A program made the translations under genes and the position numbers. From the NCBI RefSeq assembly GCF_964204645.1, contig NC_134034.1, positions 9,188,962 to 9,252,961 of the forward strand: 64,000 bases of DNA, given 5' to 3'. Numbering within the stretch: position 1 is the stretch's first letter; the number at the start of each line of letters is the position of its first letter. Positions 1 through 64,000 of this stretch are shown here, piece by piece. The notes under the pieces were generated by a model. It saw nothing but the letters and a program-made list of their open reading frames with translations, ran no database searches and was not told the origin of the DNA. The stretch is from Tubulanus polymorphus. Taxonomy: Eukaryota > Animalia > Nemertea.

Positions 1-164
1 AATTGCCAAACTGGTTTGTATTGACGAAATTGTAACAATTGTTCTAAAAACATCTTCTGATTAGTCTCGACACCACTCCAAATAAATATATAGTCCTGCT
101 GGATGGTCTGCAAGTGCCCCTTCAGTTCAGTAAACGAATTGTGCCCCATCGATAAAACCAGTTT

Positions 165-520
165 CATTGCCAATATGTAAAATCTTATCTAAGGTCAGGG
201 GTTCGTTAAGGAAGAAAAATTCGTGAACTTTACGGCGATAAATGCTGAGCAAGAAATCATCCAGTTTCTTTTTTTCTTCATTGATTTTAACTGTTCGTTT
301 TTGTGGGGTTAAAACCTTGCCTTCTCTCTTTTTCTGCTGTCTTACTCTTTGGATACTGTTGTAGCCTATAGCAGTAGCTTGAGCTGTCCTTTTAATAGTT
401 TCTTCAACGGTTTTGAGTCATATCTCAAGTATTCAAAACACATTCAAAATGATATTTCGCTCTTTTGATGATGTTGGTGTTCCTCTCTTTCTCTTCGAAT
501 TTACTGTGTTGATGGTGTCT
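165..520 (-). pseudogene. Tc1/IS630-like transposase N-terminal fragment
   Basis: Manual minus-strand translation KERNIILNVF...KRTAQATAIG...LDDFLLSIYRRKVHEFFFLNEPLTLDKIL resembles the N-terminus of animal Tc1/IS630-like transposases; frameshifted, no catalytic domain seen. Confidence 0.4.
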
Positions 521-1189
521 CACAGGCAGTAGCGGATCCAGGTGCATCTTGTGACTATGTCAACCAAAAAAAGGCATATATCTACAATTTAGGGCGTATC
601 AGCAAAATTTAGCGCCGCAGGGGCGAAATGCGACCGTCGTAGACGCGACGCCAACAGCGGGGGTCTGGGGTCCTCCACAAATTTTTGAAATTTAACTATC
701 ATTTTAGAGCTTTCTGAGCATCTCTGAGAGGTATTTAGTCAAGAAACATAGGTTATATATATTCAGGAAAAATATCTAATTATTCAAAATTTATTAACAA
801 TCATATCAATAAAATCCACTGTACTAACTAAAATATGTCAGTGTTTTTAATCATCATTATCCTGGAGATTGCAACATTTAGTTCTAGCAAGCATAGAGAC
901 ATTTCAATTGCTCCATATTTTCAAATCAGATTTGAAAATATTCCACATCTTAGCATTAAAATTGATTCAGAACAATTACAGTCCTAGAAGATTGCAACAT
1001 CCCTCAACAGATAATGGCACTTAGGTTATTATTACACAATGAAGCTACCTTCATTTATAAGACTGATTTATAAGATATGATTTGTGGATAAGTAGATAAC
1101 TATTTAACAATCAATTTTGAAATGATAATTAAGTCGAAAATAATAAAACATAACACATATACAAAACACTAGTTATTTCAAAATGATAA

Positions 1190-3520
1190 TCAAGTAAAAA
1201 ATAAGAAAAGATAACCTAAAGATTTAGATGTGATTGCACATTCAAGCGATTTTGTGTCATGGTACTCCTCATACAGGTTTTCAGGCGACAAAGTACAACT
1301 GGTAATTGGGAGGGTAGCCATGATGACAAGTGCTGTATATATGTTTGGAAATGCTGCCTTGTTACATTTCATTAAGAGCTGTACCAATGACTCTGGAACT
1401 TCCTTTTTATCATTAACCATTTTGATCCAGTAAGATTGCCCAACGGACATCTCAGAAGGCAACAAAGAAATTAAAGGTAAGTTTTCTTTGTAGTTATCAC
1501 AGAATTGTGTGAATTCTGGTTTCCAATTATCCAAATTCATGGTTAAGTAATCTGGTAGTGCTGTAAATCCCTTGAATACATTCTCCTGGCCACTTTTAAA
1601 CCGATCTTTCAACTCTTGAGACAGGTGATCAAGGAGAGGGATACATACTTCTTCATGCGTCTCTACAGCATGGTATGCTCAATTTCTCTGCCGAACACAT
1701 GTACGTGGTTGTTTAATTTCAATGTCTAGTACTTGGGCCATGTGTCACGCTTGTTCAAACCAAACCGAGTACTGTGCATCAACATTATCTCTTGATTTTT
1801 GGCGAACCGTAGGTTTGCCTATGCAAATGGTCTGATGAAGCAGTAGTCATTGAAAATGAATAGAGTACCGGTGTGTCAACAAGGCACAAACATTGGCTGT
1901 TGAACCAATAGTGTTGATTTTTGGTGTCATGGTTTGGCCTAATGAGTTATCGAGCCCACAAAAATTTCATAGTGATCGAGTTATTTTTAGGGGACTTATT
2001 CTTGAAAAACACACAAAAACCCTGCTTTTTAGCACTCAGTAATGGCACGTTTTTACATATGACAATTTGCATGCTTGGAATTGAAATATATAAAAGTTCA
2101 ATCCTTCCTGGAAGTGTTGCCGTTTTTAGTTCGACTGATCTCAATGTACTTTTCGACCTACAGGCCCTCACTTTATAAACCCCCTAAATTTCCTCGCTTC
2201 TATTTATTTGAGTTGGCCTTGTAACCTGAGCTACAATGAATGTGATTGGCTGTTTGTGGGATATACGGGACATTCCGGGAATTTCGCCATTTGTGATGTC
2301 ATTGGGAAAGCCCATTGGGAAAGCCTAATGTGAAACCCAAAACAAAATGGCGCGCATTTTATTGTATTTGTTTTGATTTCTAGAAAAAAAATCTGTATAT
2401 GTTTGCATTTTTTACATTTAGTCGATGGATGGCTTCTGACTTGTGAAATTGCGGTCAATCTAATACTGCGTCGCTAGTACATTTGTATATACGCGCGTCA
2501 GCTGTCAGCCGCGTGTGTGCGAATATAAGTTACAGTTTGTGGTGCGTTAATAATCACCTGAGCGAGTCTATATATAGGCAATTATAGTATACACAATTCA
2601 ATTCAATTCTTTCTACACAGCACTCTCACACATCTGCAGGCGCATAAATTGTCAGCCTCATACTTTTCTAATCCAAATTAATTCATATTTAGTATAATAT
2701 TTTTGACAATATATGCACTCAATGATTTAATGGGGAGCCACAGGGCCATTGGACCTTTATTTAACTCCTTCTATTACTGAATCAATGAGAACATCTTGGT
2801 CAATGGACTGAAGCTTTAGTGTTAACCCACCTGTCATACAGATGATTTCTCGCACAAGAACAAAAGCGATGATAAACTGGAAATCAGTCAACTGGGTAAA
2901 GAGACCATTTGCTTTTCGTACTGATTCAGGTAGCCAGGTGCGACTTTCTTTAGACCGAATTATATTGTGAGTCCAAAATCCCAATGCCTGTGTCGCTGTA
3001 GATCTCCATGACTTGAAGTCGCTTGATCCACCTTGTCTGGCAAATATCAGGCAATTTATATTGCCTAGCACCCGGACAAAGCTCCTTCACTCGCTTTTTA
3101 AACAGTTCCTCTCGTTTTAGAGAAAATGTGAAAAACCTTGACCATTCTGCAAGGCAGTCCATCATATTCCTAGCCAATTGGACAGTGGCTGTCCGCACCA
3201 CACACAGATTAAGCCTGTGTGAGGCACAGTGTATGTACAGAGCTTTCGGATATCGTTGCTTTATTCTAGTTAAAGCACCCTGTACACACCAGACATATTT
3301 CCTGCGCCATCATAGCATTGTCCAATGCAGTTGTTCACGTCTAGTCCCATATCCTTTACATTTTTCAATATCAATTTTGAGATGGCCTCATCAGATGTTC
3401 CTTCTTTACAGTGAATGATTCTTGAATGTTACCGGTCTCATCGACATATCGCATAACAAGTGGCATCTGCTCTACATTTGATGAATCAGTAGCCTCATCA
3501 GCTAATATGCGGAAAAACGT
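1190..3520 (-). pseudogene. hAT transposase pseudogene
   Basis: Motifs FRILADEATDSSNVEQMPLVMRYVD, GQCYDGAGNMSG, YIHCASHRLNL, CQTRW and the C-terminal dimerisation motif FPNIYTALVIMATLPITSCT; frameshifts; split by an insertion of ~950 bp. Confidence 0.85.
1805..2760. mobile_element. Unclassified non-coding insertion within the hAT transposase
   Basis: hAT coding sequence stops at ...IEGVK (~2760) and resumes at ...SRDNVDAQYSVWF (~1800); the intervening DNA has no recognisable coding. Boundaries approximate. Confidence 0.4.
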
Positions 3521-4933
3521 AATTTTCATCTGGTACAAATGTACGCTTCATTATCATACATTTTTTTCCAAGAGCATCACTATAGCAAACACCCATTCTC
3601 CCATTTTCATCACCTATCAGTATATGACTCGTTATCTGACCACAATCAGCGTCACTTTTACGATGGCAATAGCATGAAATATTGTGCGTCAATGCAACTG
3701 CTCTTGTTTGACATATACATTCCATATGACACTGACAGTTAGTTTTAATTCCTACTAAACAAATGATCTTTCTAACATAATGCCCATCATAAACGAAACA
3801 GTTACACCTATAATATTTTTCACTATAGCTATATGTGTCAACGGTCTTTGACTTAAATTTCATTCTATGATAAAAGTTATCCACAATGAATTCATTTGCT
3901 CCAATCATATTTTGAATGGGCCGAGTCTCGACGACAGATAATGGGCGTTTGATTCCAGCACCAAAGAAATTTCCATCTTCAATAGCAGTTACATTTTTGG
4001 TTAAGGGAAAGCCTCTTGCAAGACAATCAAATAAATTCTTAACACGGTACGATTTATTTTCACTGATTATATTATACTCACAGACAAGCTCTTTACATGT
4101 TTCAGGAAAAGAAATGATCGTACGACTTGGCATGGTACACCACGTGTGCCATTTATCAATTCTTTCAGTTTCCGCCCTTCACCTTCAAAAATGAATGCCG
4201 ATGAGGCCCATATAGGTCCACAATTTCTTACACTTTCAACTAAATGCAATAACAAATGGGAATTGTATGTGCAGTTTTCGATACCATACATATCTTGCAT
4301 TTCAAAAACAAATTTCTTCAACTTCAAATCGATTGACTTTAGCTTTTCCTCTGTAACCACAGGAAGTAATAATTCATAATTGGCACTTGACAATAGTAGC
4401 CAGTGATTCATATATTGCACTGGTAATATTCCCGAAAGTACAGTTGGCGAAACGATTAAAAAGAATCTCCATTCATTTCCTTTCGAAAATTTCCTAACAG
4501 AAAGAGATCTTGGTTTTCTTGTTATTTCGCAAGGTGTTTTTATCACTTTCAGCCTGCGATAGATCTGGTCAATCTTATTTCCAATGTAATATGGTGACCT
4601 AGTATCATCACACCAATGCACAACAATCCTACGAACAACCCCCAGACACACATTATGAAGATATTCGCCAGTAAAACTATGAACGATATCAAATGAAGGA
4701 AGAAGCATAAGATCGCTTAAGCCTTTCACACCCATGCAAGCTTCATCTGTATTAATTGCTTGTCTTGCATAGCCAATTGTCTGCGCATGATTACGAAGTG
4801 CTGGTAATGGAACTTCCATAGGATACACGATTTCCAGCAGCCATGCGTTGCCCAGGATGCTTGCAAGCTGGGCAGCCATATTCTCCATTAAACTGCTAAT
4901 AGTTTTGCAGTTTACTTCGTGCAGGCGAGTCAC
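3521..4933 (-). pseudogene. EnSpm/CACTA-like transposase, C-terminal part
   Basis: ORFs 4067-4933 and 3498-4133 contain EYLHNVCLGVVRR, ITRKPRSL, KGNEWRFF and YNSHLLLHLVESVRNCGPIWASSAFIFEG, typical of animal EnSpm-like transposases. Confidence 0.75.
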
Positions 4934-5269
4934 ATATGCACATCAAATTTACAATTTTTGAGGTCTTTATACCTGTGGCTGAATTCCATTCCACTCCATT
5001 CAACTCAAGATCCCTCACTTCATGGACAAAGTGATACAAGAAATTTCCATGCATGTTTGGCGCTCTATTGCCAAACCATTAACCAGCTAGAATATGATAT
5101 GCGATGTTTTGACGAGCACTTAATGTTAAGTAGACGAGCAAATTCGATGTTTCGTTTTGACGGGTTAAAACTGAAAGTTTGACGTGTGAAGAATGAAAGT
5201 TTGGCGGGTAAAATATGAAAGTTTGACGGTTAAATTTGATGTTTCATTTTGACAGAATATCTATGCCAT

Positions 5270-6005
5270 AATTTCGAAAGCATACGATCGGGATTACCAT
5301 CAGGTGTTGTTGCTGCGCACCAATAGAGATGGTTAATCATTGACTTGCACCATTCGTTTAAGATTTCACAATTCTTTTCCTTTGCTTTCGTTAAACCTTC
5401 TTCTAACATAATATTTAAAACATTGACAATGAATTCTTGTCCAGTTATCTTGAAACCAAGTTGACAGTTTTCTTTCAAGTAAGGTTGAAATTGCATTCAA
5501 TAACCTCACAAATGAACTTGAATATGCTTACTAATTGCTAAATGCGATGATTTATTTCGGGGATATTATCTCGAACCCACTTCTTAATTTGGACATGTCA
5601 TTCTATCACAATTTTTTAAATTGGCAAGTTGCCCCTTTTTTAGATATTCAATACATCTGATATTTTCTGATATGTAAATTATCTCCTACATGTACGAGCT
5701 GGACATCCAAAATTTTGTTTACATTCATTTCAAGCACCGAATGAGAGCCATATTTTGCGCAATGACCTGGACTATCTGATGGCCCATCACCACCAAGTTC
5801 TAATGGGGTTTCTGACCTTTGTAGAGCCTCAACCACTTCTGTTTCCTCAATCTTCCAGCATGATTCGATGGCTGGCCACAGATACTGATTCTGATGTCCG
5901 AAGAAGGTGTTTGGGTGGAACACAGCACAACCAAGATTTCTCATGACTTAAATAACTTTGCCAACTGTGGCACCAGAAAACAGAATAGCCGCCGAATTTT
6001 CCTGT
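5270..6005 (-). pseudogene. Kolobok-type DDE transposase fragment
   Basis: LGGDGPSDSPGHCAKYGSH...KILDVQLV and WCKSMINHLYWCAAT; same family as the transposase of the Kolobok at 20091-24037. Confidence 0.7.
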
Positions 6006-6054
6006 AAAAAAATGAAATATAGTGTTTGAGAAAGCAATCCAATTATAAGAATTA

Positions 6055-6990
6055 TTATTTGTTTCGTCCGCTGTAAGGGTATTTCACTTCAACTAAGATA
6101 TCGTCTCTGATTAATCCATCGGGTGATGCTGCCAGATATGGTCTGTCAACACAAATAAAAAGACCAGCTTCAGTGACCAACAAACATTCTTTTTCTTCCA
6201 TCTTGTAGATTGCCTTTTTTTCATCTAGCTGGCCATGAATAACTGCAGCCATATTCAATGGTGGTGGGTTTGCGATCTCCTGGCGCAGTTTCTCCTTGTT
6301 CCTGCCTTTTCTGGTGCCATAACTTGCACTCATTTTGTTTTTGGGTAATTCTTTCAATGGCGACTGCCTTTGCCTCAGTAACCTGCAAAAAAAGAAGTAA
6401 ACATTCGTTGCTTTGACAGATGTAAAGTTACTAAGAAATCATTTCAGTTTAATTTCAGTCTACTTACCCTTGTGGATTTTTCTGTCCAATAGTGTGTGAA
6501 CAGCTTTTCTAGATAGGCATGGTCCTGTGCTGCAACTTGAATATTGGCCTTGTAATACATATATCTCAAGGTGATGTCCTTTATGGTATTGGAACAGTAA
6601 TCGAACAAGGGACCGAAAGCGGTCATTATAACCGGGCATGTTTCTATACTGTTGTGGCCTTGGGTCATCCGAGTTGTCAACATTTTTGTCTTCCGGAGAT
6701 TCCGTGCTTTGGTAGGTGACCCTGAAATATCATACTATCACTAAATTAGTCTGAAACTGCAAATCCTGTAAATTTAACACTTCCATACCTTGGTAATTTA
6801 TTTTGGTTTATGAAATATTTGAAGATCTTCTGTACAACTTTTGCCAATTAAAAGTTCACAGTCGAAATAAACTCTTCAAGCACTACTAAAACTGCAGCCA
6901 GATGTTTGCAGGTGCCATGGGGCCCTTGACCTGCTGGGCATTCTCAATGGGAATTCTTAACATCAGGTGTCTTACTGCAGAACTTGAAAT
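6055..6990 (-). pseudogene. SWIM zinc finger plus YqaJ/lambda-exonuclease gene fragment (ISL2EU ORF2-type), intron-containing
   Basis: AGLFICVDRPYLAASPDGLI..DILVEVKYPY (YqaJ); ECPAGQGPHGTCKHLAAVL (SWIM) near 6890-6950; GT/AG intron signals. Confidence 0.7.
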
Positions 6991-7038
6991 CCCACGCTTC
7001 AAATTTTAAATTATACGATCAAATTTATTATGAAACTA

Positions 7039-7074
7039 CAACATTTCGGCTGTAGACTAACAGCCATTATCAGG
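7039..7074 (-). ncRNA. Degenerate minimal hammerhead ribozyme-like motif (Penelope-like element remnant)
   Basis: Minus strand CCUGAUAAU-GGCUGU-UAGUCU-ACAGCC-GAAAUGUUG: CUGANGA box with a G-to-A change, perfect 6-bp stem II, then GAAA. Confidence 0.4.
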
Positions 7075-7439
7075 TGGAATGACCAGCAATACAAGTAACA
7101 GAGCATATAAACTCGCAGGATCTAAATTTGAAGCAATGTGTTGAAACTAAAGATAAACAGACCAAGCAATAAAAACATCAAGGGATACAGTAGAAACCAC
7201 AGCAATTCTAAACAGTTCAGAGTAAAAACAAATTATTTAACTAAGGGAGCATCTCAAAATTTCAATAATTCCCGCAATTAGAATAACTGTCTAATTCGAT
7301 TTAACCCCGACCCAGTCAAAAAAAAGTTCACCAGTCGAAATAAACTCTTCAAGCACTACTAAAACTGCAGCCAGATGTTTGCAGGTGCCATGGGGCCCTT
7401 GACCTGCTGGGCATTCGCAATGGGAATTCTTAACGTCAG

Positions 7440-8312
7440 GGGCCGGTTTCACAAAGCGTAATTAACCCTTAATTATGATTAAATTACTAATCATGATTAA
7501 ATTATCATGATTTAATCAAGTTAGGTGTTTCACAAAACATAATTAACTTTAATTATAATTAAGTTAATTACAAAATTTAATTCTCCTCTAATTATCATCA
7601 TTAGTTTATTATCAAAAACAAAAAGCTGCAGATATTATTCATGGAATTTGGTGTTTATTAATTGACGACGGCAATTCCTACACTTATTCAGTTTTTCAGA
7701 TTGTTTGGCTCAAATAATCAGGATTTTTTGCCTTTTGTAAAAAAGGCATGTCAATACTCTAAATTCTATTGATTATTTTCAAACGTCCTATGTCTTTTTG
7801 TCAGCACGAGCACTACATACTTAGAAGTATTGAATTAATTGATTTTTCCCATACATATGATAGATTTCTGTCAGTAGAGTACATATCTATGGAGTTAGTG
7901 TTAAAAAGTGCTAATCACTGCTCGGAAATAAACCCCATTTACGAGGATTTTATTTTGCTGACTGGAGGTGAGTTTCTATTTAAAAACTTTTGAGACATCT
8001 TGCTAAGTTTTTCCACTGGTTCCTAAGACCTTTCAGAGCAATCTTTAACTCCCAAAGAAGTGAATTTCTCTTTTCCTCTTAACAAGGAAGGTTGTTGATG
8101 CTTGGAGAGCAAATGGCTGTCTAAAGTTCCGCCATTTTGATACAGTTAAATTGTAATTAAGTTGCCTAATTGTGTAATTAGTTCATTTTGTAATTAAACC
8201 CTTTCGTGAAACCGAATTTTAATCGTAATTAACTAATCATGATTAAGGAAATTTAATCATGATTTAGGTCCTAATTATAATTAAAGTGAATTATGCTTTG
8301 TGAAACCGGCCC
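7440..8312. mobile_element. PIF/Harbinger-type MITE with CAG target-site duplication
   Basis: TIRs GGGCCGGTTTCACAAAGC at both ends; CAG duplicated (7437-7439, 8313-8315); empty site CATCAGGTGTC in the first duplicate unit. Confidence 0.9.
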
Positions 8313-8878
8313 CAGGTGTCTGACTGCAGAACTTGAAATCTCACACTTCAAATTTTAAATTATACGATCAAATATATTATTATGAAACCTTCAGGTGGAA
8401 TGACCAGCAAAACAAGTAAGAAAGCATATAAACTCACAGGATCTAAAATAGAAGCAATGTGTTGAAACTAAAGATAAACAGACCAAGCAATAAAAACATC
8501 AAGGGTACAGTAGAAACCACAGCAATTCTAAACTGTTCAGAGTAAAAACAAATTATTGAACTAAGGGAGCATCTCAAAATTTCAATAGTTCCTGCAATTA
8601 GAATAACTGTCTAATTCGATTTAACCCCAGCTGCAATTCAAATTCAATTCAGTGTTATCTTTATTGCACTGCAATAAATCGATAGTTCGGCAGTCGTGAT
8701 GAATCCGCTGGAACCCCCCCCCCCCCCCACCCCTTCCGCAAATTATTCTAATGAGGAGCCGGTTACGCCGTGCGCTCCAATAGATGGTGCGCCTGATAGT
8801 AGGATAGGATAAATCCGGAAGTGCTGTGTTATCCTACTTGTTTCGCTTTAAAAACGCGATATTCCACTCTATCACGTC

Positions 8879-10404
8879 ATGCCAGCGCAATTTTGTGTTC
8901 CCGAATGCCATATAAAAGGTGGACATCGCTTCCCTAAAGACAAAACCGTCATAAAAAATAGATTCAGGCAGTGAAAGTGGCGAGAAAAACTGGCAAACGT
9001 GACAATGATCGTTTCATTAGTCTGTTCAAATCATTTTGATGAGGGAGACTACAATGAAACAACTTGCGAAGGTATTTACTTTTTTCCCATATAACTGAAT
9101 TAGATTGTGAAGGCTTTTATTTTTTATTGTATGTGGGATGTTAGAATGCATGCATGGATTCAATCAATGGCAATGCATCATTCATGTGTCGACCTATTGT
9201 ATCGTATTGCACTACATTGTGCAGAAGGGCTTCTTTTCATTCACGATGAGTAACATTTTGTAGGGGACAAATTTAAGATTCCTTCATCGAAAAAGGATGC
9301 AGTGCCTTACAAATTTCGGTGCATCCAGTTATCATCTGAGAAAACGACAGCCAATAAGGCACAAAACAACAGAGCACAAAAGAGATTGAAACTGGACGAT
9401 GATGACATAGGATTAAACAGCCCCATGGACATCGGCGCTTTTGAGACAATCTACACCACTCTCCCTGGAATTGAGGGTGAGTGCCATGGCATTTCAAATC
9501 ATGAGATATTTTTGACTGGTAAAAGTTTGTTTTTATGAATTTCTATTTTTTAGGTTTGGTTAAAGATGCCGAATGCCAGACATATACGTTAAAAACATGT
9601 GTCACGTCTCATAAAAGTTCACAGACAATCAGTCACAAAATTTCGGCGCAGGCATATGCACGAAATGACAGTTTCTTTCACAAGTATACTGGTCTGGAGT
9701 CGTATAGCAACTTAAAAATGATCGTAACATCTTTTGGAAATAGTATTCAGGATTGAACTATTATTTTGTTTCATTCCATCCATGGATATTGAAGATCAGT
9801 TCTTTCTGACCCTAGTTAAACTCAGTTTGAATAGACTAAACTGGGAAATTGCTGACATGTTTAAAACATCTGAAGTAAGCAACATTTTTGTAAAAATGAT
9901 AAATTTCATTTACTGTCATATGAAAGATTTAAACTGGTGGCCATTGAATCAAAAGATCTTGTACGATACTATTCTCCAACAGATTTCCGTGCTAAATTTC
10001 CAACAATCAGGGTTATTGTTGACGGCACTGAAATTCCATTGAAAAAACCAAAGCAACCTGTGGCGCAGCAGGCAACATATTCGACGTATAAGAACCGAAA
10101 CACTGTTAAATGTTTAGTTCTTGTACGTTATGTGTCTGATGTATTTGGGAGATCAACCAGTGATCGTCAAATCTATGAACGCAGTAACCTTACAGGTATA
10201 GTTGACCCGGGTGACAGTATAATGGCCGATAAGGGCTTTAATGTCCAGGACCTATTTATATCAACTAATGTGGAAATCAATATCCCAGAATTCTGCACAA
10301 ACAAAAACAGAGTGTCGGATAGATCAGTCAGAAAAGACAGAAAAATTGCAAGCAATTGCGTGTGCATGTTGAGCGAATAATAGGACTTGCGAAGACATTT
10401 AAAA
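8879..10404 (+). pseudogene. THAP plus Harbinger-type DDE (DDE_Tnp_4) transposase of ISL2EU, split by the Helitron (continues at 17540)
   Basis: THAP MPAQFCVPEC..HRFPKD..VCSNHF; HKYTGL; IEDQFFLTLVKL; VIVDGTEIPLKKP, TYSTYKNRNTVK, IMADKGF, HVERIIGLAKTFK|ILTSPL. Confidence 0.85.
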
Positions 10405-10610
10405 CTAGCTAAATACCCGTCCCACGGACGGGGTTTTTTGATAAGGAATAATTTTAGAATAAAGCAATGCAAACGAAAAATGAACCAATATTAAATATAT
10501 ATCGTGAGTTTATTTCAAGCAAGGACTTATGATTTGTACATAGTATGTCATTGTAATTGCCATGATGTAACAGTTTATAATAGACTAAATGTACGGTATA
10601 ATACCACCAA

Positions 10611-13600
10611 TTATCCACCCAATACCTCTGGGTACACAATGTTTTTGATTTGAGCTGGATTTGAAGAGTAAACAAAGAGTGAAGATGGTGTGCCTACACG
10701 TGATAGGGCAACATACAACATGCCATGGCTGAAGACGGGGTTGTCTAGATCAATGCCAACTGCAGTGAATGTCTGTCCTTGTGCTTTATTTATTGTCATT
10801 GCAAAGCACGGTCTAACAGGGAACTGGAGCCGTCTAAACTGGAAGGGAAGGTCACTGTCAGATGGTATAAGAGGAATGCGAGGGATGAACGTTGTGTGAC
10901 CTTTAGATGGACCAGTCAAAATGATTGCCTCAATAACATTTGGGTGAAGATGTTTCAATACACATCGAGTTCCATTGGTTATGTGGGGAGGGTTTAGGGA
11001 GCGCAAAACGATGATTGGTGCACCTACTTTCAAATGAAGTGTGTGTGGTGGAAGTCCTGGAATATCAAGGGTATTCAGGAATTCAACAGGGAAATGTATT
11101 GCCTCATCAGGTGTGAGTGTACTATCCACCGACTTGTAAGTGTGCATGTTACCAGGGAAGTCAGACATTATCTTGAAGTTGATGGTATTCACATTTTCAT
11201 TCAGGGGGCAAAGAATTGTTCGCTCAGCTAACCACGTATGATTTGAGTATTGTGTCTGCAGATTAGGATACACAGCATTGATCATTTCGTCAGTACTACC
11301 AACTGTGTGGATAGTATCAGGCAATTTAATGAAATCAGGTTGTTCTATAATAGGATAGGTTCCATTACCCACATCCATAAGAAACTGCGCGAAACACTCG
11401 GCATCGCGATCATTGTGGAGGTGTACACGCATGTTGGTTTTCAAATGGTGAACTGTAACATTCGCCCATAAACTCGATTTTTTCAATGAGGCATCAATTA
11501 TGTTTGCCTTTGTCCCATTCCTTACAACGGGAAGAATCTGACGGAAATCCCCACAGAGCAATGTAGGTATTCCTCCCATTGGTAATTCATTTGAACGGAT
11601 GTCCTGCAAGCTGCGGTTGAGTGTTTCAAAAACCACTCTGTGGAGCATTGGTGCCTCATCGACAATGATAGCAGATGCATCTTTGATGACAGAAGCTAGG
11701 GCAGACTGCATGGGTATATTGCACATTGGCTTGTCTTGTCGATGTACATCTAACGGTACTTTAAATGTTGAGTGGACTGTTTTTCCACCGGCTAAGAGTG
11801 TTGCTTTTATTCCACTGGAAGCTGTTGCCAACACGATGTTGCCTTGGGAGCGAATAAATGCAAGTAGCAAATTCAACAGATAGGTTTTGCCAGTTCCTCC
11901 AGGTGCATCAAGGAAAATAATTCCATGGGAGCCTGATGAAAGTAAAGAAATGAAGCTGTCGAAAACCTTTCCTTGCTCATCTGTCAGATTTTCTATGTTC
12001 TGTTGATAGATATGTAATTGTTCATCACGGTCATATGCAATCTGCGCAGCATAATCTCTTGAGAGCTGCTGTGAAGGTGCTTCAGTAGGCATGGGTAGAC
12101 CATAGGTATCAAGTGGTTTTCCCGAAATTTGAAGGACACGATTCGAAATGTCAATCAGAGCCATGCCATATATGCTATTGCTATATGGCATGTCTTCTTT
12201 GGCACTGTTTATTCTTTGTTCATGGAGGAAGTCTTCTGATAATGAGTCCCGATGGGCTTGCCAAAGGCCTAGTGGGTTTGACGGTTCACATGATGTCAAA
12301 ATTACGGCAAACAGCAAGCGCAGAACACGGGGTGATTTACATATAGCAGCTTCAGTTAATGCAAGCAGGAGGTGGTCATCATTCTCAATTAGACCCTGTT
12401 GTAGGCAAGCTTCACGATATGAATCGAATGTCTGTCCATCTGCAGTCCGAACAGCAGCAAAAGATGTTGGTCCTTTGACATAGTGCAGCAAAAGTCGCAA
12501 GAAGTAGCATTCAGATAGTTTAGGACTAACAGTGTAAACACGTCCTATGCAGTCTGTAGAGAATATTCCAGGGTGACAGGAGTGGGGTGTCCCACGTTTT
12601 CTTCTGGTCCATGTTTTTGTTGCTTTTTGCCAAACATAATACGTCGGTAGCTCTGCATAAAGCAGGGTTTGTGCAAATGTGTCACGTTGGCATAATGAGA
12701 AGAATTCAGTCAAAGTGGTTTTGGGTGGCTCATTGAGTGCCTCTTGCATGGCAGTGCTTTCAGTGAAGTACACTCGCTGTTCATTCTCTAAATGTACTGC
12801 TAGTTGAACCACTGGTGGGTAGTGTTCATGCATTGGAAACTCAAATAAACGCCATGCTGCTTCTGTGCTCCCCACATACCTACCATGTTGAAAGTTAGAC
12901 ACTTCGTCAGTTGCAACAGCAAAAACTGCTTGATCAGCTCCTTTTGTTATGTACTTAAAAACATATTTAATGCTTTTGATAGACATACACAACTCTACAT
13001 TGGCATGTGCATCAATCTGCCTTATTAACCATGGGTTATAAGGAACAAGACATCGGTTATCAATTTCATATGTCTGCCTTTTGCCATTAATTGTTACAGG
13101 TATTGTAGCTGTATGACCCCCACACTCTGGTGAAGGGCGTCTGTATTTTGGATAACCATCATTCCCCAATTCTGTATGTTCTAGGAAAGGCTTTGGAAAG
13201 CTTTTTGAACAGCTACTGTTGATCATACATGGGGAATGCCGATTTATGTTACCGCAAGGCCCATGAACCATATTCTTGGTAACGATTTTATGAAGTTCTG
13301 GTTCAGAATGTGGACATGGAATAGTGGCCCATACAACTTCATCAATTTTCTTGTTTCCCTGAGTTAACCATAGAAGTATGTGCGCATGGGGCAAGCCTCG
13401 TTTCTGGTATTCTATGGAATACAACCAAGCTGCCAAAGTACCAAAGCAACCGGACTTGAAAGCATTGAGCAAAGAGCGGAGCTTGAGTCTGAAAACTCTG
13501 GCTACAATGTCCGGTCTATCCTGGGGTGACATATTGGGTGGTAGTTGTGATGTTATTTCTGACCATTTAGGATTTGTTGTAATTGTGATGAACAGGTCAG

Positions 13601-14825
13601 GACGGCCAAATTTTTGGACATATGCCATAGCGTCCATCTGCCTCACATGCATATAACGTGGTCCTCCTGTAAATGTTGCAGGCAGTATAACTTTAGTACC
13701 TACTGTTGATGGATTGTGGTCATTGGTGATAAGGGAATCTCTAAGATCTTCATATGTATTGGCTCGAAGCGACTTCTGTTCACGGCGTATAAAATTCAAT
13801 CCTTCACTCTCCACTTTACAATACATATCAACTAAATATTGTTGGAACAGTCACCTACCTAAGAGAATATAATTGATATCCTCGCGAATCATAAGGTGGT
13901 ATGAATAAAACTGTAGCTGAGAGACTTTTTTATTCTGGGGCGTGCGGATGTAAAGATGATATGCATCAGAACCGTGTGGCAGTAGCAAAGGATACTGCAG
14001 GGCATCGTATGACCGATGTAACTCAGAGATATGTTTCAAAGGGCCACTGCGCTGTGAGATTACAATATCTCGATGGTGAGCTGGTTCATTGGGCATCAAA
14101 ATTGCTATTTCAGAGCAAGTTGGGGCATTAAACCTACGGGTGTGCTCACCAGGAGGTTTCCTATTCTCCTCAATGATAATGCTTAGATTTTCACTATTAT
14201 CGTTTATGAGTTCTCTGGCACATTTGAAATCTTTAATATAAGGATTATACATATCAAGTTCATCAGTCAGTTTATCGATGATTTGGGGCTGTAAATTTGA
14301 CCCTATTTGATGACGACGCCCACGCTGCTCTGCTTCATTATCCATGAAGTATACCTGAAGGAACTGTGGTTGACAGTTATCATCAGGATACATGGCGCCA
14401 ATTCTATGACAAACTTGACCCTGAATAGTGAATGTAGGGTTCCAGCCAGTAATTGCACGGAGACGATGGCCAAAACTGGTCATCTGGAAGATATTGTTGA
14501 ATGACCTTATGTTATTCAAAAAGTGGTTTGCCTCACTATTACCCCCACTGAATAAATTTGCCTAATATGGTGGTGGCTCTGGGAATAAAGGCAAGGATAT
14601 TTTGCCACCCATACAACACAATGAAGGAGGTTCACCAATAAATTTTTTGGCACCACAGAAAGAACAAATAATGTCCAATGTCGCAACATCTGTAATGGAT
14701 TCAAATGAATGTCTTTCATATTGTAGTGCTGGTGGTGTCGGATCCACTACTATTGGTGGTGTAGACGGGTGCTGGACTCTTTGCTTCGCTCGTCTTCCAA
14801 TTTGCCGTCTCCTAGGGGTGGGCAT
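10611..14825 (-). pseudogene. Helitron Rep/PIF1-helicase (~1400 codons, two in-frame stops)
   Basis: HUH Rep motifs PDLFITIT, EYQKRGLPHAHILL, KYVFKY; helicase DAPGGTGKT, IVDEAPM, GDFRQILPV, AMTINKAQGQT, YVALSRV. ORFs 14562-14825, 13851-14519 and 10611-13826 share one frame, separated by single TAG and TGA codons. Confidence 0.92.
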
Positions 14826-15040
14826 TTTGAATGGATGAGGACCCTAGCTTCACTAAAAAATACAAAGATTGCAAAAAGATAGAAAGTCAAATTAAAGTGA
14901 AACTTTTATTTTCATAAAAAAGTACAAAAGTTACAGGGTTAAAAAACAATCAATTTCTCTCATTGGACTTGGCCGACATGACCTCCATATCATCAACCTC
15001 GCTGTCACATCACGGACATTGGCTCATCGGATTTTACTGA

Positions 15041-15502
15041 CTACGATTTAACAGACATAGGTTGTTCAACATCATCCTCGGGTTGAGGTTGTCCAATTTC
15101 AACATCCTCGGGTCTCATTATTTGGTCGTATGATCTCGAAAGGATTTCATCTTCAGAGGAATCTATCAGCGGTGGGGCTGATTTTTTTGGGGTTGACGTG
15201 CTGGGTCTGGGTTTCACAGTGGCCGCCGCCGCAGCCTTGTTGTGCACAAACATATTGTATACCTCCTGTTTAATAGAATTTATCTCTCTACTGATCTCAG
15301 TTTTCTGCATTTCTAATGTTTTTCTTAGTAACGGCAACCCTATAGCGACTTTACGCTCTCCATTTACATCAGATGATATAAAAGTTTCATAAGCTGCCAG
15401 GTTCATAGCTGTGTTGTCAATTATTTGACCTACTTTATTATTTAGTCTTGCCAGCTTGCAATGTGGCGGCACTTTTGTCGATGCTGATGAAGATGGTGCC
15501 AT
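15041..15502 (-). CDS. Helitron accessory ORF (153 aa, coiled-coil/acidic), function unknown
   Basis: Intact ORF with a TTTCAG splice acceptor and ACCATGG Kozak context just upstream; AATAAA downstream (~14906). Confidence 0.5.
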   Translation of the reverse strand: MAPSSSASTKVPPHCKLARLNNKVGQIIDNTAMNLAAYETFISSDVNGERKVAIGLPLLRKTLEMQKTEISREINSIKQEVYNMFVHNKAAAAATVKPRPSTSTPKKSAPPLIDSSEDEILSRSYDQIMRPEDVEIGQPQPEDDVEQPMSVKS

Positions 15503-16239
15503 GGTGATCTGAAATATAATAATAATTACAATGTATTTATAAATCTATTATGATGACCCACAATTATTAATTAATTTTCCCTATTATATGATGAGGATAA
15601 ACCTTGATTTGTGAATGTCTGAAGCAGCTGGGGATTCTACACCAAAAATAGTACACGGCAGACAACAATAACAACAGGCTTGACAACAGAAAATCTACTT
15701 GTATGTGTTTGTGTTTTTCTCGATCACAATCATTTTATTTTATGCATTAATAGATTAATCATAAGATTCATGAGATGGTCCCCATATTTTTTTAATTAAA
15801 AATTAATTTTTGGTTTCATTATCTAATTTATTATACACATGTATTCCCTTTTTGTACAATTTTCCCTGTTATACGATGAGCATAAACAGATGAAATGGTC
15901 CCTTGTTCTGTGGATGTCTGAGGCAGGAATTAGACTTACATCTCAAATTTGTAAATAGCTGAATAGTAGTTCTTCGTCTTCCTGACAACAGATGTGGAAA
16001 TCTGAAAAAAAGAATTAAAAAATGATATACAAATTTTACGTTTTTTCTCCATAGTCCGAGTAGCCATTCATGAGATTAAAATTTAATATTCTTTATAAAA
16101 TTAAATAAGTTTTTCTCCATCATCACAATAATCACTATATTCTAATTTTGTTATATATACGGTACATTCAATTACAACTTATAAGATCATGAGATGGTCC
16201 CGGTCCAGGCCATCTTTTTATAAAAATTAAATAAATTTT

Positions 16240-16495
16240 CCATAGGCCTATGGTTCTACTGTTTATAACTTATAATATCATGAGATGGTCCCCGGTCCCC
16301 ATCTTTTTAAAATTGTCCATAGGCCTATGCTTCTACTGTTTATAACTTACAATATCATGAGATGGTCCCCGGTCCCCATCTTTTTAAAATTGTCCATAGG
16401 CCTATGCTTCTACTGTTTATAACTTACAATATCATGAGATGGTCCCCGGTCCCCATCTTTTTTTAATTAAAATAAATTTTCTATAGGCATAGGCC
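16240..16495. repeat. ~78-bp tandem repeat (about 3 copies) in the Helitron 5' region
   Basis: CCATAGGCCTATG.TTCTACTGTTTATAACTTA..ATATCATGAGATGGTCCCCGGTCCCCATC repeated; the core CATGAGATGGTCC is also dispersed over 15770-16950. Confidence 0.85.
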
Positions 16496-18396
16496 TATTA
16501 TGGTTCCATTGTAAGTTATTTATATTCCCCTTCTGTATAGCCTATAGGATATGATGAGCACGGCAAACAGATGAAATGGTCCCTTAATAAGCAGGAATTA
16601 AACTTACATCTCAAATTTATAGCTGAACAATACTCAGTCCGGTCTTCTTCAGACAACAGCTGCTAAGGAAATCTGAAAAAAAGAATGAAAAGATGATATA
16701 CTATTGTATTTGTATGGTTTTTCTTCATCATCATTTTTAATTATAAGATCATGAGATGATCCCCTCTCATGCTCTGGCTCTGGCCCTACCTGGCAGCCTA
16801 CCCTCTTAGTCCTGTCCCCATATTATTATTATTCATAACAATATTTGTACATGCTTTATTTAGTAGCATTTGTGAAGTTATAGGCCCTAAGCCTACTTTT
16901 CTTTACATTTAATCATGATTTTATATGTAGGGTAAACATGAGATGGTCCCATCCACACGAACGGAAGTGGAATGGAACACACGTGTGTGTCTATTTTTAT
17001 TGTATAATAATATCACTTTGTTTGTTGCACATGCAGTCTTCATTTATTGTGTGAAATTATGACTCACCTTCGAAAGCGAACAATGAAGGATCAAATTCAA
17101 TGACGTTGTAATATCGATATGGTTTTACGATCTGATAATAAACAAAACAGCGAACGGACAATGACATGAATGGCGTGAATAGAAATCTCCGCGAGTGTAT
17201 GAGAATGATGTCGCGAAATGACTCGTGCCGTTGAGTGCACTTCTCGGCTACTCGAGAACAATAGTTTGATCTTCAGTTGCTACGCGGCGACACGTACCAG
17301 TGCATTACATGTATTGCAACATTTTATTGATAGGCGGAGTTACCGTCAAATTCAATCGAAATTTCACTAATTTTAGGACCATGATTCTAGTCCCCTGGTT
17401 ACTTTCAATCACTTAAAAAGCCAACCACTGCATTTATATTGATGTTAAGCAGGACCATGGCGATTTCTGTTATCATGAGTGGCCCAGGTAAAGCTCAATT
17501 TGGTTCAGAAAATTGGACAGTTCGTTTTTATTGTATAGATACTGACTAGTCCTCTGAGATGCTCCACTTGCTGATGCCATAGTGTAAATATATGAAATGA
17601 TAATTCTGGTAGTGACTGAAGGTGTCCATAGGTAGCGTAGTCGTAGTCACTCTGCTGTGCCGGGGCGCTCGCTACACAGGTCCGCCTGGGTCGACCGCAC
17701 TCGGGTAGTGAATGCGGCAAGGAGACTCTTGTCTTCGCCAGGAAAGCGTTTAACATATGTAAAATTCGTTCCCCTAAGGATAAATGTCGCTAAAAAGGGC
17801 ACTTACGCAGTATGCTCTCCTCCAAACAGTCGCCTCCCTACTCCACGTAGCCTTAATCTGTGTGGCCAATCCGGCCCCCCAACCCCCTCTCCTCGGAGTA
17901 ATCCGCTTTAGGGGCTTTCCTCTGACGGAACTTGCATTGTTGGTTACTCGGCGGATATGGCTGCCCCCATTCCAAGTGTCCTCTCGCACATAGCTGTCCC
18001 CAGTCACCCAGGAGCTAATTGCGACTCGTGCCAGATCTGTCAAACTAGTCGTATGCATAAGTGTCGTCATTAGCGACGGTCAATAGGGGAATGATCCTCA
18101 TGTAAAACTAAATGGGTTAGGTGCAACAGGAAAACAACATAAATCCTCATCCTTCCTTCTAGTGCCAGCAAATCAAATAAACACAAGATTCGAAGTTTGA
18201 TTGGAATGTATGTACGATTGATCAAATATATATTTTGTTATAATTACAAAATTACATCACGTCAGCACGCAAAATAACTTGTTTCTATACATTTTGATAT
18301 ATAAAGATGTCCCCTTTTTGGCCTGAAAATCCTCAACACATACGTGGGTGCGATGTTGCTGCGGACTCCGGCGGGTATCTACAATAAGGCCAAAGT

Positions 18397-18660
18397 AAAC
18401 GAGCGTTGTAGCTAATAAACAATTAAGAAGTTTACAAAGGAGCGTCAAATAGTTAATGACGAGCGTTTTCGTTAATCGACGATTAAGAAATTTACGATGG
18501 AGCGTCAAATAGTTAACGACGAGTGTTGTCGTTAATCAACGATCATGAAATATGACGGAGCGTCAAGTAGTGAACGACGAGCGTTGTTGTTAATCAACGA
18601 TTAAGAATTATACGACGGAGCGTCAAATAGTTAACGACGAGCGTTATCGTTAATCAACGA
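18397..18660. repeat. ~59-bp CpG-rich minisatellite (~4.5 copies)
   Basis: AACGACGAGCGTTGTCGTTAATCAACGATTAAGAA...GACGGAGCGTCAAATAGTT units. Confidence 0.85.
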
Positions 18661-20293
18661 CAGCGCGCCAGATTGAAAATGTCGTTGACGCAAACTCGAA
18701 GAGTCGACATTCAGAGGCGACGTTACGAAGGAAATGAAACGACCGCGTATTTGAAAGATGAGTAACACTGAATATAGGCGATTGCCATGGTCCGCTGAAA
18801 TAACATTTTGGTGTAAGATTATGAAGATAGCACAGAAGATATACTATACTATTACTATTACAGTGACGAGAGCGTTAAGATGGCATCGTCAAAGGACCGA
18901 GTTTAGACAGACGACACATTTATGGAGAATTTATAATATTAACAGGATTGTAAGTAACCAGTTTATCGCCTGCCCATGACCGACTGACGACACAGCCCCC
19001 GGACACGTCGGCACCCGGGATTTACTGGGAAGGATGCAGCGATCTCGGGGGCAGAAGACCCTGAGACCCGTGTCTTAAATAGAAAGTGGAATCATCTTCT
19101 TACATGATCTATATGATTTGGAGCATTCGTCTTCGTAAAACTGTAAAGCACGAAAGAATTTCTTAAGTGGGCTCCGCCAGAGCCAAGTTGCCATTGAACG
19201 CGATTGCGCTAAATTTATAGTTTTTATGCGGTCAACGCACGCGGCGATTGGTCAAGCGTGATGAGCAGTGATACGCTCCGTGGACGAAGTAGAGCCCGCG
19301 AAATCGTTCGCCCTTGACGAATGATAAAACCCTTAATAAAGACTTAAGACGCGTGAAATAGAATCAAGTTCTATAATATTTTAAGATAGACGCGAAAAAT
19401 GACGACTATAAGACCGATACGGAGATATTTACTACAAAGTAAACCGCACCAACGCAAAAACGCATTAGGGCTTAGAGTGTATAACTTGCGGTGAAATTAA
19501 ACTATCCACAAGTTTCGACATATCCCTTCTCTCTGTTGCTTTGCAGACATTTCCAAAATTAGATGCAGTGATGCGTTTCTTTCTTTCTTCGAACCAGTTT
19601 TTGTTTTTACTCTGTCCCCATGTCTTCTCTTCTATCCGAACAACCTGTTTGTTCCCCACTTAAAACCACAAGCTAGCAATGAAAATAAGTAATTGTTATT
19701 ACATGTTACCACAAAATAACAATATCCATTTTCGAATTAAACCAAATTTGTGAAATGATAAAATATGTCATTTTTCAAATGTTTATTGGGCAAGTTAAAA
19801 TTCTATAAGCAAAATTACTTACATTTTCATTGTGCAAAAATTGATCATCGATGCTAAGTTTCAAATAATCATGATCATTTGATATTCCCCTCAAACTTGC
19901 TGGTGGTAATGTCTGCATTACTGGGAGTCTAACTGACTTTTTCTGACAAAGAGAAATAGAACAAAAATATCAAATGCATGCTACCTAAAATAAAACTTTC
20001 AGCTAGATTAAGCGACGTCTGCCTTGATAACATGAATTTGAATTATAACATTAAACCAAATTAAAGCAAAACACCTACCGGCCAATTTAAAGGTCATTGA
20101 CACGTTATTTTTTTGTGCATTCATTGTCAATATATAGGTTTAAAATATATAATAGCAACATTAAAATCTCTCAGATGTCACTGCATGCGACATGTTTTCT
20201 AATTTTTGTGTTCATATTTCCGTCGCTTCCAATCGTATGTTAACATGACGTAAGTTCTACAGAGTTCCAATAGGCGGCGCCACGCAGCCTATT

Positions 20294-20323
20294 GCGAGTG
20301 ACGTCATTTGATTCGGAAGTGCA
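20294..20323 (+). promoter_or_regulatory. 30-bp CRE plus ETS-like motif upstream of KolX
   Basis: GCGAGTGACGTCATTTGATTCGGAAGTGCA; exact inverted copy at 23816-23845. Confidence 0.55.
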
Positions 20324-20397
20324 GTGTGATTCATAACAAACAAGCTCTCCATCGTGTATTCGCATTTCACGTGGCATATTTTCCCGATAATTTTAAA

Positions 20398-21421
20398 ATG
20401 TCGTCCGATCAAAACACGTCTAGTAGCGACTTAGATGATGATGCAATACCTGAAGTGTCGATTCGCAAATGGGAAGTATTGCCGTATCAGTTTGAACCAG
20501 TCGTGCGCCCAGAAGATAATACCGGCACCGGTACTGAACATGCTGAACAAACTCCTGGTCCGACCGATACCGATTCCGATTCATCTACGGAAAGCGAAGA
20601 TGATCATTCTTTGAGGATTGATAACCTTGACTGGTAATATTTTAACTTAAATTCTATTGCTATCAAATCAAAAAATCACACGAAGCGTACCGCAGTAAAT
20701 AGTGGAAAAAGTGAATTAACCGAACTAATAGACCGAGAAATGTGCGGATTCTGTAAAAGGTGCACTTCGCCGTTGGTACTATAATGTGGATCGAAACCTA
20801 ATAATAAACAATGCAACAATATTTTTCAGGTGCTCTTGTAGATGCAGCACAACGCGAGTGTATTTATGCAGTACTATGCAGACAGCTGAAGAGTGTATCT
20901 GTTGTCGGGAAATACCAATACTGCAGTATATCATGGAAAAGTCGAACTGTAGCTGTATTACAGAAACTCATGGCTTCATTGTGAACTGCCTTGATGCAGA
21001 TGTTTTAACGGTGTCATTCTATGAATATAGTGAGTTAAATGGACCAATTGGAGATGAAGAACCAGTCCACGAGTAAGTTGGTTCAAATAATTTGTAATAA
21101 ATTTTATTTTAGAAAATTATAAATCAACATTCATATGTATAAACATTTTAATTCAATGTGTAAAACACAATTCAGCGCAAGATTTGGATTCTTCAGTCAG
21201 TTCTGGAAATAAACAAAACAAAATTGTAAAATTTGCGTTTATTTTACAGATTATACAGACTAGTGGCATATAGGAGATTTGTTCGGTGGGTGTGGCAGAA
21301 ACTCGGCAAAGGGAATAGACGGATTCTACCATCTTGTGTTGTTTCGAAAATAAGAATGACCTGGCCCTCACAAGATAATATGTATAAGGGGTTTCAATAT
21401 CCAGCAATAAATGATTCATAA
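20398..21421 (+). CDS. KolX (P2X7 cytoplasmic ballast/ZCD-like Cys-rich protein), 3 exons: 20398-20633, 20830-21072, 21250-21421 (216 aa)
   Basis: GT-AG introns give an open frame: PYQFEP...WCSC...EECICCRE..CITETHGF..NCLD...YRLVAYRRFVRWVWQKLGKGNRRILPSCVVSKIR...YKGF. Confidence 0.85.
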
Positions 21422-21449
21422 ATTGAATATGTTGAATTCTTATTTTATT

Positions 21450-23743
21450 CAAATTTTCAATACTTGCCGTAGGTAAGTTAAATCGACTACGATGGGCCAA
21501 CACTATGTCTTCCTGTTCAGCAGTTTTCTCGTAGACATCAGTAAGAGTACCTTTACAGGCTTGCAAAATTATGAATATTAACCTTTTGAAACATGCCAGA
21601 CATCAAACCAGTGTTTAATATCGGGTAAGTCTTCGCAAATGTATTTTCTTATTTGGATGTGCCTGTCAGTCACGAGTGAGGAGATTTTCATGCCATTCGT
21701 TTTCAAAAATTCAATGGACCGCTTGAGCCCTTCGAGTTCCATCGCATTAGAATTCGTGACTTCACTGGACTGCAAATAAAACAAAACATCTACATCTATC
21801 TTGTATATCAAACCCCACTTGAGAAATACTGGTGGATGGGAAGTTAATAATTCACCTGGACAAGCTGAACGTCTAGAACTCTGTTTGTTTCCAAGTCCCT
21901 TAGAGAATACGAACCAAACTTGGCGGTATGTCCTGGAGAGCAACAGCGGGCATCTCCCCCAAGCGTGAGATTTTTTGATTTAAGTTCATTAAACATGGAC
22001 TGTTGTTTTGATTTCCACAGTTTCGAGATTGCAGGGATGAGATACGCAGTCTGCATCACTGAATATGCTCTCTGCTTAATCATGCAAATATTGAAATTCG
22101 CACACATCTTAAGAAATCGTGCGGGCCAAATACCACTGAAGTAAATGGCGGCTGTCATTGAAAGATTCCCCAGCGGCATCCTTCCTTCTAGGTTGAGTAA
22201 ACCAAGTTTTCTGATATTTTTCAGGGCCTTTACATCGAGTTTCTACACAGAGACAAGATCCTAAGACACGCTTCTTGACGATTTCACATGAAGCCAGACA
22301 GATGGTACATATTTGAAAAAGAGTCTGGAGATTTTATGTACTTACTCCTCACCACCGACAATCCAAGTGGGATCATTTCTAAAATCATCAGCATCCATGT
22401 AATCATCATCGTCGTCGTCGTCGTCATCGTCATCTTCACCCACCAAAAGCAGACACTGAACACCGACATCCATTGTTCGCGGAGTTGCCTGACATTGTTG
22501 GGATGATTGTGGCTGGTTTTATGCTACACTGAATGCTCGCCATTCTCCGTGCCTAATCCAAAGGAAAAATATCACAAATAAATCGAAGTATTGATAGGGA
22601 AGTAGTGTACAAACACAAAAACACACTTACTATATAAATCTGAGTCGATTGAGTGCGAAAAGGCAGGGCTTTGTCATCAACATTCAACATTGTTGTCAAT
22701 GTTGATGTAGATTTTTGATCGTTAGGCCTGAAAATATCTGGGCTGTTAGGTCGTGACCGTTTGGCAGGATTCACCGGAGTGCTTGTTTGTATGTCTGAAA
22801 ACGAAGGACCCTCCTCCTCCTCGACAGTTGAGGAAACAGGAATCGTTACGTTATCCGTCACATCTTCGTTTCTGTCCATTTCATCCTCATTAACATTTTC
22901 GGGGAAAAGTTCCTTCATCAGCTATAAAAACATATATTAAATCCTATATTAAATCATTGTCGCTTAAAACAAATTCGATTGATGGGTGGGTAGGCCTAAT
23001 GAAATGACTACTGACTGTCAACGAATGTCAAATGAATCACACAATTTTCATCGGTAAAACCCTCTTCAGTAACCAATAAACACTATATAACAGGCCGTTT
23101 CTGTAGTGTAGTCTACAAAAACGTAGTTTGTAACGACAGAACCCGGTGAATTCGCAATAATCGTCGGTAAATATAACCCGGAAACAATTAGCAGTGTGGG
23201 TTTTTCCAGCTGTGTATCACGATCGAGTTCGAGTCCCACACTATCATTTCCAAACAGACTGACTACTGCGGATTATTTTCACAGGTTATTTGTTTTTAAA
23301 AGGGTTATAGAATCACTAGAGACAAATGTAAATAGAAGAAACTGGAAAAACTCATTGAATTACGAAAGTTAATTTTCCCCAATTACCGATGCGCGTTCAC
23401 GTTTAGCTCTCGACGTTGTTTTCCTTTTGTTTTTCGGCTTCTGAATTCCACCTGGTATAGGATTCCTAGTAAAAATCGTCGGTATAGAACCCAGTTTTAG
23501 CCTGCGTTGTCCAGGCACAAAGCCAATCGAAGTGGCTATCGTCGATGGAACGATAAAACACTCTTTGTCGAAGTGCTCGCAGCACAGTCGAGAATATGGA
23601 GTCGGCTTCCATGAATTCTCTCGTCCACACGCTTTCGTCCACAAACTTGCTAAAAATTTATCTTTAGGAAACGTGTGAAACGATTCCACGCTCGGAACGC
23701 TATAGGAATGCTTCTTACAATTCCCGGCGACACAATAAACCAT
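21450..23743 (-). pseudogene. Kolobok THAP-DDE transposase (spliced, frameshifted, 3' part apparently deleted)
   Basis: THAP MVYCVAGNC..FHTFPKD..LCCEHF..P; GGDARCCSPGHTAKFGSY; SNAMELEGL; VTDRH; FDVWHVSKG. Confidence 0.8.
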
Positions 23744-23815
23744 TATGAAGCCGTAAAACGTAACAAAAGAAGAATAAAATAACCGTATAATAGTAGAACG
23801 AGTGTAGAACGAGTG

Positions 23816-23845
23816 TGCACTTCCGAATCAAATGACGTCACTCGC
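23816..23845 (-). promoter_or_regulatory. 30-bp CRE plus ETS-like motif upstream of the Kolobok transposase
   Basis: Exact reverse complement of 20294-20323, ~70 bp upstream of the ATG at 23743. Confidence 0.55.
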
Positions 23846-24497
23846 TCATGCGATACTAGCGCTCCCTATCGTCGGGACCGCGAAACGAACACAGATCATC
23901 ACGAATCAATAAAAGTGTTTTTTTTTAATAAACATTTTGAATATCAGTTTAAAAACTATTGAGAAATGTTTGAAATATGCATATGGACCATATAAGCACA
24001 TAAACCCAATTTATAAAAATCAATGTGCCAATGACCTTTAAAATGACATGATCATGGTGTCTGCATTTCTGCATTTTTTCTTGTCCTCGGGTCATACAGT
24101 TTTGGTCCACCATCTTTATTTCTTACTTCGGTAAGGTTTCTGGTCTTTACAGGACTATCTTTATGAGCTTTCGCTTGATGAAATTTCTGAAGAATCTACA
24201 GAAACAAAAATAATTCTATTTTAAAAAGTTCACTTGAATTTAAATTCTGAGTCTTCTTAACTAAACTTACTTGAGTGCATGTAATTTCTGTTAACATCTG
24301 ACCGTCCTTGCAGTATTTCGTCAGTGCATATAATACTGTCGTTACATGTTTACAGTGTGCTGTAGGACCCTGTCATACAGCACATTCACATTGGGTTTCA
24401 TGCACTACACCATCCCTTGTTAAGATTATATCGACCTCATAACAAACACCTTTTTCTCATCTCGGCCCAAACAGTTGCAGTAACGTACATATAATAA

Positions 24498-24856
24498 CTG
24501 CAATTCAATTCAATGTTATCTTTATTGCACTGCAATAAATCGATAGTTCGGCAGTCGTGATGAATCCGCTGGAACACCCAACCCCCCCCCCCTTCCGCGA
24601 ATTATTCTAATGAGGAGCCGGTAACACCGTGCGCTCCAATAGATGGCGCACCTGATAGTAGGATAGGATAAATCTAAATAAAGTGCTGTGTTATCCTACT
24701 TGTTTCGCTTTAAAAACGCGATATTCCACTCATCTCACGTCATGCCAGCGCAATGTTGTGTTCCTAAATGCCATATAAAAGGTGGACATCACTTCCCTAA
24801 AGACGAAACCGTCAGAAAAAAATAGATTCAGGCAGTGAAATTGGCGAGAAAAACTA
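24498..24856 (+). repeat. Diverged duplicate of 8630-8990 (flank, ISL2EU left end and THAP start)
   Basis: Direct sequence match including the poly-C tract and AATGAGGAGCCGG. Confidence 0.9.
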
Positions 24857-25139
24857 GGTTGCATCCATGCTCTAAAAATTGGTTTGATGTAGGCCTAATA
24901 TTTCGTTCGCGATGAACCTGGAAGTAAAATGAATCTACCATGTATCGTTTTGAAATAGAAATACCTTTCAGTTAAGTCTTTTTCCCAGAAACTTACAGAT
25001 TAGTATCTGTATAGTGGCGCCATCTGGCGCTCATTTTGACCGGCTCCTCATTGAAGTAACTATCAAAATTTTGATATGCTCCCTAGGTGAAGTGGACTGG
25101 AGAGGGTGGCATTAACAGAGTGACACATAGTGACATTTA

Positions 25140-26600
25140 CCCCAATCTAATAAAGAGTTGATGTGTCTGGATAATAATTGGTTATGTGGAGAGAAACCAG
25201 TATTCAAATTAGTAGATAAATTGGATTTTGAAAGTTTACATATTAGGGCTGTTGGCGTTTATTTTTGGTTAAAACAATAGTGAGTTTGTTATTATACTGA
25301 AAGACTAATCTAGTGTCGATGGTGCTTAATGTGGATTTAAAGAGTTCCAAAGTAAGTTAATACGGGATTATAATATTCTTTTGAGCTCTGCGTTTTGTGG
25401 ACAGGTCATTACGTCCAAAGTGAGAGATTCGGGCCTTGAAATAAGCTTTGTTTAAAATTTTGGATAGGCTTCTTTCTTGAGGGTAGTTCTTATATTTTTG
25501 ATTTCTTTATCTAAAAACATTTGATCACAAATATGTAGAGCTCGAAGAAATAATCATTAGGCTATTCCAATTTTGATGTTCAAAGGAGTAAATGAGAGAA
25601 AAAGAAGATAAGCTTCAACATAAGTCGGTTTTCTTTATACAGATAATTTCAAATTTGTTTTGAATATGACTGAGTACATCGAGAAATGGGATGCAGTTAT
25701 TTTCTTCCCACTCAAAAGTGAAATTCAAAGTAGGATATAAAGAGTTCAAATAATGTAAGAACCCATGCACATTAAAATCGGGGGAAACTAAACAAAGAAT
25801 ATCATCAATGTAAAGTCGCCAAAGTTTGGGTCTACTTTTGGTGTAAAGAGGAAGAATTTCACTTTCGACATGTTCCAAAAAAACCTGCTAAAACAGGGGA
25901 AAGTGGCTTCCCCATAGCCATACCAAAAATCTGTTCAAAAAAGTTGGAAACAAATTGAAAATATAAGTTTTTTGTACAAAGTTCTATCAAGACAATGAAA
26001 ATCTAAAGTAGGTAACTTTCTCCTAAGAAAGTCCAAAGTAGGTTCTTAAGGAACATTAGTGAATAAGCTAGCAACATCAAATGATATGAATTTATAATGC
26101 CCAGGAATAACATTTTTTAAACATTCCAATTAATCATGAGCCAACAACCGGTGAAAGAGTTTTAGCCAAATATTTAGATAGTCTATAGGATGGTGGGATG
26201 ATCGGTCGAAGCGGAATATCCTTCTTTTGAATTTTCGGAAGTCCGTAGAGATGCGAGAGCGACGATAACCGAGATTTAAATTTGTCAAGCGTTTTGGAAA
26301 CATCGTCATCTTTAAAATTCGCAATAATGTCCGACAGTCCTTTGTTGAATTCATATTGCATTGTTAACGGGTTCGATTTGAGTTTTTTGTAAACATCCAG
26401 ATTGTCAAGTAGATCTTGCATTTTAGATTTATACGATTCAATGTCCATGAGCACAATTTTTCCTCCTTTGTCTTTTAGAGATGCGGATTGTTAATTCTGC
26501 GAAGTTCACTGAGGGCAGATCGAAACCGGTGCGGGAAAAATTCATTGTGGTGGGTTTCAAGGTCATTGGTTTTTGTATATAGTCACCAGGGGACGTTGAA
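25140..26600 (-). pseudogene. Penelope-like retroelement reverse transcriptase remnant
   Basis: YGLPKIQKKDIPLRPII, FISFDVASLFTNVP, GMAMGSPLSPV, WRLYIDDIL, EENNCIPFLDV; many stops and frameshifts. Confidence 0.85.
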
Positions 26601-27739
26601 TATTGAAATTGTTAGATTGTTGAGCATTTGAAACCACTTCCCAAGTGGGCCCTGGACCCCTAGTTCGGTTGTTTTATTTCTGTTGGAAGAGTTTAAATAA
26701 GCGTATTCGTCAACTGTCTTGCTTTCCCCCTTTGTGGGGCCATCCACTTCTTAAATGTATTTTCTTTTTAGGCGTATTTTCATGTTTATCGTCGTTCGTG
26801 GCGGACTCAGAGCTGAAATCTGAGTTCAAGTACATCTGGGAGATAGAGGCTGATTTCGAGTCTGTTTCTGCGTTGCTTGAGTCGTTGTTTGTTGCTGGTG
26901 CAGTAGTCAGTTCTTTATCTTCCTCCTCGCTACTGCTCTACTCTTGAGTTCGAAGTTACTATAAACGAAAAGAACATGATTTATCAAATGCTAAATCGTT
27001 TGCAAATCAAGTCACCTAAATAAGATATTGTGTGCAGACGGTGAAGGAAATATAAATATCTAACACTAACTGCCAATGCTCACAAACTAATCTGAAATAA
27101 AATTTCATTCATAAAAATTTTCTTAAAATACCATAAATGCTCTCAATATCAATCACAATATAAAAATCAAATGACAACGTAGCATGCAAAATTGTGCTGC
27201 TAACCACTAATCTACAGGGATTTGAAGAAGGATTGTTGCAAGTCAGTGAAGTCTTTTTTTCAATTTTTATTACCATTGATATGAACTAGAAAATTGGTTA
27301 TTATGGGGTAGTAGAATGAAATTCCATATTTAAATTGATGCAGCTGTAGTTTCTAAATCTTGATCATTATCTTCAGCCTAAAAATGTAACTACTCAAACT
27401 GAAAGTACTCAATAATTTTCGGCCAATTTTGGCTTAACACAAAAAAATTACCGCAATGCAGATTTTTCAATGTTCGGAAAACTGTCTCATGCCAATAAGG
27501 CTTCCACAATTTTGACACTGTTCAGTATGTAAATCATCGTCTTCCATCAATGCAAACGGGTCATATTCAACGGCAGCCTGCAAGGGTCTGACATAAATTC
27601 TGGATGTTGATAAAGAAAGAAATCTTTCGATGGAGACTGGCCCATTATGCCTCGTCTCTAATTGATTCCTGGTACTGGTGGCGACGGTTAGAAGTTCAAT
27701 GCGCCTGCCCTCATCTTAGAAATGCTCTGGAAAAAAAAA

Positions 27740-30700
27740 TTTATATTTGAACTTAAGATTCAATTGACTGAATTTTAATACATTCAGGTAAAGTTTTTTC
27801 ATTAACTTTGACTTACTGATAAATTTTAGCCAGCAAATAGCTGGAATCACCCTCTTTTTCAAATAAAATTATCATTTTCCCCAGTGCATTCGCTTCCAAG
27901 CAATCTTTCTCCGGCTGGATTGGGGTACGCCTCCAAGTTGTCAAGTGCAAAGCTAATACCTTTTTTTCTCATGTATAACTATTGATAGCAAAAACAGTAA
28001 AGAGTGCATTCTTAACATAGGCTCCGCAAGAACTGGCTTCAATCTTATCAATTTTAACTTGAGTTAGGGCGGTACGGGTGATTACGGTTCACCCTTGCCA
28101 AGGTGGAAGCCTAACCTGCAAGGGCAAAATAGATATGCGATATTTGCGTATTCTTAATTGCTTCAGCTTATTTTGAAAAACAATAGCTTAACTAACCAAG
28201 TGAGTGAAAACAAGTAAGTGCGATTAATCCTTACCTGGGGATTTGAGTATTGTTTAGTATTCCTGTAAATAGAAGATGAAGAATTGATATTGACTATTTT
28301 ACTGCTTGTTAGAACAAACCCCAAAATGATAAGATAGCTCGCTGGGACTTAAGTAAGTCTTCATCTCATTTCAAATACTTTTTAGCATTTATATGACTGC
28401 CTAAAGATATTGTATAAGTTTCACATCCACGATCTACAAGCACTGGCAGGTTGGTGCAATTTTGACAATGTTTTGAATTTTGAAAACATTATTGCCGTGT
28501 AAAACATACTTATGTTCATTATAAGATGCAGTACTATACAATCTACTTCCATGTGTACAGCAATGAAAGAATTGCGCAACATCTTTTTCAAACTGAAAAT
28601 CTAACAATCCCTATATAGCTGATTTTTTAATACCATTGAGATTTGTGGTTTTATTGGCACCAAAGAAGTTTGCATTATTAGTAGTGTCATGATTTTTGAC
28701 AGGGGGTATCCTCTCAACAGGTAATTATAAAATTACAAAACTGATGCACTAGTTTCATCCCTTAAACACTGACTTGATAGCCTGCTAATAAATTTCTCCT
28801 AGATGAACGATCGAGTTATTTTCGAATGGACTCGTTGAGTACCATGAATGGAACTCTTCAATTTCCCAGCAAACAGCCAGGCAAATGTAGAGCAGGTTGT
28901 AGATTAAAAGTTAATCAATTTCTATGATAAAGATCCAGAGTATTCAAAATTACTTTTTTGTCATAATGTCAGCTTGGCTGATTTGAACTTCTGAAACTTA
29001 AGTGCCATTCAATAAAGTAATACCCGTAACAAATAAAAGCCAATGACTAAGGTAGGCATTTGGTAAAATACCAGATAAAATGACAGCAGAATATACAAGA
29101 AATGCTCTGATTTAATTTCCCATCCAAAATTATCTCTCGACAAGACTCGAGGCAAGCAAGTGACTCTGGAGGTTTAATTGACTGGAGGCAATTATCAATT
29201 TGAATAATCTTCTGTCCAATCTACTTCTCAGCATTTGCTGTCTCGCACCACTCTGCTAAGAATTAACAAATACATTTACAATCAGGTTGAAAGATGGCAG
29301 CAAAATCAAATCTGAGGGTCCTTTGACTCCAAACACTGCACAACCAGATTCAATTGCTTTTTCACATGGGCGACTGTATCAAGTAGATTACGTAAAGGGG
29401 GAAGCGGGTAGTTTAGTGGCCAGTAAATTATGGCATTACCATTATCTACCGCGCATTCCTCTTCATGAAGGCAGTATGGGCAACCGTAAAAACTGTTATA
29501 CTGCTTAGAATTCTGCAGCATTGAATCACAGGACCAGAGAAGATTGACAATTTTAGTATTGTGATTTCTACCACGTTGGTCAACCCAATTAAGAACTTCT
29601 GTCTTCAATGAAATACTTTCATCAACAAAACGTTTAAGGAATTTCCATTCATAATTGGTTTGTCAGTGCCAAACCAAAGACCACACAATAAAATGTTTTT
29701 TTCTGTATCTTAGGAGGAAGTTCATCGATTGTACACTGAATAGGCGAAAAACTGAATTTACCAGATTTGAAAATTTGAATGCTGCTGTCTAGCTGATGGA
29801 GAGCAGGTATTGTTTTACGAAGATCTCCGTCAATTAGATCGCAATAACTTTCATTGTTAATGTGTTCAGCTTTATAAAGTAAAACCTCGTCCATCAAATT
29901 TTTTTTTCAATGAAAAGTTCTCTCAACTGTGTTGCCAGGGGAAGATATATGTAAAAATTACCTGACTTATGGGAATCATCCTCATTTAAAGTGGTTCCAC
30001 ACTGTTCACAACTTTTGCCGGTGTCCACACATTGTGGTCCTATATATTGGCTACACTGCCCACAGAAAAAAATTAATTTGGTATAGGTCTTGCAGATTAA
30101 GCGCTAGTTGTAACTGCTTCAAAAACAGAAACTTTGTCCACGGAATGTTACATCGCTCCGGTAGCAAATTTTAAATCAGTAATAAAAGGTCACGAAGACC
30201 AATACTGGATGTTTTATGTCGTAACGTATACAAAATTATAAGTAGCGCCGATTCGCCGACTGTTACGTTTGCTCCCTCGTTGAGCGGCATAATAAACTGG
30301 TCAAAACTTGATGCAAAACTTGATTGATATAAATATCTTGGCTGGGACATGATGGAAAACATCAGAATAAACCTGTTTCGTGTTTTTAACATAATCGCAT
30401 TAATGACGTTTAACAATACAAATAGGCTAAATCGTTGGGCGAAAAGAAATTTATTTTCAGCATGAATAAAAATCGTACTAGACAAATTTAACCTAAAAGT
30501 ATGTGGTCGTCCCAATCGACATCATTATAGAACATTTGCCATCAGATGTAAAACATTATAACACTTATTACCTTGTATAATCTACCAATGCTTCAAGGCC
30601 CATCGGCCTGTCGTTTATCTTTTGCTTTCGAAATGGATACCTTATACGGCTACCCGGTAAGTGTTTATTTCCGCTATTACCATACACCATTGCTAAACCA
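27740..30700 (-). pseudogene. Degenerate EnSpm/CACTA-like transposon
   Basis: FKSGKFSFSPIQCTIDELPP, QYNSFYGCPYC and RLPRVLSR fragments; heavily decayed; boundaries approximate. Confidence 0.6.
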
Positions 30701-30726
30701 ATAGAAGTAACAAAATCATTATATCT

Positions 30727-31170
30727 GGTTTAGGATCACAGGTATAGGTTTGGGGCTCTTGACCATTAATAACACACCTAATTAAGGCAGAGACACCCCA
30801 CCGTTGCAGCGGGAGACCTTGTAAATAATTATAATCATGAGTGTGATTAGAGAATTAGTGAAGTTTTAGCGGAGGAGCTGAAATCTGTCAACCACCGAGA
30901 CCGGGACTCAAACCATTGATCTCTCACTTGCCGAGTGATTGCTGTACCACTTCTGCCATCAGGGTGACTTGCAGGTTGTCGCCCTAACTCTCAATTCGTT
31001 CAATGCTTCCTGGCACAGGCTACTGTTAGGATCACAGATAGAGTTTTGGGCGCTCTTGACCATTGATTACGCACCTAATTAACGCAGAGACACGAGAGCT
31101 TGTAACTTGTTATATAATACTGTGTGTGATAAGAGAATTAGAGAATTACTAGTGGACGAGCGAAAATCTG
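30727..31170 (-). mobile_element. Short LTR-like (TRIM, Helenus-like) element containing a tRNA-derived sequence
   Basis: Two ~150-bp direct repeats (30730-30887, 31024-31170) ending ...GATCCTAACA on the minus strand; tRNA-like segment 30891-30964 with A box TGGCAGAAGTGG and B box GGTTTGAGTCC; short PBS/PPT-like spacer. Confidence 0.4.
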
Positions 31171-31272
31171 GGTTAGATAGGTTCCGATAGGTTTAGAGTC
31201 TAAAGGACCCAGAAGGTTATGATAGGGAAGGGCGTTAGGTGCTAAATGTGGTTAAAACATTCGGTTTGTTCT

Positions 31273-31358
31273 AGCGAGCTCGGTGGTTTAGTGGGATGAC
31301 TCTGCGCTAGTAATTTACTGGCCCTGGTTCGAGTCTTGCTCTGTGTCCCTATTTTCTC
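31273..31358 (+). mobile_element. tRNA-derived (SINE-head-like) sequence
   Basis: A box TGGTTTAGTGG and B box GGTTCGAGTC; related to 54430-54476 (minus strand). Confidence 0.5.
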
Positions 31359-32184
31359 TAACTCTATTCTCGATACTTCCCTTGAATTTTTTTTTACACT
31401 TACAATAAATGATATTTTCTTAGTTTTTACGATGAATGTTCATATAGTTATATATTTCAACATATATGAATGTAAAGATATGATTTAGGTAGTACACAAT
31501 ATACACTTGTACGATTTTCTGGAATCGATGATATTTTCTTAGCATTTACAGTGAATGTATACATAAAGTATTATCTAATGTAATTTCAACTTATGTCTGT
31601 GAAAGTAATATGATTCAGGTAGTTCACAATTTACATTTGTACTATTTTCTCGATCTGTAGACTTTCAATAGGGCGCTTTTGATTCCAACGCATTCACAAT
31701 GGAACCATCATCGGCAGGAAGAATCGCACTCAATCCAGTTATTTGTCTTTTTGTTCTTGACATCGCAGTGATTCATGTATGTCAGCTACGTGTACATTGC
31801 AAATTGATTCTTGAAGTGACAGTTCATTCATTACGCATTGTTTTTACAAAAGAAGCTACATGTTTTGTTATCGGATTAGGTACCTGATCTCTGCTCATTT
31901 GGTCTTGCCAATATCACTCGACGTGCCCGAAGCCATGGTTCAAAGTTTTCGGTGACTAACTATATACACTCCTGCTTAAAATTTTCAAAATTCATTTCAA
32001 TATGAATCTCATGTTTTCTCTTACCAGCACTCGGCTATTCAATTGATTCTATGATTACTTTCTTGGTAGACTCTGAAATGAAATCTATTCAATATGATTC
32101 TCAGTTTTTTTTCTTTCTATTTACCGGTGACTTTTATTCACGTGATGGTAATTTTTTTTTTAAATTGAGTTGTTAAGGTATTTT

Positions 32185-32365
32185 GCCTGCACTCGGTTCT
32201 TCAAAGGAAATTTGTTCAGGAGACTCGGGTGTTTATGCACCACTCGGTGTTTCAAATGACATTTTGTTCAGGAGATTCGGGTATTTGACCTGCACCACTC
32301 GGTGCTTGAAATGACATTTGTTCAGGAAACTTAAGTATTTCACCTGCACCACTCGGTTCACAAAT
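32185..32365. repeat. ~54-bp tandem repeat (~3.5 copies)
   Basis: CCTGCACCACTCGGT...AAATGACATTTGTTCAGGA units. Confidence 0.75.
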
Positions 32366-34100
32366 GACACCGGTTCAGGAGACCTCGGGCCAATTCCATC
32401 GATCCCTTCGTCTTCTTGGACGATCTTGGACATTTTCGAAGTCGTGGCTCAGAATTTTCTGGAAAAAAAATATTTCTTCAATAACGATTGAACGGTGATA
32501 GGATTTCCACTCATTTCGAACAACATACATACCAGCGAATAATCCGTCGACAATTTCGGTTGGTATCTCAGAAAGTGGAATTACTGCCGACGATACATTA
32601 CTTCCCCCGATCCTCGAATGTTGCCCACAACGTCCCCTCATCTCCAAAACCCCATCCTTCAGCTTTTTCTCGCTTATTGTTATAGTTGATTGCCTTGGCC
32701 GCAGTTCGGCGCTCAAGTTTCTTATCCAAACGGCAACACGGCGCTCCTGTTTGCTGTTTAGTGAATGATGAGTGATGAGATGAAATTTATATTTTAACTT
32801 AAGATTCAATTGACTGAATTTTTAATACATTCAGGGAAAGTTTTTTCATTAACTTTGACTTAGTGATAAATTTTAGACAGCAAATAGCTGGAATCACCCT
32901 CTTTTTCAAATAAAATTATCATTTTCCCCAGTGCATTCGCTTCCAAGCAATCTTTCTTCGGCTGCATTGGGGTACGCCTCCAAGTTGTGAAGGGCAAAGC
33001 TACCACCTTTTTTCTTATGTATAACTATTGATAGCAAAAACAGTAAAGAGTGCATTCTTAACATAGGCTCCGCAAGAACTGGCTTCAATCTTATCCATTT
33101 TAACTTGAGTTGGGGCGGTACGGGTGATTACGGTTCACCCTTGCCAAGGTGGGAGCCTAACCTGCAAGGGCAAAATAGATATGCGATATTTGCATATTCT
33201 TAATTGCTTCAGCTTATTTTGAAAAACAATAGTTTAACTAACCAAGTGAGTGAAAACAAGTAAGTGCGATTAATCCTTACCTGGGGATTTGAGTATTGTT
33301 GAGTATTCCTGTAAATAGAAGATGAAGAATTGATATTGACTATTTTACTGCTTGTTAGAACAAACCCCAAAATGATAAGATAGCTCGCTGGGACTTAAGT
33401 AAGTCTTCATCTCATTTCAAATACTTCTTAGCATTTATATGACTGCCTAAAAATATTGTATAAGTTTCACATCCACGATCTACAAAGCACTGGCAGGTTG
33501 GTGCAATTTTGACAATGTTTTGAATTTTGAAAACATTATTGCCGTGTAAAACATACTTATGTTCATTATAAGATGCAGTACTATACAATCTACTTCCATG
33601 TGTACAGCAATGAAAGAATTGCGCAACATCTTTTTCAAACTGAAAATCTAACAATCCCTATATAGCTGATTTTTTAATACCATTGAGATTTGTGGTTTTA
33701 TTGGCACCAATAAAGGTTGCATTATTAGTAGTGTCATGATTTTTGACAGGGGGTATCCTCTCAACAGGTAATTATAAAATTACAAAACTGATGCACTAGT
33801 TTCATCCCTTAAACACTGACTTGATAGCCTGCTAATAAATTTCTCCTAGATGAAAGATCGAGTTATTTGCGAATGGACTCGTTGAGTACCATGAATGGAA
33901 CTCTTCAATTTCCCAGCAAACCCTTCAAATAAAAATGATGATGTAGACCATAAAGGTCCACATCGCCTGACACAGTCAGGCAAATGTAGAGCAGGTTATA
34001 GATTAAAAGTTAATCAATTTCTATGATAAAGATCCAGAGTATTCAAAATGACTTTTTTGTCATAATGTCAGCTTGGCTGATTTGAACTTCTGAAACTTAA

Positions 34101-37100
34101 CCCTTACAATACCGACCGGCTTGGTGAACGCGTCTGTACCGAGGGTATTTTGGGGGGTTTTTTTAAACCTCTGTAAACAGTAAACCAAGCATTTACCATA
34201 GAAAACTCCTATACCATGTAGTCAAGTACTTATAGGACTTGTTTCCAAAAAAAAATTCAATTTTGTGACCTTGAGGTCAAGGTCACGTGATCCAAGATGA
34301 CCGCCACGTCAACATTTTTGTAATTATTTTACAGTAAAACTGCTGTAACTTTCAAAATAGTGCACTAATTCACTCAATTCCAACTGTAAATGATGGCTAT
34401 GAATGTTTTCCTTTATTTATGAGCAATTTGAATGCTATCTGACAACTAGAAGTATTGTCTTTTAGGACTTATGTCTCATAAATTACGGTGGAGCAATTTT
34501 CATGTGCAACGAAAATTGAAAATTCATCCTCAATGTAACAGCTGACCAATCATTTTCCAGAAATAAATCATATAAAGGTTAGTCCAGAAGAGTTTAGTAA
34601 TTCATTTGGATCAAAAAAACATAATACAGCTTTCTTGATTGATGACCTTGACCTCAAGGTCACATGACCTAAGATAAACATGAGCATTGAATCGAACCTC
34701 AATTTTTACTCAAATTGCTCCATCTTTCAAGACAATTCATGAAACCAATGTATTTCAATTGTAAATGAAAGCTATGTGTATTACCTTTATTGAGAATAAA
34801 GGAGAAAACAAATAAACTTGTAGATAGCTTTCTTTCTGGTAATTTATATATATGTTGCCTCACTTGAAGTCTAACAATTTTCTTATTATTCAACTGGACC
34901 AACTCGACATACAAAAAAGTACATGTATAAGCTTAGTACTTACATAGAACTACTGTCCTGAGTAGTCTAGCTTGGTATGATACTGTTCAAAACAGTCCCC
35001 TTCAATGTGAAGGCCAGGCTGATCAACACAAGTCTTACAAATGAATGAAGTCTCAACTGGTTTTCCACTGGGTTGCCGAATTCCCCGGTCATAACAAACA
35101 CGGAATTGCTTGGTCTTCCAACGTTTGCCACTGTCTTGAAATTCGCGCACTGCTGGAAAGTGACGTCCTGTCAGTCTAGTTACGGTAGTTTGGCGCAAAA
35201 CAGTTTTGTTCAATCTGGGACTCGATGTCAGCAGTACCGCAATCGTGTCATGTAGAAATGTTAGAAACGTGTTACTCTCGGCGGCAAACTGCTCATAAAG
35301 TTTGTGAGCATTCAAAGCAGCTAATATAACCAGGTGTAAAACTAGCTTATGGCTCCACTTGTATGACCTACGCAATGTCAGAATGCTGTGTAGCTGTTGA
35401 TCAGTCAGATCGACGCCGCCCATTTTATGGTTATAATCGATGATGCATGTAGGTTTGAGTACACGATTACCCAAACGGTCAGGTTTACCTGTATCCGCAG
35501 TTTGAGCACCATGCTTGGTGGATAATAGATGAACTATTTTCGGCTTTTTGTTACTTTTGTCTTTCGTCGCCCTGTATTTTATCGCTAATACATTTTGCGT
35601 GTTGTCGCAATGAAACAACGATTCTCCCTTCTGGATATCTTCAACTTTTAGATCAGCAGGAAACATTTTCCTAGTTGGCTTACAGGTACCACATATATAC
35701 GTGTCTCTGCTCAACAGCCATACTGCAAGAGACGGTGATGTATAATAGTTATCAAGCCAAATGATTCGGCCATTGTCCAGATAGCGATCGCATAATGTTC
35801 CGACAATTTTCTCACTGGCCGATAACTCGTCAAAATCAGGCAGTGCGGCGCCACAATACACAATAAAATCTAGTGTATAGCCAGAGGATGTACATAATTT
35901 ATACAACTTGATCCCAAATCTTACGCGTTTCGTTCTAATGTACTGTTTGAATGCTATTCTTCCTTTATACAGCATAAGGGACTCATCGACACAGAGGTCT
36001 TCACTAGGCTCATACACTGTACGAAAGCGCTCGCAAAATTTATCAATCATTGCTCTCACTTTGTAGAGTCGATCCCGATTTGGATCATTGATATCTGGCA
36101 TGTTGGCATTGGTCGCGAAGTGGAGAAATCACATAATAGCTTGAAATCTGTTTCGTGTCATGCATTCACTAAAGATCGGGCTATGATAAAGTTCGTCAGT
36201 ACTCCAATGCATGTGGATGCGTGGCTGGTGGTTTATGCCCATGAGCAGATGCAGCCCAATAAAAGTTTTCATTTCGGCCAGGTCTACATCTGTCCATTCA
36301 AATGGCATATCACCTTGCATAGCGGTTTGTTTCTCGAACGATATGATCGATGATATCATCAGTGACAAGCAAATTGAAGTATCCATATGGTGTCGCATCA
36401 TTTGCCATGCGAACGCGCATGCGTTCAACAGCGGTAAGATTCAGTTGTTTCGGTCCTGTATATTCAGCTGGTTGGTTCACTTTCTGCCAATCCCAAGGTG
36501 GCTGCCTTGGGTGCTGTGGTGCTCGTCCACGCAGGGACAGGGGCAGGATTCGCAGGTCCAGCGTTAGCATTAGCGTTAGCAGCATCACCTTGTCCACGAC
36601 TGCGACCACGCCCTCGTGGCCTGCCTCATACTTGCCCACGTGCCCTGCCCCTGCCTCCTCGTACTACCGGCGGATTGGGATTGGCAGGATTGGCATTCCC
36701 ACCATGTCTAGGTCTGCCTCGCCGCCTTGGTGCAGCTGCTCGAGCTGGGACATTGTTATTAGGTGTCGGTGCCGGTGCCAGTGCCGGTGCTGGTGCAGGA
36801 GGGATAACAACATTGTTGACAAATGCATCAACAGCTGCAGTTGCTGCAGCTGCAGTAATGTGATTGTAATTATTGTCAGAATCACTTGAGGACACTGTAT
36901 CTGTAGGCCTATGTATGTGGTGGTGTGGTACGGACAAGTGCACCAAGGCCGCGATCCCTTGTACAGCCCCGTGTGGGTAATGTGGGTTGAGCCCTCACCC
37001 CATCATCACTACTGTCCAAGTCACTACTAGCATGACAAGGGGGGTCTGCATCATAATTTTGTGTTTCCCCATCAGAATTTGATTCCAAGTCATTGTTTTC

Positions 37101-37390
37101 ACCGTCTGAATCATTCTCACCATATTCATCATAACTTTCACTTTCGTTATCACTGTCACCATCAGCTATGACACGTAACAGCGTCTCGTTTACAGAAAAT
37201 CGTTTTTTGTGGGCGCAGCCATGTTTTTTGTGAGATTAGTTTGTTAGAAAGACACTAGTGGCAGCACGTGATGGTGGAATTCAAATTGTCCTTAGGAGAA
37301 GCAAGTAAAGCGACCCCGTAGATACTACGGGTCAGGTACAGCACACTGGCTGTATATCCCGTAGATACTACGGGTCAGGTATTGTAAGGG
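34101..37390 (-). mobile_element. piggyBac transposon, TIR to TIR (3290 bp)
   Basis: TTAA|CCCTTACAATACC ... GGTATTGTAAGGG|TTAA; empty site at 28998-29001 in the duplicated segment. Confidence 0.95.
34950..37222 (-). pseudogene. piggyBac (PGBD4-like) transposase, frameshifted in the 5' half
   Basis: VDESLM, KQYIRTKRVRFGIKLY, LDNYYTS, YNHKMGGVDLTDQ and C-terminal Cys-rich CKTC..PGLH..CF..YH; acidic N-terminus from ATG 37222. Confidence 0.9.
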
Positions 37391-37789
37391 TTAAGTGCCA
37401 TTCAATGAAGTAATACCCGTAACCAGTAAAAGCCAATGGCTAAGGTCGGCATTTGGTAAAATACCAGATAAAATGACAGCAGAATATACAAGAAATGCTC
37501 TGAATTCATTTCCCATCCAAAATTTTCTCTCGACAAGACTCGAGGCAAGCAAGTGACTATTTGCAGGTTTAATTGACTGGAGGCAATTATCAATTTGAAT
37601 AATCTTGTTTCCAATATACTACTCAGCATTTGCTGTCTCGCACCACTCTGCCAAGAATTAACAAATACTTTGTAAATATTCAACTGTGAAACTTTCTATC
37701 AGGTTGAAAGATGGCAGCAAAATCAAATCTGAGGGTCCTTTGACTCCAAACACTGCACAACCAGATTCAATTGCTTTTTCACATCACTT

Positions 37790-38189
37790 TTTCGCTTAAT
37801 ATTAATTTTATTTGAAAATATGTATGAAATCTAAAAAGTGATAACATCAATGGTAAACTTGGTTTGTTTAAATGATCATTCCAACTAATTCCATATCCTG
37901 TTGTTGCGCAATAAACAGAAAAATTTAATTGGTTCTGCCAATACTTCATATTAGATTTTAATAACCATTGTTTTGCCTCATTTAAATTTTTGAAATTAAT
38001 TGTATACACATAAAATTTATTCTCCATCTTTACATGAAAATTATTACTTTCAGTAACATAAATATATAAATCAATTAATGAATTTAAAACTTCATTTCTA
38101 TATGTAATATCTTTATTAAAATCTATTGCTGGAATATTATATTTAATTGATTTATTATATTGGAAAGCTTTTGGAAAACTATCTGCCAT
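37790..38189 (-). pseudogene. Conserved PLV hypothetical protein, 3'-truncated (homolog of 58555-59889)
   Basis: YWQNQLNFSVYCATTGYGISW; abuts the EnSpm segment at ~37780. Confidence 0.6.
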
Positions 38190-38205
38190 TTATATAATTA
38201 AAAAA

Positions 38206-38640
38206 TTAATAATTTATTAATTCTTTTAATAATTTATCTTGTTCTTCAACTGTTATATGACCATTTAAACTTATTATATAATCTAGTGTATTCTTTAATT
38301 TATTAATTTCTTTTATATTAGTTTTAATTTTTTCTTTATTACTTTTTATATTTAATTTTGAACTTATACCAGTTAAAACACTTGGACTTAATCCTAATAC
38401 ACCAATTGATATAGCTAAAGGTGTTAATGGACTGAATATTGCTAGAAATGTTATTACAGAACTAATTGTAACCGAACCACTAATAATAAGATAATATATA
38501 ATTTTACTTTTTAAATATTTATTCTTTTTTATCTTTAAGTCACTTTCAAATTCTAATATTTGTTTTTCTAAATTTATTTTTAATTTAGTTTTATTTATAT
38601 CATGAGGAATAATATCAATACTATCAACTTTATCTTCCAT
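38206..38640 (-). CDS. PLV small two-TM coiled-coil protein
   Basis: 144-aa intact ORF with two hydrophobic segments; conserved second copy at 59906-60340. Confidence 0.7.
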   Translation of the reverse strand: MEDKVDSIDIIPHDINKTKLKINLEKQILEFESDLKIKKNKYLKSKIIYYLIISGSVTISSVITFLAIFSPLTPLAISIGVLGLSPSVLTGISSKLNIKSNKEKIKTNIKEINKLKNTLDYIISLNGHITVEEQDKLLKELINY

Positions 38641-38655
38641 TTATTTAGAAAAAAA

Positions 38656-39065
38656 TTACTAATTAGTAAATTTATATGCTACAAATATAACGATAACAGT
38701 TCCACCTAAAATCCATATTATTTCATATTTCTGTTGTTCTTTACTTGGGGTATAATAATCTGATAATTTAGGTTTGAATAGATGTAATTTTTCTTTATTT
38801 GTTACTGCGTTATATAAACTGATTGAAAATCTCTATGTGAAATCATCTGATCATATAATTCCTTGTTAATATAATCCATATCGTTTTGTCTCTTTTCTCA
38901 ATATTCTTCAGCTGCTTTATTGTATTTCTCTAATGCTAAGTTATGTCTTTTTTGTTCTGTTAATGATCCATTTTTATCAATATGCTTAAATAAATAACCA
39001 CCACCAGTAAATGCTAAAGCGTTAGCAATTGCCGATCCTATAATAGTTATAACTGCAGAAGCCAT
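38656..39065 (-). pseudogene. PLV membrane protein (homolog of 60357-60782), frameshifted
   Basis: MASAVITIIGSAIANALAFTGGGYLF..EQKRHNLALEKY; short deletion near 38820. Confidence 0.7.
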
Positions 39066-39089
39066 TTATTTAGTAAAATAATTATGTAT

Positions 39090-39311
39090 TTATATGGGAG
39101 GAATATATTTTTGTTTTTCCAAATAATCAATAGTTAAATTAGATAAAGTAACTGCTAATGTTAATTTTAAAATATCATTGATATCAAATCTATCAACATT
39201 AACACTTCCCATTTTGAATACTTTTTTTAATACCATTGAATAACCAACAGTTCCAACTGATAATAATGCTCCACTATATAAACCAGTTATTATCCACTTA
39301 TTATCACTCAT
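39090..39311 (-). CDS. PLV small hydrophobic protein (73 aa)
   Basis: TAAATG start; homolog at 60807-61028. Confidence 0.65.
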   Translation of the reverse strand: MSDNKWIITGLYSGALLSVGTVGYSMVLKKVFKMGSVNVDRFDINDILKLTLAVTLSNLTIDYLEKQKYIPPI

Positions 39312-39344
39312 TTATTAATCAAAAAAATTACTATCTTCAAAATA

Positions 39345-39671
39345 TTTAGTTATCTTAGTGATGATTAATTCAACATTTATTTCATTACTACTTTTATGAT
39401 TATCATATATTTCGGTTAATATGTTTTTAATATCATCTATGATAAAATCTTCATCTTATTCATAAAATCTTAAAGATTCTCTAATTAAATTAGTAATCTT
39501 TTCTACATTTAAAGTTTCTTTATATATTGTTGTTTCATACTCAAATGTTGTTTCATTAGAAAATGCAATATTTTTGATATGTGTAATTACATCATTAATG
39601 TTAAATTTCATTTCTTTCTCACGTTTAAAATCAAATCCAAAACATATACTCGGTCCAACAGTTATATTCAT
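39345..39671 (-). pseudogene. PLV hypothetical protein (homolog of 61059-61370), internal stop
   Basis: MNITVGPSICFGFDFK matches the second copy; stop at 39456. Confidence 0.55.
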
Positions 39672-39687
39672 TTATATAGTGAAAAGA

Positions 39688-40446
39688 TTACTCTTTACAT
39701 CTTATAACTAATTCATAAATTACAGGAAAGTTATTCAAATCAATTAAATAACCATTATGATTTTTTATTTCTAATTTAAAATTATTGAAATGTGGAATAC
39801 AAGGTTTAAAATCACATTCAGTTAAATTATAATTTATTTGCGTTCCAAATTGTTTAACATTTTTTAATGGTAAAATATTTAATATACTAGAATTACAAAT
39901 TGTATCTTTAGTTGCTTCAAATGTTTTTGTTGGGTCAATTAAATTGCAATAAATATAAAAATGTGTAAAAGGTATTAAGTTTGATCTACCTTCTGAGTAT
40001 GCTGTAACAATATCTGGGTTAATTCCTAACAGTTTACCTAAAGGTTTTCTTACTGTGAATTTAAATTGTTCGTCATTAGCTAACCTAATCTTTATTTTAT
40101 TAGAACTATCACTTTTTAAAATTGTAATACTAAATCCGGAATCACTTCCTAATTTAGCTCGAGCTTTTCTATTAATTTCTTGTGCTAATGTATCTAAATT
40201 ATATAATCCTGGTTTTAAATATATAAAAAACCATTTATTCCTTTTTTTGTAAAAGATTGAAAAAATTAAATGTTCTAGACTTTTATCCGATATATTGTAA
40301 AATGAGTTACATAAACTTATATTTACTAATTTTAAATCAACACAATTATTTAATTCTCTATCTAATTGAACTATTAAATTATGTGATTTATAATTTGTAA
40401 GTTTTCTAGAATCAACAAATATTCTGTATTCTTTTAATTCTACCAT
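39688..40446 (-). CDS. Minor capsid protein (penton, single jelly-roll)
   Basis: 252 aa; Polinton/PLV mCP pattern IFVDS...NSFYNI...LKPGLYNLDTL...FYIYCNLID...IKNHNGYLIDLNNFPV. Confidence 0.7.
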   Translation of the reverse strand: MVELKEYRIFVDSRKLTNYKSHNLIVQLDRELNNCVDLKLVNISLCNSFYNISDKSLEHLIFSIFYKKRNKWFFIYLKPGLYNLDTLAQEINRKARAKLGSDSGFSITILKSDSSNKIKIRLANDEQFKFTVRKPLGKLLGINPDIVTAYSEGRSNLIPFTHFYIYCNLIDPTKTFEATKDTICNSSILNILPLKNVKQFGTQINYNLTECDFKPCIPHFNNFKLEIKNHNGYLIDLNNFPVIYELVIRCKE

Positions 40447-41285
40447 TATTTATAACATAAAAAAATTACCGCTCATCACTAAAAATAAATTTTAATAAAA
40501 TTTTTCCTTAATAAATGGATGAGAAGATACCATGCGAAATTTTTGGTGAACTTCTAAGAAAAAGTAATATGGCTCGACATATGAAAAAACATGATGAAAA
40601 TTATAAACCCCCTAAACTAAACTGTCCAAAATGTAATAAATTATTCTCAAGAAATTATGTTAAAAAACATTCAGAGAAGTGTAAAATTAATGGCGCAACA
40701 GCTAATGTTGATAGTAACGAAAGTAATAGTAATTCTGTTGAAGTTGAACCTGAAGTTATTTGGAAAAGACCTTTCTTATTCTATGATAAGGATAATATAA
40801 AAGATCATTTCTGTGAGCCTTGTCGAATAAAATATAGCCCTGAAAATATAGAAGATTGGGAGAATCATCAATTTCGTAAAGTACATATACAGAGCTGCCA
40901 ACCTTGATTTCATCTTTGGCTGAACACATGTCCAGATTTATCAGTATTTTCAAAAATTTTCCAGTAGTCCCAAATTTTCAAAACAGAAAACGCTTAAAAA
41001 GTCAGTATTAAGTTATCAAAAGTCTGTATTACAATTAACACATAGAACGTTATTCATAATAGAACAAATTCTATTAAAATATATTAAAATATATTGAAAT
41101 ACTTCAGTAACAGAAATATTATTGATTGTCGAGATCACAATTAACTAAAATTAACAGTCACAGTAGAAAAACACAACAAAACTTTTGTTTGTTGATAAAC
41201 TAAAATAAAACATAACATAACATAGCAGTAACAATAATAATACTAAATTTATGATCAGGCACTAGATAATGCCAGTGTGTTGCGA

Positions 41286-42167
41286 TTAATGATTTTTTAA
41301 TGACAACCTGGTTGTAGATTTGCATTTTCTTAATAAAGTTTCACTATGATTATTCGAATGGCATATCCCACCACGTGACTTCAAAAGCATCAGTGCCTCC
41401 AGAGTATCTGGAGCAAGGCAAGAACGAAAATCTGTCTTATTTTTACGGACGGTACTGAACACGCGTTCACAGCAGGCATTGGCCACTGGTATCAGAAGAA
41501 TTATCATCATGAGTCTGGGAAGCACATTAAATCTAAAAAAGATGACAGACAAGATGCTCATTGATAAGAATCTAATATATATGACATAAAGTGTTACACT
41601 AGACATGAATGAGCCTATGTACCTTTGAGATCCAGTACAATCAATAAGCTGTGCCATCAGTTTCCACTGTTCTTCGGCTGGTCTATGAACAGGACCAGAG
41701 CTATAATCTTTAGCTATTTGACTGTCAGGAAACATTTTGCGAGCCAATTCCCCGACATGGTCAGCTGCACTAATAGGAATATTGTGCTCGACTAAGAACT
41801 CACAGAACATCGTTTCAGCACGAATAACAGATAGGTCTTCTTTTTTCACGAAAAATGATGTTATATTCTTAGATTTATTCAAAACTTTGGCAGCTTCCGA
41901 ATGTTTACTTGTGGCCATGTGTCTATGGATATCGTCGACGCCACCGTAGGCTACCGTAAAATCGCTTTTACAGTAGGCGCAGAAGGCATGATGTTTGGAC
42001 TTACTACTCTTTTCAATACACGGATATTTCATTGAATATTCCTCCCGAAACTTTTGCATTCTACGCTTTTTCTTTGCAGGGCAAGCCGCTTTAGTATTCA
42101 GCTCCGAAACATCAGAATCAGACGATTCTGAATCAGATCCTACCGAAATCAAAAGGCCGGTCGCCAT
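41286..42167 (-). pseudogene. hAT transposase deletion derivative (BED-like finger fused in frame to the dimerisation domain)
   Basis: AFCAYCKSDF...DIHRH...KH; FLVEHNIP; catalytic core missing; LLIPVANACCERVFS..KNKTDFRSCL. Confidence 0.8.
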
Positions 42168-42185
42168 TTTGTCAACAAACTTCTG

Positions 42186-42241
42186 ACACCGTACTAGTGC
42201 GCCATCTTCACTTCAATGAAGGTGGCGCACTAGTACGGTGT
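42186..42241. other. 25-bp-stem hairpin just upstream of the hAT transposase ATG
   Basis: ACACCGTACTAGTGCGCCATCTTCA-CTTCAA-TGAAGGTGGCGCACTAGTACGGTGT, one mismatch. Confidence 0.85.
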
Positions 42242-42280
42242 AAGAGAAATTAGATAAGGACCGGCGGGGTCCTCGGGGAT

Positions 42281-42980
42281 GGGTCTGACTATTTCAGATG
42301 GCTGGGAGTCACCTTCATTTCGGTCAACGAATTATACATTTAGACTTCACCTACGATGTAACGTAGCACAATACACTGGGTTCGAATCCCGTAAATCGTT
42401 CCAGGAACTCGGTCCCTCAGCGCAATTCGTTCAAACAAAATTCCCATTTTTTGTCTGAATGAAATTCAATTTAATGACCAATAGAAACTTATTTCCAATC
42501 AGGAGATCTGCTAACCAAAAGGAAATTCCTTAAAAAGTCCTCGTAAATTACATTCAACTTGAACAAAAATATAAACTAAAACCATATATATGTACCATAC
42601 AAACTTTTTTATTTCACAAATTTCTAAATTTGAATAAACACCACATTGTTCTGATATAAATCAAATTACACAATTTTAAAATTTGAATATACATGTACAT
42701 AGTTCTGATTGACTTGGAAATTTGAAAATTGGATTACAACACGGCCTTACAGCATTTTAATAGTGCATACGGTTCAGATGATGTTAGGTGACATTGAGTA
42801 CAATATGGTGAATATTACAAGTCGTTGATATACAAATATGGTGATTGACAAACATTTCTCTACAACGATCGGGTTACTAAGATATAAAAAATTATTATGT
42901 GTAAAAAGTTAAAAAGCAAACCAAAATGGCCAAAGTGTGCAGAAACCTGTTGCCGAAGTGTGCAGAAAATAAATGTTATC

Positions 42981-43040
<60 letters not shown>

Positions 43041-44052
43041 GGTATATATATGCCAATGAGTCAACACATTTACAATGGACAAAAATTTTCCACAACTTTA
43101 AATGTTCCTATATTAAAATAATTAGCATATTTTTTATGTAACTAATCGACACCACATTTGTGCTGTGTAATGATCCCAATAACCATTATCAAAAATACAT
43201 CATATACATGTTATATGGAGTATTAGACAAAAACATTAAGTCAAAAAGCAGTAAGTGAAAGAGAAAAAAGCATGTTGCACCCCCCAACAAAAATATGTTT
43301 TGGTATTAAGTCCATTCAAGTCAAGCATTTATAGAATTAAAAATATAACCAGAAAATTATAGTTTAAGTAGGCTAGGCCAAGCAAAACTGGCAGCTTGTC
43401 AAAGCGGCATCATAGGGGGGGGGGGGGGGCGATGAAGCATCTGCCCCCCATAATTTTGGGTACGACCTAATTTTTTGTAATGATCACCATTAGGCTATAT
43501 ATTGTGATTTCGCTGAAATTAAATGAAGTGGTTTGCCCCAATAATACCCGTAATTCCGGTGACGCGCGCCTGCATGTATTAGCCTATAGACATACGATCA
43601 TATCGAAAAACAGTACAGGAAGGCTTATTCGTACTGGTGCATATATGCTGTTTGCGAGGCCATATGTCAACACGACAAGTGTTTTCTTAACACAACACTC
43701 ATCAGCTTATAAGTTATTATACTGTACTATAGGCCTAGATAGATAGAACAGAAAACAATTAACAAGACTAGAGTCAGAGAGACATTAAAATTACGGTAAA
43801 AGATAAACATACCACCACAATATTCAGAGAAATTTTCCTTCCACCAGACGCACCACTTAGTTCTTGACTTCAATTCGTGTTCATTGATGAGTGATGACAC
43901 CGCCATAAAATCATGACAATCATGACGACAATAAGACGGATCGGAAGATGAAGTTGAATCGTCCGCCATTTTAGGTACGTAGGTAAAGTCTAAATGTATA
44001 ATTTGCAGACCGAAATGAAGGTGACTCCCAGCCATCTGAAATAGTCAGACCC
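42281..44052. mobile_element. Non-autonomous Mutator-like (MULE) element
   Basis: 45-bp perfect TIR GGGTCTGACTATTTCAGATGGCTGGGAGTC... extending imperfectly to ~75 bp; 9-bp TSD CTCGGGGAT. Confidence 0.88.
42983..43038. repeat. (TA)n microsatellite
   Basis: About 28 TA units. Confidence 0.98.
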
Positions 44053-45260
44053 CTCGGGGATGAACAAATGAAGATCGTCGATCATCGGGCCAAACTCCAC
44101 CCTCAACTTACAAGTTTGATTGAGAGAAAATGAGGAAAAACGAAGTAAATTGCTTTAAAAAGACATTTTGTCAATCCGTAATATATCAATTTTTTCCGTA
44201 CTCTCTGGTGAAAATATCCGTAATGATTTTTCAAAAAACGGAACCCCGTATTTTGTCACGATTTTCCGGAACTGTTACGGAAAAATCAGAACGGTTGGCA
44301 GCTCTGCATATAGATAAAATTTCTAATTAATTTGAAACTGAATTCAATGAAAGAAAAAATAGTTTATTAGAAAAAATAAAATATGAGAAAACGTTACCAG
44401 ATAATAAAGAAACAGTTGAAAAGTTAGAAAAACAATATAATGAATTAACAAGAAAAACATATTATTGTAAATATTGTAAATTGATTATTACAACAAGTAA
44501 TTCAAATCTACATAATAGAACAATAAAACATAAAGAAAACGTAAGAAAATACCAGGAGCTTAATGAAGATTTATTACCAATAAATTATAAACGAAAATGT
44601 CCACAATGTAGTTATGCGACCTTAAGGCAAGAAGGTACTGTGTTATTTTGTAATGAATGTGGATGGCAAAAGAATTTATGGGGTGAAGAAAAAACGAGAT
44701 TTTCTCATAGAACCAAAATTAAATAATCTTGATGAAATTTTTAAAATATTTTCTATAGAAGATCATACACCAGAATATAAGCAATGGCTTGAAAAAATGA
44801 AAATAATAGAAAATGAAAATGGTGAAATAACTAAAAAAGATATTATAAAAACAATTATTCCATCAACATTTAACACAAAACAAAAGAAAATGTATTTATA
44901 TTTATTATTTAACGATTATTATGAAAAACCGAAATTAACAGAAGAAGATATGGAAAAGATAAAAAAAATATTCAAACAAATATTAATGTATCATTTGGAA
45001 AATAGAATAACAGATTCAATTAATTATGAATTCTTTTTAAATAAGATTGTAAATTATTTAAACATAGATATTATAATTCCATTTGACGAATTAACAAACA
45101 AAAAGAAACAAAGAGAGCGAGATGAAATGTGGTACAAGATAGAACTATATTTAAATGAGAAAAATGAAATGGAAGAACCTAAACAAATTATACAAGAACA
45201 ATTAAATGAAAATGAAGAAGCCAATAGTGATTTCGAGTATGATGATATTGATTTTATGTT

Positions 45261-48200
45261 TTAATGGCCATAAGGTAATGTTTTTATACCATCATCTAAA
45301 ATATGCCTTTTATCATCAAATGGATTTAAACTAGTTTTTTCAACTTCATTAATGTACATCTCGTGATCTTCTGATCTTAAACAATTCATTTTATGTTTCA
45401 TTACAATTGATTTATATAAACACTTGAAATTCTATATGTTTATCAACCACATGTTTTGTTATTCCTTTTAACTTTTTAGCTTCATGATCTTTTGTTCTAT
45501 AACTATACATTTTACTTCTTATCCCAACAAATTCAATCATTTCATCACCCCCTAATTCATCTTTAAATTAACCAGGAATGTTTTTATTATCATTGCTAAA
45601 TAGTTCATGATCTTTGGGATAATTGCTAAAATCAAAATGATGTTTTAAAGTTTTTAAGTCTTTTGTTAATTGGAATTAATGGGAACCCAGAATTGAATGT
45701 TCCATCATCTGTTGATAAATCATAAACATAGTCAGTTGGGTTATATATTTCAAATAAATCTTTAACTTCTTCTGTTAACTCATTTTCTACATGGCTTAAA
45801 TTAAAGCAATTTGGTTTAGATTTAATCAATCCAATATTCATATTAATCCTAATGAACTGCATAATATATTCAATCCTGATATAGCAACTTTTCCTTTTTG
45901 AGCTAAAGATATTGTTTTGCGGTTTTTGAAACTTTTTGAACCATCTGCAGCATAGAATCCAATGAAGAACCATTTTCTTAAATTATTTTTTGCATTTAAT
46001 ACATAATCTGGAACTATCTTTTCTTTTGTTGAAGTATTACTTTTAACTATTGCATGAATATAGAATTCATCATTATATTTTATAGCAAAATCTTTAGGAT
46101 TATTTACAAGTATTCTATAAACTGCTGTTGATTTCATAACATCCATGATTTTAAATGTTTTATTTGGATAAACTTCTTCACAGAATTTCTTAATTCTTTC
46201 TAATAATTTTAAGTCTTGATTGCATAAATACCAACAATATTGAGTGCGATTAACATAATTATACACACCTGCTGAACCATCACCCATGAAAAATCCTTTG
46301 ATAAAATATTCTTTTTCTTCTAATGTTTCGGGTTCTATATTATAAATATTATCAATAATTTCATCGAATGACATATGATTCATTCTTTGGAAAAATCTTT
46401 TATGTAATAATTCATCTCCAATTTCTATATCAGTTGGTTTTATTTCATCGCCATTTCGTTTAATTAAACTATGATCTTCTGTAACATCTACAAATCCAAA
46501 TTTAGTTCTTACTCTATAGATTTTCTTATTTGTTTTATGTCTAATAATATTCTTTAATTTTTTCCATCCATTTCTTGTCCAAACATCCATTAAACCATTT
46601 ATTTGTATTAATTCTTTTTCACCATATGAAATATAACATTCATTTTGTTTTGGATTTATTTCTGAAATTCTTCTTATCAATATTTTATCATTACATTTTT
46701 ATAATATTGGGGTGTCAGCTGTTACAGAATCAAAATATAATATTTCAATATGCTTTTCCCCAAAAAGTGGTTGTAAAACATTATAATAAAAATCATACAT
46801 TAATAATTTTGATACTTCTAAAACAGTTGAACCAATGAATATAGGTTTATCAAATTTCATTGACGTTCTTTTTAATTTAACTGCTGTTAAATAATCTTCA
46901 AATCTTTTATTTCCTAAATGTCTAGGACTTGATTGTAAATGTCTTAATCTTTCAGAATTATTTACTAATTCAATATCATTTCTATTTCTAATATTTTCAC
47001 ATGTTTTACCATGAAAACTATTGTTCATTAATTTGAAGAAATCTTTTTCAAAATCTGTTTTTGATATGGTTCTCTGTTGAGTATTGAAATCTTTTCTTTA
47101 ATTTCATTCCTTGTTTTAGATAAAATTTTAACATTCTATAATGAACAATATAATTGTATTTATTATTTTGAGTAAGTATTAATTTTTCTGTAAAAACATG
47201 ATCTTTCGGTTTTATTTTCTTCTGGTATTCACTTAAATAACTATCATCTACAGTTAAATGTTCTGGGCAATAAGGTAAGTTTCTTGTTTTAAACTTTATA
47301 TTTTCAGGATATTCTAAATCAACTACAAAGAAATAACCAATTGGTGCTTCATCTTCTAAACTCATAATTGCGCTTTCCCAATCAGTTTTATCACCATTTT
47401 CAACTTCTGTTAATATAAAATTTTTATATGGTTGAGGTTGCATCATTGCCCAACCATATAAATTATTGGCGTCAATATATAATAATTTATATTCATCATT
47501 TGCTTTAAAATATCTCCCATAACACCACTAATTCCACCTCTAATTGATTTTTCAAATAATAAAACCATATCTGGTTCTTTTAATAAATCTAATTCTACAT
47601 TTGTATATTTTAAACCACATTGCCAGGTTAAACCAGGACTAGAGTAGCATTAACAAGGATCAACATTAAAATGATTCAAATTAACTTCTCTAAATTTTTC
47701 AAATATGTCAGCCAATATCATAACATCTGATTTTAAATATAAATCAACTAATTCACCATGATTTTTCATCTTAAAATGGTTCCAAATATTTAATGTTCTA
47801 TTAAACACTTCGTCTTTCACATACTCCTCTTTTAATTGATCATAAAATTGATCTTTTAATAATTCTGTTACATTAAAATCATTGTGTGTTTTATAAAATG
47901 AATAAGGAATTGCGCCTTTATATCTCAATAATTTAAAATCTTGTTCATTTGGATAATAATATCGAGTTATAACAAAATCATTATCAACTAAACTTTTTGA
48001 TAAATTATCTAATGAACTTGCTAGAAATCTATAAGAATCTAAAAATCTAATGCAACCAAATTGAAATGAAATATAATTTTCAGATTTTTTAGCTAATAGT
48101 TTAAAATCATATTTTCTTACATTTACACCACTCATAGCATTATATTCTTCTATTTCTTGATAAATTGCGCCCAATTTCTTTGATAATTGTTTTATAAATA

Positions 48201-50223
48201 GATGGGTATCATAGCCTGATAAATTATGAAATAATATTGGTACGAAATTAACTTTCTTAGCTTGTAAATTGCAATCTTCATGAGCAGCTCCACGATATTT
48301 TGAATTTAAATGATCATGATCTCTAACTTCTTTATCAAATGAATAAAAACGTTTTTCACAATAACAACAATGAGTTGCATAATTAAAATCAATTTCATCT
48401 TCTTTTGTCATAACTATTCTTTTATTTTTGTTTAATAATTTTGCAAAATCACTTTCTAATTCAATCATTTTGTCACAAAAATCATTAACTACATCTTCAC
48501 CTCTAAAAGAAATATATTGACTTTCATATAATTCGGGATAATTTGATTTGATGTAAATTCCATAAGCAGCAGCTCTTTGATGAACTTTTTTAATTGTATT
48601 TATAATTGGCGGGTCTTGTGTTGTGTCTTCATTTAATTCATTTCCTTTATCGATTGATTTTAATAATTGCTTTTTGTTATATATTGCTTTTCTATCTTGA
48701 TCAGTTAATTCTTTATTCAACGATTCAAAGTCCCCATAAATTACAAATGGAACTATATTCTTAAATTTATGATTAGTAAATTTCAATTTATAATCTTTTT
48801 CTGTTGGCATTATTAATTTACAAAAATCTTTATTATCACATAATTCTTTTTGTTTTTATAATGTATTCTCAGTCATAAATTTAGATAAACATTTTCTACA
48901 TAGATAAATTTTATTATGGTGATCACTTTCTGTTCTAAAGAATAAATCAATTTGTTTTAACCACATATAATGTTCATTTTCATCTTTTTTGTAATATAAC
49001 AAATCTATAGCATTTTCATCATCATAATATTCTGTTAAATATAAAGCTTCCAATCTATAATCTTTAATATTTTCACCTTTTGTCTTTGGTAATTGCATTA
49101 ATTCAAATACATTTATTTTTAAATTATTAACTTTTTCTATTTTAGGAATCATTTTTATAGTTACTGGATATTGATCAATTTTATATAATGTTTCATATTT
49201 CCGGTAATTTGTTATTCTAAAACTATGCGTCATATCTTCTGTTGAGTGTAAACAACTAATAATTGACCATAGAAAACATTTATTATCTTCATTTTGAACA
49301 TTTATTACTGCTTTTGTTGTAAATGGTAATTTAATATAAGATGATGCTTTAATATCCTTTTCTGTTGTAAAGTTTGAATCATTTTTAAACATGTTATTAC
49401 TTTTTGGTGTTTTATTCCTTTTTGTATTGTAAACATTTAAATCTAAATATATAATTTCATTCAATGTTAAGCCAGAACCCTCAAAATATCTTTCTTCAAT
49501 ATGACGTTTAAATTCATTAAATATTTTTTCTAACTTCTCTTTTATTTGTGTTTTTGAAATTATTTCTTCAGAGTGTGTTTGAATATTATAATTCATTTTT
49601 TCTTCTGACTTTATAAAACTTACTTTCCCAGAGATACTAATTTTTGGATATTCAACATCTGTTATCAAATCTAGTATTTTTTCTATTATTTCATTAAATT
49701 TACTATAATCTTCTATTGTTGTTCCTTTAAAAAATCTAAATATAATAGCTGCAGGACCAATTTTACTATGTAATGTTTCTAAAATTTCAATTGTATCTTT
49801 TATTTCTAGTGAATCAATATAATTTCTAACATTTTCCATGTAAGGTTTATTTGAAATGGATTTAGTTTTTGAAGTTGGTTTTTTTACTTGTTGAGGTTTA
49901 TCATCAAAATAATCTTTTCCTAAAACATTATTACTCAAATTTTGGCAGTGTTTTTGTGATTCGAGATGTCTATTATAATTCCTTTTTACTATAAATTCAT
50001 TACAAACTTCACATTTTATTTCATCCACATTCATATTTTCTAATCTTTCTTTTCTTTCATTGGAATTTTCTGGAGTTTCAAAATCTATTACATTTTTTAT
50101 ATGATTTGCAGTTTTTTCATGTCGTGATTTTTGGGATTTATCGATGTATTTTTTACAATATTAGCAATAATATTGATTTTTATTAACATTATTGTTTTCT
50201 GGCTGGTGTTCATTCTCCCCCAT
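45261..50223 (-). pseudogene. polB: Protein-primed family B DNA polymerase of Polinton type with N-terminal C2H2 fingers, EndoVII-like HNH insert and an intein
   Basis: NVQNEDNKCFLWS; Exo motifs IYGDFES, FHNLSGYD, YLKSDV; VRDHDH..YRGAAHEDCN; motif A YIDANNLYGWAM; motif B KLMNNSFHGKT; motif C YFD| split by the intein; C-terminus PFDDKR..TLPYGH. Several stops and frameshifts. Confidence 0.92.
45674..46728 (-). mobile_element. LAGLIDADG homing-endonuclease intein in pPolB motif C (pol-c-type site)
   Basis: Block A SVTADTPIL directly after YFD; block B VDVTEDHSLI; blocks C and E FIKGFFMGDGS, FFIGFYAADGS; block F YVYDLSTDDGTF. The terminal Asn and extein TDS are missing in this copy, apparently by a short deletion. 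Confidence 0.88.
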
Positions 50224-50238
50224 TTATTAGGAAAAAAA

Positions 50239-51590
50239 TTACTTGTGGTGATGAGTGGTGCCTCGACCGCTCGACCTCTGGTATGAAAGCCTACTTTCCC
50301 AATTACTCAAGTGCAGAAGGTAGCAGACACAACCTGCCAGGAAAACGTCTTTATGCTGGTCTCTGACATATTTTATCACACCCCTATACTTTCCGACCAT
50401 GGTGTTAGTGTTATCACAGACTAATGCGGTGCACTTTTTCCAATCGATATTGTGTTTTGATAATTCACGCTGGAGAATTCCAAATATACTCTCTCCTGTA
50501 TGAGAATCATTAAAAACAGGGTTAGCTAAGAGATCTGATTGAATTTCTCCCTGAGAGTCGAGATACCGCACGACAATGGGATAAAATGTCTCATTATTGA
50601 GGGTCGATCCATCTGTAGCAATGACAAAAGGTCCATCAAGATTTTTCACGATGTCAGATTTAACTTCGCTAGCCATAACTTTCATTATCGCGGTTGCCTT
50701 TGTTCTCCCACATTTAAAATCATCAACCACAGATTTTGATGAGAACATTTTTTTGAACAGTTTAGCAGCATGATCAGCAGTGCTGAATGATAGATTATGC
50801 TCAACCAGGAAGTGAACAAACAGAACTTCAGATTTTATAACAGATAGGCCAGGGTTTGTTGTGTTATCAGTTCTAAAAAAATGTGAAATTTCAGAGAGTT
50901 TCGCTTTATCCTTATGTCCTTTTCTTTCACAATGACGTGAAATATCATTTAATCTGCCATGTGAGATCCCTATATCGATTTGACATATCGTACATCTTGT
51001 ATTTACTTAATTTCGATGCTATGAAACATGGATATTGTGCGCTGTACGATTTTTTATACTTCTGTTTCCGATATTTCTTAATCATACGTTTTCTACTGCC
51101 TGTTACCGCAGTATCAGTTTCAAATTCCGACTCCGAAGAAGACGGAGAACCCTCCGAATTTTCCAGATTTGACAAAACGTCGTGAACTTCGTCCGCCATT
51201 TGCAACATTCATGACAATTTGAGCGATGAAAATTACTCGTTGTAACCGAAAATTCGCTAGACTGGTTCCCGGTATTACTCGTTGTAACCGAAAATTCGCT
51301 AGACTGGTTCCCGGCTGTATTGAAACTTCGTGACAATTACTCAAATAAAAACCAAATTTCCCCGTAATAAATGTTAATAAACCATTAAAATACCGATTAT
51401 GTACTGCAAAATTACCTTTATTGACATAATATAAGGAGATTTTTATTGAGGCCGTATTTATTTGCTCATTCGCGTAACATCGGAACGATATCGGAAAAAA
51501 GCGTATTCCATTGCCTGTGCCAGTAACGCCGTATTACCGCGGATAGCACCGGTACGGAATACGGCAAAAACGTTACGGTTGGCAGGTGTG
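50239..51590 (-). mobile_element. 5' part of a hAT transposon (same TIR class as 40890-44306)
   Basis: End CACACCTGCCAACC at 51590 (minus); FLVEHNLSF, KCGRTKATAI, IATDGS, CDNTNTMVG, GCVCYLLHL; 42-bp tandem duplication at ~51232-51314. Confidence 0.8.
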
Positions 51591-51899
51591 TGCAAGGGTA
51601 AATTAATTCAGCATTAGCAAAATCAAAATTGTGTGAAGTCTGAAAAACATGACATGCCTTTAGTTTCCTTAGTTTGTAACAGCTTTTATGTTATATATTA
51701 TCCCTAATTTGTATCACATCTTATTATTATTGAATCACAGTTTATATTTGAATTATCAAGAACTTAAATTTACTAAATTACCAAGTTAGTAATTAGTTAG
51801 TCCAACCAGTACATTTTTATCGGTATAAATGTACTACAGCATTCATGATGGTGCAGATTTGTCTTCATTTACAATGCTTACTAGTATTTACAAATAGTA

Positions 51900-53365
51900 T
51901 TATGGATACATTACCTCAACATAGAACATGCAATGAGTGAATTGGATCTTCCAAATACCATCAGTTATCCATAATCTTCCACAACCTATAAATGATACAG
52001 CCAATTTGGCCAAAGGGACATAGATATAAACAATGTGACATACTGTGGCTTGTGAATATGAATCAACAAGGCTTACCTCGAGCTTTACAATCAGCATTAC
52101 AATCAATTTTAGAATGTGGATAGTGGGCTGTTTGACGTTTTTCCTCAATCTTGATCATACCTTCTCGATCAGAATCATGGCAAAAACTAAAACTTAAGTC
52201 GCCAGAGTCTCGAAGTTCAGATTCTAGTTCTCCCCACCAAAAACAGTCAGCCCATGTTCTTCTATCTATTTCTGGAAAAAAAACATAATAACACTTAGGC
52301 TTACTATGGCTCAGTAGGCATGCAAGAATTTCATACCAGGCCAAAAAATACACACAAAAGAATGAGAGAGCAAATATTTACCGTCATTCTCTGATAAATC
52401 CCATGCATCATTCCAACTTTCTGCAAAACCTTGGAATGAAACCCAAGAATGTTGTCTAGAAGGAAGAAAAGTATGGTTCATAAATATTTTGCACAAGTCC
52501 ACCAGTTCATGATAATAATTATCTATTTTCTTGACATAGCACAATGTCTAAACAGTAATCTCTGCGCTTTACATAAGAATAAATTTGTAATCATGCAGTT
52601 ATGTAGTGAAATACTCAACATTAAGATTACAAATATTGCCAATAATCATCTAAAATATGTACTGATACTGTAATACTTACGCAAATGCCCACTGCATGTT
52701 GAACACTGCTCTGTCGAATATGATCTTATCCGACGCTACAATGGCATCTCTTGCTTTTTTATAAAATCTATAGCCAGTGCTCATATTACCATATTTGTCA
52801 AATAAATAGTTGATTCCACATGATTTACAACGTAGATCGATCTGAAAGGTAAAACTTGCATACATAGCAAGAGTCATGCTATCATGACAGGGCACAGTCA
52901 AAGGACTTTTAAATAGAATTTGGCATACCTTAAACTTCCATTGAATTTTGAAGGTCACATACTTCACACTTATCGGCTTGTTGTGAATATGCAAGGATCT
53001 ATTACATATGAAACATTGTCCTAAAATCATAAAAGAATATTATTGCCATTTTTTGACATATACTGACAGTGAAACCAATATATCAAACTATTGGTGCAAT
53101 GTTTACCTGATGGTGGTCCAAGTACGTTTAGGGAATGTGATGATTCACACTCTCGTGGGAATTGCTCTAATACCTTTATAGGCACTACAAGGTTCTCATC
53201 ATAAATGTTTTCCAGCAACGATTTTGTGACTGATTGAGGGAGAGCCGACTGAATGCTGTGCAATATCTTTAAATCCTGCATCACAGTTTGGTAGCCATAT
53301 TTTAACACAGCGTGCTCTATTGTCTTTGCTTCCAACAACTTCAACTCTCTAATGAGATTAGAGAC
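51900..53365 (-). pseudogene. Probable KDZ-transposon-associated CxC5/CxC6-like Cys-rich protein fragment
   Basis: QCFICNRSL...LRCKSCGINYLFDKYG..YRFY; VSFQGFAESWN; TDGIWKIQFTHCM; intron-like breaks. Confidence 0.4.
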
Positions 53366-54345
53366 CTATAATAAAAAATAAAATCATTCAAAATTTAAAC
53401 AAATATAATTTATCCAAAGGTTAATTAAACAGGAGTAGATTTATTTTTCTTGGACAGGTGTCTCATTGAGATACTGATATCACAACACTTAGTATCACAA
53501 ATTCTTTTCCTGTATCTCAAATTTGTGGGGGGGGTTGTATGGGGGTACCCCTTGGATCGTTTTAGTTATCTTTTTTTATGCAGTCCAAATAAATCATTGT
53601 TTTTATATCAACTTTACACTGTTTAGCTCATTTGAATCAGAGAAAAGACAGGGGCAGATCCAGACGGGGCGTACGCGGCACGACCACCCCCCCCCCCCCT
53701 ATTTTTTGCCGAGCAAAGAATTTTTTCAAGCCACTTTATATACTACATATATGAAAAAAACGCAGAATGTTGTTAAAAAATCCTCTTGGTGACAGTCCTT
53801 CGTAATCTATGCGTTGAACATAAGATGAATTGTAGAAATGTGGGATAAAATAAAGTTAAAACTATAATTATTTCGTTGATTGCTAATCTTATTGAAAAAA
53901 ATTGAACATATTTTCTTTTCTATCATATCGTATTAGTATTAAGACACATTTTACGTATGTGTTCAAAACATTAAGCAAAATATCCCAAAAAGAACGGGGC
54001 GGATCTAGGGGTGAATAATGGGGTACCCCCTCTAAAACCATCCGAAAATTTCTAAAAGGGCTTGTTTCGTGTAAATAGTCCATCTCTATAATCATTGCGG
54101 CAGTTTGGCAGACATTGGTGCTGTAGTTCATGCTTGACTCGGGTGAGGAATCGTAAATTATAGGAAAATAGTAAATTATAGGAAAATAGTAAATTATAAT
54201 GACAAATGACAATGTTCGCGGAGCTCCGTCGTATACTGCGTGTACTTTAGAGATAGTGGAAGTGATATGTACGACCATTGACATTTAACGTTCTCAGTAA
54301 AGGATTTTTTTATCGTTTTATTCATAGAAGTGTAATTAATAGGCT

Positions 54346-54623
54346 GTGGTTATTTTGCCGGATCCGGTCTCCGACTTCTGAACGATATTTTGCCGGAAAA
54401 TTCAAGGAAAGTGTGGAGAACAGAGGGCGAGAAAATAGAGCGGATAGAGCGAGACTCGAACCCGGGCCAGTAAATTGACACTAACCCTATCCTATCGAAA
54501 CCCTAACCCTAAACCCAATATAATGATTTTATTGTTACTTTTATTAATTTATATTATACGTAATGTATGTATCCGGCTAAATATCTTTTATAAGTCGGTA
54601 ACCGGATCCGGTAAAATAACCAC
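54346..54623. mobile_element. MITE carrying a tRNA-like B-box fragment and TTAGGG-like repeats
   Basis: 23-bp TIR GTGGTTATTTT(G/A)CCGGATCCGGT; internal minus-strand GGGTTCGAGTCTCG and CCCTAA-like units. Confidence 0.6.
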
Positions 54624-54969
54624 TCTAACGAAAGAATATACTATACCTTTGACTCTTGTACAAGTTCCAATTCGACGGTATCTGCTAAAGACAGTTTTAG
54701 CCTTTTTGGTCGCGGCATTTTCCGTGAGCAGCTTTTATTAAATTCAATGATTTATAACAGATTTCAAAATGTGGCGATTTGTTGACTTGTGGCGTTTCCG
54801 GTGGATGAGATGAACGCCCGCGGAGTACTCGGTGCCGCATCTAGTTCCATACACAAATGTGTTGACTTGTGTCACCACAATTTGTTCCGCGATGTACCTT
54901 GTACCCTAAATGTTGCCTCAAATGTCGCGTCAACACGGATATAGTGTTCTACCAATCGTGAATAACTTT

Positions 54970-55562
54970 TATTGTATGTTCAATAGAATTATCATGTTTA
55001 ATTTTATCTTTAGGTAATACAACAACATTACACTTTTCACATATATTTCTTTCTACATTATCCAAATGTATTTGAGTTAATTTATGCTTTGAAAAATTAC
55101 TACGACTTATATATTTATCACATCACAATATTCATCTTCTTTAACATTATCATTATCAATTTCACTATCATTATTAAATTCGTTTATAGTCGTATTCTTA
55201 TTTTTCTTATCCTGGAGTGAATTAAGATGAGTTGCCCAATTCGTATAACTTTTATACTGTTTACATACGTCACAATATTTTTCATTTGTCTTTTTGGTTT
55301 TGATATCAGGTTCAATCTTATCATCATTCGATGTAGAAGGTATAACATAATCTTCTATTTTAGATTCAATATTATCTTCTATTTTAGGTTCAATATTATC
55401 TCCTATTTTTGTTTCAATATTATTATCTATTTTACTTATTCTATATTTGAATTGATTAAAGTATTCTCCAAAATACTTACTGTATTCATCATAAGGTATT
55501 ATATAATATATATCTGGTATCATTTCACTTGGACTTTGTATTTCATATATTCCTCCTTCCAT
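54970..55562 (-). pseudogene. PLV multi-C2H2 zinc-finger protein
   Basis: YCDVCKQYKSYTNWATHLNS and further C..C..H..H units beyond a frameshift; short IE.KIED repeats. Confidence 0.55.
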
Positions 55563-55594
55563 TTATTATAAAAATTTTTATTAAAATTAAAATT

Positions 55595-56848
55595 CTAATA
55601 CATAACACTATTCAATTGAGAATTTACAATATTTAATTGCGCGTCAGATATGATGTAAATGTGCATTTTAAAATTTAAGCTTCCTTTTTTCTTTTTCATG
55701 AATAATTATATTCCATCTTTAGTGTTCTCTAGTTTTTTCCCAGAACCATGTAATAAGTTATCCTCTGTTGTTTTAAAATCTAACCATAATGCATATTTAT
55801 TACCGGTATAATAATCAATTTGATTAATATTACAATTTTCAGATGATTTTACTTTTTCATTCATAAAATGTTTTCTAATTTCTGGCCACTGATCTATCAT
55901 TCTCATTCCTTGACAAAATATTTTATTTGCTATGCCTTCGATGGTTATATCTACTTTTGTTATTTCAGGATTATAATACTTATCAACCTGTATTGCACCA
56001 TTAGAATATGTTGCAATGGTAAAAAATATTAATATACCTTTAATAGATCTTCTTGGGAAGTTAATATTCTCATTAATTATTTCATCATGTGCATTAATAG
56101 TTACAGTTTTAAATTTATCAATATAATCATATAATTATGAAAATCCTTGATTGTATTGAGTTTGAATTATACTTGAAATATTTTCATCAGTTACTGTATC
56201 ATATTCTAAACATATATTCGATAATTTATAACCCATATCTTAAATTATATTTGATATTAAAATTTCATTAGCAGGACCAAATGTTATCTCAAATATAATA
56301 TCTTCTTGAATTGTGCATTTATATAAAGGTGCATTTTTATTTATCAATTCAAAATCTAATGGAATTTTATATTTGCTTCCATTAATCTTTTCGATCAAAT
56401 TATCTACGTCATTAGTTACTACTGCATTATTAGCTTCTGATCTTAATTTATTTTGGTTTTCTGATTGGATGCCTTGAAATATCATATTATTTCTATTTCC
56501 TTTTGTTAACCATAAATCTTTGTAATGCATAAATAAATTATAATCATCTAATGAGAAAACTGTTTCTGGCCCAATCTTTATAGTTAATTTTTTAATCAAA
56601 TATCTTCCAACATTATCAACAACATTATTATTATTATTATTATTACCAGTTACATTTATATCAGCTGATAAATAAATACTATTTGGAACATAAAAAGTAT
56701 TTTGTGTTAATCTAGGGATTCTAACATATAAAGTTTCATCAGGATTAATATAAGAAGGGTTATGAGTAATTATATGATGAGATCTTTCTGCTTTAATAGC
56801 GTTAGATATTCTAGGATTCTTAGAAGGATTTACATAACTCCAACTCAT
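55595..56848 (-). pseudogene. Major capsid protein (double jelly-roll), ~415 codons, frameshift near 56240
   Basis: THNPSYINPDETLYVRIPRL, NVGRYLIKKLTIKIG, YKDLW, YKIPLDFELI, KYALWLDF..LHGSG and C-terminal HIYIISDAQLNI; size and context fit a PLV MCP. Confidence 0.65.
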
Positions 56849-56868
56849 TTATTTAACAAAAAAATTAA

Positions 56869-58562
56869 TTATCTATTTTTCATCATATTCACTAGCCCAA
56901 AAATAATAGCACTTACAACTGTAATTAAAAATAAAATAATATGTTCAGCAGCAAAGTTAAGAATATTCCCAGCAGATTTCAATATAAAACCAACAATTGA
57001 TGCAATAACTCCGGGTAAAGCTGCAGCAGATTTTTTAGATAGTTCCCATAATCATTTTGCTAATTTTTTTAAACCATCCTTAACTTTATCTTCTATAGAA
57101 TTATTATCATTTGGGGGTTTATCCGGTTTATTGGAAGTAGAAGTAGATTTCAATGAATTTGATATAGCTAAACCAATTGTTGTGAAAACCATAGTTACAG
57201 CTGATAGAATTGAAAGAATTGTTATTCCTTCTAATTTATATAATAATTTTTTTCTGTCTTTCAATGATATTTTAGAATCTGTTTTTATTATTAAATCTTT
57301 AAAAATAACTTTTAATTTTTTAATATGATTAAGATCATATGATTTTAATAATATATCTCTTCCTTTTTCCTGAAATTCTTTGTTATATTTTAAATCATCT
57401 ATTTCTTTTTCTAAAGCTAACTTTCTGCATTCATTATCAACTTCATCAATTACTTGAAGATCTCTATTTAATTCTAATTGTTTTAATTCTTCATTTGCAT
57501 TAGTTAATTCTTTTTCTAACATGGTTATTTTAGAAAATCTCATCTTAATATTAGCAATTTCACCAGCTGATTCTTGCATACCTTTAATTTCTCTACGTGC
57601 TTGTTCAGGAAATATGTTCAATTGTTCTTCATTTAAATCAAGTAATCCTTTTTCTAGTAAAGATTGTATTCGATTTATTCCAGTTTCAGCACCGGGTGTA
57701 TCTAAAACACTATTCATCTCTTCTTCAAATGAGTGAACTGTATCTAACATGCTATCAAAATGTTTTACTAATTGTAATTGACTTGAATCATTATCAATTT
57801 GTTGAATATCTCTTCTCGATGTTTCTGGTGTTGAAGATCTTAATATATCTAATCGATCTGCAAAATCTTCATCATTTTCTGGGTCAACAAAAGTAGGTTT
57901 TGGATTTGGATTTTTAAATGGTGAATAATTGTTAATATCAATATTCGGAATCGGTTCATCTTCATTTATTCTATCGAGTGCATATAATTCTGCTAATTTC
58001 TAAACCACCTTTTGAACGTTCAATTGTAGATCTTGCTCGCATTCCAGGTTCATACATATTTTCTTGTCCCATTCTAGATAATTGAATTGTTACAGTTTTC
58101 CTATTTAATTCAAGATTATAATACCATGCATCCTTTTTAAATTCTAAATTATTCATGAAATGTGGATCATCTTTTAAAATTTGCATTACCTTCTGTATCA
58201 ATTTCATCTATTACAACTTTTGGTAATAATTGGTTAACAATTGTTTCTGTTACTCTAGATTTCATTTAATATAATTCCATGGGTTTATCAGGATATTCTT
58301 CTTGTTGTTTTTCTAATAGATTCATTAATTCTTTTCTTTCTGTTATAGTTGTAATTCTACCAATTTTAGGAGCTTCTAAATATTTATTTAATTTTTCAGG
58401 TACCTCGGCATTAATTCCATCATAATCATCATCATTATTTAAATTAGAATTAAATGCTAATCCATCATCAATACTGATACTAGTATCAGGAAAATCAAGT
58501 TGCGGTTCATCACTTATACGGGGGGAGTCACCAACAGTATCCAATGGAATTTCTTTATCCAT
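56869..58562 (-). pseudogene. Large coiled-coil protein with C-terminal membrane segments
   Basis: TAAATG at 58562; ORF pieces 58266-58562, 57971-58207, 57052-57750; tail ALPGVIASIVGFILKSAG..EHIILFLITVVSAIIFGLV. Confidence 0.55.
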
Positions 58563-59889
58563 TTATATAATAGAAAATTAAATATAATATTCCTCCTATT
58601 ACAATTCCTATACAAGTAATAGCTAATTTAGTATTTTCATTTGATTTATTATCATTATCAGTTTTAATTATGTCATGTTGAATAATATCAGTTTTTATAT
58701 TTTCTGATGTATTGTAATCTTTTATTTTAGAATCATTATTTAATTTAATATTCTTAGTTTTAGTTTCTGTTGATTGAATATGTTTTTTATTTTTTTCACC
58801 TTCCATTAATTTTGGAGCAGTGAAAATCTTTTTATTTATATCATACGATCCAAACTTATTATTTATTGTTGCAGTTTTTATCAAATTATTATAACCAATT
58901 ATATTTCCCATTTTTAATACTAAATCATTAGAAATAATTAATAGATTAGGGCCTATACAATAATTTAATCTAATATGTGATTTATCTAAATAATTTTGAT
59001 ATCTTACAATGTTTTCTGGAATCGATCTATTTTTATCATTGTGAATGGAATCTTCAAATAAAACTTTGAATTGTTTCTGCGCGTCAAATGAAGTGTTATC
59101 ATTTCCAACTATTGGTGATCTTGTTTCAACTTGCGCACCTAGAATACATATCAAATGAGGTCTAATTGATTGATTTATTCTTTGTATGCCTGATTTTGTA
59201 AAACCTTCACTATTTTCTAAAATAAAATTAATCCAACCATTATTGTTTTGTTGTTGTATATTATTATAATATTTTGGTAATTCATTCCAATTTAGTGTTC
59301 TTATATCTGTATTTGTCATTATTTTTCCAAATTCGTTAGTATATAATATTCCTAATCCACCCATTGTACCAATTTTTGCTCTAAAATCATTATTTGAATT
59401 AATATTAAATTCATTACATATTTCATAAAACTTCGAAAAATTAATATTATTATTTAGTTCATTAAAACATTTTGAACCTGGTAAAGGACATTCTAATTCA
59501 TCTTATATTAATTTTATTTGAAAATAAGTATGAAATCTAAAAAGTGATAACATCAATGGTAAACTTGGTTTATTTAAATGATCATTCCAACTTATACCAC
59601 ACCCTGTTGTTGCACAATAAACTGCAAAATTTAATTGGTTCTGCCAATATTTCATATTGGATTTAAATAACCATTGTTTTGCCTCATTTAAATTTTTAAA
59701 ATTAATTACGTAAACATTGAATATATTTTCCATCTTTACATTGAAATTATTAGTTTCAGTAACATAAATTTCTTAATTAGTTAATGAATTTAAAACTAAA
59801 TTTGTATATGTAATATTTTTGTTAAAATCTATTGCAGGAATCTTATATTTAATTGATCTATTATATTGGAAAGCTTTTGGAAACCCCAT
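58555..59889 (-). pseudogene. Conserved PLV protein with C-terminal TM anchor
   Basis: TAAATG at 59889; YWQNQLNFAVYCATTGCGISW; RINQSIR..ILGAQ; tail ITCIGIVIGGILYLIFY. Confidence 0.6.
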
Positions 59890-59905
59890 TTATATAATTA
59901 AAAAA

Positions 59906-60340
59906 TTAATTATTTATTAATTCTTTTAATAATTTATCTTGTTCTTCAACTGTTATATTACCATTTAAACTTATTATATAATCAAGTGTATTTTTTAATT
60001 TATTAATTTCTTTTATATTAGTTTTCATTTTTTCTTTATTACTTTTTATATTTAATTTTGAACTTATACCAGTTAAAACACTTGATGATAATCCTAGCAC
60101 CCCAATTGATATAGCTAAAGGTGTTAATGGACTGAATATTGGTAGAAATGTTATTACAGAACTAATTGTAACTGAACCACTGATAATAAAATAATATATA
60201 ATTTTACTTTTAAAATATTTTTTCTTTTTTATCTTTAAGTCACTTTCAAATTCTAATATTTGTTTTTCTAAATATGTTTTTAATTTAGTTTTATTTATAT
60301 CATGAGGAATAATATCAATATTATCAACTTTATCATCCAT
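59906..60340 (-). CDS. PLV small two-TM coiled-coil protein
   Basis: Intact 144 aa; homolog of 38206-38640. Confidence 0.7.
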   Translation of the reverse strand: MDDKVDNIDIIPHDINKTKLKTYLEKQILEFESDLKIKKKKYFKSKIIYYFIISGSVTISSVITFLPIFSPLTPLAISIGVLGLSSSVLTGISSKLNIKSNKEKMKTNIKEINKLKNTLDYIISLNGNITVEEQDKLLKELINN

Positions 60341-60356
60341 TTATTTAGAAAAGAAA

Positions 60357-60782
60357 TTACGAATTAGTAAATTTATATGCTACAAATATAACAATAACTG
60401 TTCCGCCTAAAATCCAAATTATTTCATATTTCTGTTGTTCTTTACTTGGGGTATAATAATCTGATAATTTAGGTTTGTATAGATGTAATTTTTCTTCATT
60501 GGTTACCGCGTTAGATAAACTCATTGCATCATCAACTGATTGAAAATCTCTATGTGAAATCTTCTGATGATATAATTCTTTGTTAATATAATCCATGTAA
60601 TTTTGTCTCTTTTCTCTATATTCTTCTGCTGCTTTATTATATTTTTCTAATGCTAAGTTATGTCTTTTTTGTTCTGATAATGACCCATTTTTATCAATAT
60701 GCTTAAATAAATAACCACCACCAGTAAATGCTAAAGCGTTGACAATTGCCGATCCTATTATAGTTATTATTGCAGATACCAT
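60357..60782 (-). CDS. PLV membrane protein (N- and C-terminal hydrophobic helices, central coiled coil)
   Basis: Intact 141 aa; TAAATG start. Confidence 0.7.
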   Translation of the reverse strand: MVSAIITIIGSAIVNALAFTGGGYLFKHIDKNGSLSEQKRHNLALEKYNKAAEEYREKRQNYMDYINKELYHQKISHRDFQSVDDAMSLSNAVTNEEKLHLYKPKLSDYYTPSKEQQKYEIIWILGGTVIVIFVAYKFTNS

Positions 60783-60806
60783 TTATTTAGTAAAATAATT
60801 ACGCAT

Positions 60807-61028
60807 TTATATAGGAGGAATATATTTTTGTTTTTCCAAATAATCAATAGTTAAATTAGATAAAGTTACTGCTAACGTTAATTTTAAAATATCATTTATA
60901 TCAAATCTATCAACATTAACGCTTCCCATTTTAAATACTTTTTTTAATACCATTGAATAACCAACAGTTCCGACTGATTATAATGCTCCATTATTTAATC
61001 CAGTTATTATCCACTTATTATCACTCAT
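60807..61028 (-). pseudogene. PLV small hydrophobic protein, internal stop
   Basis: Homolog of 39090-39311 with a TTA-to-TAA change near 60980. Confidence 0.6.
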
Positions 61029-61058
61029 TTATTTATCAAAAAAATTACTATCTTCAAA

Positions 61059-61370
61059 TTATTTAGTTATCTTAGTTATAATTATTCCAACATTTATTTC
61101 GTTACTACTTTTATGATTATCATATATTTTAGATAATATATCTTTAATATCATCGATAATTCGATCTTGATTTAATCCATAATATTCTAAAGGCGTTTTA
61201 ATTAAATCAATTACTTTTTCTGTATTATAATTTTCTTTATTAATCATTGATACATTATTAAATGATTTACGTTTAATATCGGTAATTACATCATTTAGTT
61301 TAATTCTCATTTCTTTACCATGTTTAAAATCAAATCCAAAACATATACTCGACCCAACAGTTATATTCAT
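61059..61370 (-). CDS. PLV hypothetical protein (103 aa)
   Basis: TAAATG start; homolog in segment A. Confidence 0.6.
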   Translation of the reverse strand: MNITVGSSICFGFDFKHGKEMRIKLNDVITDIKRKSFNNVSMINKENYNTEKVIDLIKTPLEYYGLNQDRIIDDIKDILSKIYDNHKSSNEINVGIIITKITK

Positions 61371-61386
61371 TTATATAGTAAAAAAA

Positions 61387-62144
61387 TTACTCTCTACACT
61401 TTGTAACTAATTTATATATCACAGGAAAGTTATTCAAATCAATTAAATATCCATTATGATTTCTAATTTCTAATCTAAAATTATCAAATTTAGGAATGCA
61501 TGGTTTGAAATCACATTCTGTTAAATTATAATTTATTTGCGTTCCAAATTCTTTAACCTTCTTCAATGGTAAAATGTTTAATAAACCAGAATCACAAGTT
61601 ATATCTTTAGTTGCTTCGAATGTTTTTGTAGGATCGATTAAATTGCAATAAATATAAAAGTGTGTAAAAGGTATTAAGTTTGGTGTAGCTTCAATATTTG
61701 TTAAAGATTTATCTGGAGGAATTCCTAACAGTTTAGCTATAGGTTTTTTACCATAAATTTATGTTTTTCAATATCAGCCAACATTATCTTTATTTTGTTA
61801 GAACTCTCACTTTTTAAAAATCTAATATTAAACCCGGAATTATTACCTGACTTGTGCCAGGCTTTTCTATTAATTTCTTGTGCCAATGTATCTAAATTAT
61901 ATAACCCTGGTTTTAAATATATATAGGCCCATTCATTTTTATTTTTATTAAAAATTAAAAAGGCTCTATGTTCAACAGTTTTATTCGATATATTGTAAAA
62001 TGAGTTACATAAACTTACATTTACTAATTTTAAATCAACACAATTCTTAAATTCTCTATCTAATTGTACTAGTAAATTATGTGATTTATAATTTGTAAGT
62101 CTTCTTGAATCAAAAAATATTCTATATTCTTTTAATTCTACCAT
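61387..62144 (-). pseudogene. Minor capsid protein, second copy, frameshifted near 61740
   Basis: Homologous to 39688-40446 over its full length. Confidence 0.7.
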
Positions 62145-62161
62145 TTATTTTACATATTTTC

Positions 62162-62516
62162 TTATTCGACATCTATTTCATGGTGCCCTTTTTTATTCTT
62201 ACCTGTGTATATGAAATAGAAATCACCTGAACATAATTCTTCTGAATCTTCACTTGATAATCTATGAAATCTATCTGGTAAATATGTTCTGAATTTATAT
62301 TTATTTCCTTTTAATCCTTCATATTCTAACTGGATAACTAATTTACTACCATATCTATTAGTAACTGTATCAATATTTGCAATTAGATATTTCTTATGAA
62401 TTGTTAATTCTGTTAACTTCTTAAATTTATAATCTACTGATTTATCATTTGTAGTATATTTTTATTCTATCTAGAAATGATCTGTTGTTCTCACTGTGTA
62501 CTTGTTTATTCTCCAT
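62162..62516 (-). pseudogene. Small beta-rich protein, possibly OB-fold/SSB-like
   Basis: TAAATG at 62516; after a frameshift FKKLTELTIHKKYLI..VTNRYGSKLVIQL...TYLPDRF...FYFIYTG. Confidence 0.35.
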
Positions 62517-62628
62517 TTATAATACATATTTTAATTAAAATTGATTTTAGAAGTTATGAGATTAATATTTTTAGAGTAATAGGAAATAAGTTGTTAAAGG
62601 TTGAGAGGGATTCATAATATGAATATAA

Positions 62629-63243
62629 TACCCTCTCTGTCTTTATTGACTTTAGTAGTTTTAGTACTTTTAGTACATAAAGAATAAATCTTTATATTAT
62701 CAATACTTTAAAAATAAAATAGAACTACTAAACTCCTAAAGAGATAAAGACATAAATATATATATTACTGTTTCAATAATAATATTTATTCATCTGATGG
62801 ATTTTATATTACTGTTCCAATAATAATATTTATTTATCACACATATTTATTATATATTACTGTTTCAATAATGATTAATATCATAGATTTATCATGTATA
62901 AAAATTATTTATATATTTATGTTTCTAAGTACTAATAAAATAAAGATATATTCTTTATGTACTAAAAGTACTAAAGATAATAAAGACATAACAAACACAC
63001 ATAGATTTATCATATATATTTGATTCAGTAATAAATATCATAGATTTATTTATCTCACAGATTTATTATATATATTTGATTCAGTAATGATAAATCTATA
63101 TGTGTTTGTTGTGACTCTATTGTTTTTATTGTCTTTAGTAGTTTAGTAGTTTTAAACATAATTTTATTCAGTACTGATAAAATAAAGATTCTTTATTCTT
63201 TGTGTACTAAAAGTACTAAAGATAATAAAGACACAAGGAGGTA
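62629..63243. repeat. AT-rich nested inverted-repeat region
   Basis: ~130-bp imperfect inverted arms (62629-62760 vs 63100-63243), a third partial copy at 62930-62990, and inner hairpins. Confidence 0.75.
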
Positions 63244-63496
63244 TTAATTTGAAATAGTTTCTATAATATTTCAAATTTTATTTTATAAATTTATATTCAT
63301 AGGGAAATTGAAGCCTCAGAAGTAATTTTGAACCTTTATTATTCTTTAATTTATTCATATATTCATCATGTAATTCAGTAGGTATAATTTGATTTTCTTC
63401 CAATGTTTGTTGCATAGATTTTCTATCTTTGTTATAAAATAAAACTAAAAATCTCATAATATATTAATATCATCACTCATTTATTTTAGTTAATTT

Positions 63497-64000
63497 TTAT
63501 TCTGATTTATTTTCTGTTTTACCGTGTGGGGGTCGTACGACACCATCTGTTTCGTTCTTACCTGATTTATATTCTATAGGCTTGATATTCGAAAATGTTA
63601 TGACACCAGTAGAAATTAATGTCATAACCGATCCTAATTGGAATGAAGCGTATCCAACCAATTTTTGTAATTCAGTTATAACTAAGTAGTCAATTTTTAA
63701 ATCAACATATAATTCATTTTCATCATCAATTGGTATAATCCGTTTACATAATTTTGAATAACATTTGACAATACCATCAGAAATAGAATCATTTATTCGG
63801 GCCAATCTTGACTCTTCATAAATCTTAAAATATTTTATTACTTTATCTGGTTTCATAGCATCTAGTTCTTGATAAGTTACAATTTTTCCCAAGAATTCTT
63901 TAGATTTCCCTCCGGCAATTAGTAATTCAAGATGGTGCTTACAATATAAGTAGTATTCATAATCAATATTGTTATCAACTTGAGCACAAGTAGTTACAAC
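63497..64000 (-). CDS. PLV hypothetical protein, start probably upstream of the ORF call
   Basis: ORF 63497-63892 with viral-like composition; its stop is followed ~16 nt later by the next TAAATG. Confidence 0.5.
   Translation of the reverse strand, partial: VVTTCAQVDNNIDYEYYLYCKHHLELLIAGGKSKEFLGKIVTYQELDAMKPDKVIKYFKIYEESRLARINDSISDGIVKCYSKLCKRIIPIDDENELYVDLKIDYLVITELQKLVGYASFQLGSVMTLISTGVITFSNIKPIEYKSGKNETDGVVRPPHGKTENKSE

Follow-up and report, generated by a model that had tools for sequence, protein, structure and literature searches.

Nearly every gene of the virus-like element studied here starts within the same short motif, and no RNA polymerase gene or subunit was found among the scanned ORFs of the window (the whole 64-kb stretch of DNA that was analysed) or of the element's relatives. 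This raises the question of which polymerase reads these genes.

Gene content and copies of the element

A polinton-type virus is present in the window as two decayed pieces, which are 88% identical and split up by transposons. Copy A (54961-64000, minus strand, GC 23.7%) runs past the window end and shows the same gene order as the intact relative L001. Copy B (37785-50310, minus strand, right end approximate) is truncated on its left by a host repeat and interrupted by a hAT-type transposon (40890-44306), which has 13-nt terminal inverted repeats and a 6-nt flanking repeat and itself houses a nested element (42278-44055). Neither of these insertions is viral, nor is the partly low-copy host and transposon DNA separating the two copies (50311-54960). 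Copies B and A are 87.8% identical over 2673 nt, and reads from another sample of the same species indicate about 20-50 copies of the element. No matching pair of polinton terminal inverted repeats or 6-nt target duplications was found in the window, where both copies are truncated.

The genes that follow are all on the minus strand. The major capsid protein gene (55595-56848) has three premature stops and is 69-74% identical to intact relatives. A capsid relative, P0004 (72% identical), is modelled as a double jelly roll (pLDDT 85) with the iridovirus, PBCV-1 and mavirus capsids as top folds; a named neighbour of the capsid is a bivalve protein (37%). A zinc-finger-like gene (55107-55562) comes after the capsid gene. 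Two broken, conserved genes of unassigned function (56869-59889, starting at 59889 and 58562, both within the motif; 442 and 485 aa in L001) lie on the other side of the capsid gene, and the 442-aa gene recurs in truncated form at 37785-38189, again with the motif at its start (38189). Four small genes (59906-61370) encode proteins of 103 aa, 73 aa (broken), 141 aa and 144 aa, the last SLATT-like, and recur as second copies at 38206-39671; each of the eight carries the start motif. The next gene, frameshifted in copy A (61390-62144) and open in copy B (39688-40446), probably encodes the minor capsid protein, judging from its size and position. A broken small gene (62162-62516) may encode a ssDNA-binding protein, a lead given by an Atlas score of 0.87 to a phi29 SSB cluster. 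The A32-like packaging ATPase survives as a remnant (63281-63480), most of the gene being deleted; 59 aa of it align at 75% identity with the ATPase of L001 (Pfam Pox_A32), a gene that is intact in L001 and L002. Finally, the gene for a B-family DNA polymerase of the protein-primed type (pPolB; 45264-50223; PF03175, 31.6 bits, cut-off 25.8) is broken by stops and frameshifts and has an insert resembling endonuclease VII (PF02945, weak match).

The double jelly-roll capsid, pPolB and the A32 remnant show that the window holds an endogenous polinton-type virus, as a sequence-only reading of the locus had proposed. These three genes are shared with the Mavericks/Polintons (Polintoviricetes; adintoviruses, PMC8502044), together with the SLATT and likely SSB accessory genes, the many chromosomal copies and, in relatives, an rve integrase with chromodomain. 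The integrase is absent from the window, which holds partial copies only, and is present in L001, L002 and L005. The element differs from these viruses by its pox-type gene starts, an apparently pox-type VLTF3 gene and an intein in pPolB; neither "promoter" nor "intein" occurs in the main text of PMC8502044. Moreover, no adenain-type cysteine protease was found by Pfam in 28 window ORFs, in 28 ORFs of L001, L002, L004 and L006, or in 82 of the 135 listed ORFs of other loci, all contigs being partial.

Start signals and their conservation

Nineteen gene starts were counted, most of them backed by homology to intact relatives; those at 50223, 58562 and 63480 are based on position and reading frame. 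Because several are one gene present in both copies, the starts, which represent about 13 distinct genes, are not all independent. The start reads ATAAATG in 18/19 cases, including the capsid and pPolB genes, whereas 13/704 other ATGs of the same AT-rich segments follow ATAA and 44/704 follow TAA. All 18 TAAATG starts of the sequence-only reading are present, and its variant start at 40446, that of the likely minor capsid gene in copy B, does read TAAATAATG. Around the invariant core ATAAATG, A is found at -4 in 19/19 starts and T at -12 in 18/19. At the capsid gene (56846-56867, minus strand), TAAT is followed by a T-run, a spacer and ATAAATG, and other starts have the same layout. The T-run, which the sequence-only reading placed before nearly every gene, is found at 15/19 starts; at the other four (63480, 62516, 62144 and 55562) an A-run at -21 to -14 takes its place. 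Adjacent genes of the right copy are closely packed, as first described: 9/10 spacers measure 16-32 nt, and one pair overlaps by 8 nt.

The motif clearly exceeds a composition-matched background. A T-run combined with WATAA precedes 15/19 true starts and 1/704 other ATGs, and the strict pattern TAATTTTTTN{3,7}WATAAATG matches the window 8 times, against no match in 100 shuffles. When DNA of equal composition is simulated with a Markov model, the first ATG after a stop is preceded by TAA in 7-10% of cases and by the full cassette in 0.3%, rates at which a bias due to TAA as in-frame stop fails to explain the cassette. The proposed link to the poxviral early terminator TTTTTNT is not supported: the coding strand contains this motif at chance level (32 occurrences, with 34.9 +/- 6.5 expected), and many of them coincide with T-runs of the promoters or fall within coding sequence.

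In the intact metagenomic relatives L001, L002 and L004 (GC 40-44%), the cassette precedes 26/28 genes. It is found at 30/36 starts of loci with a capsid identity of at least 47% and at 19/109 starts below that value, most of the distant relatives lacking it; the capsid clade has a support of 0.994. Since GC-richer close loci have the cassette at 9/10 starts and AT-rich distant loci at 3/18, it tracks descent rather than composition.

In the vaccinia late promoter, as described in PMC11980589 (excerpt), TAAAT(G) overlaps the start codon and a conserved T lies about 10 nt further upstream. The T at -12, set in a T-rich tract at 15/19 starts of the element and found at 32/36 starts of the relatives, fits this upstream T, in agreement with the late-promoter layout claimed earlier. 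Vaccinia intermediate promoters share TAAATG over the start and are A-rich upstream, and the four A-run starts may be intermediate-class promoters. A comparable signal, a TAAAN initiator, is known from the yeast pGKL elements, which use a polymerase of their own and have transcripts with 5' poly(A) leaders (PMC6211774). Compared with vaccinia virus and pGKL, the element carries the signal on nearly all genes, DNA polymerase included, and lacks both an RNA polymerase and an enrichment of the early-type terminator. As a separate observation, when pox loci are pooled over promoter classes, T at -12 reaches 58/113, no stronger than in the two giant-virus bins G001 and G002 considered below.

A poxvirus A2-like gene and an intein

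Head-to-head with the likely minor capsid gene of copy B lies a plus-strand gene (40515-45264, ATAAATG start), the identity of which was overlooked by the sequence-only reading. It combines C2H2 fingers, a zinc ribbon and a VLTF3 domain, and is a homologue of the late transcription factor VLTF3 (poxvirus A2). The gene is split by the transposon and also contains one stop and one frameshift; its N-terminal piece (40515-40889) presumably belongs to it, given the target-site repeat shared across the insertion. Pfam PF04947 matches positions 44920-45156 (30.4 bits, cut-off 25), and hhalign to VLTF3 gives 92% (E 5.6e-7, 178 columns), ranking first against 1000 shuffles. A DNA pattern for a 10-residue core has 40 matches in IMG/VR, of which 38 are A2 genes in poxvirus-type gene order (identity confirmed by Pfam on L204, L215 and L232) and none is a giant-virus VLTF3. 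On the pox profile the protein scores 36.7 bits, against 21.6 for the highest-scoring of 11 non-pox VLTF3s.

In a tree without entomopoxvirus, egovirus or asfarvirus sequences, the protein is sister to 16 poxvirus A2 proteins (support 98.4/98; 98.6/99 without the 10 core columns). Its branch is long, however, and in an AU test on fast trees with 5000 replicates, placement among non-pox groups was not rejected (p 0.15 and 0.12). Masking the 10-mer takes away the lead of the pox profile over the giant-virus one (8.3 and 5.6 bits; 19.1 and 23.8 without null2), and the last helix is more like that of non-pox VLTF3s. The VLTF3 thus appears closest to poxvirus A2 among those sampled, the AU test not being decisive. 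The close TAAATG relatives, which are partial contigs, yielded no VLTF3. In vaccinia virus, A2L is required for transcription from late promoters (PMC11980589, excerpt). VLTF3 homologues of integrated polinton-like elements were already reported in coral polintoviruses (PMC11131425, excerpt) and MELD viruses (PMC8502044). Those were described as giant-virus or mimivirus-like, with no promoter link, whereas here a factor apparently nearest to A2 is accompanied by matching promoters.

The pPolB gene is interrupted at motif C by an intein (Hint and LAGLIDADG; 45670-46728, minus strand), broken and with its C-terminal junction lost. This intein is missing from the pPolBs of L019, L026 and L075 and is drawn from the giant-virus PolB pool; among the 120 intein matches listed, none comes with a Pfam family specific to poxvirus polymerases. 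Together with a deoxynucleoside kinase encoded by L001, the intein shows gene flow with large DNA viruses, and its presence in a protein-primed polymerase is a second trace of cells shared with giant viruses.

Which polymerase reads the promoters

Pox-style start signals and an A2-related gene make it likely that the element was transcribed by the polymerase of a co-infecting poxvirus-like virus. We therefore consider that it is probably a virophage-like endogenous polinton read by a pox-like helper; cytoplasmic transcription, the helper and the animal host are inferred. No helper virus sequence was found. The pox-like helper named by the sequence-only reading is favored by the clade-wide late-type cassette and the A2-like VLTF3, but the motif alone does not single it out, since two Pimascovirales-like bins share TAAATG starts.

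These bins bring in a less probable, though still credible, helper: a non-pox giant virus, iridovirus-like (Pimascovirales) or related to egoviruses or asfarviruses, with a late promoter that likewise ends in ATAAATG; long-branch attraction or an old transfer would then account for the pox-like character of VLTF3. TAAATG is found at 14/35 starts in G001 and 14/34 in G002 (about 40%), with a T-rich stretch at -16 to -10, and at 3-5 of 5-9 genes in several more giant-virus-like loci. The best match of the G001 capsid is an iridovirus capsid (E 5e-123), the G002 capsid being similar by inspection, and iridoviruses are common in invertebrates. In the PolB of G001, an intein occupies the site at which the element's is inserted, and the sister loci L016 and L020 combine a non-pox VLTF3 with another upstream motif. 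Yet G001 and G002 are a biased sample, because bins were picked by the pattern, and their T at -12 is weaker (7/14 and 9/14, against 18/19 in the element). Moreover, the polinton inteins are not sister to that of G001, and the VLTF3 piece of the window has no match in G001 or G002, with E about 1e-3 in 3/11 bins.

An autonomous nuclear polinton read by the host Pol II, in which the cassette would be a poly(A) signal of the preceding gene, a TATA box, a stop-start coupling or a trans-splice acceptor, seems improbable. In its favor, coral polintovirus genes are reported to be expressed in ordinary transcriptomes (PMC11131425, excerpt). In addition, the element integrates and is multi-copy, AATAAA is contained in 12/19 starts and TATAAA in 6, and two spacers of L001 are just 3 nt long. 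However, the cassette also precedes the terminal pPolB gene and head-to-head genes (40446/40515, and 5548/5568 in L002), where no upstream gene ends, and TAA differs from the upstream stop in 9/10 adjacent pairs. With a TATA-to-start spacing of about 30 nt, a TATA box abutting ATG would make transcription begin within the gene. The absence of G from -8 to -1 in all 19 starts excludes an AG splice acceptor, T at -3 is opposite to the Kozak purine, and we know of no use of a late factor of cytoplasmic viruses with Pol II. The yeast pGKL elements, with a TAAAN initiator and their own polymerase (PMC6211774), offer a precedent for promoters read without infection, by the polymerase of a resident cytoplasmic element or one encoded by intact copies. 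This we regard as very improbable: the scanned ORFs lack any polymerase subunit, there is little space for one in a polinton genome of 15-20 kb, and the T-run is the sole conserved upstream element found.

Reading by a pox-like helper has known parallels. Sputnik, mavirus and the PLV Gezel-14T carry their helper's promoter motif, late for the first two and early for Gezel (10.1101/2022.07.28.501842). Like the element, they have helper-type promoters and no polymerase, but they differ in their protist hosts, Mimiviridae-type helpers, motifs and capsid families. Mavirus also has pPolB and rve integration. PLVs associated with entomopoxviruses, one of them integrated, were proposed as poxvirus hyperparasites (Barth et al., 2024, PMC11296320). 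These were physically found with a known helper, whereas here the link is made by promoters and a transcription factor. The statement that such promoters had been reported in these PLVs is not supported: promoter, TAAAT, motif, transcription and VLTF do not occur in the main text of PMC11296320.

With a pox-like helper, the integrated copy would stay silent as long as the cell is free of the helper. Upon infection, the polymerase and late factors of the helper would bind the T-run and initiate inside TAAAT, where slippage would add a 5' poly(A) leader, giving one mRNA per gene. The element's A2-like protein may join or replace the helper factor, favoring the element's own promoters. Its genome would be copied by pPolB in the helper factory and packaged by the capsid proteins and ATPase, and the rve integrase seen in relatives would insert new copies into the chromosome.

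For polintons of animal genomes, no virion has been seen (10.64898/2026.06.19.733378, excerpt). With promoters and a factor that alike indicate poxvirus late transcription, the present clade makes it possible to test how such polintons are expressed and whether they are free viruses, transposons or parasites of larger viruses. Promoter motifs could also be used to link integrated elements, in their thousands, to helpers. The element probably propagates by parasitizing a poxvirus-like virus that has yet to be seen, and such a virus is predicted in a host in which we observed none. Tentatively, and with slightly less than even confidence, it can be proposed that a whole clade of polintons in animal genomes consists of poxvirus virophages, with late and intermediate promoters throughout and, in this lineage, a captured A2-type factor branching below all sampled poxviruses. 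If so, the different motifs of sister clades (L016, L020) would reflect helper switches. The element would then be a fossil trace of a deep poxvirus lineage of an invertebrate, still to be discovered, and might provide an animal with an antiviral reserve that can be induced, as mavirus does for Cafeteria.

Two decayed copies of a polinton-type element

Three core genes mark the element in the window as one of the polinton type. The sequence-only reading of 37790..64000 as a polinton-like virus was right as to content, but not as to unity, since the interval comprises two copies, a transposon and host DNA. Copy A (54961 to beyond 64000) contains the remnant of an ATPase gene, a repeat block, a probable SSB gene, a probable minor capsid gene, four small genes, two conserved genes of unknown function, the gene of the major capsid protein and a zinc-finger gene. 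Copy B (~50310 to 37785) contains pPolB, a + strand gene of the poxvirus late transcription factor family VLTF3/A2 (40515..45264), a probable minor capsid gene and the small genes in a second copy. The part shared by both copies is 87.8% identical (2673 nt). Host DNA (50311-54960) lies between them, and the left break of copy B is marked by an 87-nt host repeat, identical at 37698-37784 and 29281-29367. A hAT-type transposon (40890-44306), flanked by a 6-nt repeat, splits the VLTF3 gene; nested within this transposon is a further element with 78-nt inverted ends (42278-44055). Most large genes of the element carry stops or frameshifts.

The intact relative L001, a metagenomic locus, shares this gene order and additionally encodes an rve-chromodomain integrase, an A32 ATPase and a deoxynucleoside kinase. 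The kinase gene (L001 10340-10981) starts at the cassette described below, and a single relative of it, at 37%, was found in IMG/VR. Intact relatives of the capsid protein are at 69-74%, and one of them is modelled as a double jelly roll. PHROGs and NCBIfam searches gave nothing further for the unknown genes, and neither the capsid searches nor the pPolB search found matches in viral_contigs. The ATPase remnant is separated from the following gene by an AT-rich block (62530-63280) in which inverted and direct repeats are nested (arms of 97, 54 and 42 nt). This block may represent an origin or may have arisen by decay; the relatives examined contain no long counterpart.

The flanking 37 kb are transposon-rich eukaryotic DNA (38% GC) with Helitron-like, piggyBac-like and other elements, most of them labelled by inspection. 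Long Helitron-like Rep/helicase frames (10611-14561; 1079 and 236 aa) were assigned by inspection and a piggyBac-like transposase (34950-36101) by Pfam. No host genes were found in these flanks. Together with a bivalve homologue of the capsid protein, they suggest that the host is an animal.

Read depth was counted at 90% likeness over 44500-60150 in run X5, from another sample of the species. It amounts to 12 in a low-copy stretch, 242 in the VLTF3 gene, 219 in the intein of pPolB, 302 in pPolB and 644 in the capsid gene, or ~20, ~18, ~24 and ~52 copies, respectively, if the low-copy stretch is single-copy. At three premature stops of the window (among 40 of 654 rows), at least 98% of the X5 reads are unlike the window, so that the copy present here is more decayed than the family. 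The capsid gene (55462-57027) is ~2x deeper than pPolB and VLTF3 (44500-48675); many copies may be partial, or the capsid may be paired with another replication module. A short stretch at 54925-54961 is common to more than 2000 X5 reads with unlike flanks; it is a high-copy repeat bordering copy A and possibly the end of an element. In two other runs, the summed contig depth of the capsid gene over low-copy DNA, which is not a copy number, was ~2000 (X1) and ~290 (X2); this contrast may point to a sample in which the virus was amplified.

A start-codon cassette shared by a clade

Re-reading of the window showed every start coordinate of the sequence-only reading to be exact. ATAAATG covers the start codon at 18 of the 19 gene starts; all 19 have A at -4 and 18 have T at -12. 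A T-run occupies -16..-10 in 15 starts and an A-run -21..-14 in the other 4. Homology to intact relatives supports most of these starts, those at 50223, 58562 and 63480 being based on position and frame; about 6 of the 19 are second copies of the same gene. Among the 704 other ATGs of the AT-rich segments concerned, TAA precedes 44 and ATAA precedes 13. A T-run with WATAA precedes 15/19 true starts vs 1/704 other ATGs. An ATG preceded by TAA is necessarily the first one after a stop; this class was therefore simulated in Markov DNA of the same composition. TAA was then found at 7-10% of the first ATGs and the full cassette at 0.3%, so that the motif is indeed enriched over a composition-matched background. 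A strict cassette pattern has 8 matches in the window vs 0 in 100 shuffles. TTTTTNT, named by the sequence-only reading as the poxviral early termination signal, had to be discarded, its count being at chance level (32 seen vs 34.9 +/- 6.5 expected).

The cassette is a real, clade-wide feature. The comparison set was formed by 83 loci with a related capsid gene. In L001, L002 and L004, TAAATG is found at 26/28 gene starts, 24 of the 26 with T at -12. When homologue-supported starts are counted, TAAATG is present at 30/36 (14 loci) for a capsid identity of at least 47% and at 19/109 (30 loci) below 47%; 31 loci with no usable capsid identity stand outside both counts. AT-richness was rejected as the source of the cassette, because it occurs at 9/10 starts of close loci with at least 33% GC and at 3/18 starts of distant loci with at most 33% GC. 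In the capsid tree, the window belongs to a clade (support 0.994) where the capsid gene starts with TAAATG in 13/14 loci. Six loci on three other branches also have such a start, and the other half of the tree, which includes the bivalve protein, is devoid of it. Before most of their genes, two sister-clade loci of 47-49% GC, L016 (5516-9358) and L020 (4001-9012), have another motif, a short T-run followed by TATATAG-like (TATA-like) letters; these elements are perhaps wired for a different helper.

Likeness to poxvirus promoters and the VLTF3 gene

In vaccinia, late promoters are described as TAAAT then G over the start codon, the 10th base upstream being a conserved T; those of the intermediate class have no such T and are rich in AT at a greater distance upstream (PMC11980589). 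TAAAT templates a 5' poly(A) leader through slippage (PMC4542343, PMC6211774). The T-run class of the element matches the late promoter to within one base. The ATPase gene belongs to the A-run class, its A-run is kept in L001-L004, and vaccinia A32L is of the intermediate class (PMC11980589). Correspondence of the A-run class to intermediate-type promoters is only a lead, because the likely minor capsid gene has a start of a different class in each copy.

The late-promoter layout of the cassette was thus correctly recognised from sequence, but it is not exclusive to poxviruses. An IMG/VR cassette scan gave 100 stretches, most of them unremarkable, and several giant-virus loci among them have TAAATG at about half of gene starts. 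In two Pimascovirales-like giant-virus bins, G001 and G002 (loci L191, L192, L160 and L143), which were picked by the pattern itself, TAAATG is found at 14/35 and 14/34 starts (~40%) with T-rich DNA upstream; the capsid of G001 is iridovirus-like. Poxvirus loci of the set have it at 113/237 ORF starts, with T at -12 in 58/113, all promoter classes pooled. Since giant-virus bins and poxvirus loci both carry the cassette, it denotes a large cytoplasmic DNA virus polymerase rather than poxviruses alone. A literature search at the level of listings found no description of TAAATG starts in Pimascovirales-like giant viruses. None was found of TAAATG promoters in polintons either (listings for most sources, preprint supplements being outside the search); the word promoter occurs 0 times in the available text of 10.1101/2024.03.23.586382 and 10.64898/2026.10.13.758929.

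The VLTF3 gene encodes a C-terminal zinc ribbon and a helical domain. Composition bias leaves the full ORF below Pfam detection; the trimmed domain passed the Pox_VLTF3 cut-off (30.4 bits). Against a profile of 11 giant-virus VLTF3s, this piece ranked 1 among 1000 shuffles, and hhalign with the giant-virus VLTF3 profile gave 92% (E 5.6e-7, 178 columns). A degenerate DNA pattern of its 10-residue core had 40 matches in IMG/VR: 38 are A2 genes, adjoining A1 and D13 where checked, and 0 are giant-virus VLTF3s. The piece scored 36.7 bits on the pox profile, where the best of the 11 non-pox VLTF3s reached 21.6, and 13.1 bits on the profile of the non-pox group. As the same 10-mer had served to select the pox set, it was masked, and the profile advantage then disappeared. 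In the tree, the window protein joins the poxvirus sequences, of which 16 of the 38 were used (98.4/98; 98.6/99 without the 10-mer columns), its branch lying outside that whole group. This placement was preferred by the AU test, two alternatives not being rejected (p 0.15, 0.12). The sampling was without entomopox, egovirus and asfarvirus sequences, and a wider A2 search brought only the poxvirus records already in the set. L016 and L020 encode a VLTF3 of the non-pox type. Protein search retrieved no longer homologues of the piece, PDB sequences gave no significant match, and its single-sequence fold (pLDDT 43) had no significant fold match. VLTF3 is already known in polintoviruses (PMC11131425, PMC8502044); its pox type together with pox promoters in polintons was not found in the literature searched.

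Probable helper virus and rival explanations

A canonical Hint-LAGLIDADG intein occupies motif C of pPolB (45670-46728) and is absent from the pPolBs of the loci L019, L026 and L075. Its best matches are in other pPolBs (46-61%), followed by family B polymerases that are RNA-primed and have the size of large-virus enzymes (up to 41% over the full length). In a tree built from the window, two bins and 72 of the 120 listed matches, cut out by pattern, the five inteins of pPolBs group as a single clade (support 1.0) nested among giant-virus PolB inteins. The pPolBs that carry them include distant types (P0141), a distribution suggestive of homing between polintons. The intein is a record of contact with giant viruses, naming no helper; as a pointer to one it was rejected, since the sister of the pPolB clade is not the G001 intein but a Pol delta-like polymerase of unplaced source. 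No publication found at the level of listings had a splicing intein of pPolB as its main subject, and in the consulted part of PMC11161782 intein invasions come up only in connection with homing endonuclease inserts.

The cassette is likely a promoter read by some helper virus. A pox polymerase subunit was looked for among the ORFs of the window and those scanned in relatives, and none was found. Reading by host Pol II is quite improbable: it fails on the cassette before head-to-head genes, on the spacing and on the absence of an AG, the trans-splice acceptor, at the starts. Stop-start coupling, a TATA box, a poly(A) signal and trans-splicing are disfavoured as its role. A giant virus other than a poxvirus, such as those whose bins also carry the cassette, is an unlikely helper, less so than Pol II is a reader. 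We regard a pox-like virus as the probable helper, with the element working like its virophage. Gene content, the cassette, its conservation in the clade, VLTF3 homology and copy number were observed directly. The endogenised, virophage-like hyperparasite proposed by the sequence-only reading is the probable explanation, but the motif alone is not pox-specific.

Borrowing of helper promoters has precedents: the late promoter of the helper is used by Sputnik and mavirus, and its early promoter by Gezel-14T (10.1101/2022.07.28.501842). PLVs have been found in entomopoxvirus occlusion bodies (PMC11296320); the assertion that such promoters were reported there does not hold for the main text of that article, which does not treat promoters. 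With a pox-like helper, the genes of the element would be read by the helper's polymerase, the A2-like protein of the element may have a role of its own, and the transcripts would bear 5' poly(A) leaders. Replication would take place within the virus factory.

Follow-up and report, generated by a model that had tools for sequence, protein, structure and literature searches.

Vaccinia virus A2, the VLTF3 protein encoded by the intermediate gene A2L, is about 224 aa long and comprises a C4 ribbon followed by a helical VLTF3 domain, with no extra fingers, and its partners are A1, G8 and the RNA polymerase of the virus; in the late promoters of this virus TAAAT(G) overlaps the start codon and a T stands at position -10 in a T-rich tract (PMC11980589, PMC5294985, in their available parts). 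VLTF3 has also been annotated in small Polinton-type genomes. According to the accessible portions of the respective reports, adintoviruses and MELD viruses (PMC8502044), Zephyrvirus PLVs (10.64898/2026.06.19.733378) and PLVs of Tetraselmis (10.1101/2025.10.09.676808) carry VLTF or VLTF3 and in some cases SLATT, and the VLTF3 of adintoviruses has been called a mimivirus homolog (PMC8502044). Endogenous polintoviruses of stony corals encode a protein-primed DNA polymerase B (pPolB) and an rve integrase, a subgroup of them possesses VLTF3, and gene exchange with giant viruses has been proposed for them (PMC11131425, which in its available text cites Krupovic and Koonin 2016). Mriyaviruses have small genomes in which VLTF3 is fixed, but they belong to Nucleocytoviricota and encode VLTF2 and RuvC; the available part of the same paper states that VLTF3 was undetected outside Nucleocytoviricota (PMC11253617), which is contradicted by the coral study and by the Polinton described below. 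For polintons, KilA rather than VLTF3 has been treated in the accessible text of another study (10.1101/2024.03.23.586382). Dependence on helpers is documented, in the parts of the sources available, for PLVs that are packaged with entomopoxviruses and are likewise small integrating Bamfordvirae (PMC11296320), and for endogenous virophages (EMALEs), which respond to helpers by promoter match (10.1101/2025.10.09.676808).

The window analysed here is a stretch of 64,000 nt of Tubulanus polymorphus DNA (GCF_964204645.1, NC_134034.1, 9,188,962-9,252,961 of the forward strand; coordinates below are window positions). It contains a zinc finger-fused VLTF3 (ZnF-VLTF3) gene of a multicopy Polinton, and this copy of the gene is broken (Table 1). 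The element is cut at its left end at about 37796 and its right end lies beyond the window. Reads of the raw run X6 were mapped around the insertion, the stop and the frame break, and for depth. That a Polinton carries VLTF3 is not in itself new, and the first-pass annotation of this DNA overstated the case in placing VLTF3 outside the normal gene set of these elements (see PMC11131425, PMC8502044, 10.64898/2026.06.19.733378). Like the coral polintoviruses, the element is endogenous in an animal and has pPolB and, in its relative, the rve integrase, a pair that sets it apart from mriyaviruses; the available text of the coral paper, however, gives no zinc-finger fusion, lineage assignment or promoter analysis (PMC11131425). 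Unlike the adintovirus protein, the VLTF3 found here scores nearer to pox-type A2; it has four fingers fused to it and stands in a genome with pox-type promoters. The element also shows that VLTF3 is unsafe as the sole marker of Nucleocytoviricota in animal genomes.

Table 1. Features of the Polinton and of its insertions in the window
Feature	Position	Strand	Remarks
Structural gene block, copy A	37799..40451	-	87.8% identical to 59505-62150
Minor-capsid-like gene (presumed)	39688..40446	-	no significant Pfam match
Divergent spacer	40447..40514		68 bp; two back-to-back T-run + TAAAT promoter-like motifs
ZnF-VLTF3, piece 1	40515..40889	+	start in TAAATG; finger 1 degenerate, fingers 2 and 3
hAT-type transposon	40890..44306		13-bp TIR; 6-bp target duplication 40884-40889 / 44307-44312
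hAT transposase remnant	41286..42167	-	Dimer_Tnp_hAT, E 3e-10
Nested non-autonomous TIR element	42281..44052		TIR and 9-bp duplication MULE-like; reads show many further flanks
ZnF-VLTF3, piece 2	44313..44726	+	stop 44328-44330; U1-type finger (zf-U1, E 1e-7); C4 ribbon
ZnF-VLTF3, piece 3, other frame	44626..45264	+	helical VLTF3 domain; Pox_VLTF3 match within 44917-45162; acidic tail
pPolB, broken	45267..50223	-	tail-to-tail with VLTF3; start T-run + TAAATG; N-terminal U1-type finger
Intein with LAGLIDADG endonuclease in pPolB	45670..46725	-	missing from relative's pPolB
Major capsid protein (MCP) gene, broken	55610..56848	-	71% to L003 MCP-like protein; weak Capsid_N, E 0.003
Two conserved Polinton genes	56878..59889	-	485-aa and 442-aa types in L003
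Structural gene block, copy B	59505..62150	-	minor-capsid-like gene without VLTF3 neighbour
Inverted-repeat cluster in element	62625..63236		
A32-type ATPase C-terminal fragment (63281-63457) and 206-aa-type gene to window end	63281..64000	-	

The product of the window gene is almost certainly a homolog of VLTF3/A2, judging by profile and predicted fold. The Pfam profile Pox_VLTF3 (PF04947) matched an 82-aa trim with 30.3 bits (E 4.2e-7, cut-off 25), a result that needed trimming, as one of three trims scored above the cut-off, a 60-aa trim fell below it and pieces of 212 aa and 156 aa gave no match; the VLTF3 of the relative reached 27.5 bits, above the curated cut-off. All 30 matches in the ESM Atlas fell in Pox_VLTF3 clusters (top score 0.95, with a recognition value of 1844 against 2300 in the guide of the tool), and a second query, with a score of 0.79, was taken as a lead only. 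With the AF2 model (pLDDT 81), whose alignment included one pox-type sequence, the first rank in a Foldseek search of BFVD was the cowpox VLTF3 (E 8.2e-4, TM 0.75 over 158 columns, predicted against predicted models), and the top ranks were mostly VLTF3s; a single-sequence model (pLDDT 53) was set aside as poor. The homology claimed in the first-pass annotation is thus upheld by significant matches of both kinds; a homolog of this type may act in late transcription with a viral RNA polymerase. Sequence and Foldseek searches of the PDB gave no significant match. A cyclin-type fold was considered, the best VIA-align Z being 5.5, and no such claim is made because cyclin/TFIIB/Orc6-type chains (Z 4.2-5.2) remained at background level. 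Word-index protein searches returned no relative of piece 3, an alignment search for VLTF3 relatives brought back only the alignment's own members, and no match was found in viral contigs (scanned with piece 3, MCP, pPolB and alignment A1), in a metagenome scan with alignment A3 or in a phage collection.

The three pieces of the window gene align in order on intact natural homologs, which are 446-707 aa long, share the five zinc sites and comprise four zinc fingers, the C4 ribbon and VLTF3. The fingers, the ribbon and the C-terminal motifs quoted in the earlier description are all found in the sequence, finger 1 being without its second cysteine. The ribbon has the spacing C-x2-C-x13-C-x2-C, and its position too is as in pox-type A2, where, as in the retrieved pox-type proteins, it precedes the helical domain at the same spacing; the profile PF08792 itself gave no match to it. 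Excision of the hAT had been thought to restore about 440 codons in frame, which is wrong: downstream of the insertion the frame is interrupted by a stop, the VLTF3 part is read in another frame than the finger/ribbon part (44331-44726), and the summed length of the joined pieces is not divisible by 3. Both lesions look mostly private to the window copy, since at the stop 167 of 175 X6 reads disagree with it and, at a depth of 177-213, 118 reads differ slightly in length around the frame break.

By sequence, the closest canonical VLTF3 is of poxvirus type, in keeping with the vaccinia-like resemblance noticed at the outset. Among four matches in 1.84 billion proteins the sole canonical VLTF3 is pox-type, and a profile of three pox-type sequences gave 37 bits, whereas 60 Megaviricetes-type triplets did not exceed 19 and 500 shuffles did not exceed 5; identity to helper-type A2 is 36% over 74 aa. 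Counting against the pox reading, the window and pox-type proteins are alike in an AT-driven composition (FYMINK 0.53 and 0.54, against 0.40). In an unrooted tree built without chordopox, asfar and egovirus rows, the protein forms its own deep branch outside the three pox-type rows (100/100), with a path of 3.8 to the pox-type and of about 3.8 to the nearest Megaviricetes-type row. Because this branch is separate, deep and about equally far from both, the proposed capture from a helper is not borne out and must be regarded as unproven. Nor does the C4 ribbon appear to be an addition, because canonical VLTF3 has it as well (PF08792), and the U1-type fingers are not specific to the VLTF3 gene, as pPolB carries them also; the idea that added fingers redirect a helper polymerase to TAAATG is therefore unsupported.

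The host element is a Polinton. Thirteen of 16 proteins of the related Polinton (L002/L003) match the window, and VLTF3 alone does so on the plus strand, in agreement with its description as the only viral gene of that orientation. The relative encodes an rve-Chromo integrase, A32 ATPase, capsid, dNK, pPolB and an intact ZnF-VLTF3; the part of the element in the window includes the ATPase fragment and no integrase, and the capsid genes give only weak Pfam hints. The window pPolB matches DNA_pol_B_2 (E 1.2e-7) and is 70-91% identical to that of the relative; the ORF at 55107-55562 was ruled out as its N-terminus, pPolB starting at 50223. The tail-to-tail arrangement of VLTF3 and pPolB is conserved in the relative, where the two stop codons abut. 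On the other side, VLTF3 is divergent from a gene that we take, with the earlier note, to be minor-capsid-like (mCP), and their ATGs are 68 bp apart, as previously stated; this neighbourhood is not conserved, the relative having dNK in that place, but the spacer motif on the VLTF3 side is. Besides the mCP-like gene, block copy A includes a 442-aa-type gene cut at the left end, a SLATT-like gene and three small genes.

The TAAATG promoters postulated for the element are real, and in sequence they match poxvirus-type late promoters, including the T at -10. TAAATG is present at 31 of 32 gene starts of the window element and the relative, as opposed to 82 of 1329 other ATGs, and a T at -10 accompanies 27 of the 31, as opposed to 27 of the 82, these counts including duplicates and orthologs as well as three window starts chosen partly by the motif. 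A T at -3 is a poor context for translation, which argues that TAAATG is a signal for transcription instead; a mere stop-start overlap is unlikely because divergent genes carry the motif too. Pox-type late mRNAs initiate in AAA and have a 5' poly(A) leader. Both Polintons compared carry VLTF3, on which the motif may or may not depend. Whereas A2L of vaccinia belongs to the intermediate class, no split into two promoter classes was found in the Polinton, and a cascade of intermediate and late genes was rejected: VLTF3 and the structural genes are not told apart by their A content at -19..-15, and T-runs also occur at pPolB, integrase and dNK. No report of pox-type promoters in Polintons was found in the literature searched, i.e. 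main texts of mostly open-access papers, and the available text of the entomopoxvirus PLV study, whose lineages are highly diverged, has 0 matches for VLTF, TAAAT or promoter (PMC11296320). Term searches of 10.64898/2026.10.13.758929 also came back with 0 matches.

The occurrence of vaccinia-like late promoters together with an A2-like factor bears on the transcription of animal Polintons and on their possible need for a helper. Because nearly all genes stand at late-type promoters, the element likely borrows the transcription machinery of a poxvirus-like helper, and its helper dependence, which we infer from sequence, seems moderately probable. No RNA polymerase and no A1- or G8-like gene, the partners of vaccinia A2, was seen in the sequenced parts. 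We hold with about as much belief as doubt that the broken gene represents a stable component of a Polinton family with poxvirus-type late promoters, whose intact product likely supplies the element with an A2-like factor of its own, used together with the RNA polymerase of a poxvirus-like helper virus. The TAAATG motif would be read by a pox-type polymerase and, if so, the element would replicate in the cytoplasmic factory of the helper in the manner of a virophage; its VLTF3 would join the helper's A2 or stand in for it and, because the VLTF3 gene too has a promoter of this type, could amplify transcription of the element by positive feedback, and the extra fingers would contribute general nucleic-acid binding, not reading of TAAATG. 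A helper already supplies A2, which weighs against the need for a second one. More tentatively, and with more doubt than belief, a family of endogenous animal Polintons might be regarded as virophages of poxviruses that take over the late transcription complex of the helper with a zinc-finger-fused A2 of their own; if true, this would imply an undiscovered pox-like virus of the host and offer a natural tool for dissecting A2/VLTF3 function.

Mriyaviruses are not known to have an RNA polymerase. They nevertheless keep VLTF3 as a core gene in genomes of 35-45 kb (PMC11253617, available part), and it is conceivable, if unlikely, that the Polinton is autonomous and nuclear, with ZnF-VLTF3 as its own late activator acting on host RNA polymerase II without a helper and TAAATG with the T-run as the site of binding or initiation; motif and factor would then both go back, an equally unlikely prospect, to an ancient NCLDV-like module. 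The deep, separate branch in the tree, the added fingers, which would suit DNA binding, and integration in nuclear DNA, where the relative adjoins a RhoGAP exon, agree with this reading, but the correspondence to the vaccinia late consensus extends to the T at -10 and the overlap with ATG, and an element without a helper would lack any early class with which to begin its cycle, since polymerase, integrase and VLTF3 share the motif. It is distinctly less plausible that VLTF3 is mainly a decoy or dominant-negative by which a helper-dependent element ties up the helper's late factors or polymerase, so that the helper is suppressed and the host is protected: the far divergence from helper-type A2 and the extra domains would fit, and virophage-like PLVs that inhibit giant viruses have been described in the accessible literature, but a block of late transcription would block the element too, all of whose genes use the late-type motif. 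That VLTF3 is inert or accessory cargo, a remnant no longer acting in transcription, is very improbable, for although the window copy is broken three times and reads contain arrangements in which mCP is not beside VLTF3, with the structural block roughly 2-5 times deeper than the VLTF3 5' piece, the homologs at 41-53% identity have intact frames with conserved zinc ligands, position and upstream motif, read depth over the gene is much like that at the pPolB 3' end, and the breaks seem largely peculiar to this copy. Dependence on a poxvirus-like helper is the reading we prefer.

The hAT reported within the gene was confirmed by its TIRs, target duplication, dimerisation domain and empty-site reads: in X6, the opposite flank follows directly in 142 reads at position 44307 and in 132 at 40889. 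Target duplications of hAT elements are usually 8 bp long, and the present one has 6 bp; subgroups with 6 bp probably exist, though the literature searched, available in part, gave no confirmation of one. As to the MULE said to be nested in the hAT, the nested TIR element with flanking direct repeats is there, and its assignment as MULE-like is by anatomy only, no Pfam match to a MULE transposase having been obtained in the one inner ORF scanned. Its TIR arms of 78 nt lie at 42278-42355 and 43978-44055, and 180 loose read ends put its right end at 44052, which by our reading gives the 9-bp duplication.

The gene that is interrupted by a transposon insertion in this Polinton encodes a protein of the VLTF3/A2 family, and the identity proposed in the first-pass annotation is borne out by several lines of evidence. 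Its three pieces are colinear on the homologous protein P0005 (residues 10-230, 237-356 and ~333-515, 42-48% identity), hence they are one gene, ZnF-VLTF3. A phmmer search of 1.84 billion proteins returned 4 matches; the intact homologs P0001 (cluster members P0005 and P0006) and P0002 comprise four fingers, a C4 ribbon and a VLTF3 domain, and P0004 has the canonical A2L_zn_ribbon + Pox_VLTF3 architecture. In the Pfam search VLTF3 was not matched by the 212-aa and 156-aa pieces of the window gene; it was matched above the cut-off by an 82-aa trim (E 4.2e-7) and also by ZnF-VLTF3 of a related Polinton (contigs L002 and L003). All 30 of the 30 ESM Atlas matches are Pox_VLTF3 clusters, and the AF2 model of the third piece (pLDDT 81) has cowpox VLTF3 as its top BFVD match, so that both a profile and a structural match to Pox_VLTF3/A2 were obtained.

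The claimed insertion is real, as indicated by its terminal inverted repeats (TIRs), target duplication, hAT remnant and raw DNA reads (run X6) with an empty site: 142 reads at 44307 and 132 at 40889 cross to the opposite flank, therefore uninterrupted copies of the gene exist. The nested structure claimed earlier was also found, with a second element bearing 78-nt TIRs inside the hAT-type insertion, although this element is MULE-like by its anatomy only. On the other hand, the single frame of 440 codons is absent from the window copy, which has a stop codon at 44328-44330 and its finger and VLTF3 parts in different frames. At this stop 167 of 175 reads differ from the window copy, as do 118 reads near the frame break (depth 177-213). 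Read depth is ~165-310 over the gene vs 11-33 in the left part of the hAT, therefore the element is multicopy and the window copy decayed.

The related Polinton, whose genes are mostly 55-90% identical to those in the window, encodes an rve-Chromo integrase, A32 ATPase, dNK and pPolB, together with an intact ZnF-VLTF3, and the stop codons of this gene and of pPolB adjoin each other, just as they do in the window. The reported divergence of the gene from mCP is seen in the window, but in the relative dNK takes the place of mCP; thus, the VLTF3-pPolB pair is the conserved unit. The relative probably sits in or next to a eukaryotic gene, given the RhoGAP exon-like stretch near its pPolB start. 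Together with the transposon content, this exon suggests that the host is probably an animal.

As to the origin of the fused VLTF3, P0004 shares 63% identity with the VLTF3 encoded by an AT-rich 232-kb viral contig, which we take to be entomopoxvirus-type. The window piece scores 37 bits with a profile of three such proteins (60 random Megaviricetes-type triplets gave ≤19 bits and 500 shuffles ≤5 bits) vs 10 bits with a profile of 112 Megaviricetes-type proteins, which were chosen from 121 loci by a motif. A pox affinity is thereby suggested, but recent capture from a helper is unproven: in an unrooted tree of 20 rows, 13 of them representing the 112 Megaviricetes-type proteins, the fused proteins form their own deep branch, about equally distant from the pox-type and Megaviricetes-type groups. 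P0003 and P0007 (281 aa), in which Pox_VLTF3 was not matched, represent an additional divergent VLTF3-like protein of kin to the fused family, on a long branch. With respect to the supposedly added zinc domains, the four fingers are extra, but the C4 ribbon is a native part of VLTF3; since U1-type fingers also head pPolB at its N-terminus, they look like a module used repeatedly within the element.

The TAAATG promoters noticed earlier are confirmed at 31 of 32 gene starts in the window and the relative, vs 82 of the 1329 remaining ATGs, and T at -10 accompanies 27 of these 31 vs 27 of the 82 other TAAATG sites; these counts are non-independent, the motif partly guided the choice of three window starts, the 13 L003 starts are first-ATG calls, and six of the 19 L003 ORFs are omitted (one 5'-open, the second half of the split integrase and four antisense shadows). 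The pPolB start at 50223 fits the pattern, and the region preceding VLTF3 is conserved in the window and the relative alike. In vaccinia late promoters TAAAT, usually with G as the next base, overlaps the start codon, and T is present at -10, and vaccinia A2L is an intermediate gene (PMC11980589); a separate intermediate promoter class was not found among the element gene starts.

There is about an even chance, in our view, that the best reading holds as a whole: a helper-dependent Polinton, whose genes a pox-type polymerase of the helper would transcribe and whose own A2-like factor would boost or secure their late transcription. That ZnF-VLTF3 is an autonomous nuclear activator working with Pol II seems unlikely, that it is a decoy directed at the helper is decidedly doubtful, and inert cargo is the least credible reading.

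VLTF3 has been published in polintoviruses (PMC11131425) and in polintoviruses or PLVs (PMC8502044; 10.64898/2026.06.19.733378; 10.1101/2025.10.09.676808). The gene is a real feature, correctly assigned to family, wrongly to a frame, and partly known already. Association of PLVs with poxviruses is also known (PMC11296320), with neither promoter nor VLTF mentioned there, and no report of pox-type promoters in Polintons was found in the literature covered. This Polinton differs from known ones with VLTF3 in that its VLTF3 is fused to zinc fingers and leans towards the pox type in sequence, and in having late-type promoters throughout the element; these features make clear tests possible.

Features of the window and of the related Polinton (L002, L003)
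Feature	Position	Details
hAT-type insertion	40890-44306	13-bp TIRs, 6-bp duplication, hAT transposase remnant inside
Intein with LAGLIDADG endonuclease in pPolB	45670-46725 (-)	Pfam LAGLIDADG_3 E 4e-7, Intein_splicing E 2.5e-4
Structural block, 2.7 kb, two copies	37799-40451 and 59505-62150	87.8% identity
Extra ORF	55107-55562 (-)	tandem repeats, finger-like Cys/His motifs, TAAATG start
Transposon remains inside element	50240-54900	weak CxC5/KDZ match
Remains of Helitron with PIF1 helicase	10611-14561	
Remains of piggyBac-type transposase	34950-36128	
dNK of relative	L003 9287-9928	Pfam E 2e-31; divergent from ZnF-VLTF3, 72 bp between
Integrase of relative	L003 6088-7416	apparently split, two ORFs
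RhoGAP exon-like stretch	L002 6418-6507	Pfam E 2e-5; ~270 bp past pPolB start

The extra ORF has no counterpart among the mapped L002/L003 proteins. The intein lies at the YFD/TDS motif of pPolB and is missing from the relative's pPolB; PMC11071308 notes that polinton pPolB can contain inserted homing endonucleases, and an intein in a nuclear genome, probably animal, may be noteworthy. At 40447, 337 reads run into the sequence upstream of the second copy of the structural block, therefore each of the two arrangements is common in the genome, either because the element comprises two subfamilies or because an internal duplication has become fixed. Nested inverted repeats at 62625-63236, located between element genes and adjoining a truncated ATPase gene, are possibly fused termini or an origin.

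Follow-up and report, generated by a model that had tools for sequence, protein, structure and literature searches.

A decayed copy of an endonuclease-bearing intein splits motif C of a protein-primed Polinton DNA polymerase belonging to family B (pPolB) in the genome of Tubulanus polymorphus. We put at roughly 0.8 the probability of this reading, by which intact copies of the intein are predicted to splice and would likely have spread by homing. The window analysed is a stretch of 64,000 nt of contig NC_134034.1, in which the insert is read on the minus strand. The intein type is a known one, the kind of host gene is new, and the kingdom of the host genome is likely to be new as well.

The insert and its host polymerase

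The low-GC tract running from 50160 to 45264 on the minus strand encodes a protein-primed family B polymerase, recognised by tblastn of its relatives and by the Pfam domain DNA_pol_B_2 (PF03175), for which the host protein scores above the cut-off. This gene is interrupted, at the D|T junction within motif C, by a minus-strand insert of 1,055 bases (45674..46728), corresponding to an intein of about 352 codons with a Hint domain and a two-motif LAGLIDADG endonuclease, 61-63% identical to the intact intein of protein P0001. The N-side of motif C, YFD (46737-46729), forms the N-terminal splice junction, across which empty-site relatives are continuous, and directly after it the insert begins at 46728 with SVTADTPIL. 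The intein blocks A, B and F and both nuclease motifs are present on the same strand: block A with Ser1 (46702..46728, from the sequence and a profile match), block B with its Thr-x-x-His (VTEDHSL, 46465..46491, by motif reading), a first LAGLIDADG motif (KGFFMGDG, 46273..46305, by motif reading) and a second one (GFYAADG, 45937..45969, by motif reading and a profile match), each with its acidic residue retained, and finally block F with its Asp and the start of block G (DYVYDL...GFPLI, 45674..45733, by motif reading), which gives the insert a GFPL-type end. Over 45841-45674, the window is identical to the related protein P0454 at 40 of 56 residues.

The window piece reaches 28.1 bits with TIGR01445, the intein N-terminal domain (cut-off 24.5), and 30.5 bits with Pfam LAGLIDADG_3 (cut-off 22.5). 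As a truncated piece it stays at 21.6 bits with Pfam Intein_splicing, below the cut-off of 35.8, which the intact relative P0003 passes with 37.7 bits. Coordinates and motifs thus bear out the first-pass annotation, which had described some 350 codons inserted after YFD, starting with SVTADTPIL and holding TEDH, two LAGLIDADG helices and VYDL; its identification of a LAGLIDADG intein at the pol-c site of a pPolB is upheld by the two profiles above their cut-offs and by the D|S...N|T junctions of the relatives.

The window copy itself is a dead member of the intein family and cannot work. A stop codon interrupts it at 46699..46701, and a one-base frameshift lies at 45844..45847, where same-species reads carry an extra base in 69/109 cases at 45844 and in 11/97 at 45847. 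Comparison with intact relatives reveals a loss of about 41 bases at 45670..45673, which took away the C-terminal splice junction together with what followed of motif C: about 15 codons are absent and 4 bases stand in their place (net ~41). The codons lost are the last three of the intein, terminal Asn included, and about twelve of the extein, starting with the +1 residue, and the polymerase restarts at 45669 in a different frame. As delimited by tblastn of relatives, the N-extein (46729..50160, minus strand) is interrupted by several stops and frameshifts and carries an insert resembling Endonuclease VII, and the C-extein (45264..45669, minus strand) is broken. The stop at 46699, the frameshift near 45845 and the missing C-terminal Asn and TDS had all been flagged beforehand as caveats, correctly.

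The element and its genomic context

Three low-GC tracts of the window resemble fragmented Polintons. Beside the polymerase, two convergent low-GC ORFs (44331..45264, plus strand) are likely part of the same element, because they have the same high read depth as the pPolB. A separate low-GC gene cluster on the minus strand (55100-64000), which runs off the window, holds weak capsid-like matches below cut-off (Capsid_N, E 0.003, 56243-56848; DUF5901, E 0.002, 61740-62144) and is probably the structural half of a Polinton. Two of the three tracts have in common a 2.7-kb low-GC block with Polinton-like small genes, at 37795-40459 and 59502-62156, with 88% identity. These copies are broken into fragments, and the tract on the right continues past the window; no integrase, packaging ATPase or protease appeared among the 96 window ORFs, and no terminal inverted repeats in a repeat scan of 37-64 kb. 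With capsid matches this weak and these genes and repeats lacking, the Polinton label therefore relies mainly on the polymerase. A PHROGs search of 13 low-GC ORFs gave nothing useful.

The window is rich in transposons, with Helitron, piggyBac, hAT, Harbinger-like and MULE remnants interleaved with the element. A Helitron helicase ORF of 1,079 aa is found at 10611-13850 and a piggyBac-type transposase ORF at 34950-36128. Just left of the element, a pair of 78-base inverted repeats (94%; 42278-42355 and 43978-44055) surrounds 1.6 kb and likely delimits a non-autonomous DNA transposon. Whole-genome sequencing of one species gave reads that cover the element as well as its flanks. At 23372-23827 there is a THAP domain (E 5e-15), a domain described as animal-restricted in the available part of 10.1101/2021.02.01.429122, and the nearest eukaryote-named pPolBs are those of insects, with 34-37% identity. 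The THAP domain and these insect names make it highly probable that the host genome is that of an animal. Polinton-type pPolB fragments were also encountered under Bartonella and Sulfurimonas names (P0242, P0302-P0304, P0330), and are probably host DNA within bacterial assemblies.

Sibling copies in the same species

Sibling copies were approached with unphased whole-genome reads of the same species, amounting to about 12% of one run. The breaks of the window copy are private to it, and sibling copies lack them. The intein stop is absent from 235 of 249 reads at 46700 and the extein stop at 47650 from 259 of 262, and 36 reads cross the C-junction with further letters, a figure that consists of counts without residues. 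At five near-fixed sites the window's own letter is found in only 3-22 reads, which points to tens of copies of the element in the genome.

Read depth is 209 within the intein against 556 in the bins adjoining the site, and 73 reads join the empty-site junction, so that about 35-45% of the copies aligning at the site would be filled. At 88% likeness, the depth of the intein is about three quarters of that of the extein, and many empty copies may therefore belong to a more diverged subfamily. Nine flank variants located within about 100 bases of the site stand at 55-65% in these unphased reads, close to the empty share. Third codon positions account for 16 of the 22 segregating sites listed in the intein (p 2e-4, for the best-supported rows, beside which 332 more exist), an excess suggesting that intein subfamilies diverged under selection as protein. 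Many reads stop matching at 45581 (44 reads) and at 46824 (191 reads); these positions delimit a zone, reaching some 100 bases to either side of the site, in which depth doubles. This zone may be a conversion tract that a diverged subfamily has in common with these copies, or may simply reflect the conservation of motif C.

Intact relatives, splice junctions and predicted fold

A protein search with the window intein piece returned 215 longer proteins, of which the best 120 were considered. Among these 120, the six best matches are all pPolBs, with 46-61% identity; pPolBs make up 8 of the 120 matches listed, and the others are mostly annotated as RNA-primed PolBs, with a few topoisomerases. 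The D|S...N|T arrangement is found in all five full-length pPolB inteins (P0001, P0002, P0003, P0005 and P0006), and among 22 shorter matches, P0454 (76% identity) closes its intein with Asn followed by Thr. The terminal Asn followed by Thr that had been sought in siblings is thereby present in 5/5 full-length relatives and in P0454. Another shorter match, P0459 (76% identity), has the same N-junction as the window, and motif C is uninterrupted in the nearest intein-free pPolBs (64-73%). The Thr-x-x-His of block B and the Asp of block F are common to the window copy and its relatives, and both nuclease motifs are retained in the window piece and the relatives examined. The penultimate His is replaced by Lys or Ser in several relatives and is likewise absent from many viral pol-c inteins.

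Structure prediction indicates that one relative folds as a full intein, with a Hint domain and a LAGLIDADG endonuclease. In the model of P0005 (pLDDT 80.7), a relative about 48% identical, residues 143-481 are exactly the predicted intein. They superpose on residues 1-537 of PDB 2cw7 (Z 26.6, rmsd 4.2, 301 aligned), and the model also matches 1mi8, which is a mini-intein (Z 17.6, rmsd 2.0, 128 aligned), as well as, with residues 272-441, I-DmoI (Z 15.8, rmsd 2.3, 155 aligned). The intein reading had been staked beforehand on a Hint-fold match, and it is this match to 2cw7 that the P0005 model provides. A PDB sequence search with P0005 returned no match.

Filled and empty alleles in related families

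Two protein clusters, those of P0003 and P0005, contain both filled and empty members. Together with the empty sites in same-species reads, they supply the intein-free alleles that the first-pass annotation had proposed to look for. In the P0003 cluster (136 members), 12 proteins were compared, 7 filled and 5 empty, with 94-99% identity. All 10 residues diagnostic of the filled or empty state are located at -7 to +44 relative to the site, and the remaining 1,091 columns contain none; the p of 1e-11 overstates independence, because all ten may stem from a single event. Within the cluster the filled flank does not vary, and its first 12 downstream residues are those of the filled alleles of other families (P0442, P0448), the families sharing this flank being only about 70% identical. 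Empty members of the cluster display three different versions of the site. As far as these alignments go, differences confined to the flanks are what copying-in with flanking co-conversion would be expected to leave, perhaps accompanied by escape through target change.

In the P0005 cluster, the filled P0138 and the empty P0141 differ at 2 of 739 extein residues, a pair that would correspond to either a very recent gain or a precise loss. Judged from the proteins surveyed, the intein is rare among Polintons: the site is empty in 133 of 135 pPolB representatives, the motif is not shown in the other 2 and none is filled, and the intein occurs in 0/117 further proteins from the pPolB search. The P0441 cluster gathers 55 short ORFs made of a nearly whole intein and a few extein residues, several of them with a changed residue after the +1 Thr; it is possibly an amplified, degenerate pPolB fragment.

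Origin of the intein

The intein trees were rooted with inteins of another PolB site, and P0106, a long branch that had earlier been drawn into the pPolB clade, was left out of both the 48-row and the 160-row trees. The pPolB inteins form one clade, with an SH-aLRT of 99 in the 48-row quick IQ-TREE analysis and of 100 in the 160-row FastTree analysis. On a long stem, this clade is nested among viral pol-c inteins, and giant-virus MAG loci are among the members of the group around it (support 91-96). Of 12 of the nearest MAG names, seven could be found in the accessible part of PMC8575486 (supplementary table), all of them marine Imitervirales. The nearest relatives of the window intein are other Polinton pPolB inteins, with 46-76% identity, and among the matches listed no giant-virus intein exceeds 45% over long matches. 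No pPolB extein was present among the 160 loci from the intein scans (among the matches listed), and viral contigs scanned with P0001, P0153 and the capsid-like ORF gave no match. One viral subgroup has the same unusual GFPL-type end, and a clade joining it to the pPolB inteins is compatible with the data (p-AU 0.545), though it does not emerge from the trees.

A single clade nested among giant-virus PolB inteins argues for a single, old jump followed by spread among Polinton families, and this jump would predate the Polinton family of the window because the pPolB inteins form one long-stemmed clade. Derivation from the giant-virus PolB intein radiation, as first suggested, is therefore retained. 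The likeness drawn at the same time with the mimivirus PolB intein, which has 351 aa, a YGD|TDS site and a Ser start according to the part of PMC549080 consulted, holds for the similar length and the Ser start; SVTGDTPI opens many viral PolB inteins.

When the presence of the intein is mapped on a tree built from 146 exteins, 6 changes are required, at least 5 of them forced by starred branches, and the intein label is somewhat clustered (7/500 shuffles as low). P0006 is absent from this tree because its exteins do not align: its intein is 45-49% identical to the others, and its exteins barely align (local scores of 34-72 versus 284-350).

Six rows first classed as pol-c (P0060, P0089, P0091, P0094, P0113 and P0114) were rejected as such. 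They are related Ser...Asn inteins that interrupt type II topoisomerases at a D|TD junction. The intein group has thus invaded a protein that is not homologous, at a motif resembling the usual one. Of these six topoisomerase inteins, five form one clade with P0114. A pol-c intein of the same broad group is also present in P0072, a Chloropicon primus (green alga) protein annotated as DNA polymerase delta.

Proposed mechanism

The canonical class 1 splicing route employs Ser1, Thr+1 and a terminal Asn. In intact copies, Ser1 would attack the Asp-Ser bond, the Thr+1 of the extein would take over the ester and the terminal Asn would cyclise. Splicing would then rejoin the two aspartates of motif C and restore the polymerase, and would be obligatory for this enzyme because the insert splits its active site. 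The endonuclease, a monomer with two LAGLIDADG motifs, likely cuts the polymerase genes of other Polinton copies where the site is empty, and when a filled copy then serves as the template for repair, the intein would be brought in along with about 20 bases upstream and about 130 downstream. Over longer times, one old jump from the RNA-primed PolB of a giant virus (Imitervirales-like) would have been followed by movement between Polinton families, and a later transfer may have reached the barely alignable pPolB lineage of P0006. A family of elements with many copies would offer the standing mix of filled and empty sites that homing needs, a mix that single-copy animal genes would lack.

Going beyond the window copy, it is tempting to picture an intein that is active, self-splicing and homing in animal nuclear genomes, sweeping Polinton copies by gene conversion, leaving behind empty copies with changed targets, and crossing between RNA- and protein-primed polymerases and between distant Polinton groups. 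This broader picture we regard as tentative, with chances slightly short of even.

Alternative explanations

The footprint attributed here to homing could also belong to a splicing intein gained once long ago, inherited vertically with Polintons and precisely lost many times after homing had ceased. Intein and extein identities are indeed roughly parallel within one pPolB group (59% and 63% between the window and P0001, 69% and 66% between P0002 and P0003), filled proteins tend somewhat to group together on the extein tree, and P0138 and P0141 accommodate a precise loss as well as a gain. However, vertical descent does not agree with filled and empty alleles differing only in the flanks of the site, with a filled flank common to families only about 70% identical, with the presence of the same intein clade in the barely alignable extein of P0006, or with the retention of both nuclease motifs in the window piece and the relatives examined; we consider it unlikely. 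The identity of the host raises a different question, since the intein could be just as described and yet reside in a protist or other eukaryote, or on a contaminant contig. No host gene was identified in the window and the closest pPolBs are metagenome proteins, but the THAP domain, the insect names on the nearest eukaryote-named pPolBs, the interleaving of the element with transposon remnants and the coverage of element and flanks by the reads of one species render a non-animal host improbable.

The first-pass annotation had taken the intein as a mark of co-residence with a giant virus, from which it would have jumped directly in shared host cells. After the Polinton inteins, the closest relatives are same-site inteins of giant-virus PolBs, and the GFPL-type end common to one viral subgroup, with its possible joint clade, would also suit such a jump. 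Against it, other Polinton inteins are closer and form one long-stemmed clade, the best viral identity is 45% among the matches listed, and the classified viral neighbours are marine Imitervirales. None of the giant-virus hallmarks (RNA-primed PolB, RNA polymerase, A32 ATPase, late transcription factors) passes the Pfam cut-off among the 96 ORFs, so that co-residence is without support in the window; we abandon this part of the earlier proposal as very improbable. Least credible of all is a non-splicing nuclease insert comparable to the HNH/VSR domains of Polinton pPolBs. The window copy lacks a terminal Asn, and Polinton pPolBs are known to acquire nuclease domains (in the part of 10.1101/2023.08.22.554363 available), but the insert splits the catalytic motif, the relatives keep all splicing residues and are modelled with a complete Hint fold, and the terminal loss is private to the window copy. 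A splicing, homing intein, decayed in the window copy, remains the reading that we prefer.

Implications

The absence of inteins from Metazoa, where a census counted 0 in the part of PMC5784728 consulted, underlies the work on intein inhibitors. This rule is qualified by a splicing-type intein that an integrated element carries in tens of copies, in a genome that is likely an animal's. The need of homing for standing empty alleles, provided by a many-copy element and not by single-copy genes, suggests why the absence holds elsewhere. In the literature searched, this is the first concrete case for the guess, made in one sentence of the consulted part of PMC11161782, that the nuclease inserts of Polinton pPolBs came from intein invasions.

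The intein is also a trace of genetic exchange between Polintons and giant viruses, which implies that the DNA of both once met in one cell. Since alleles with and without the intein occur together and diverge only close to the insertion point, single genomes would allow both the cycle of homing and the escape of target sites to be measured. Conversion tracts would mark when and where Polinton copies recombine, and would thus bear on the question of whether Polintons replicate as free viruses.

Comparison with known systems

The literature searched yielded no earlier account of a Polinton or pPolB intein; it did not extend to Repbase, to journals behind subscription or to the supplements of bioRxiv papers, which may mention one. 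The terms 'intein', 'homing' and 'LAGLIDADG' are absent from the available part of 10.1101/2023.08.22.554363, as is 'intein' from PMC8502044, and the supplements of PMC10710043 and PMC5784728 do not contain 'Polinton', 'Maverick' or 'protein-primed'. The parts of PMC12220804, PMC3671162, PMC5718144 and PMC13768754 consulted describe no such intein.

The pol-c inteins of giant viruses and archaea (PMC549080, in part) are alike in their motif C site, Ser start, Asn end, Thr+1, length of about 350 aa and two LAGLIDADG motifs. They reside in RNA-primed PolBs, whereas the host here is the pPolB of a small integrating element, its inteins form a clade of their own, and many filled and empty copies exist in one genome. 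Endogenous giant-virus PolB inteins in algal and protist nuclear genomes (PMC10710043; 10.1101/2024.09.03.611062; both in part) similarly place a viral polymerase intein on chromosomes, but in RNA-primed PolBs of algae and a labyrinthulomycete, in contrast with a Polinton of a likely animal genome with signs of homing. Inteins are also present in animal DNA viruses, the invertebrate iridoviruses (PMC5784728, in part), which differ as large free viruses of another phylum. The HNH/VSR inserts of Polinton pPolBs (10.1101/2023.08.22.554363; PMC11161782; both in part) share with the present case a nuclease domain within the pPolB; here, however, what interrupts the active site of the polymerase is a Hint domain that is complete and has splice junctions.
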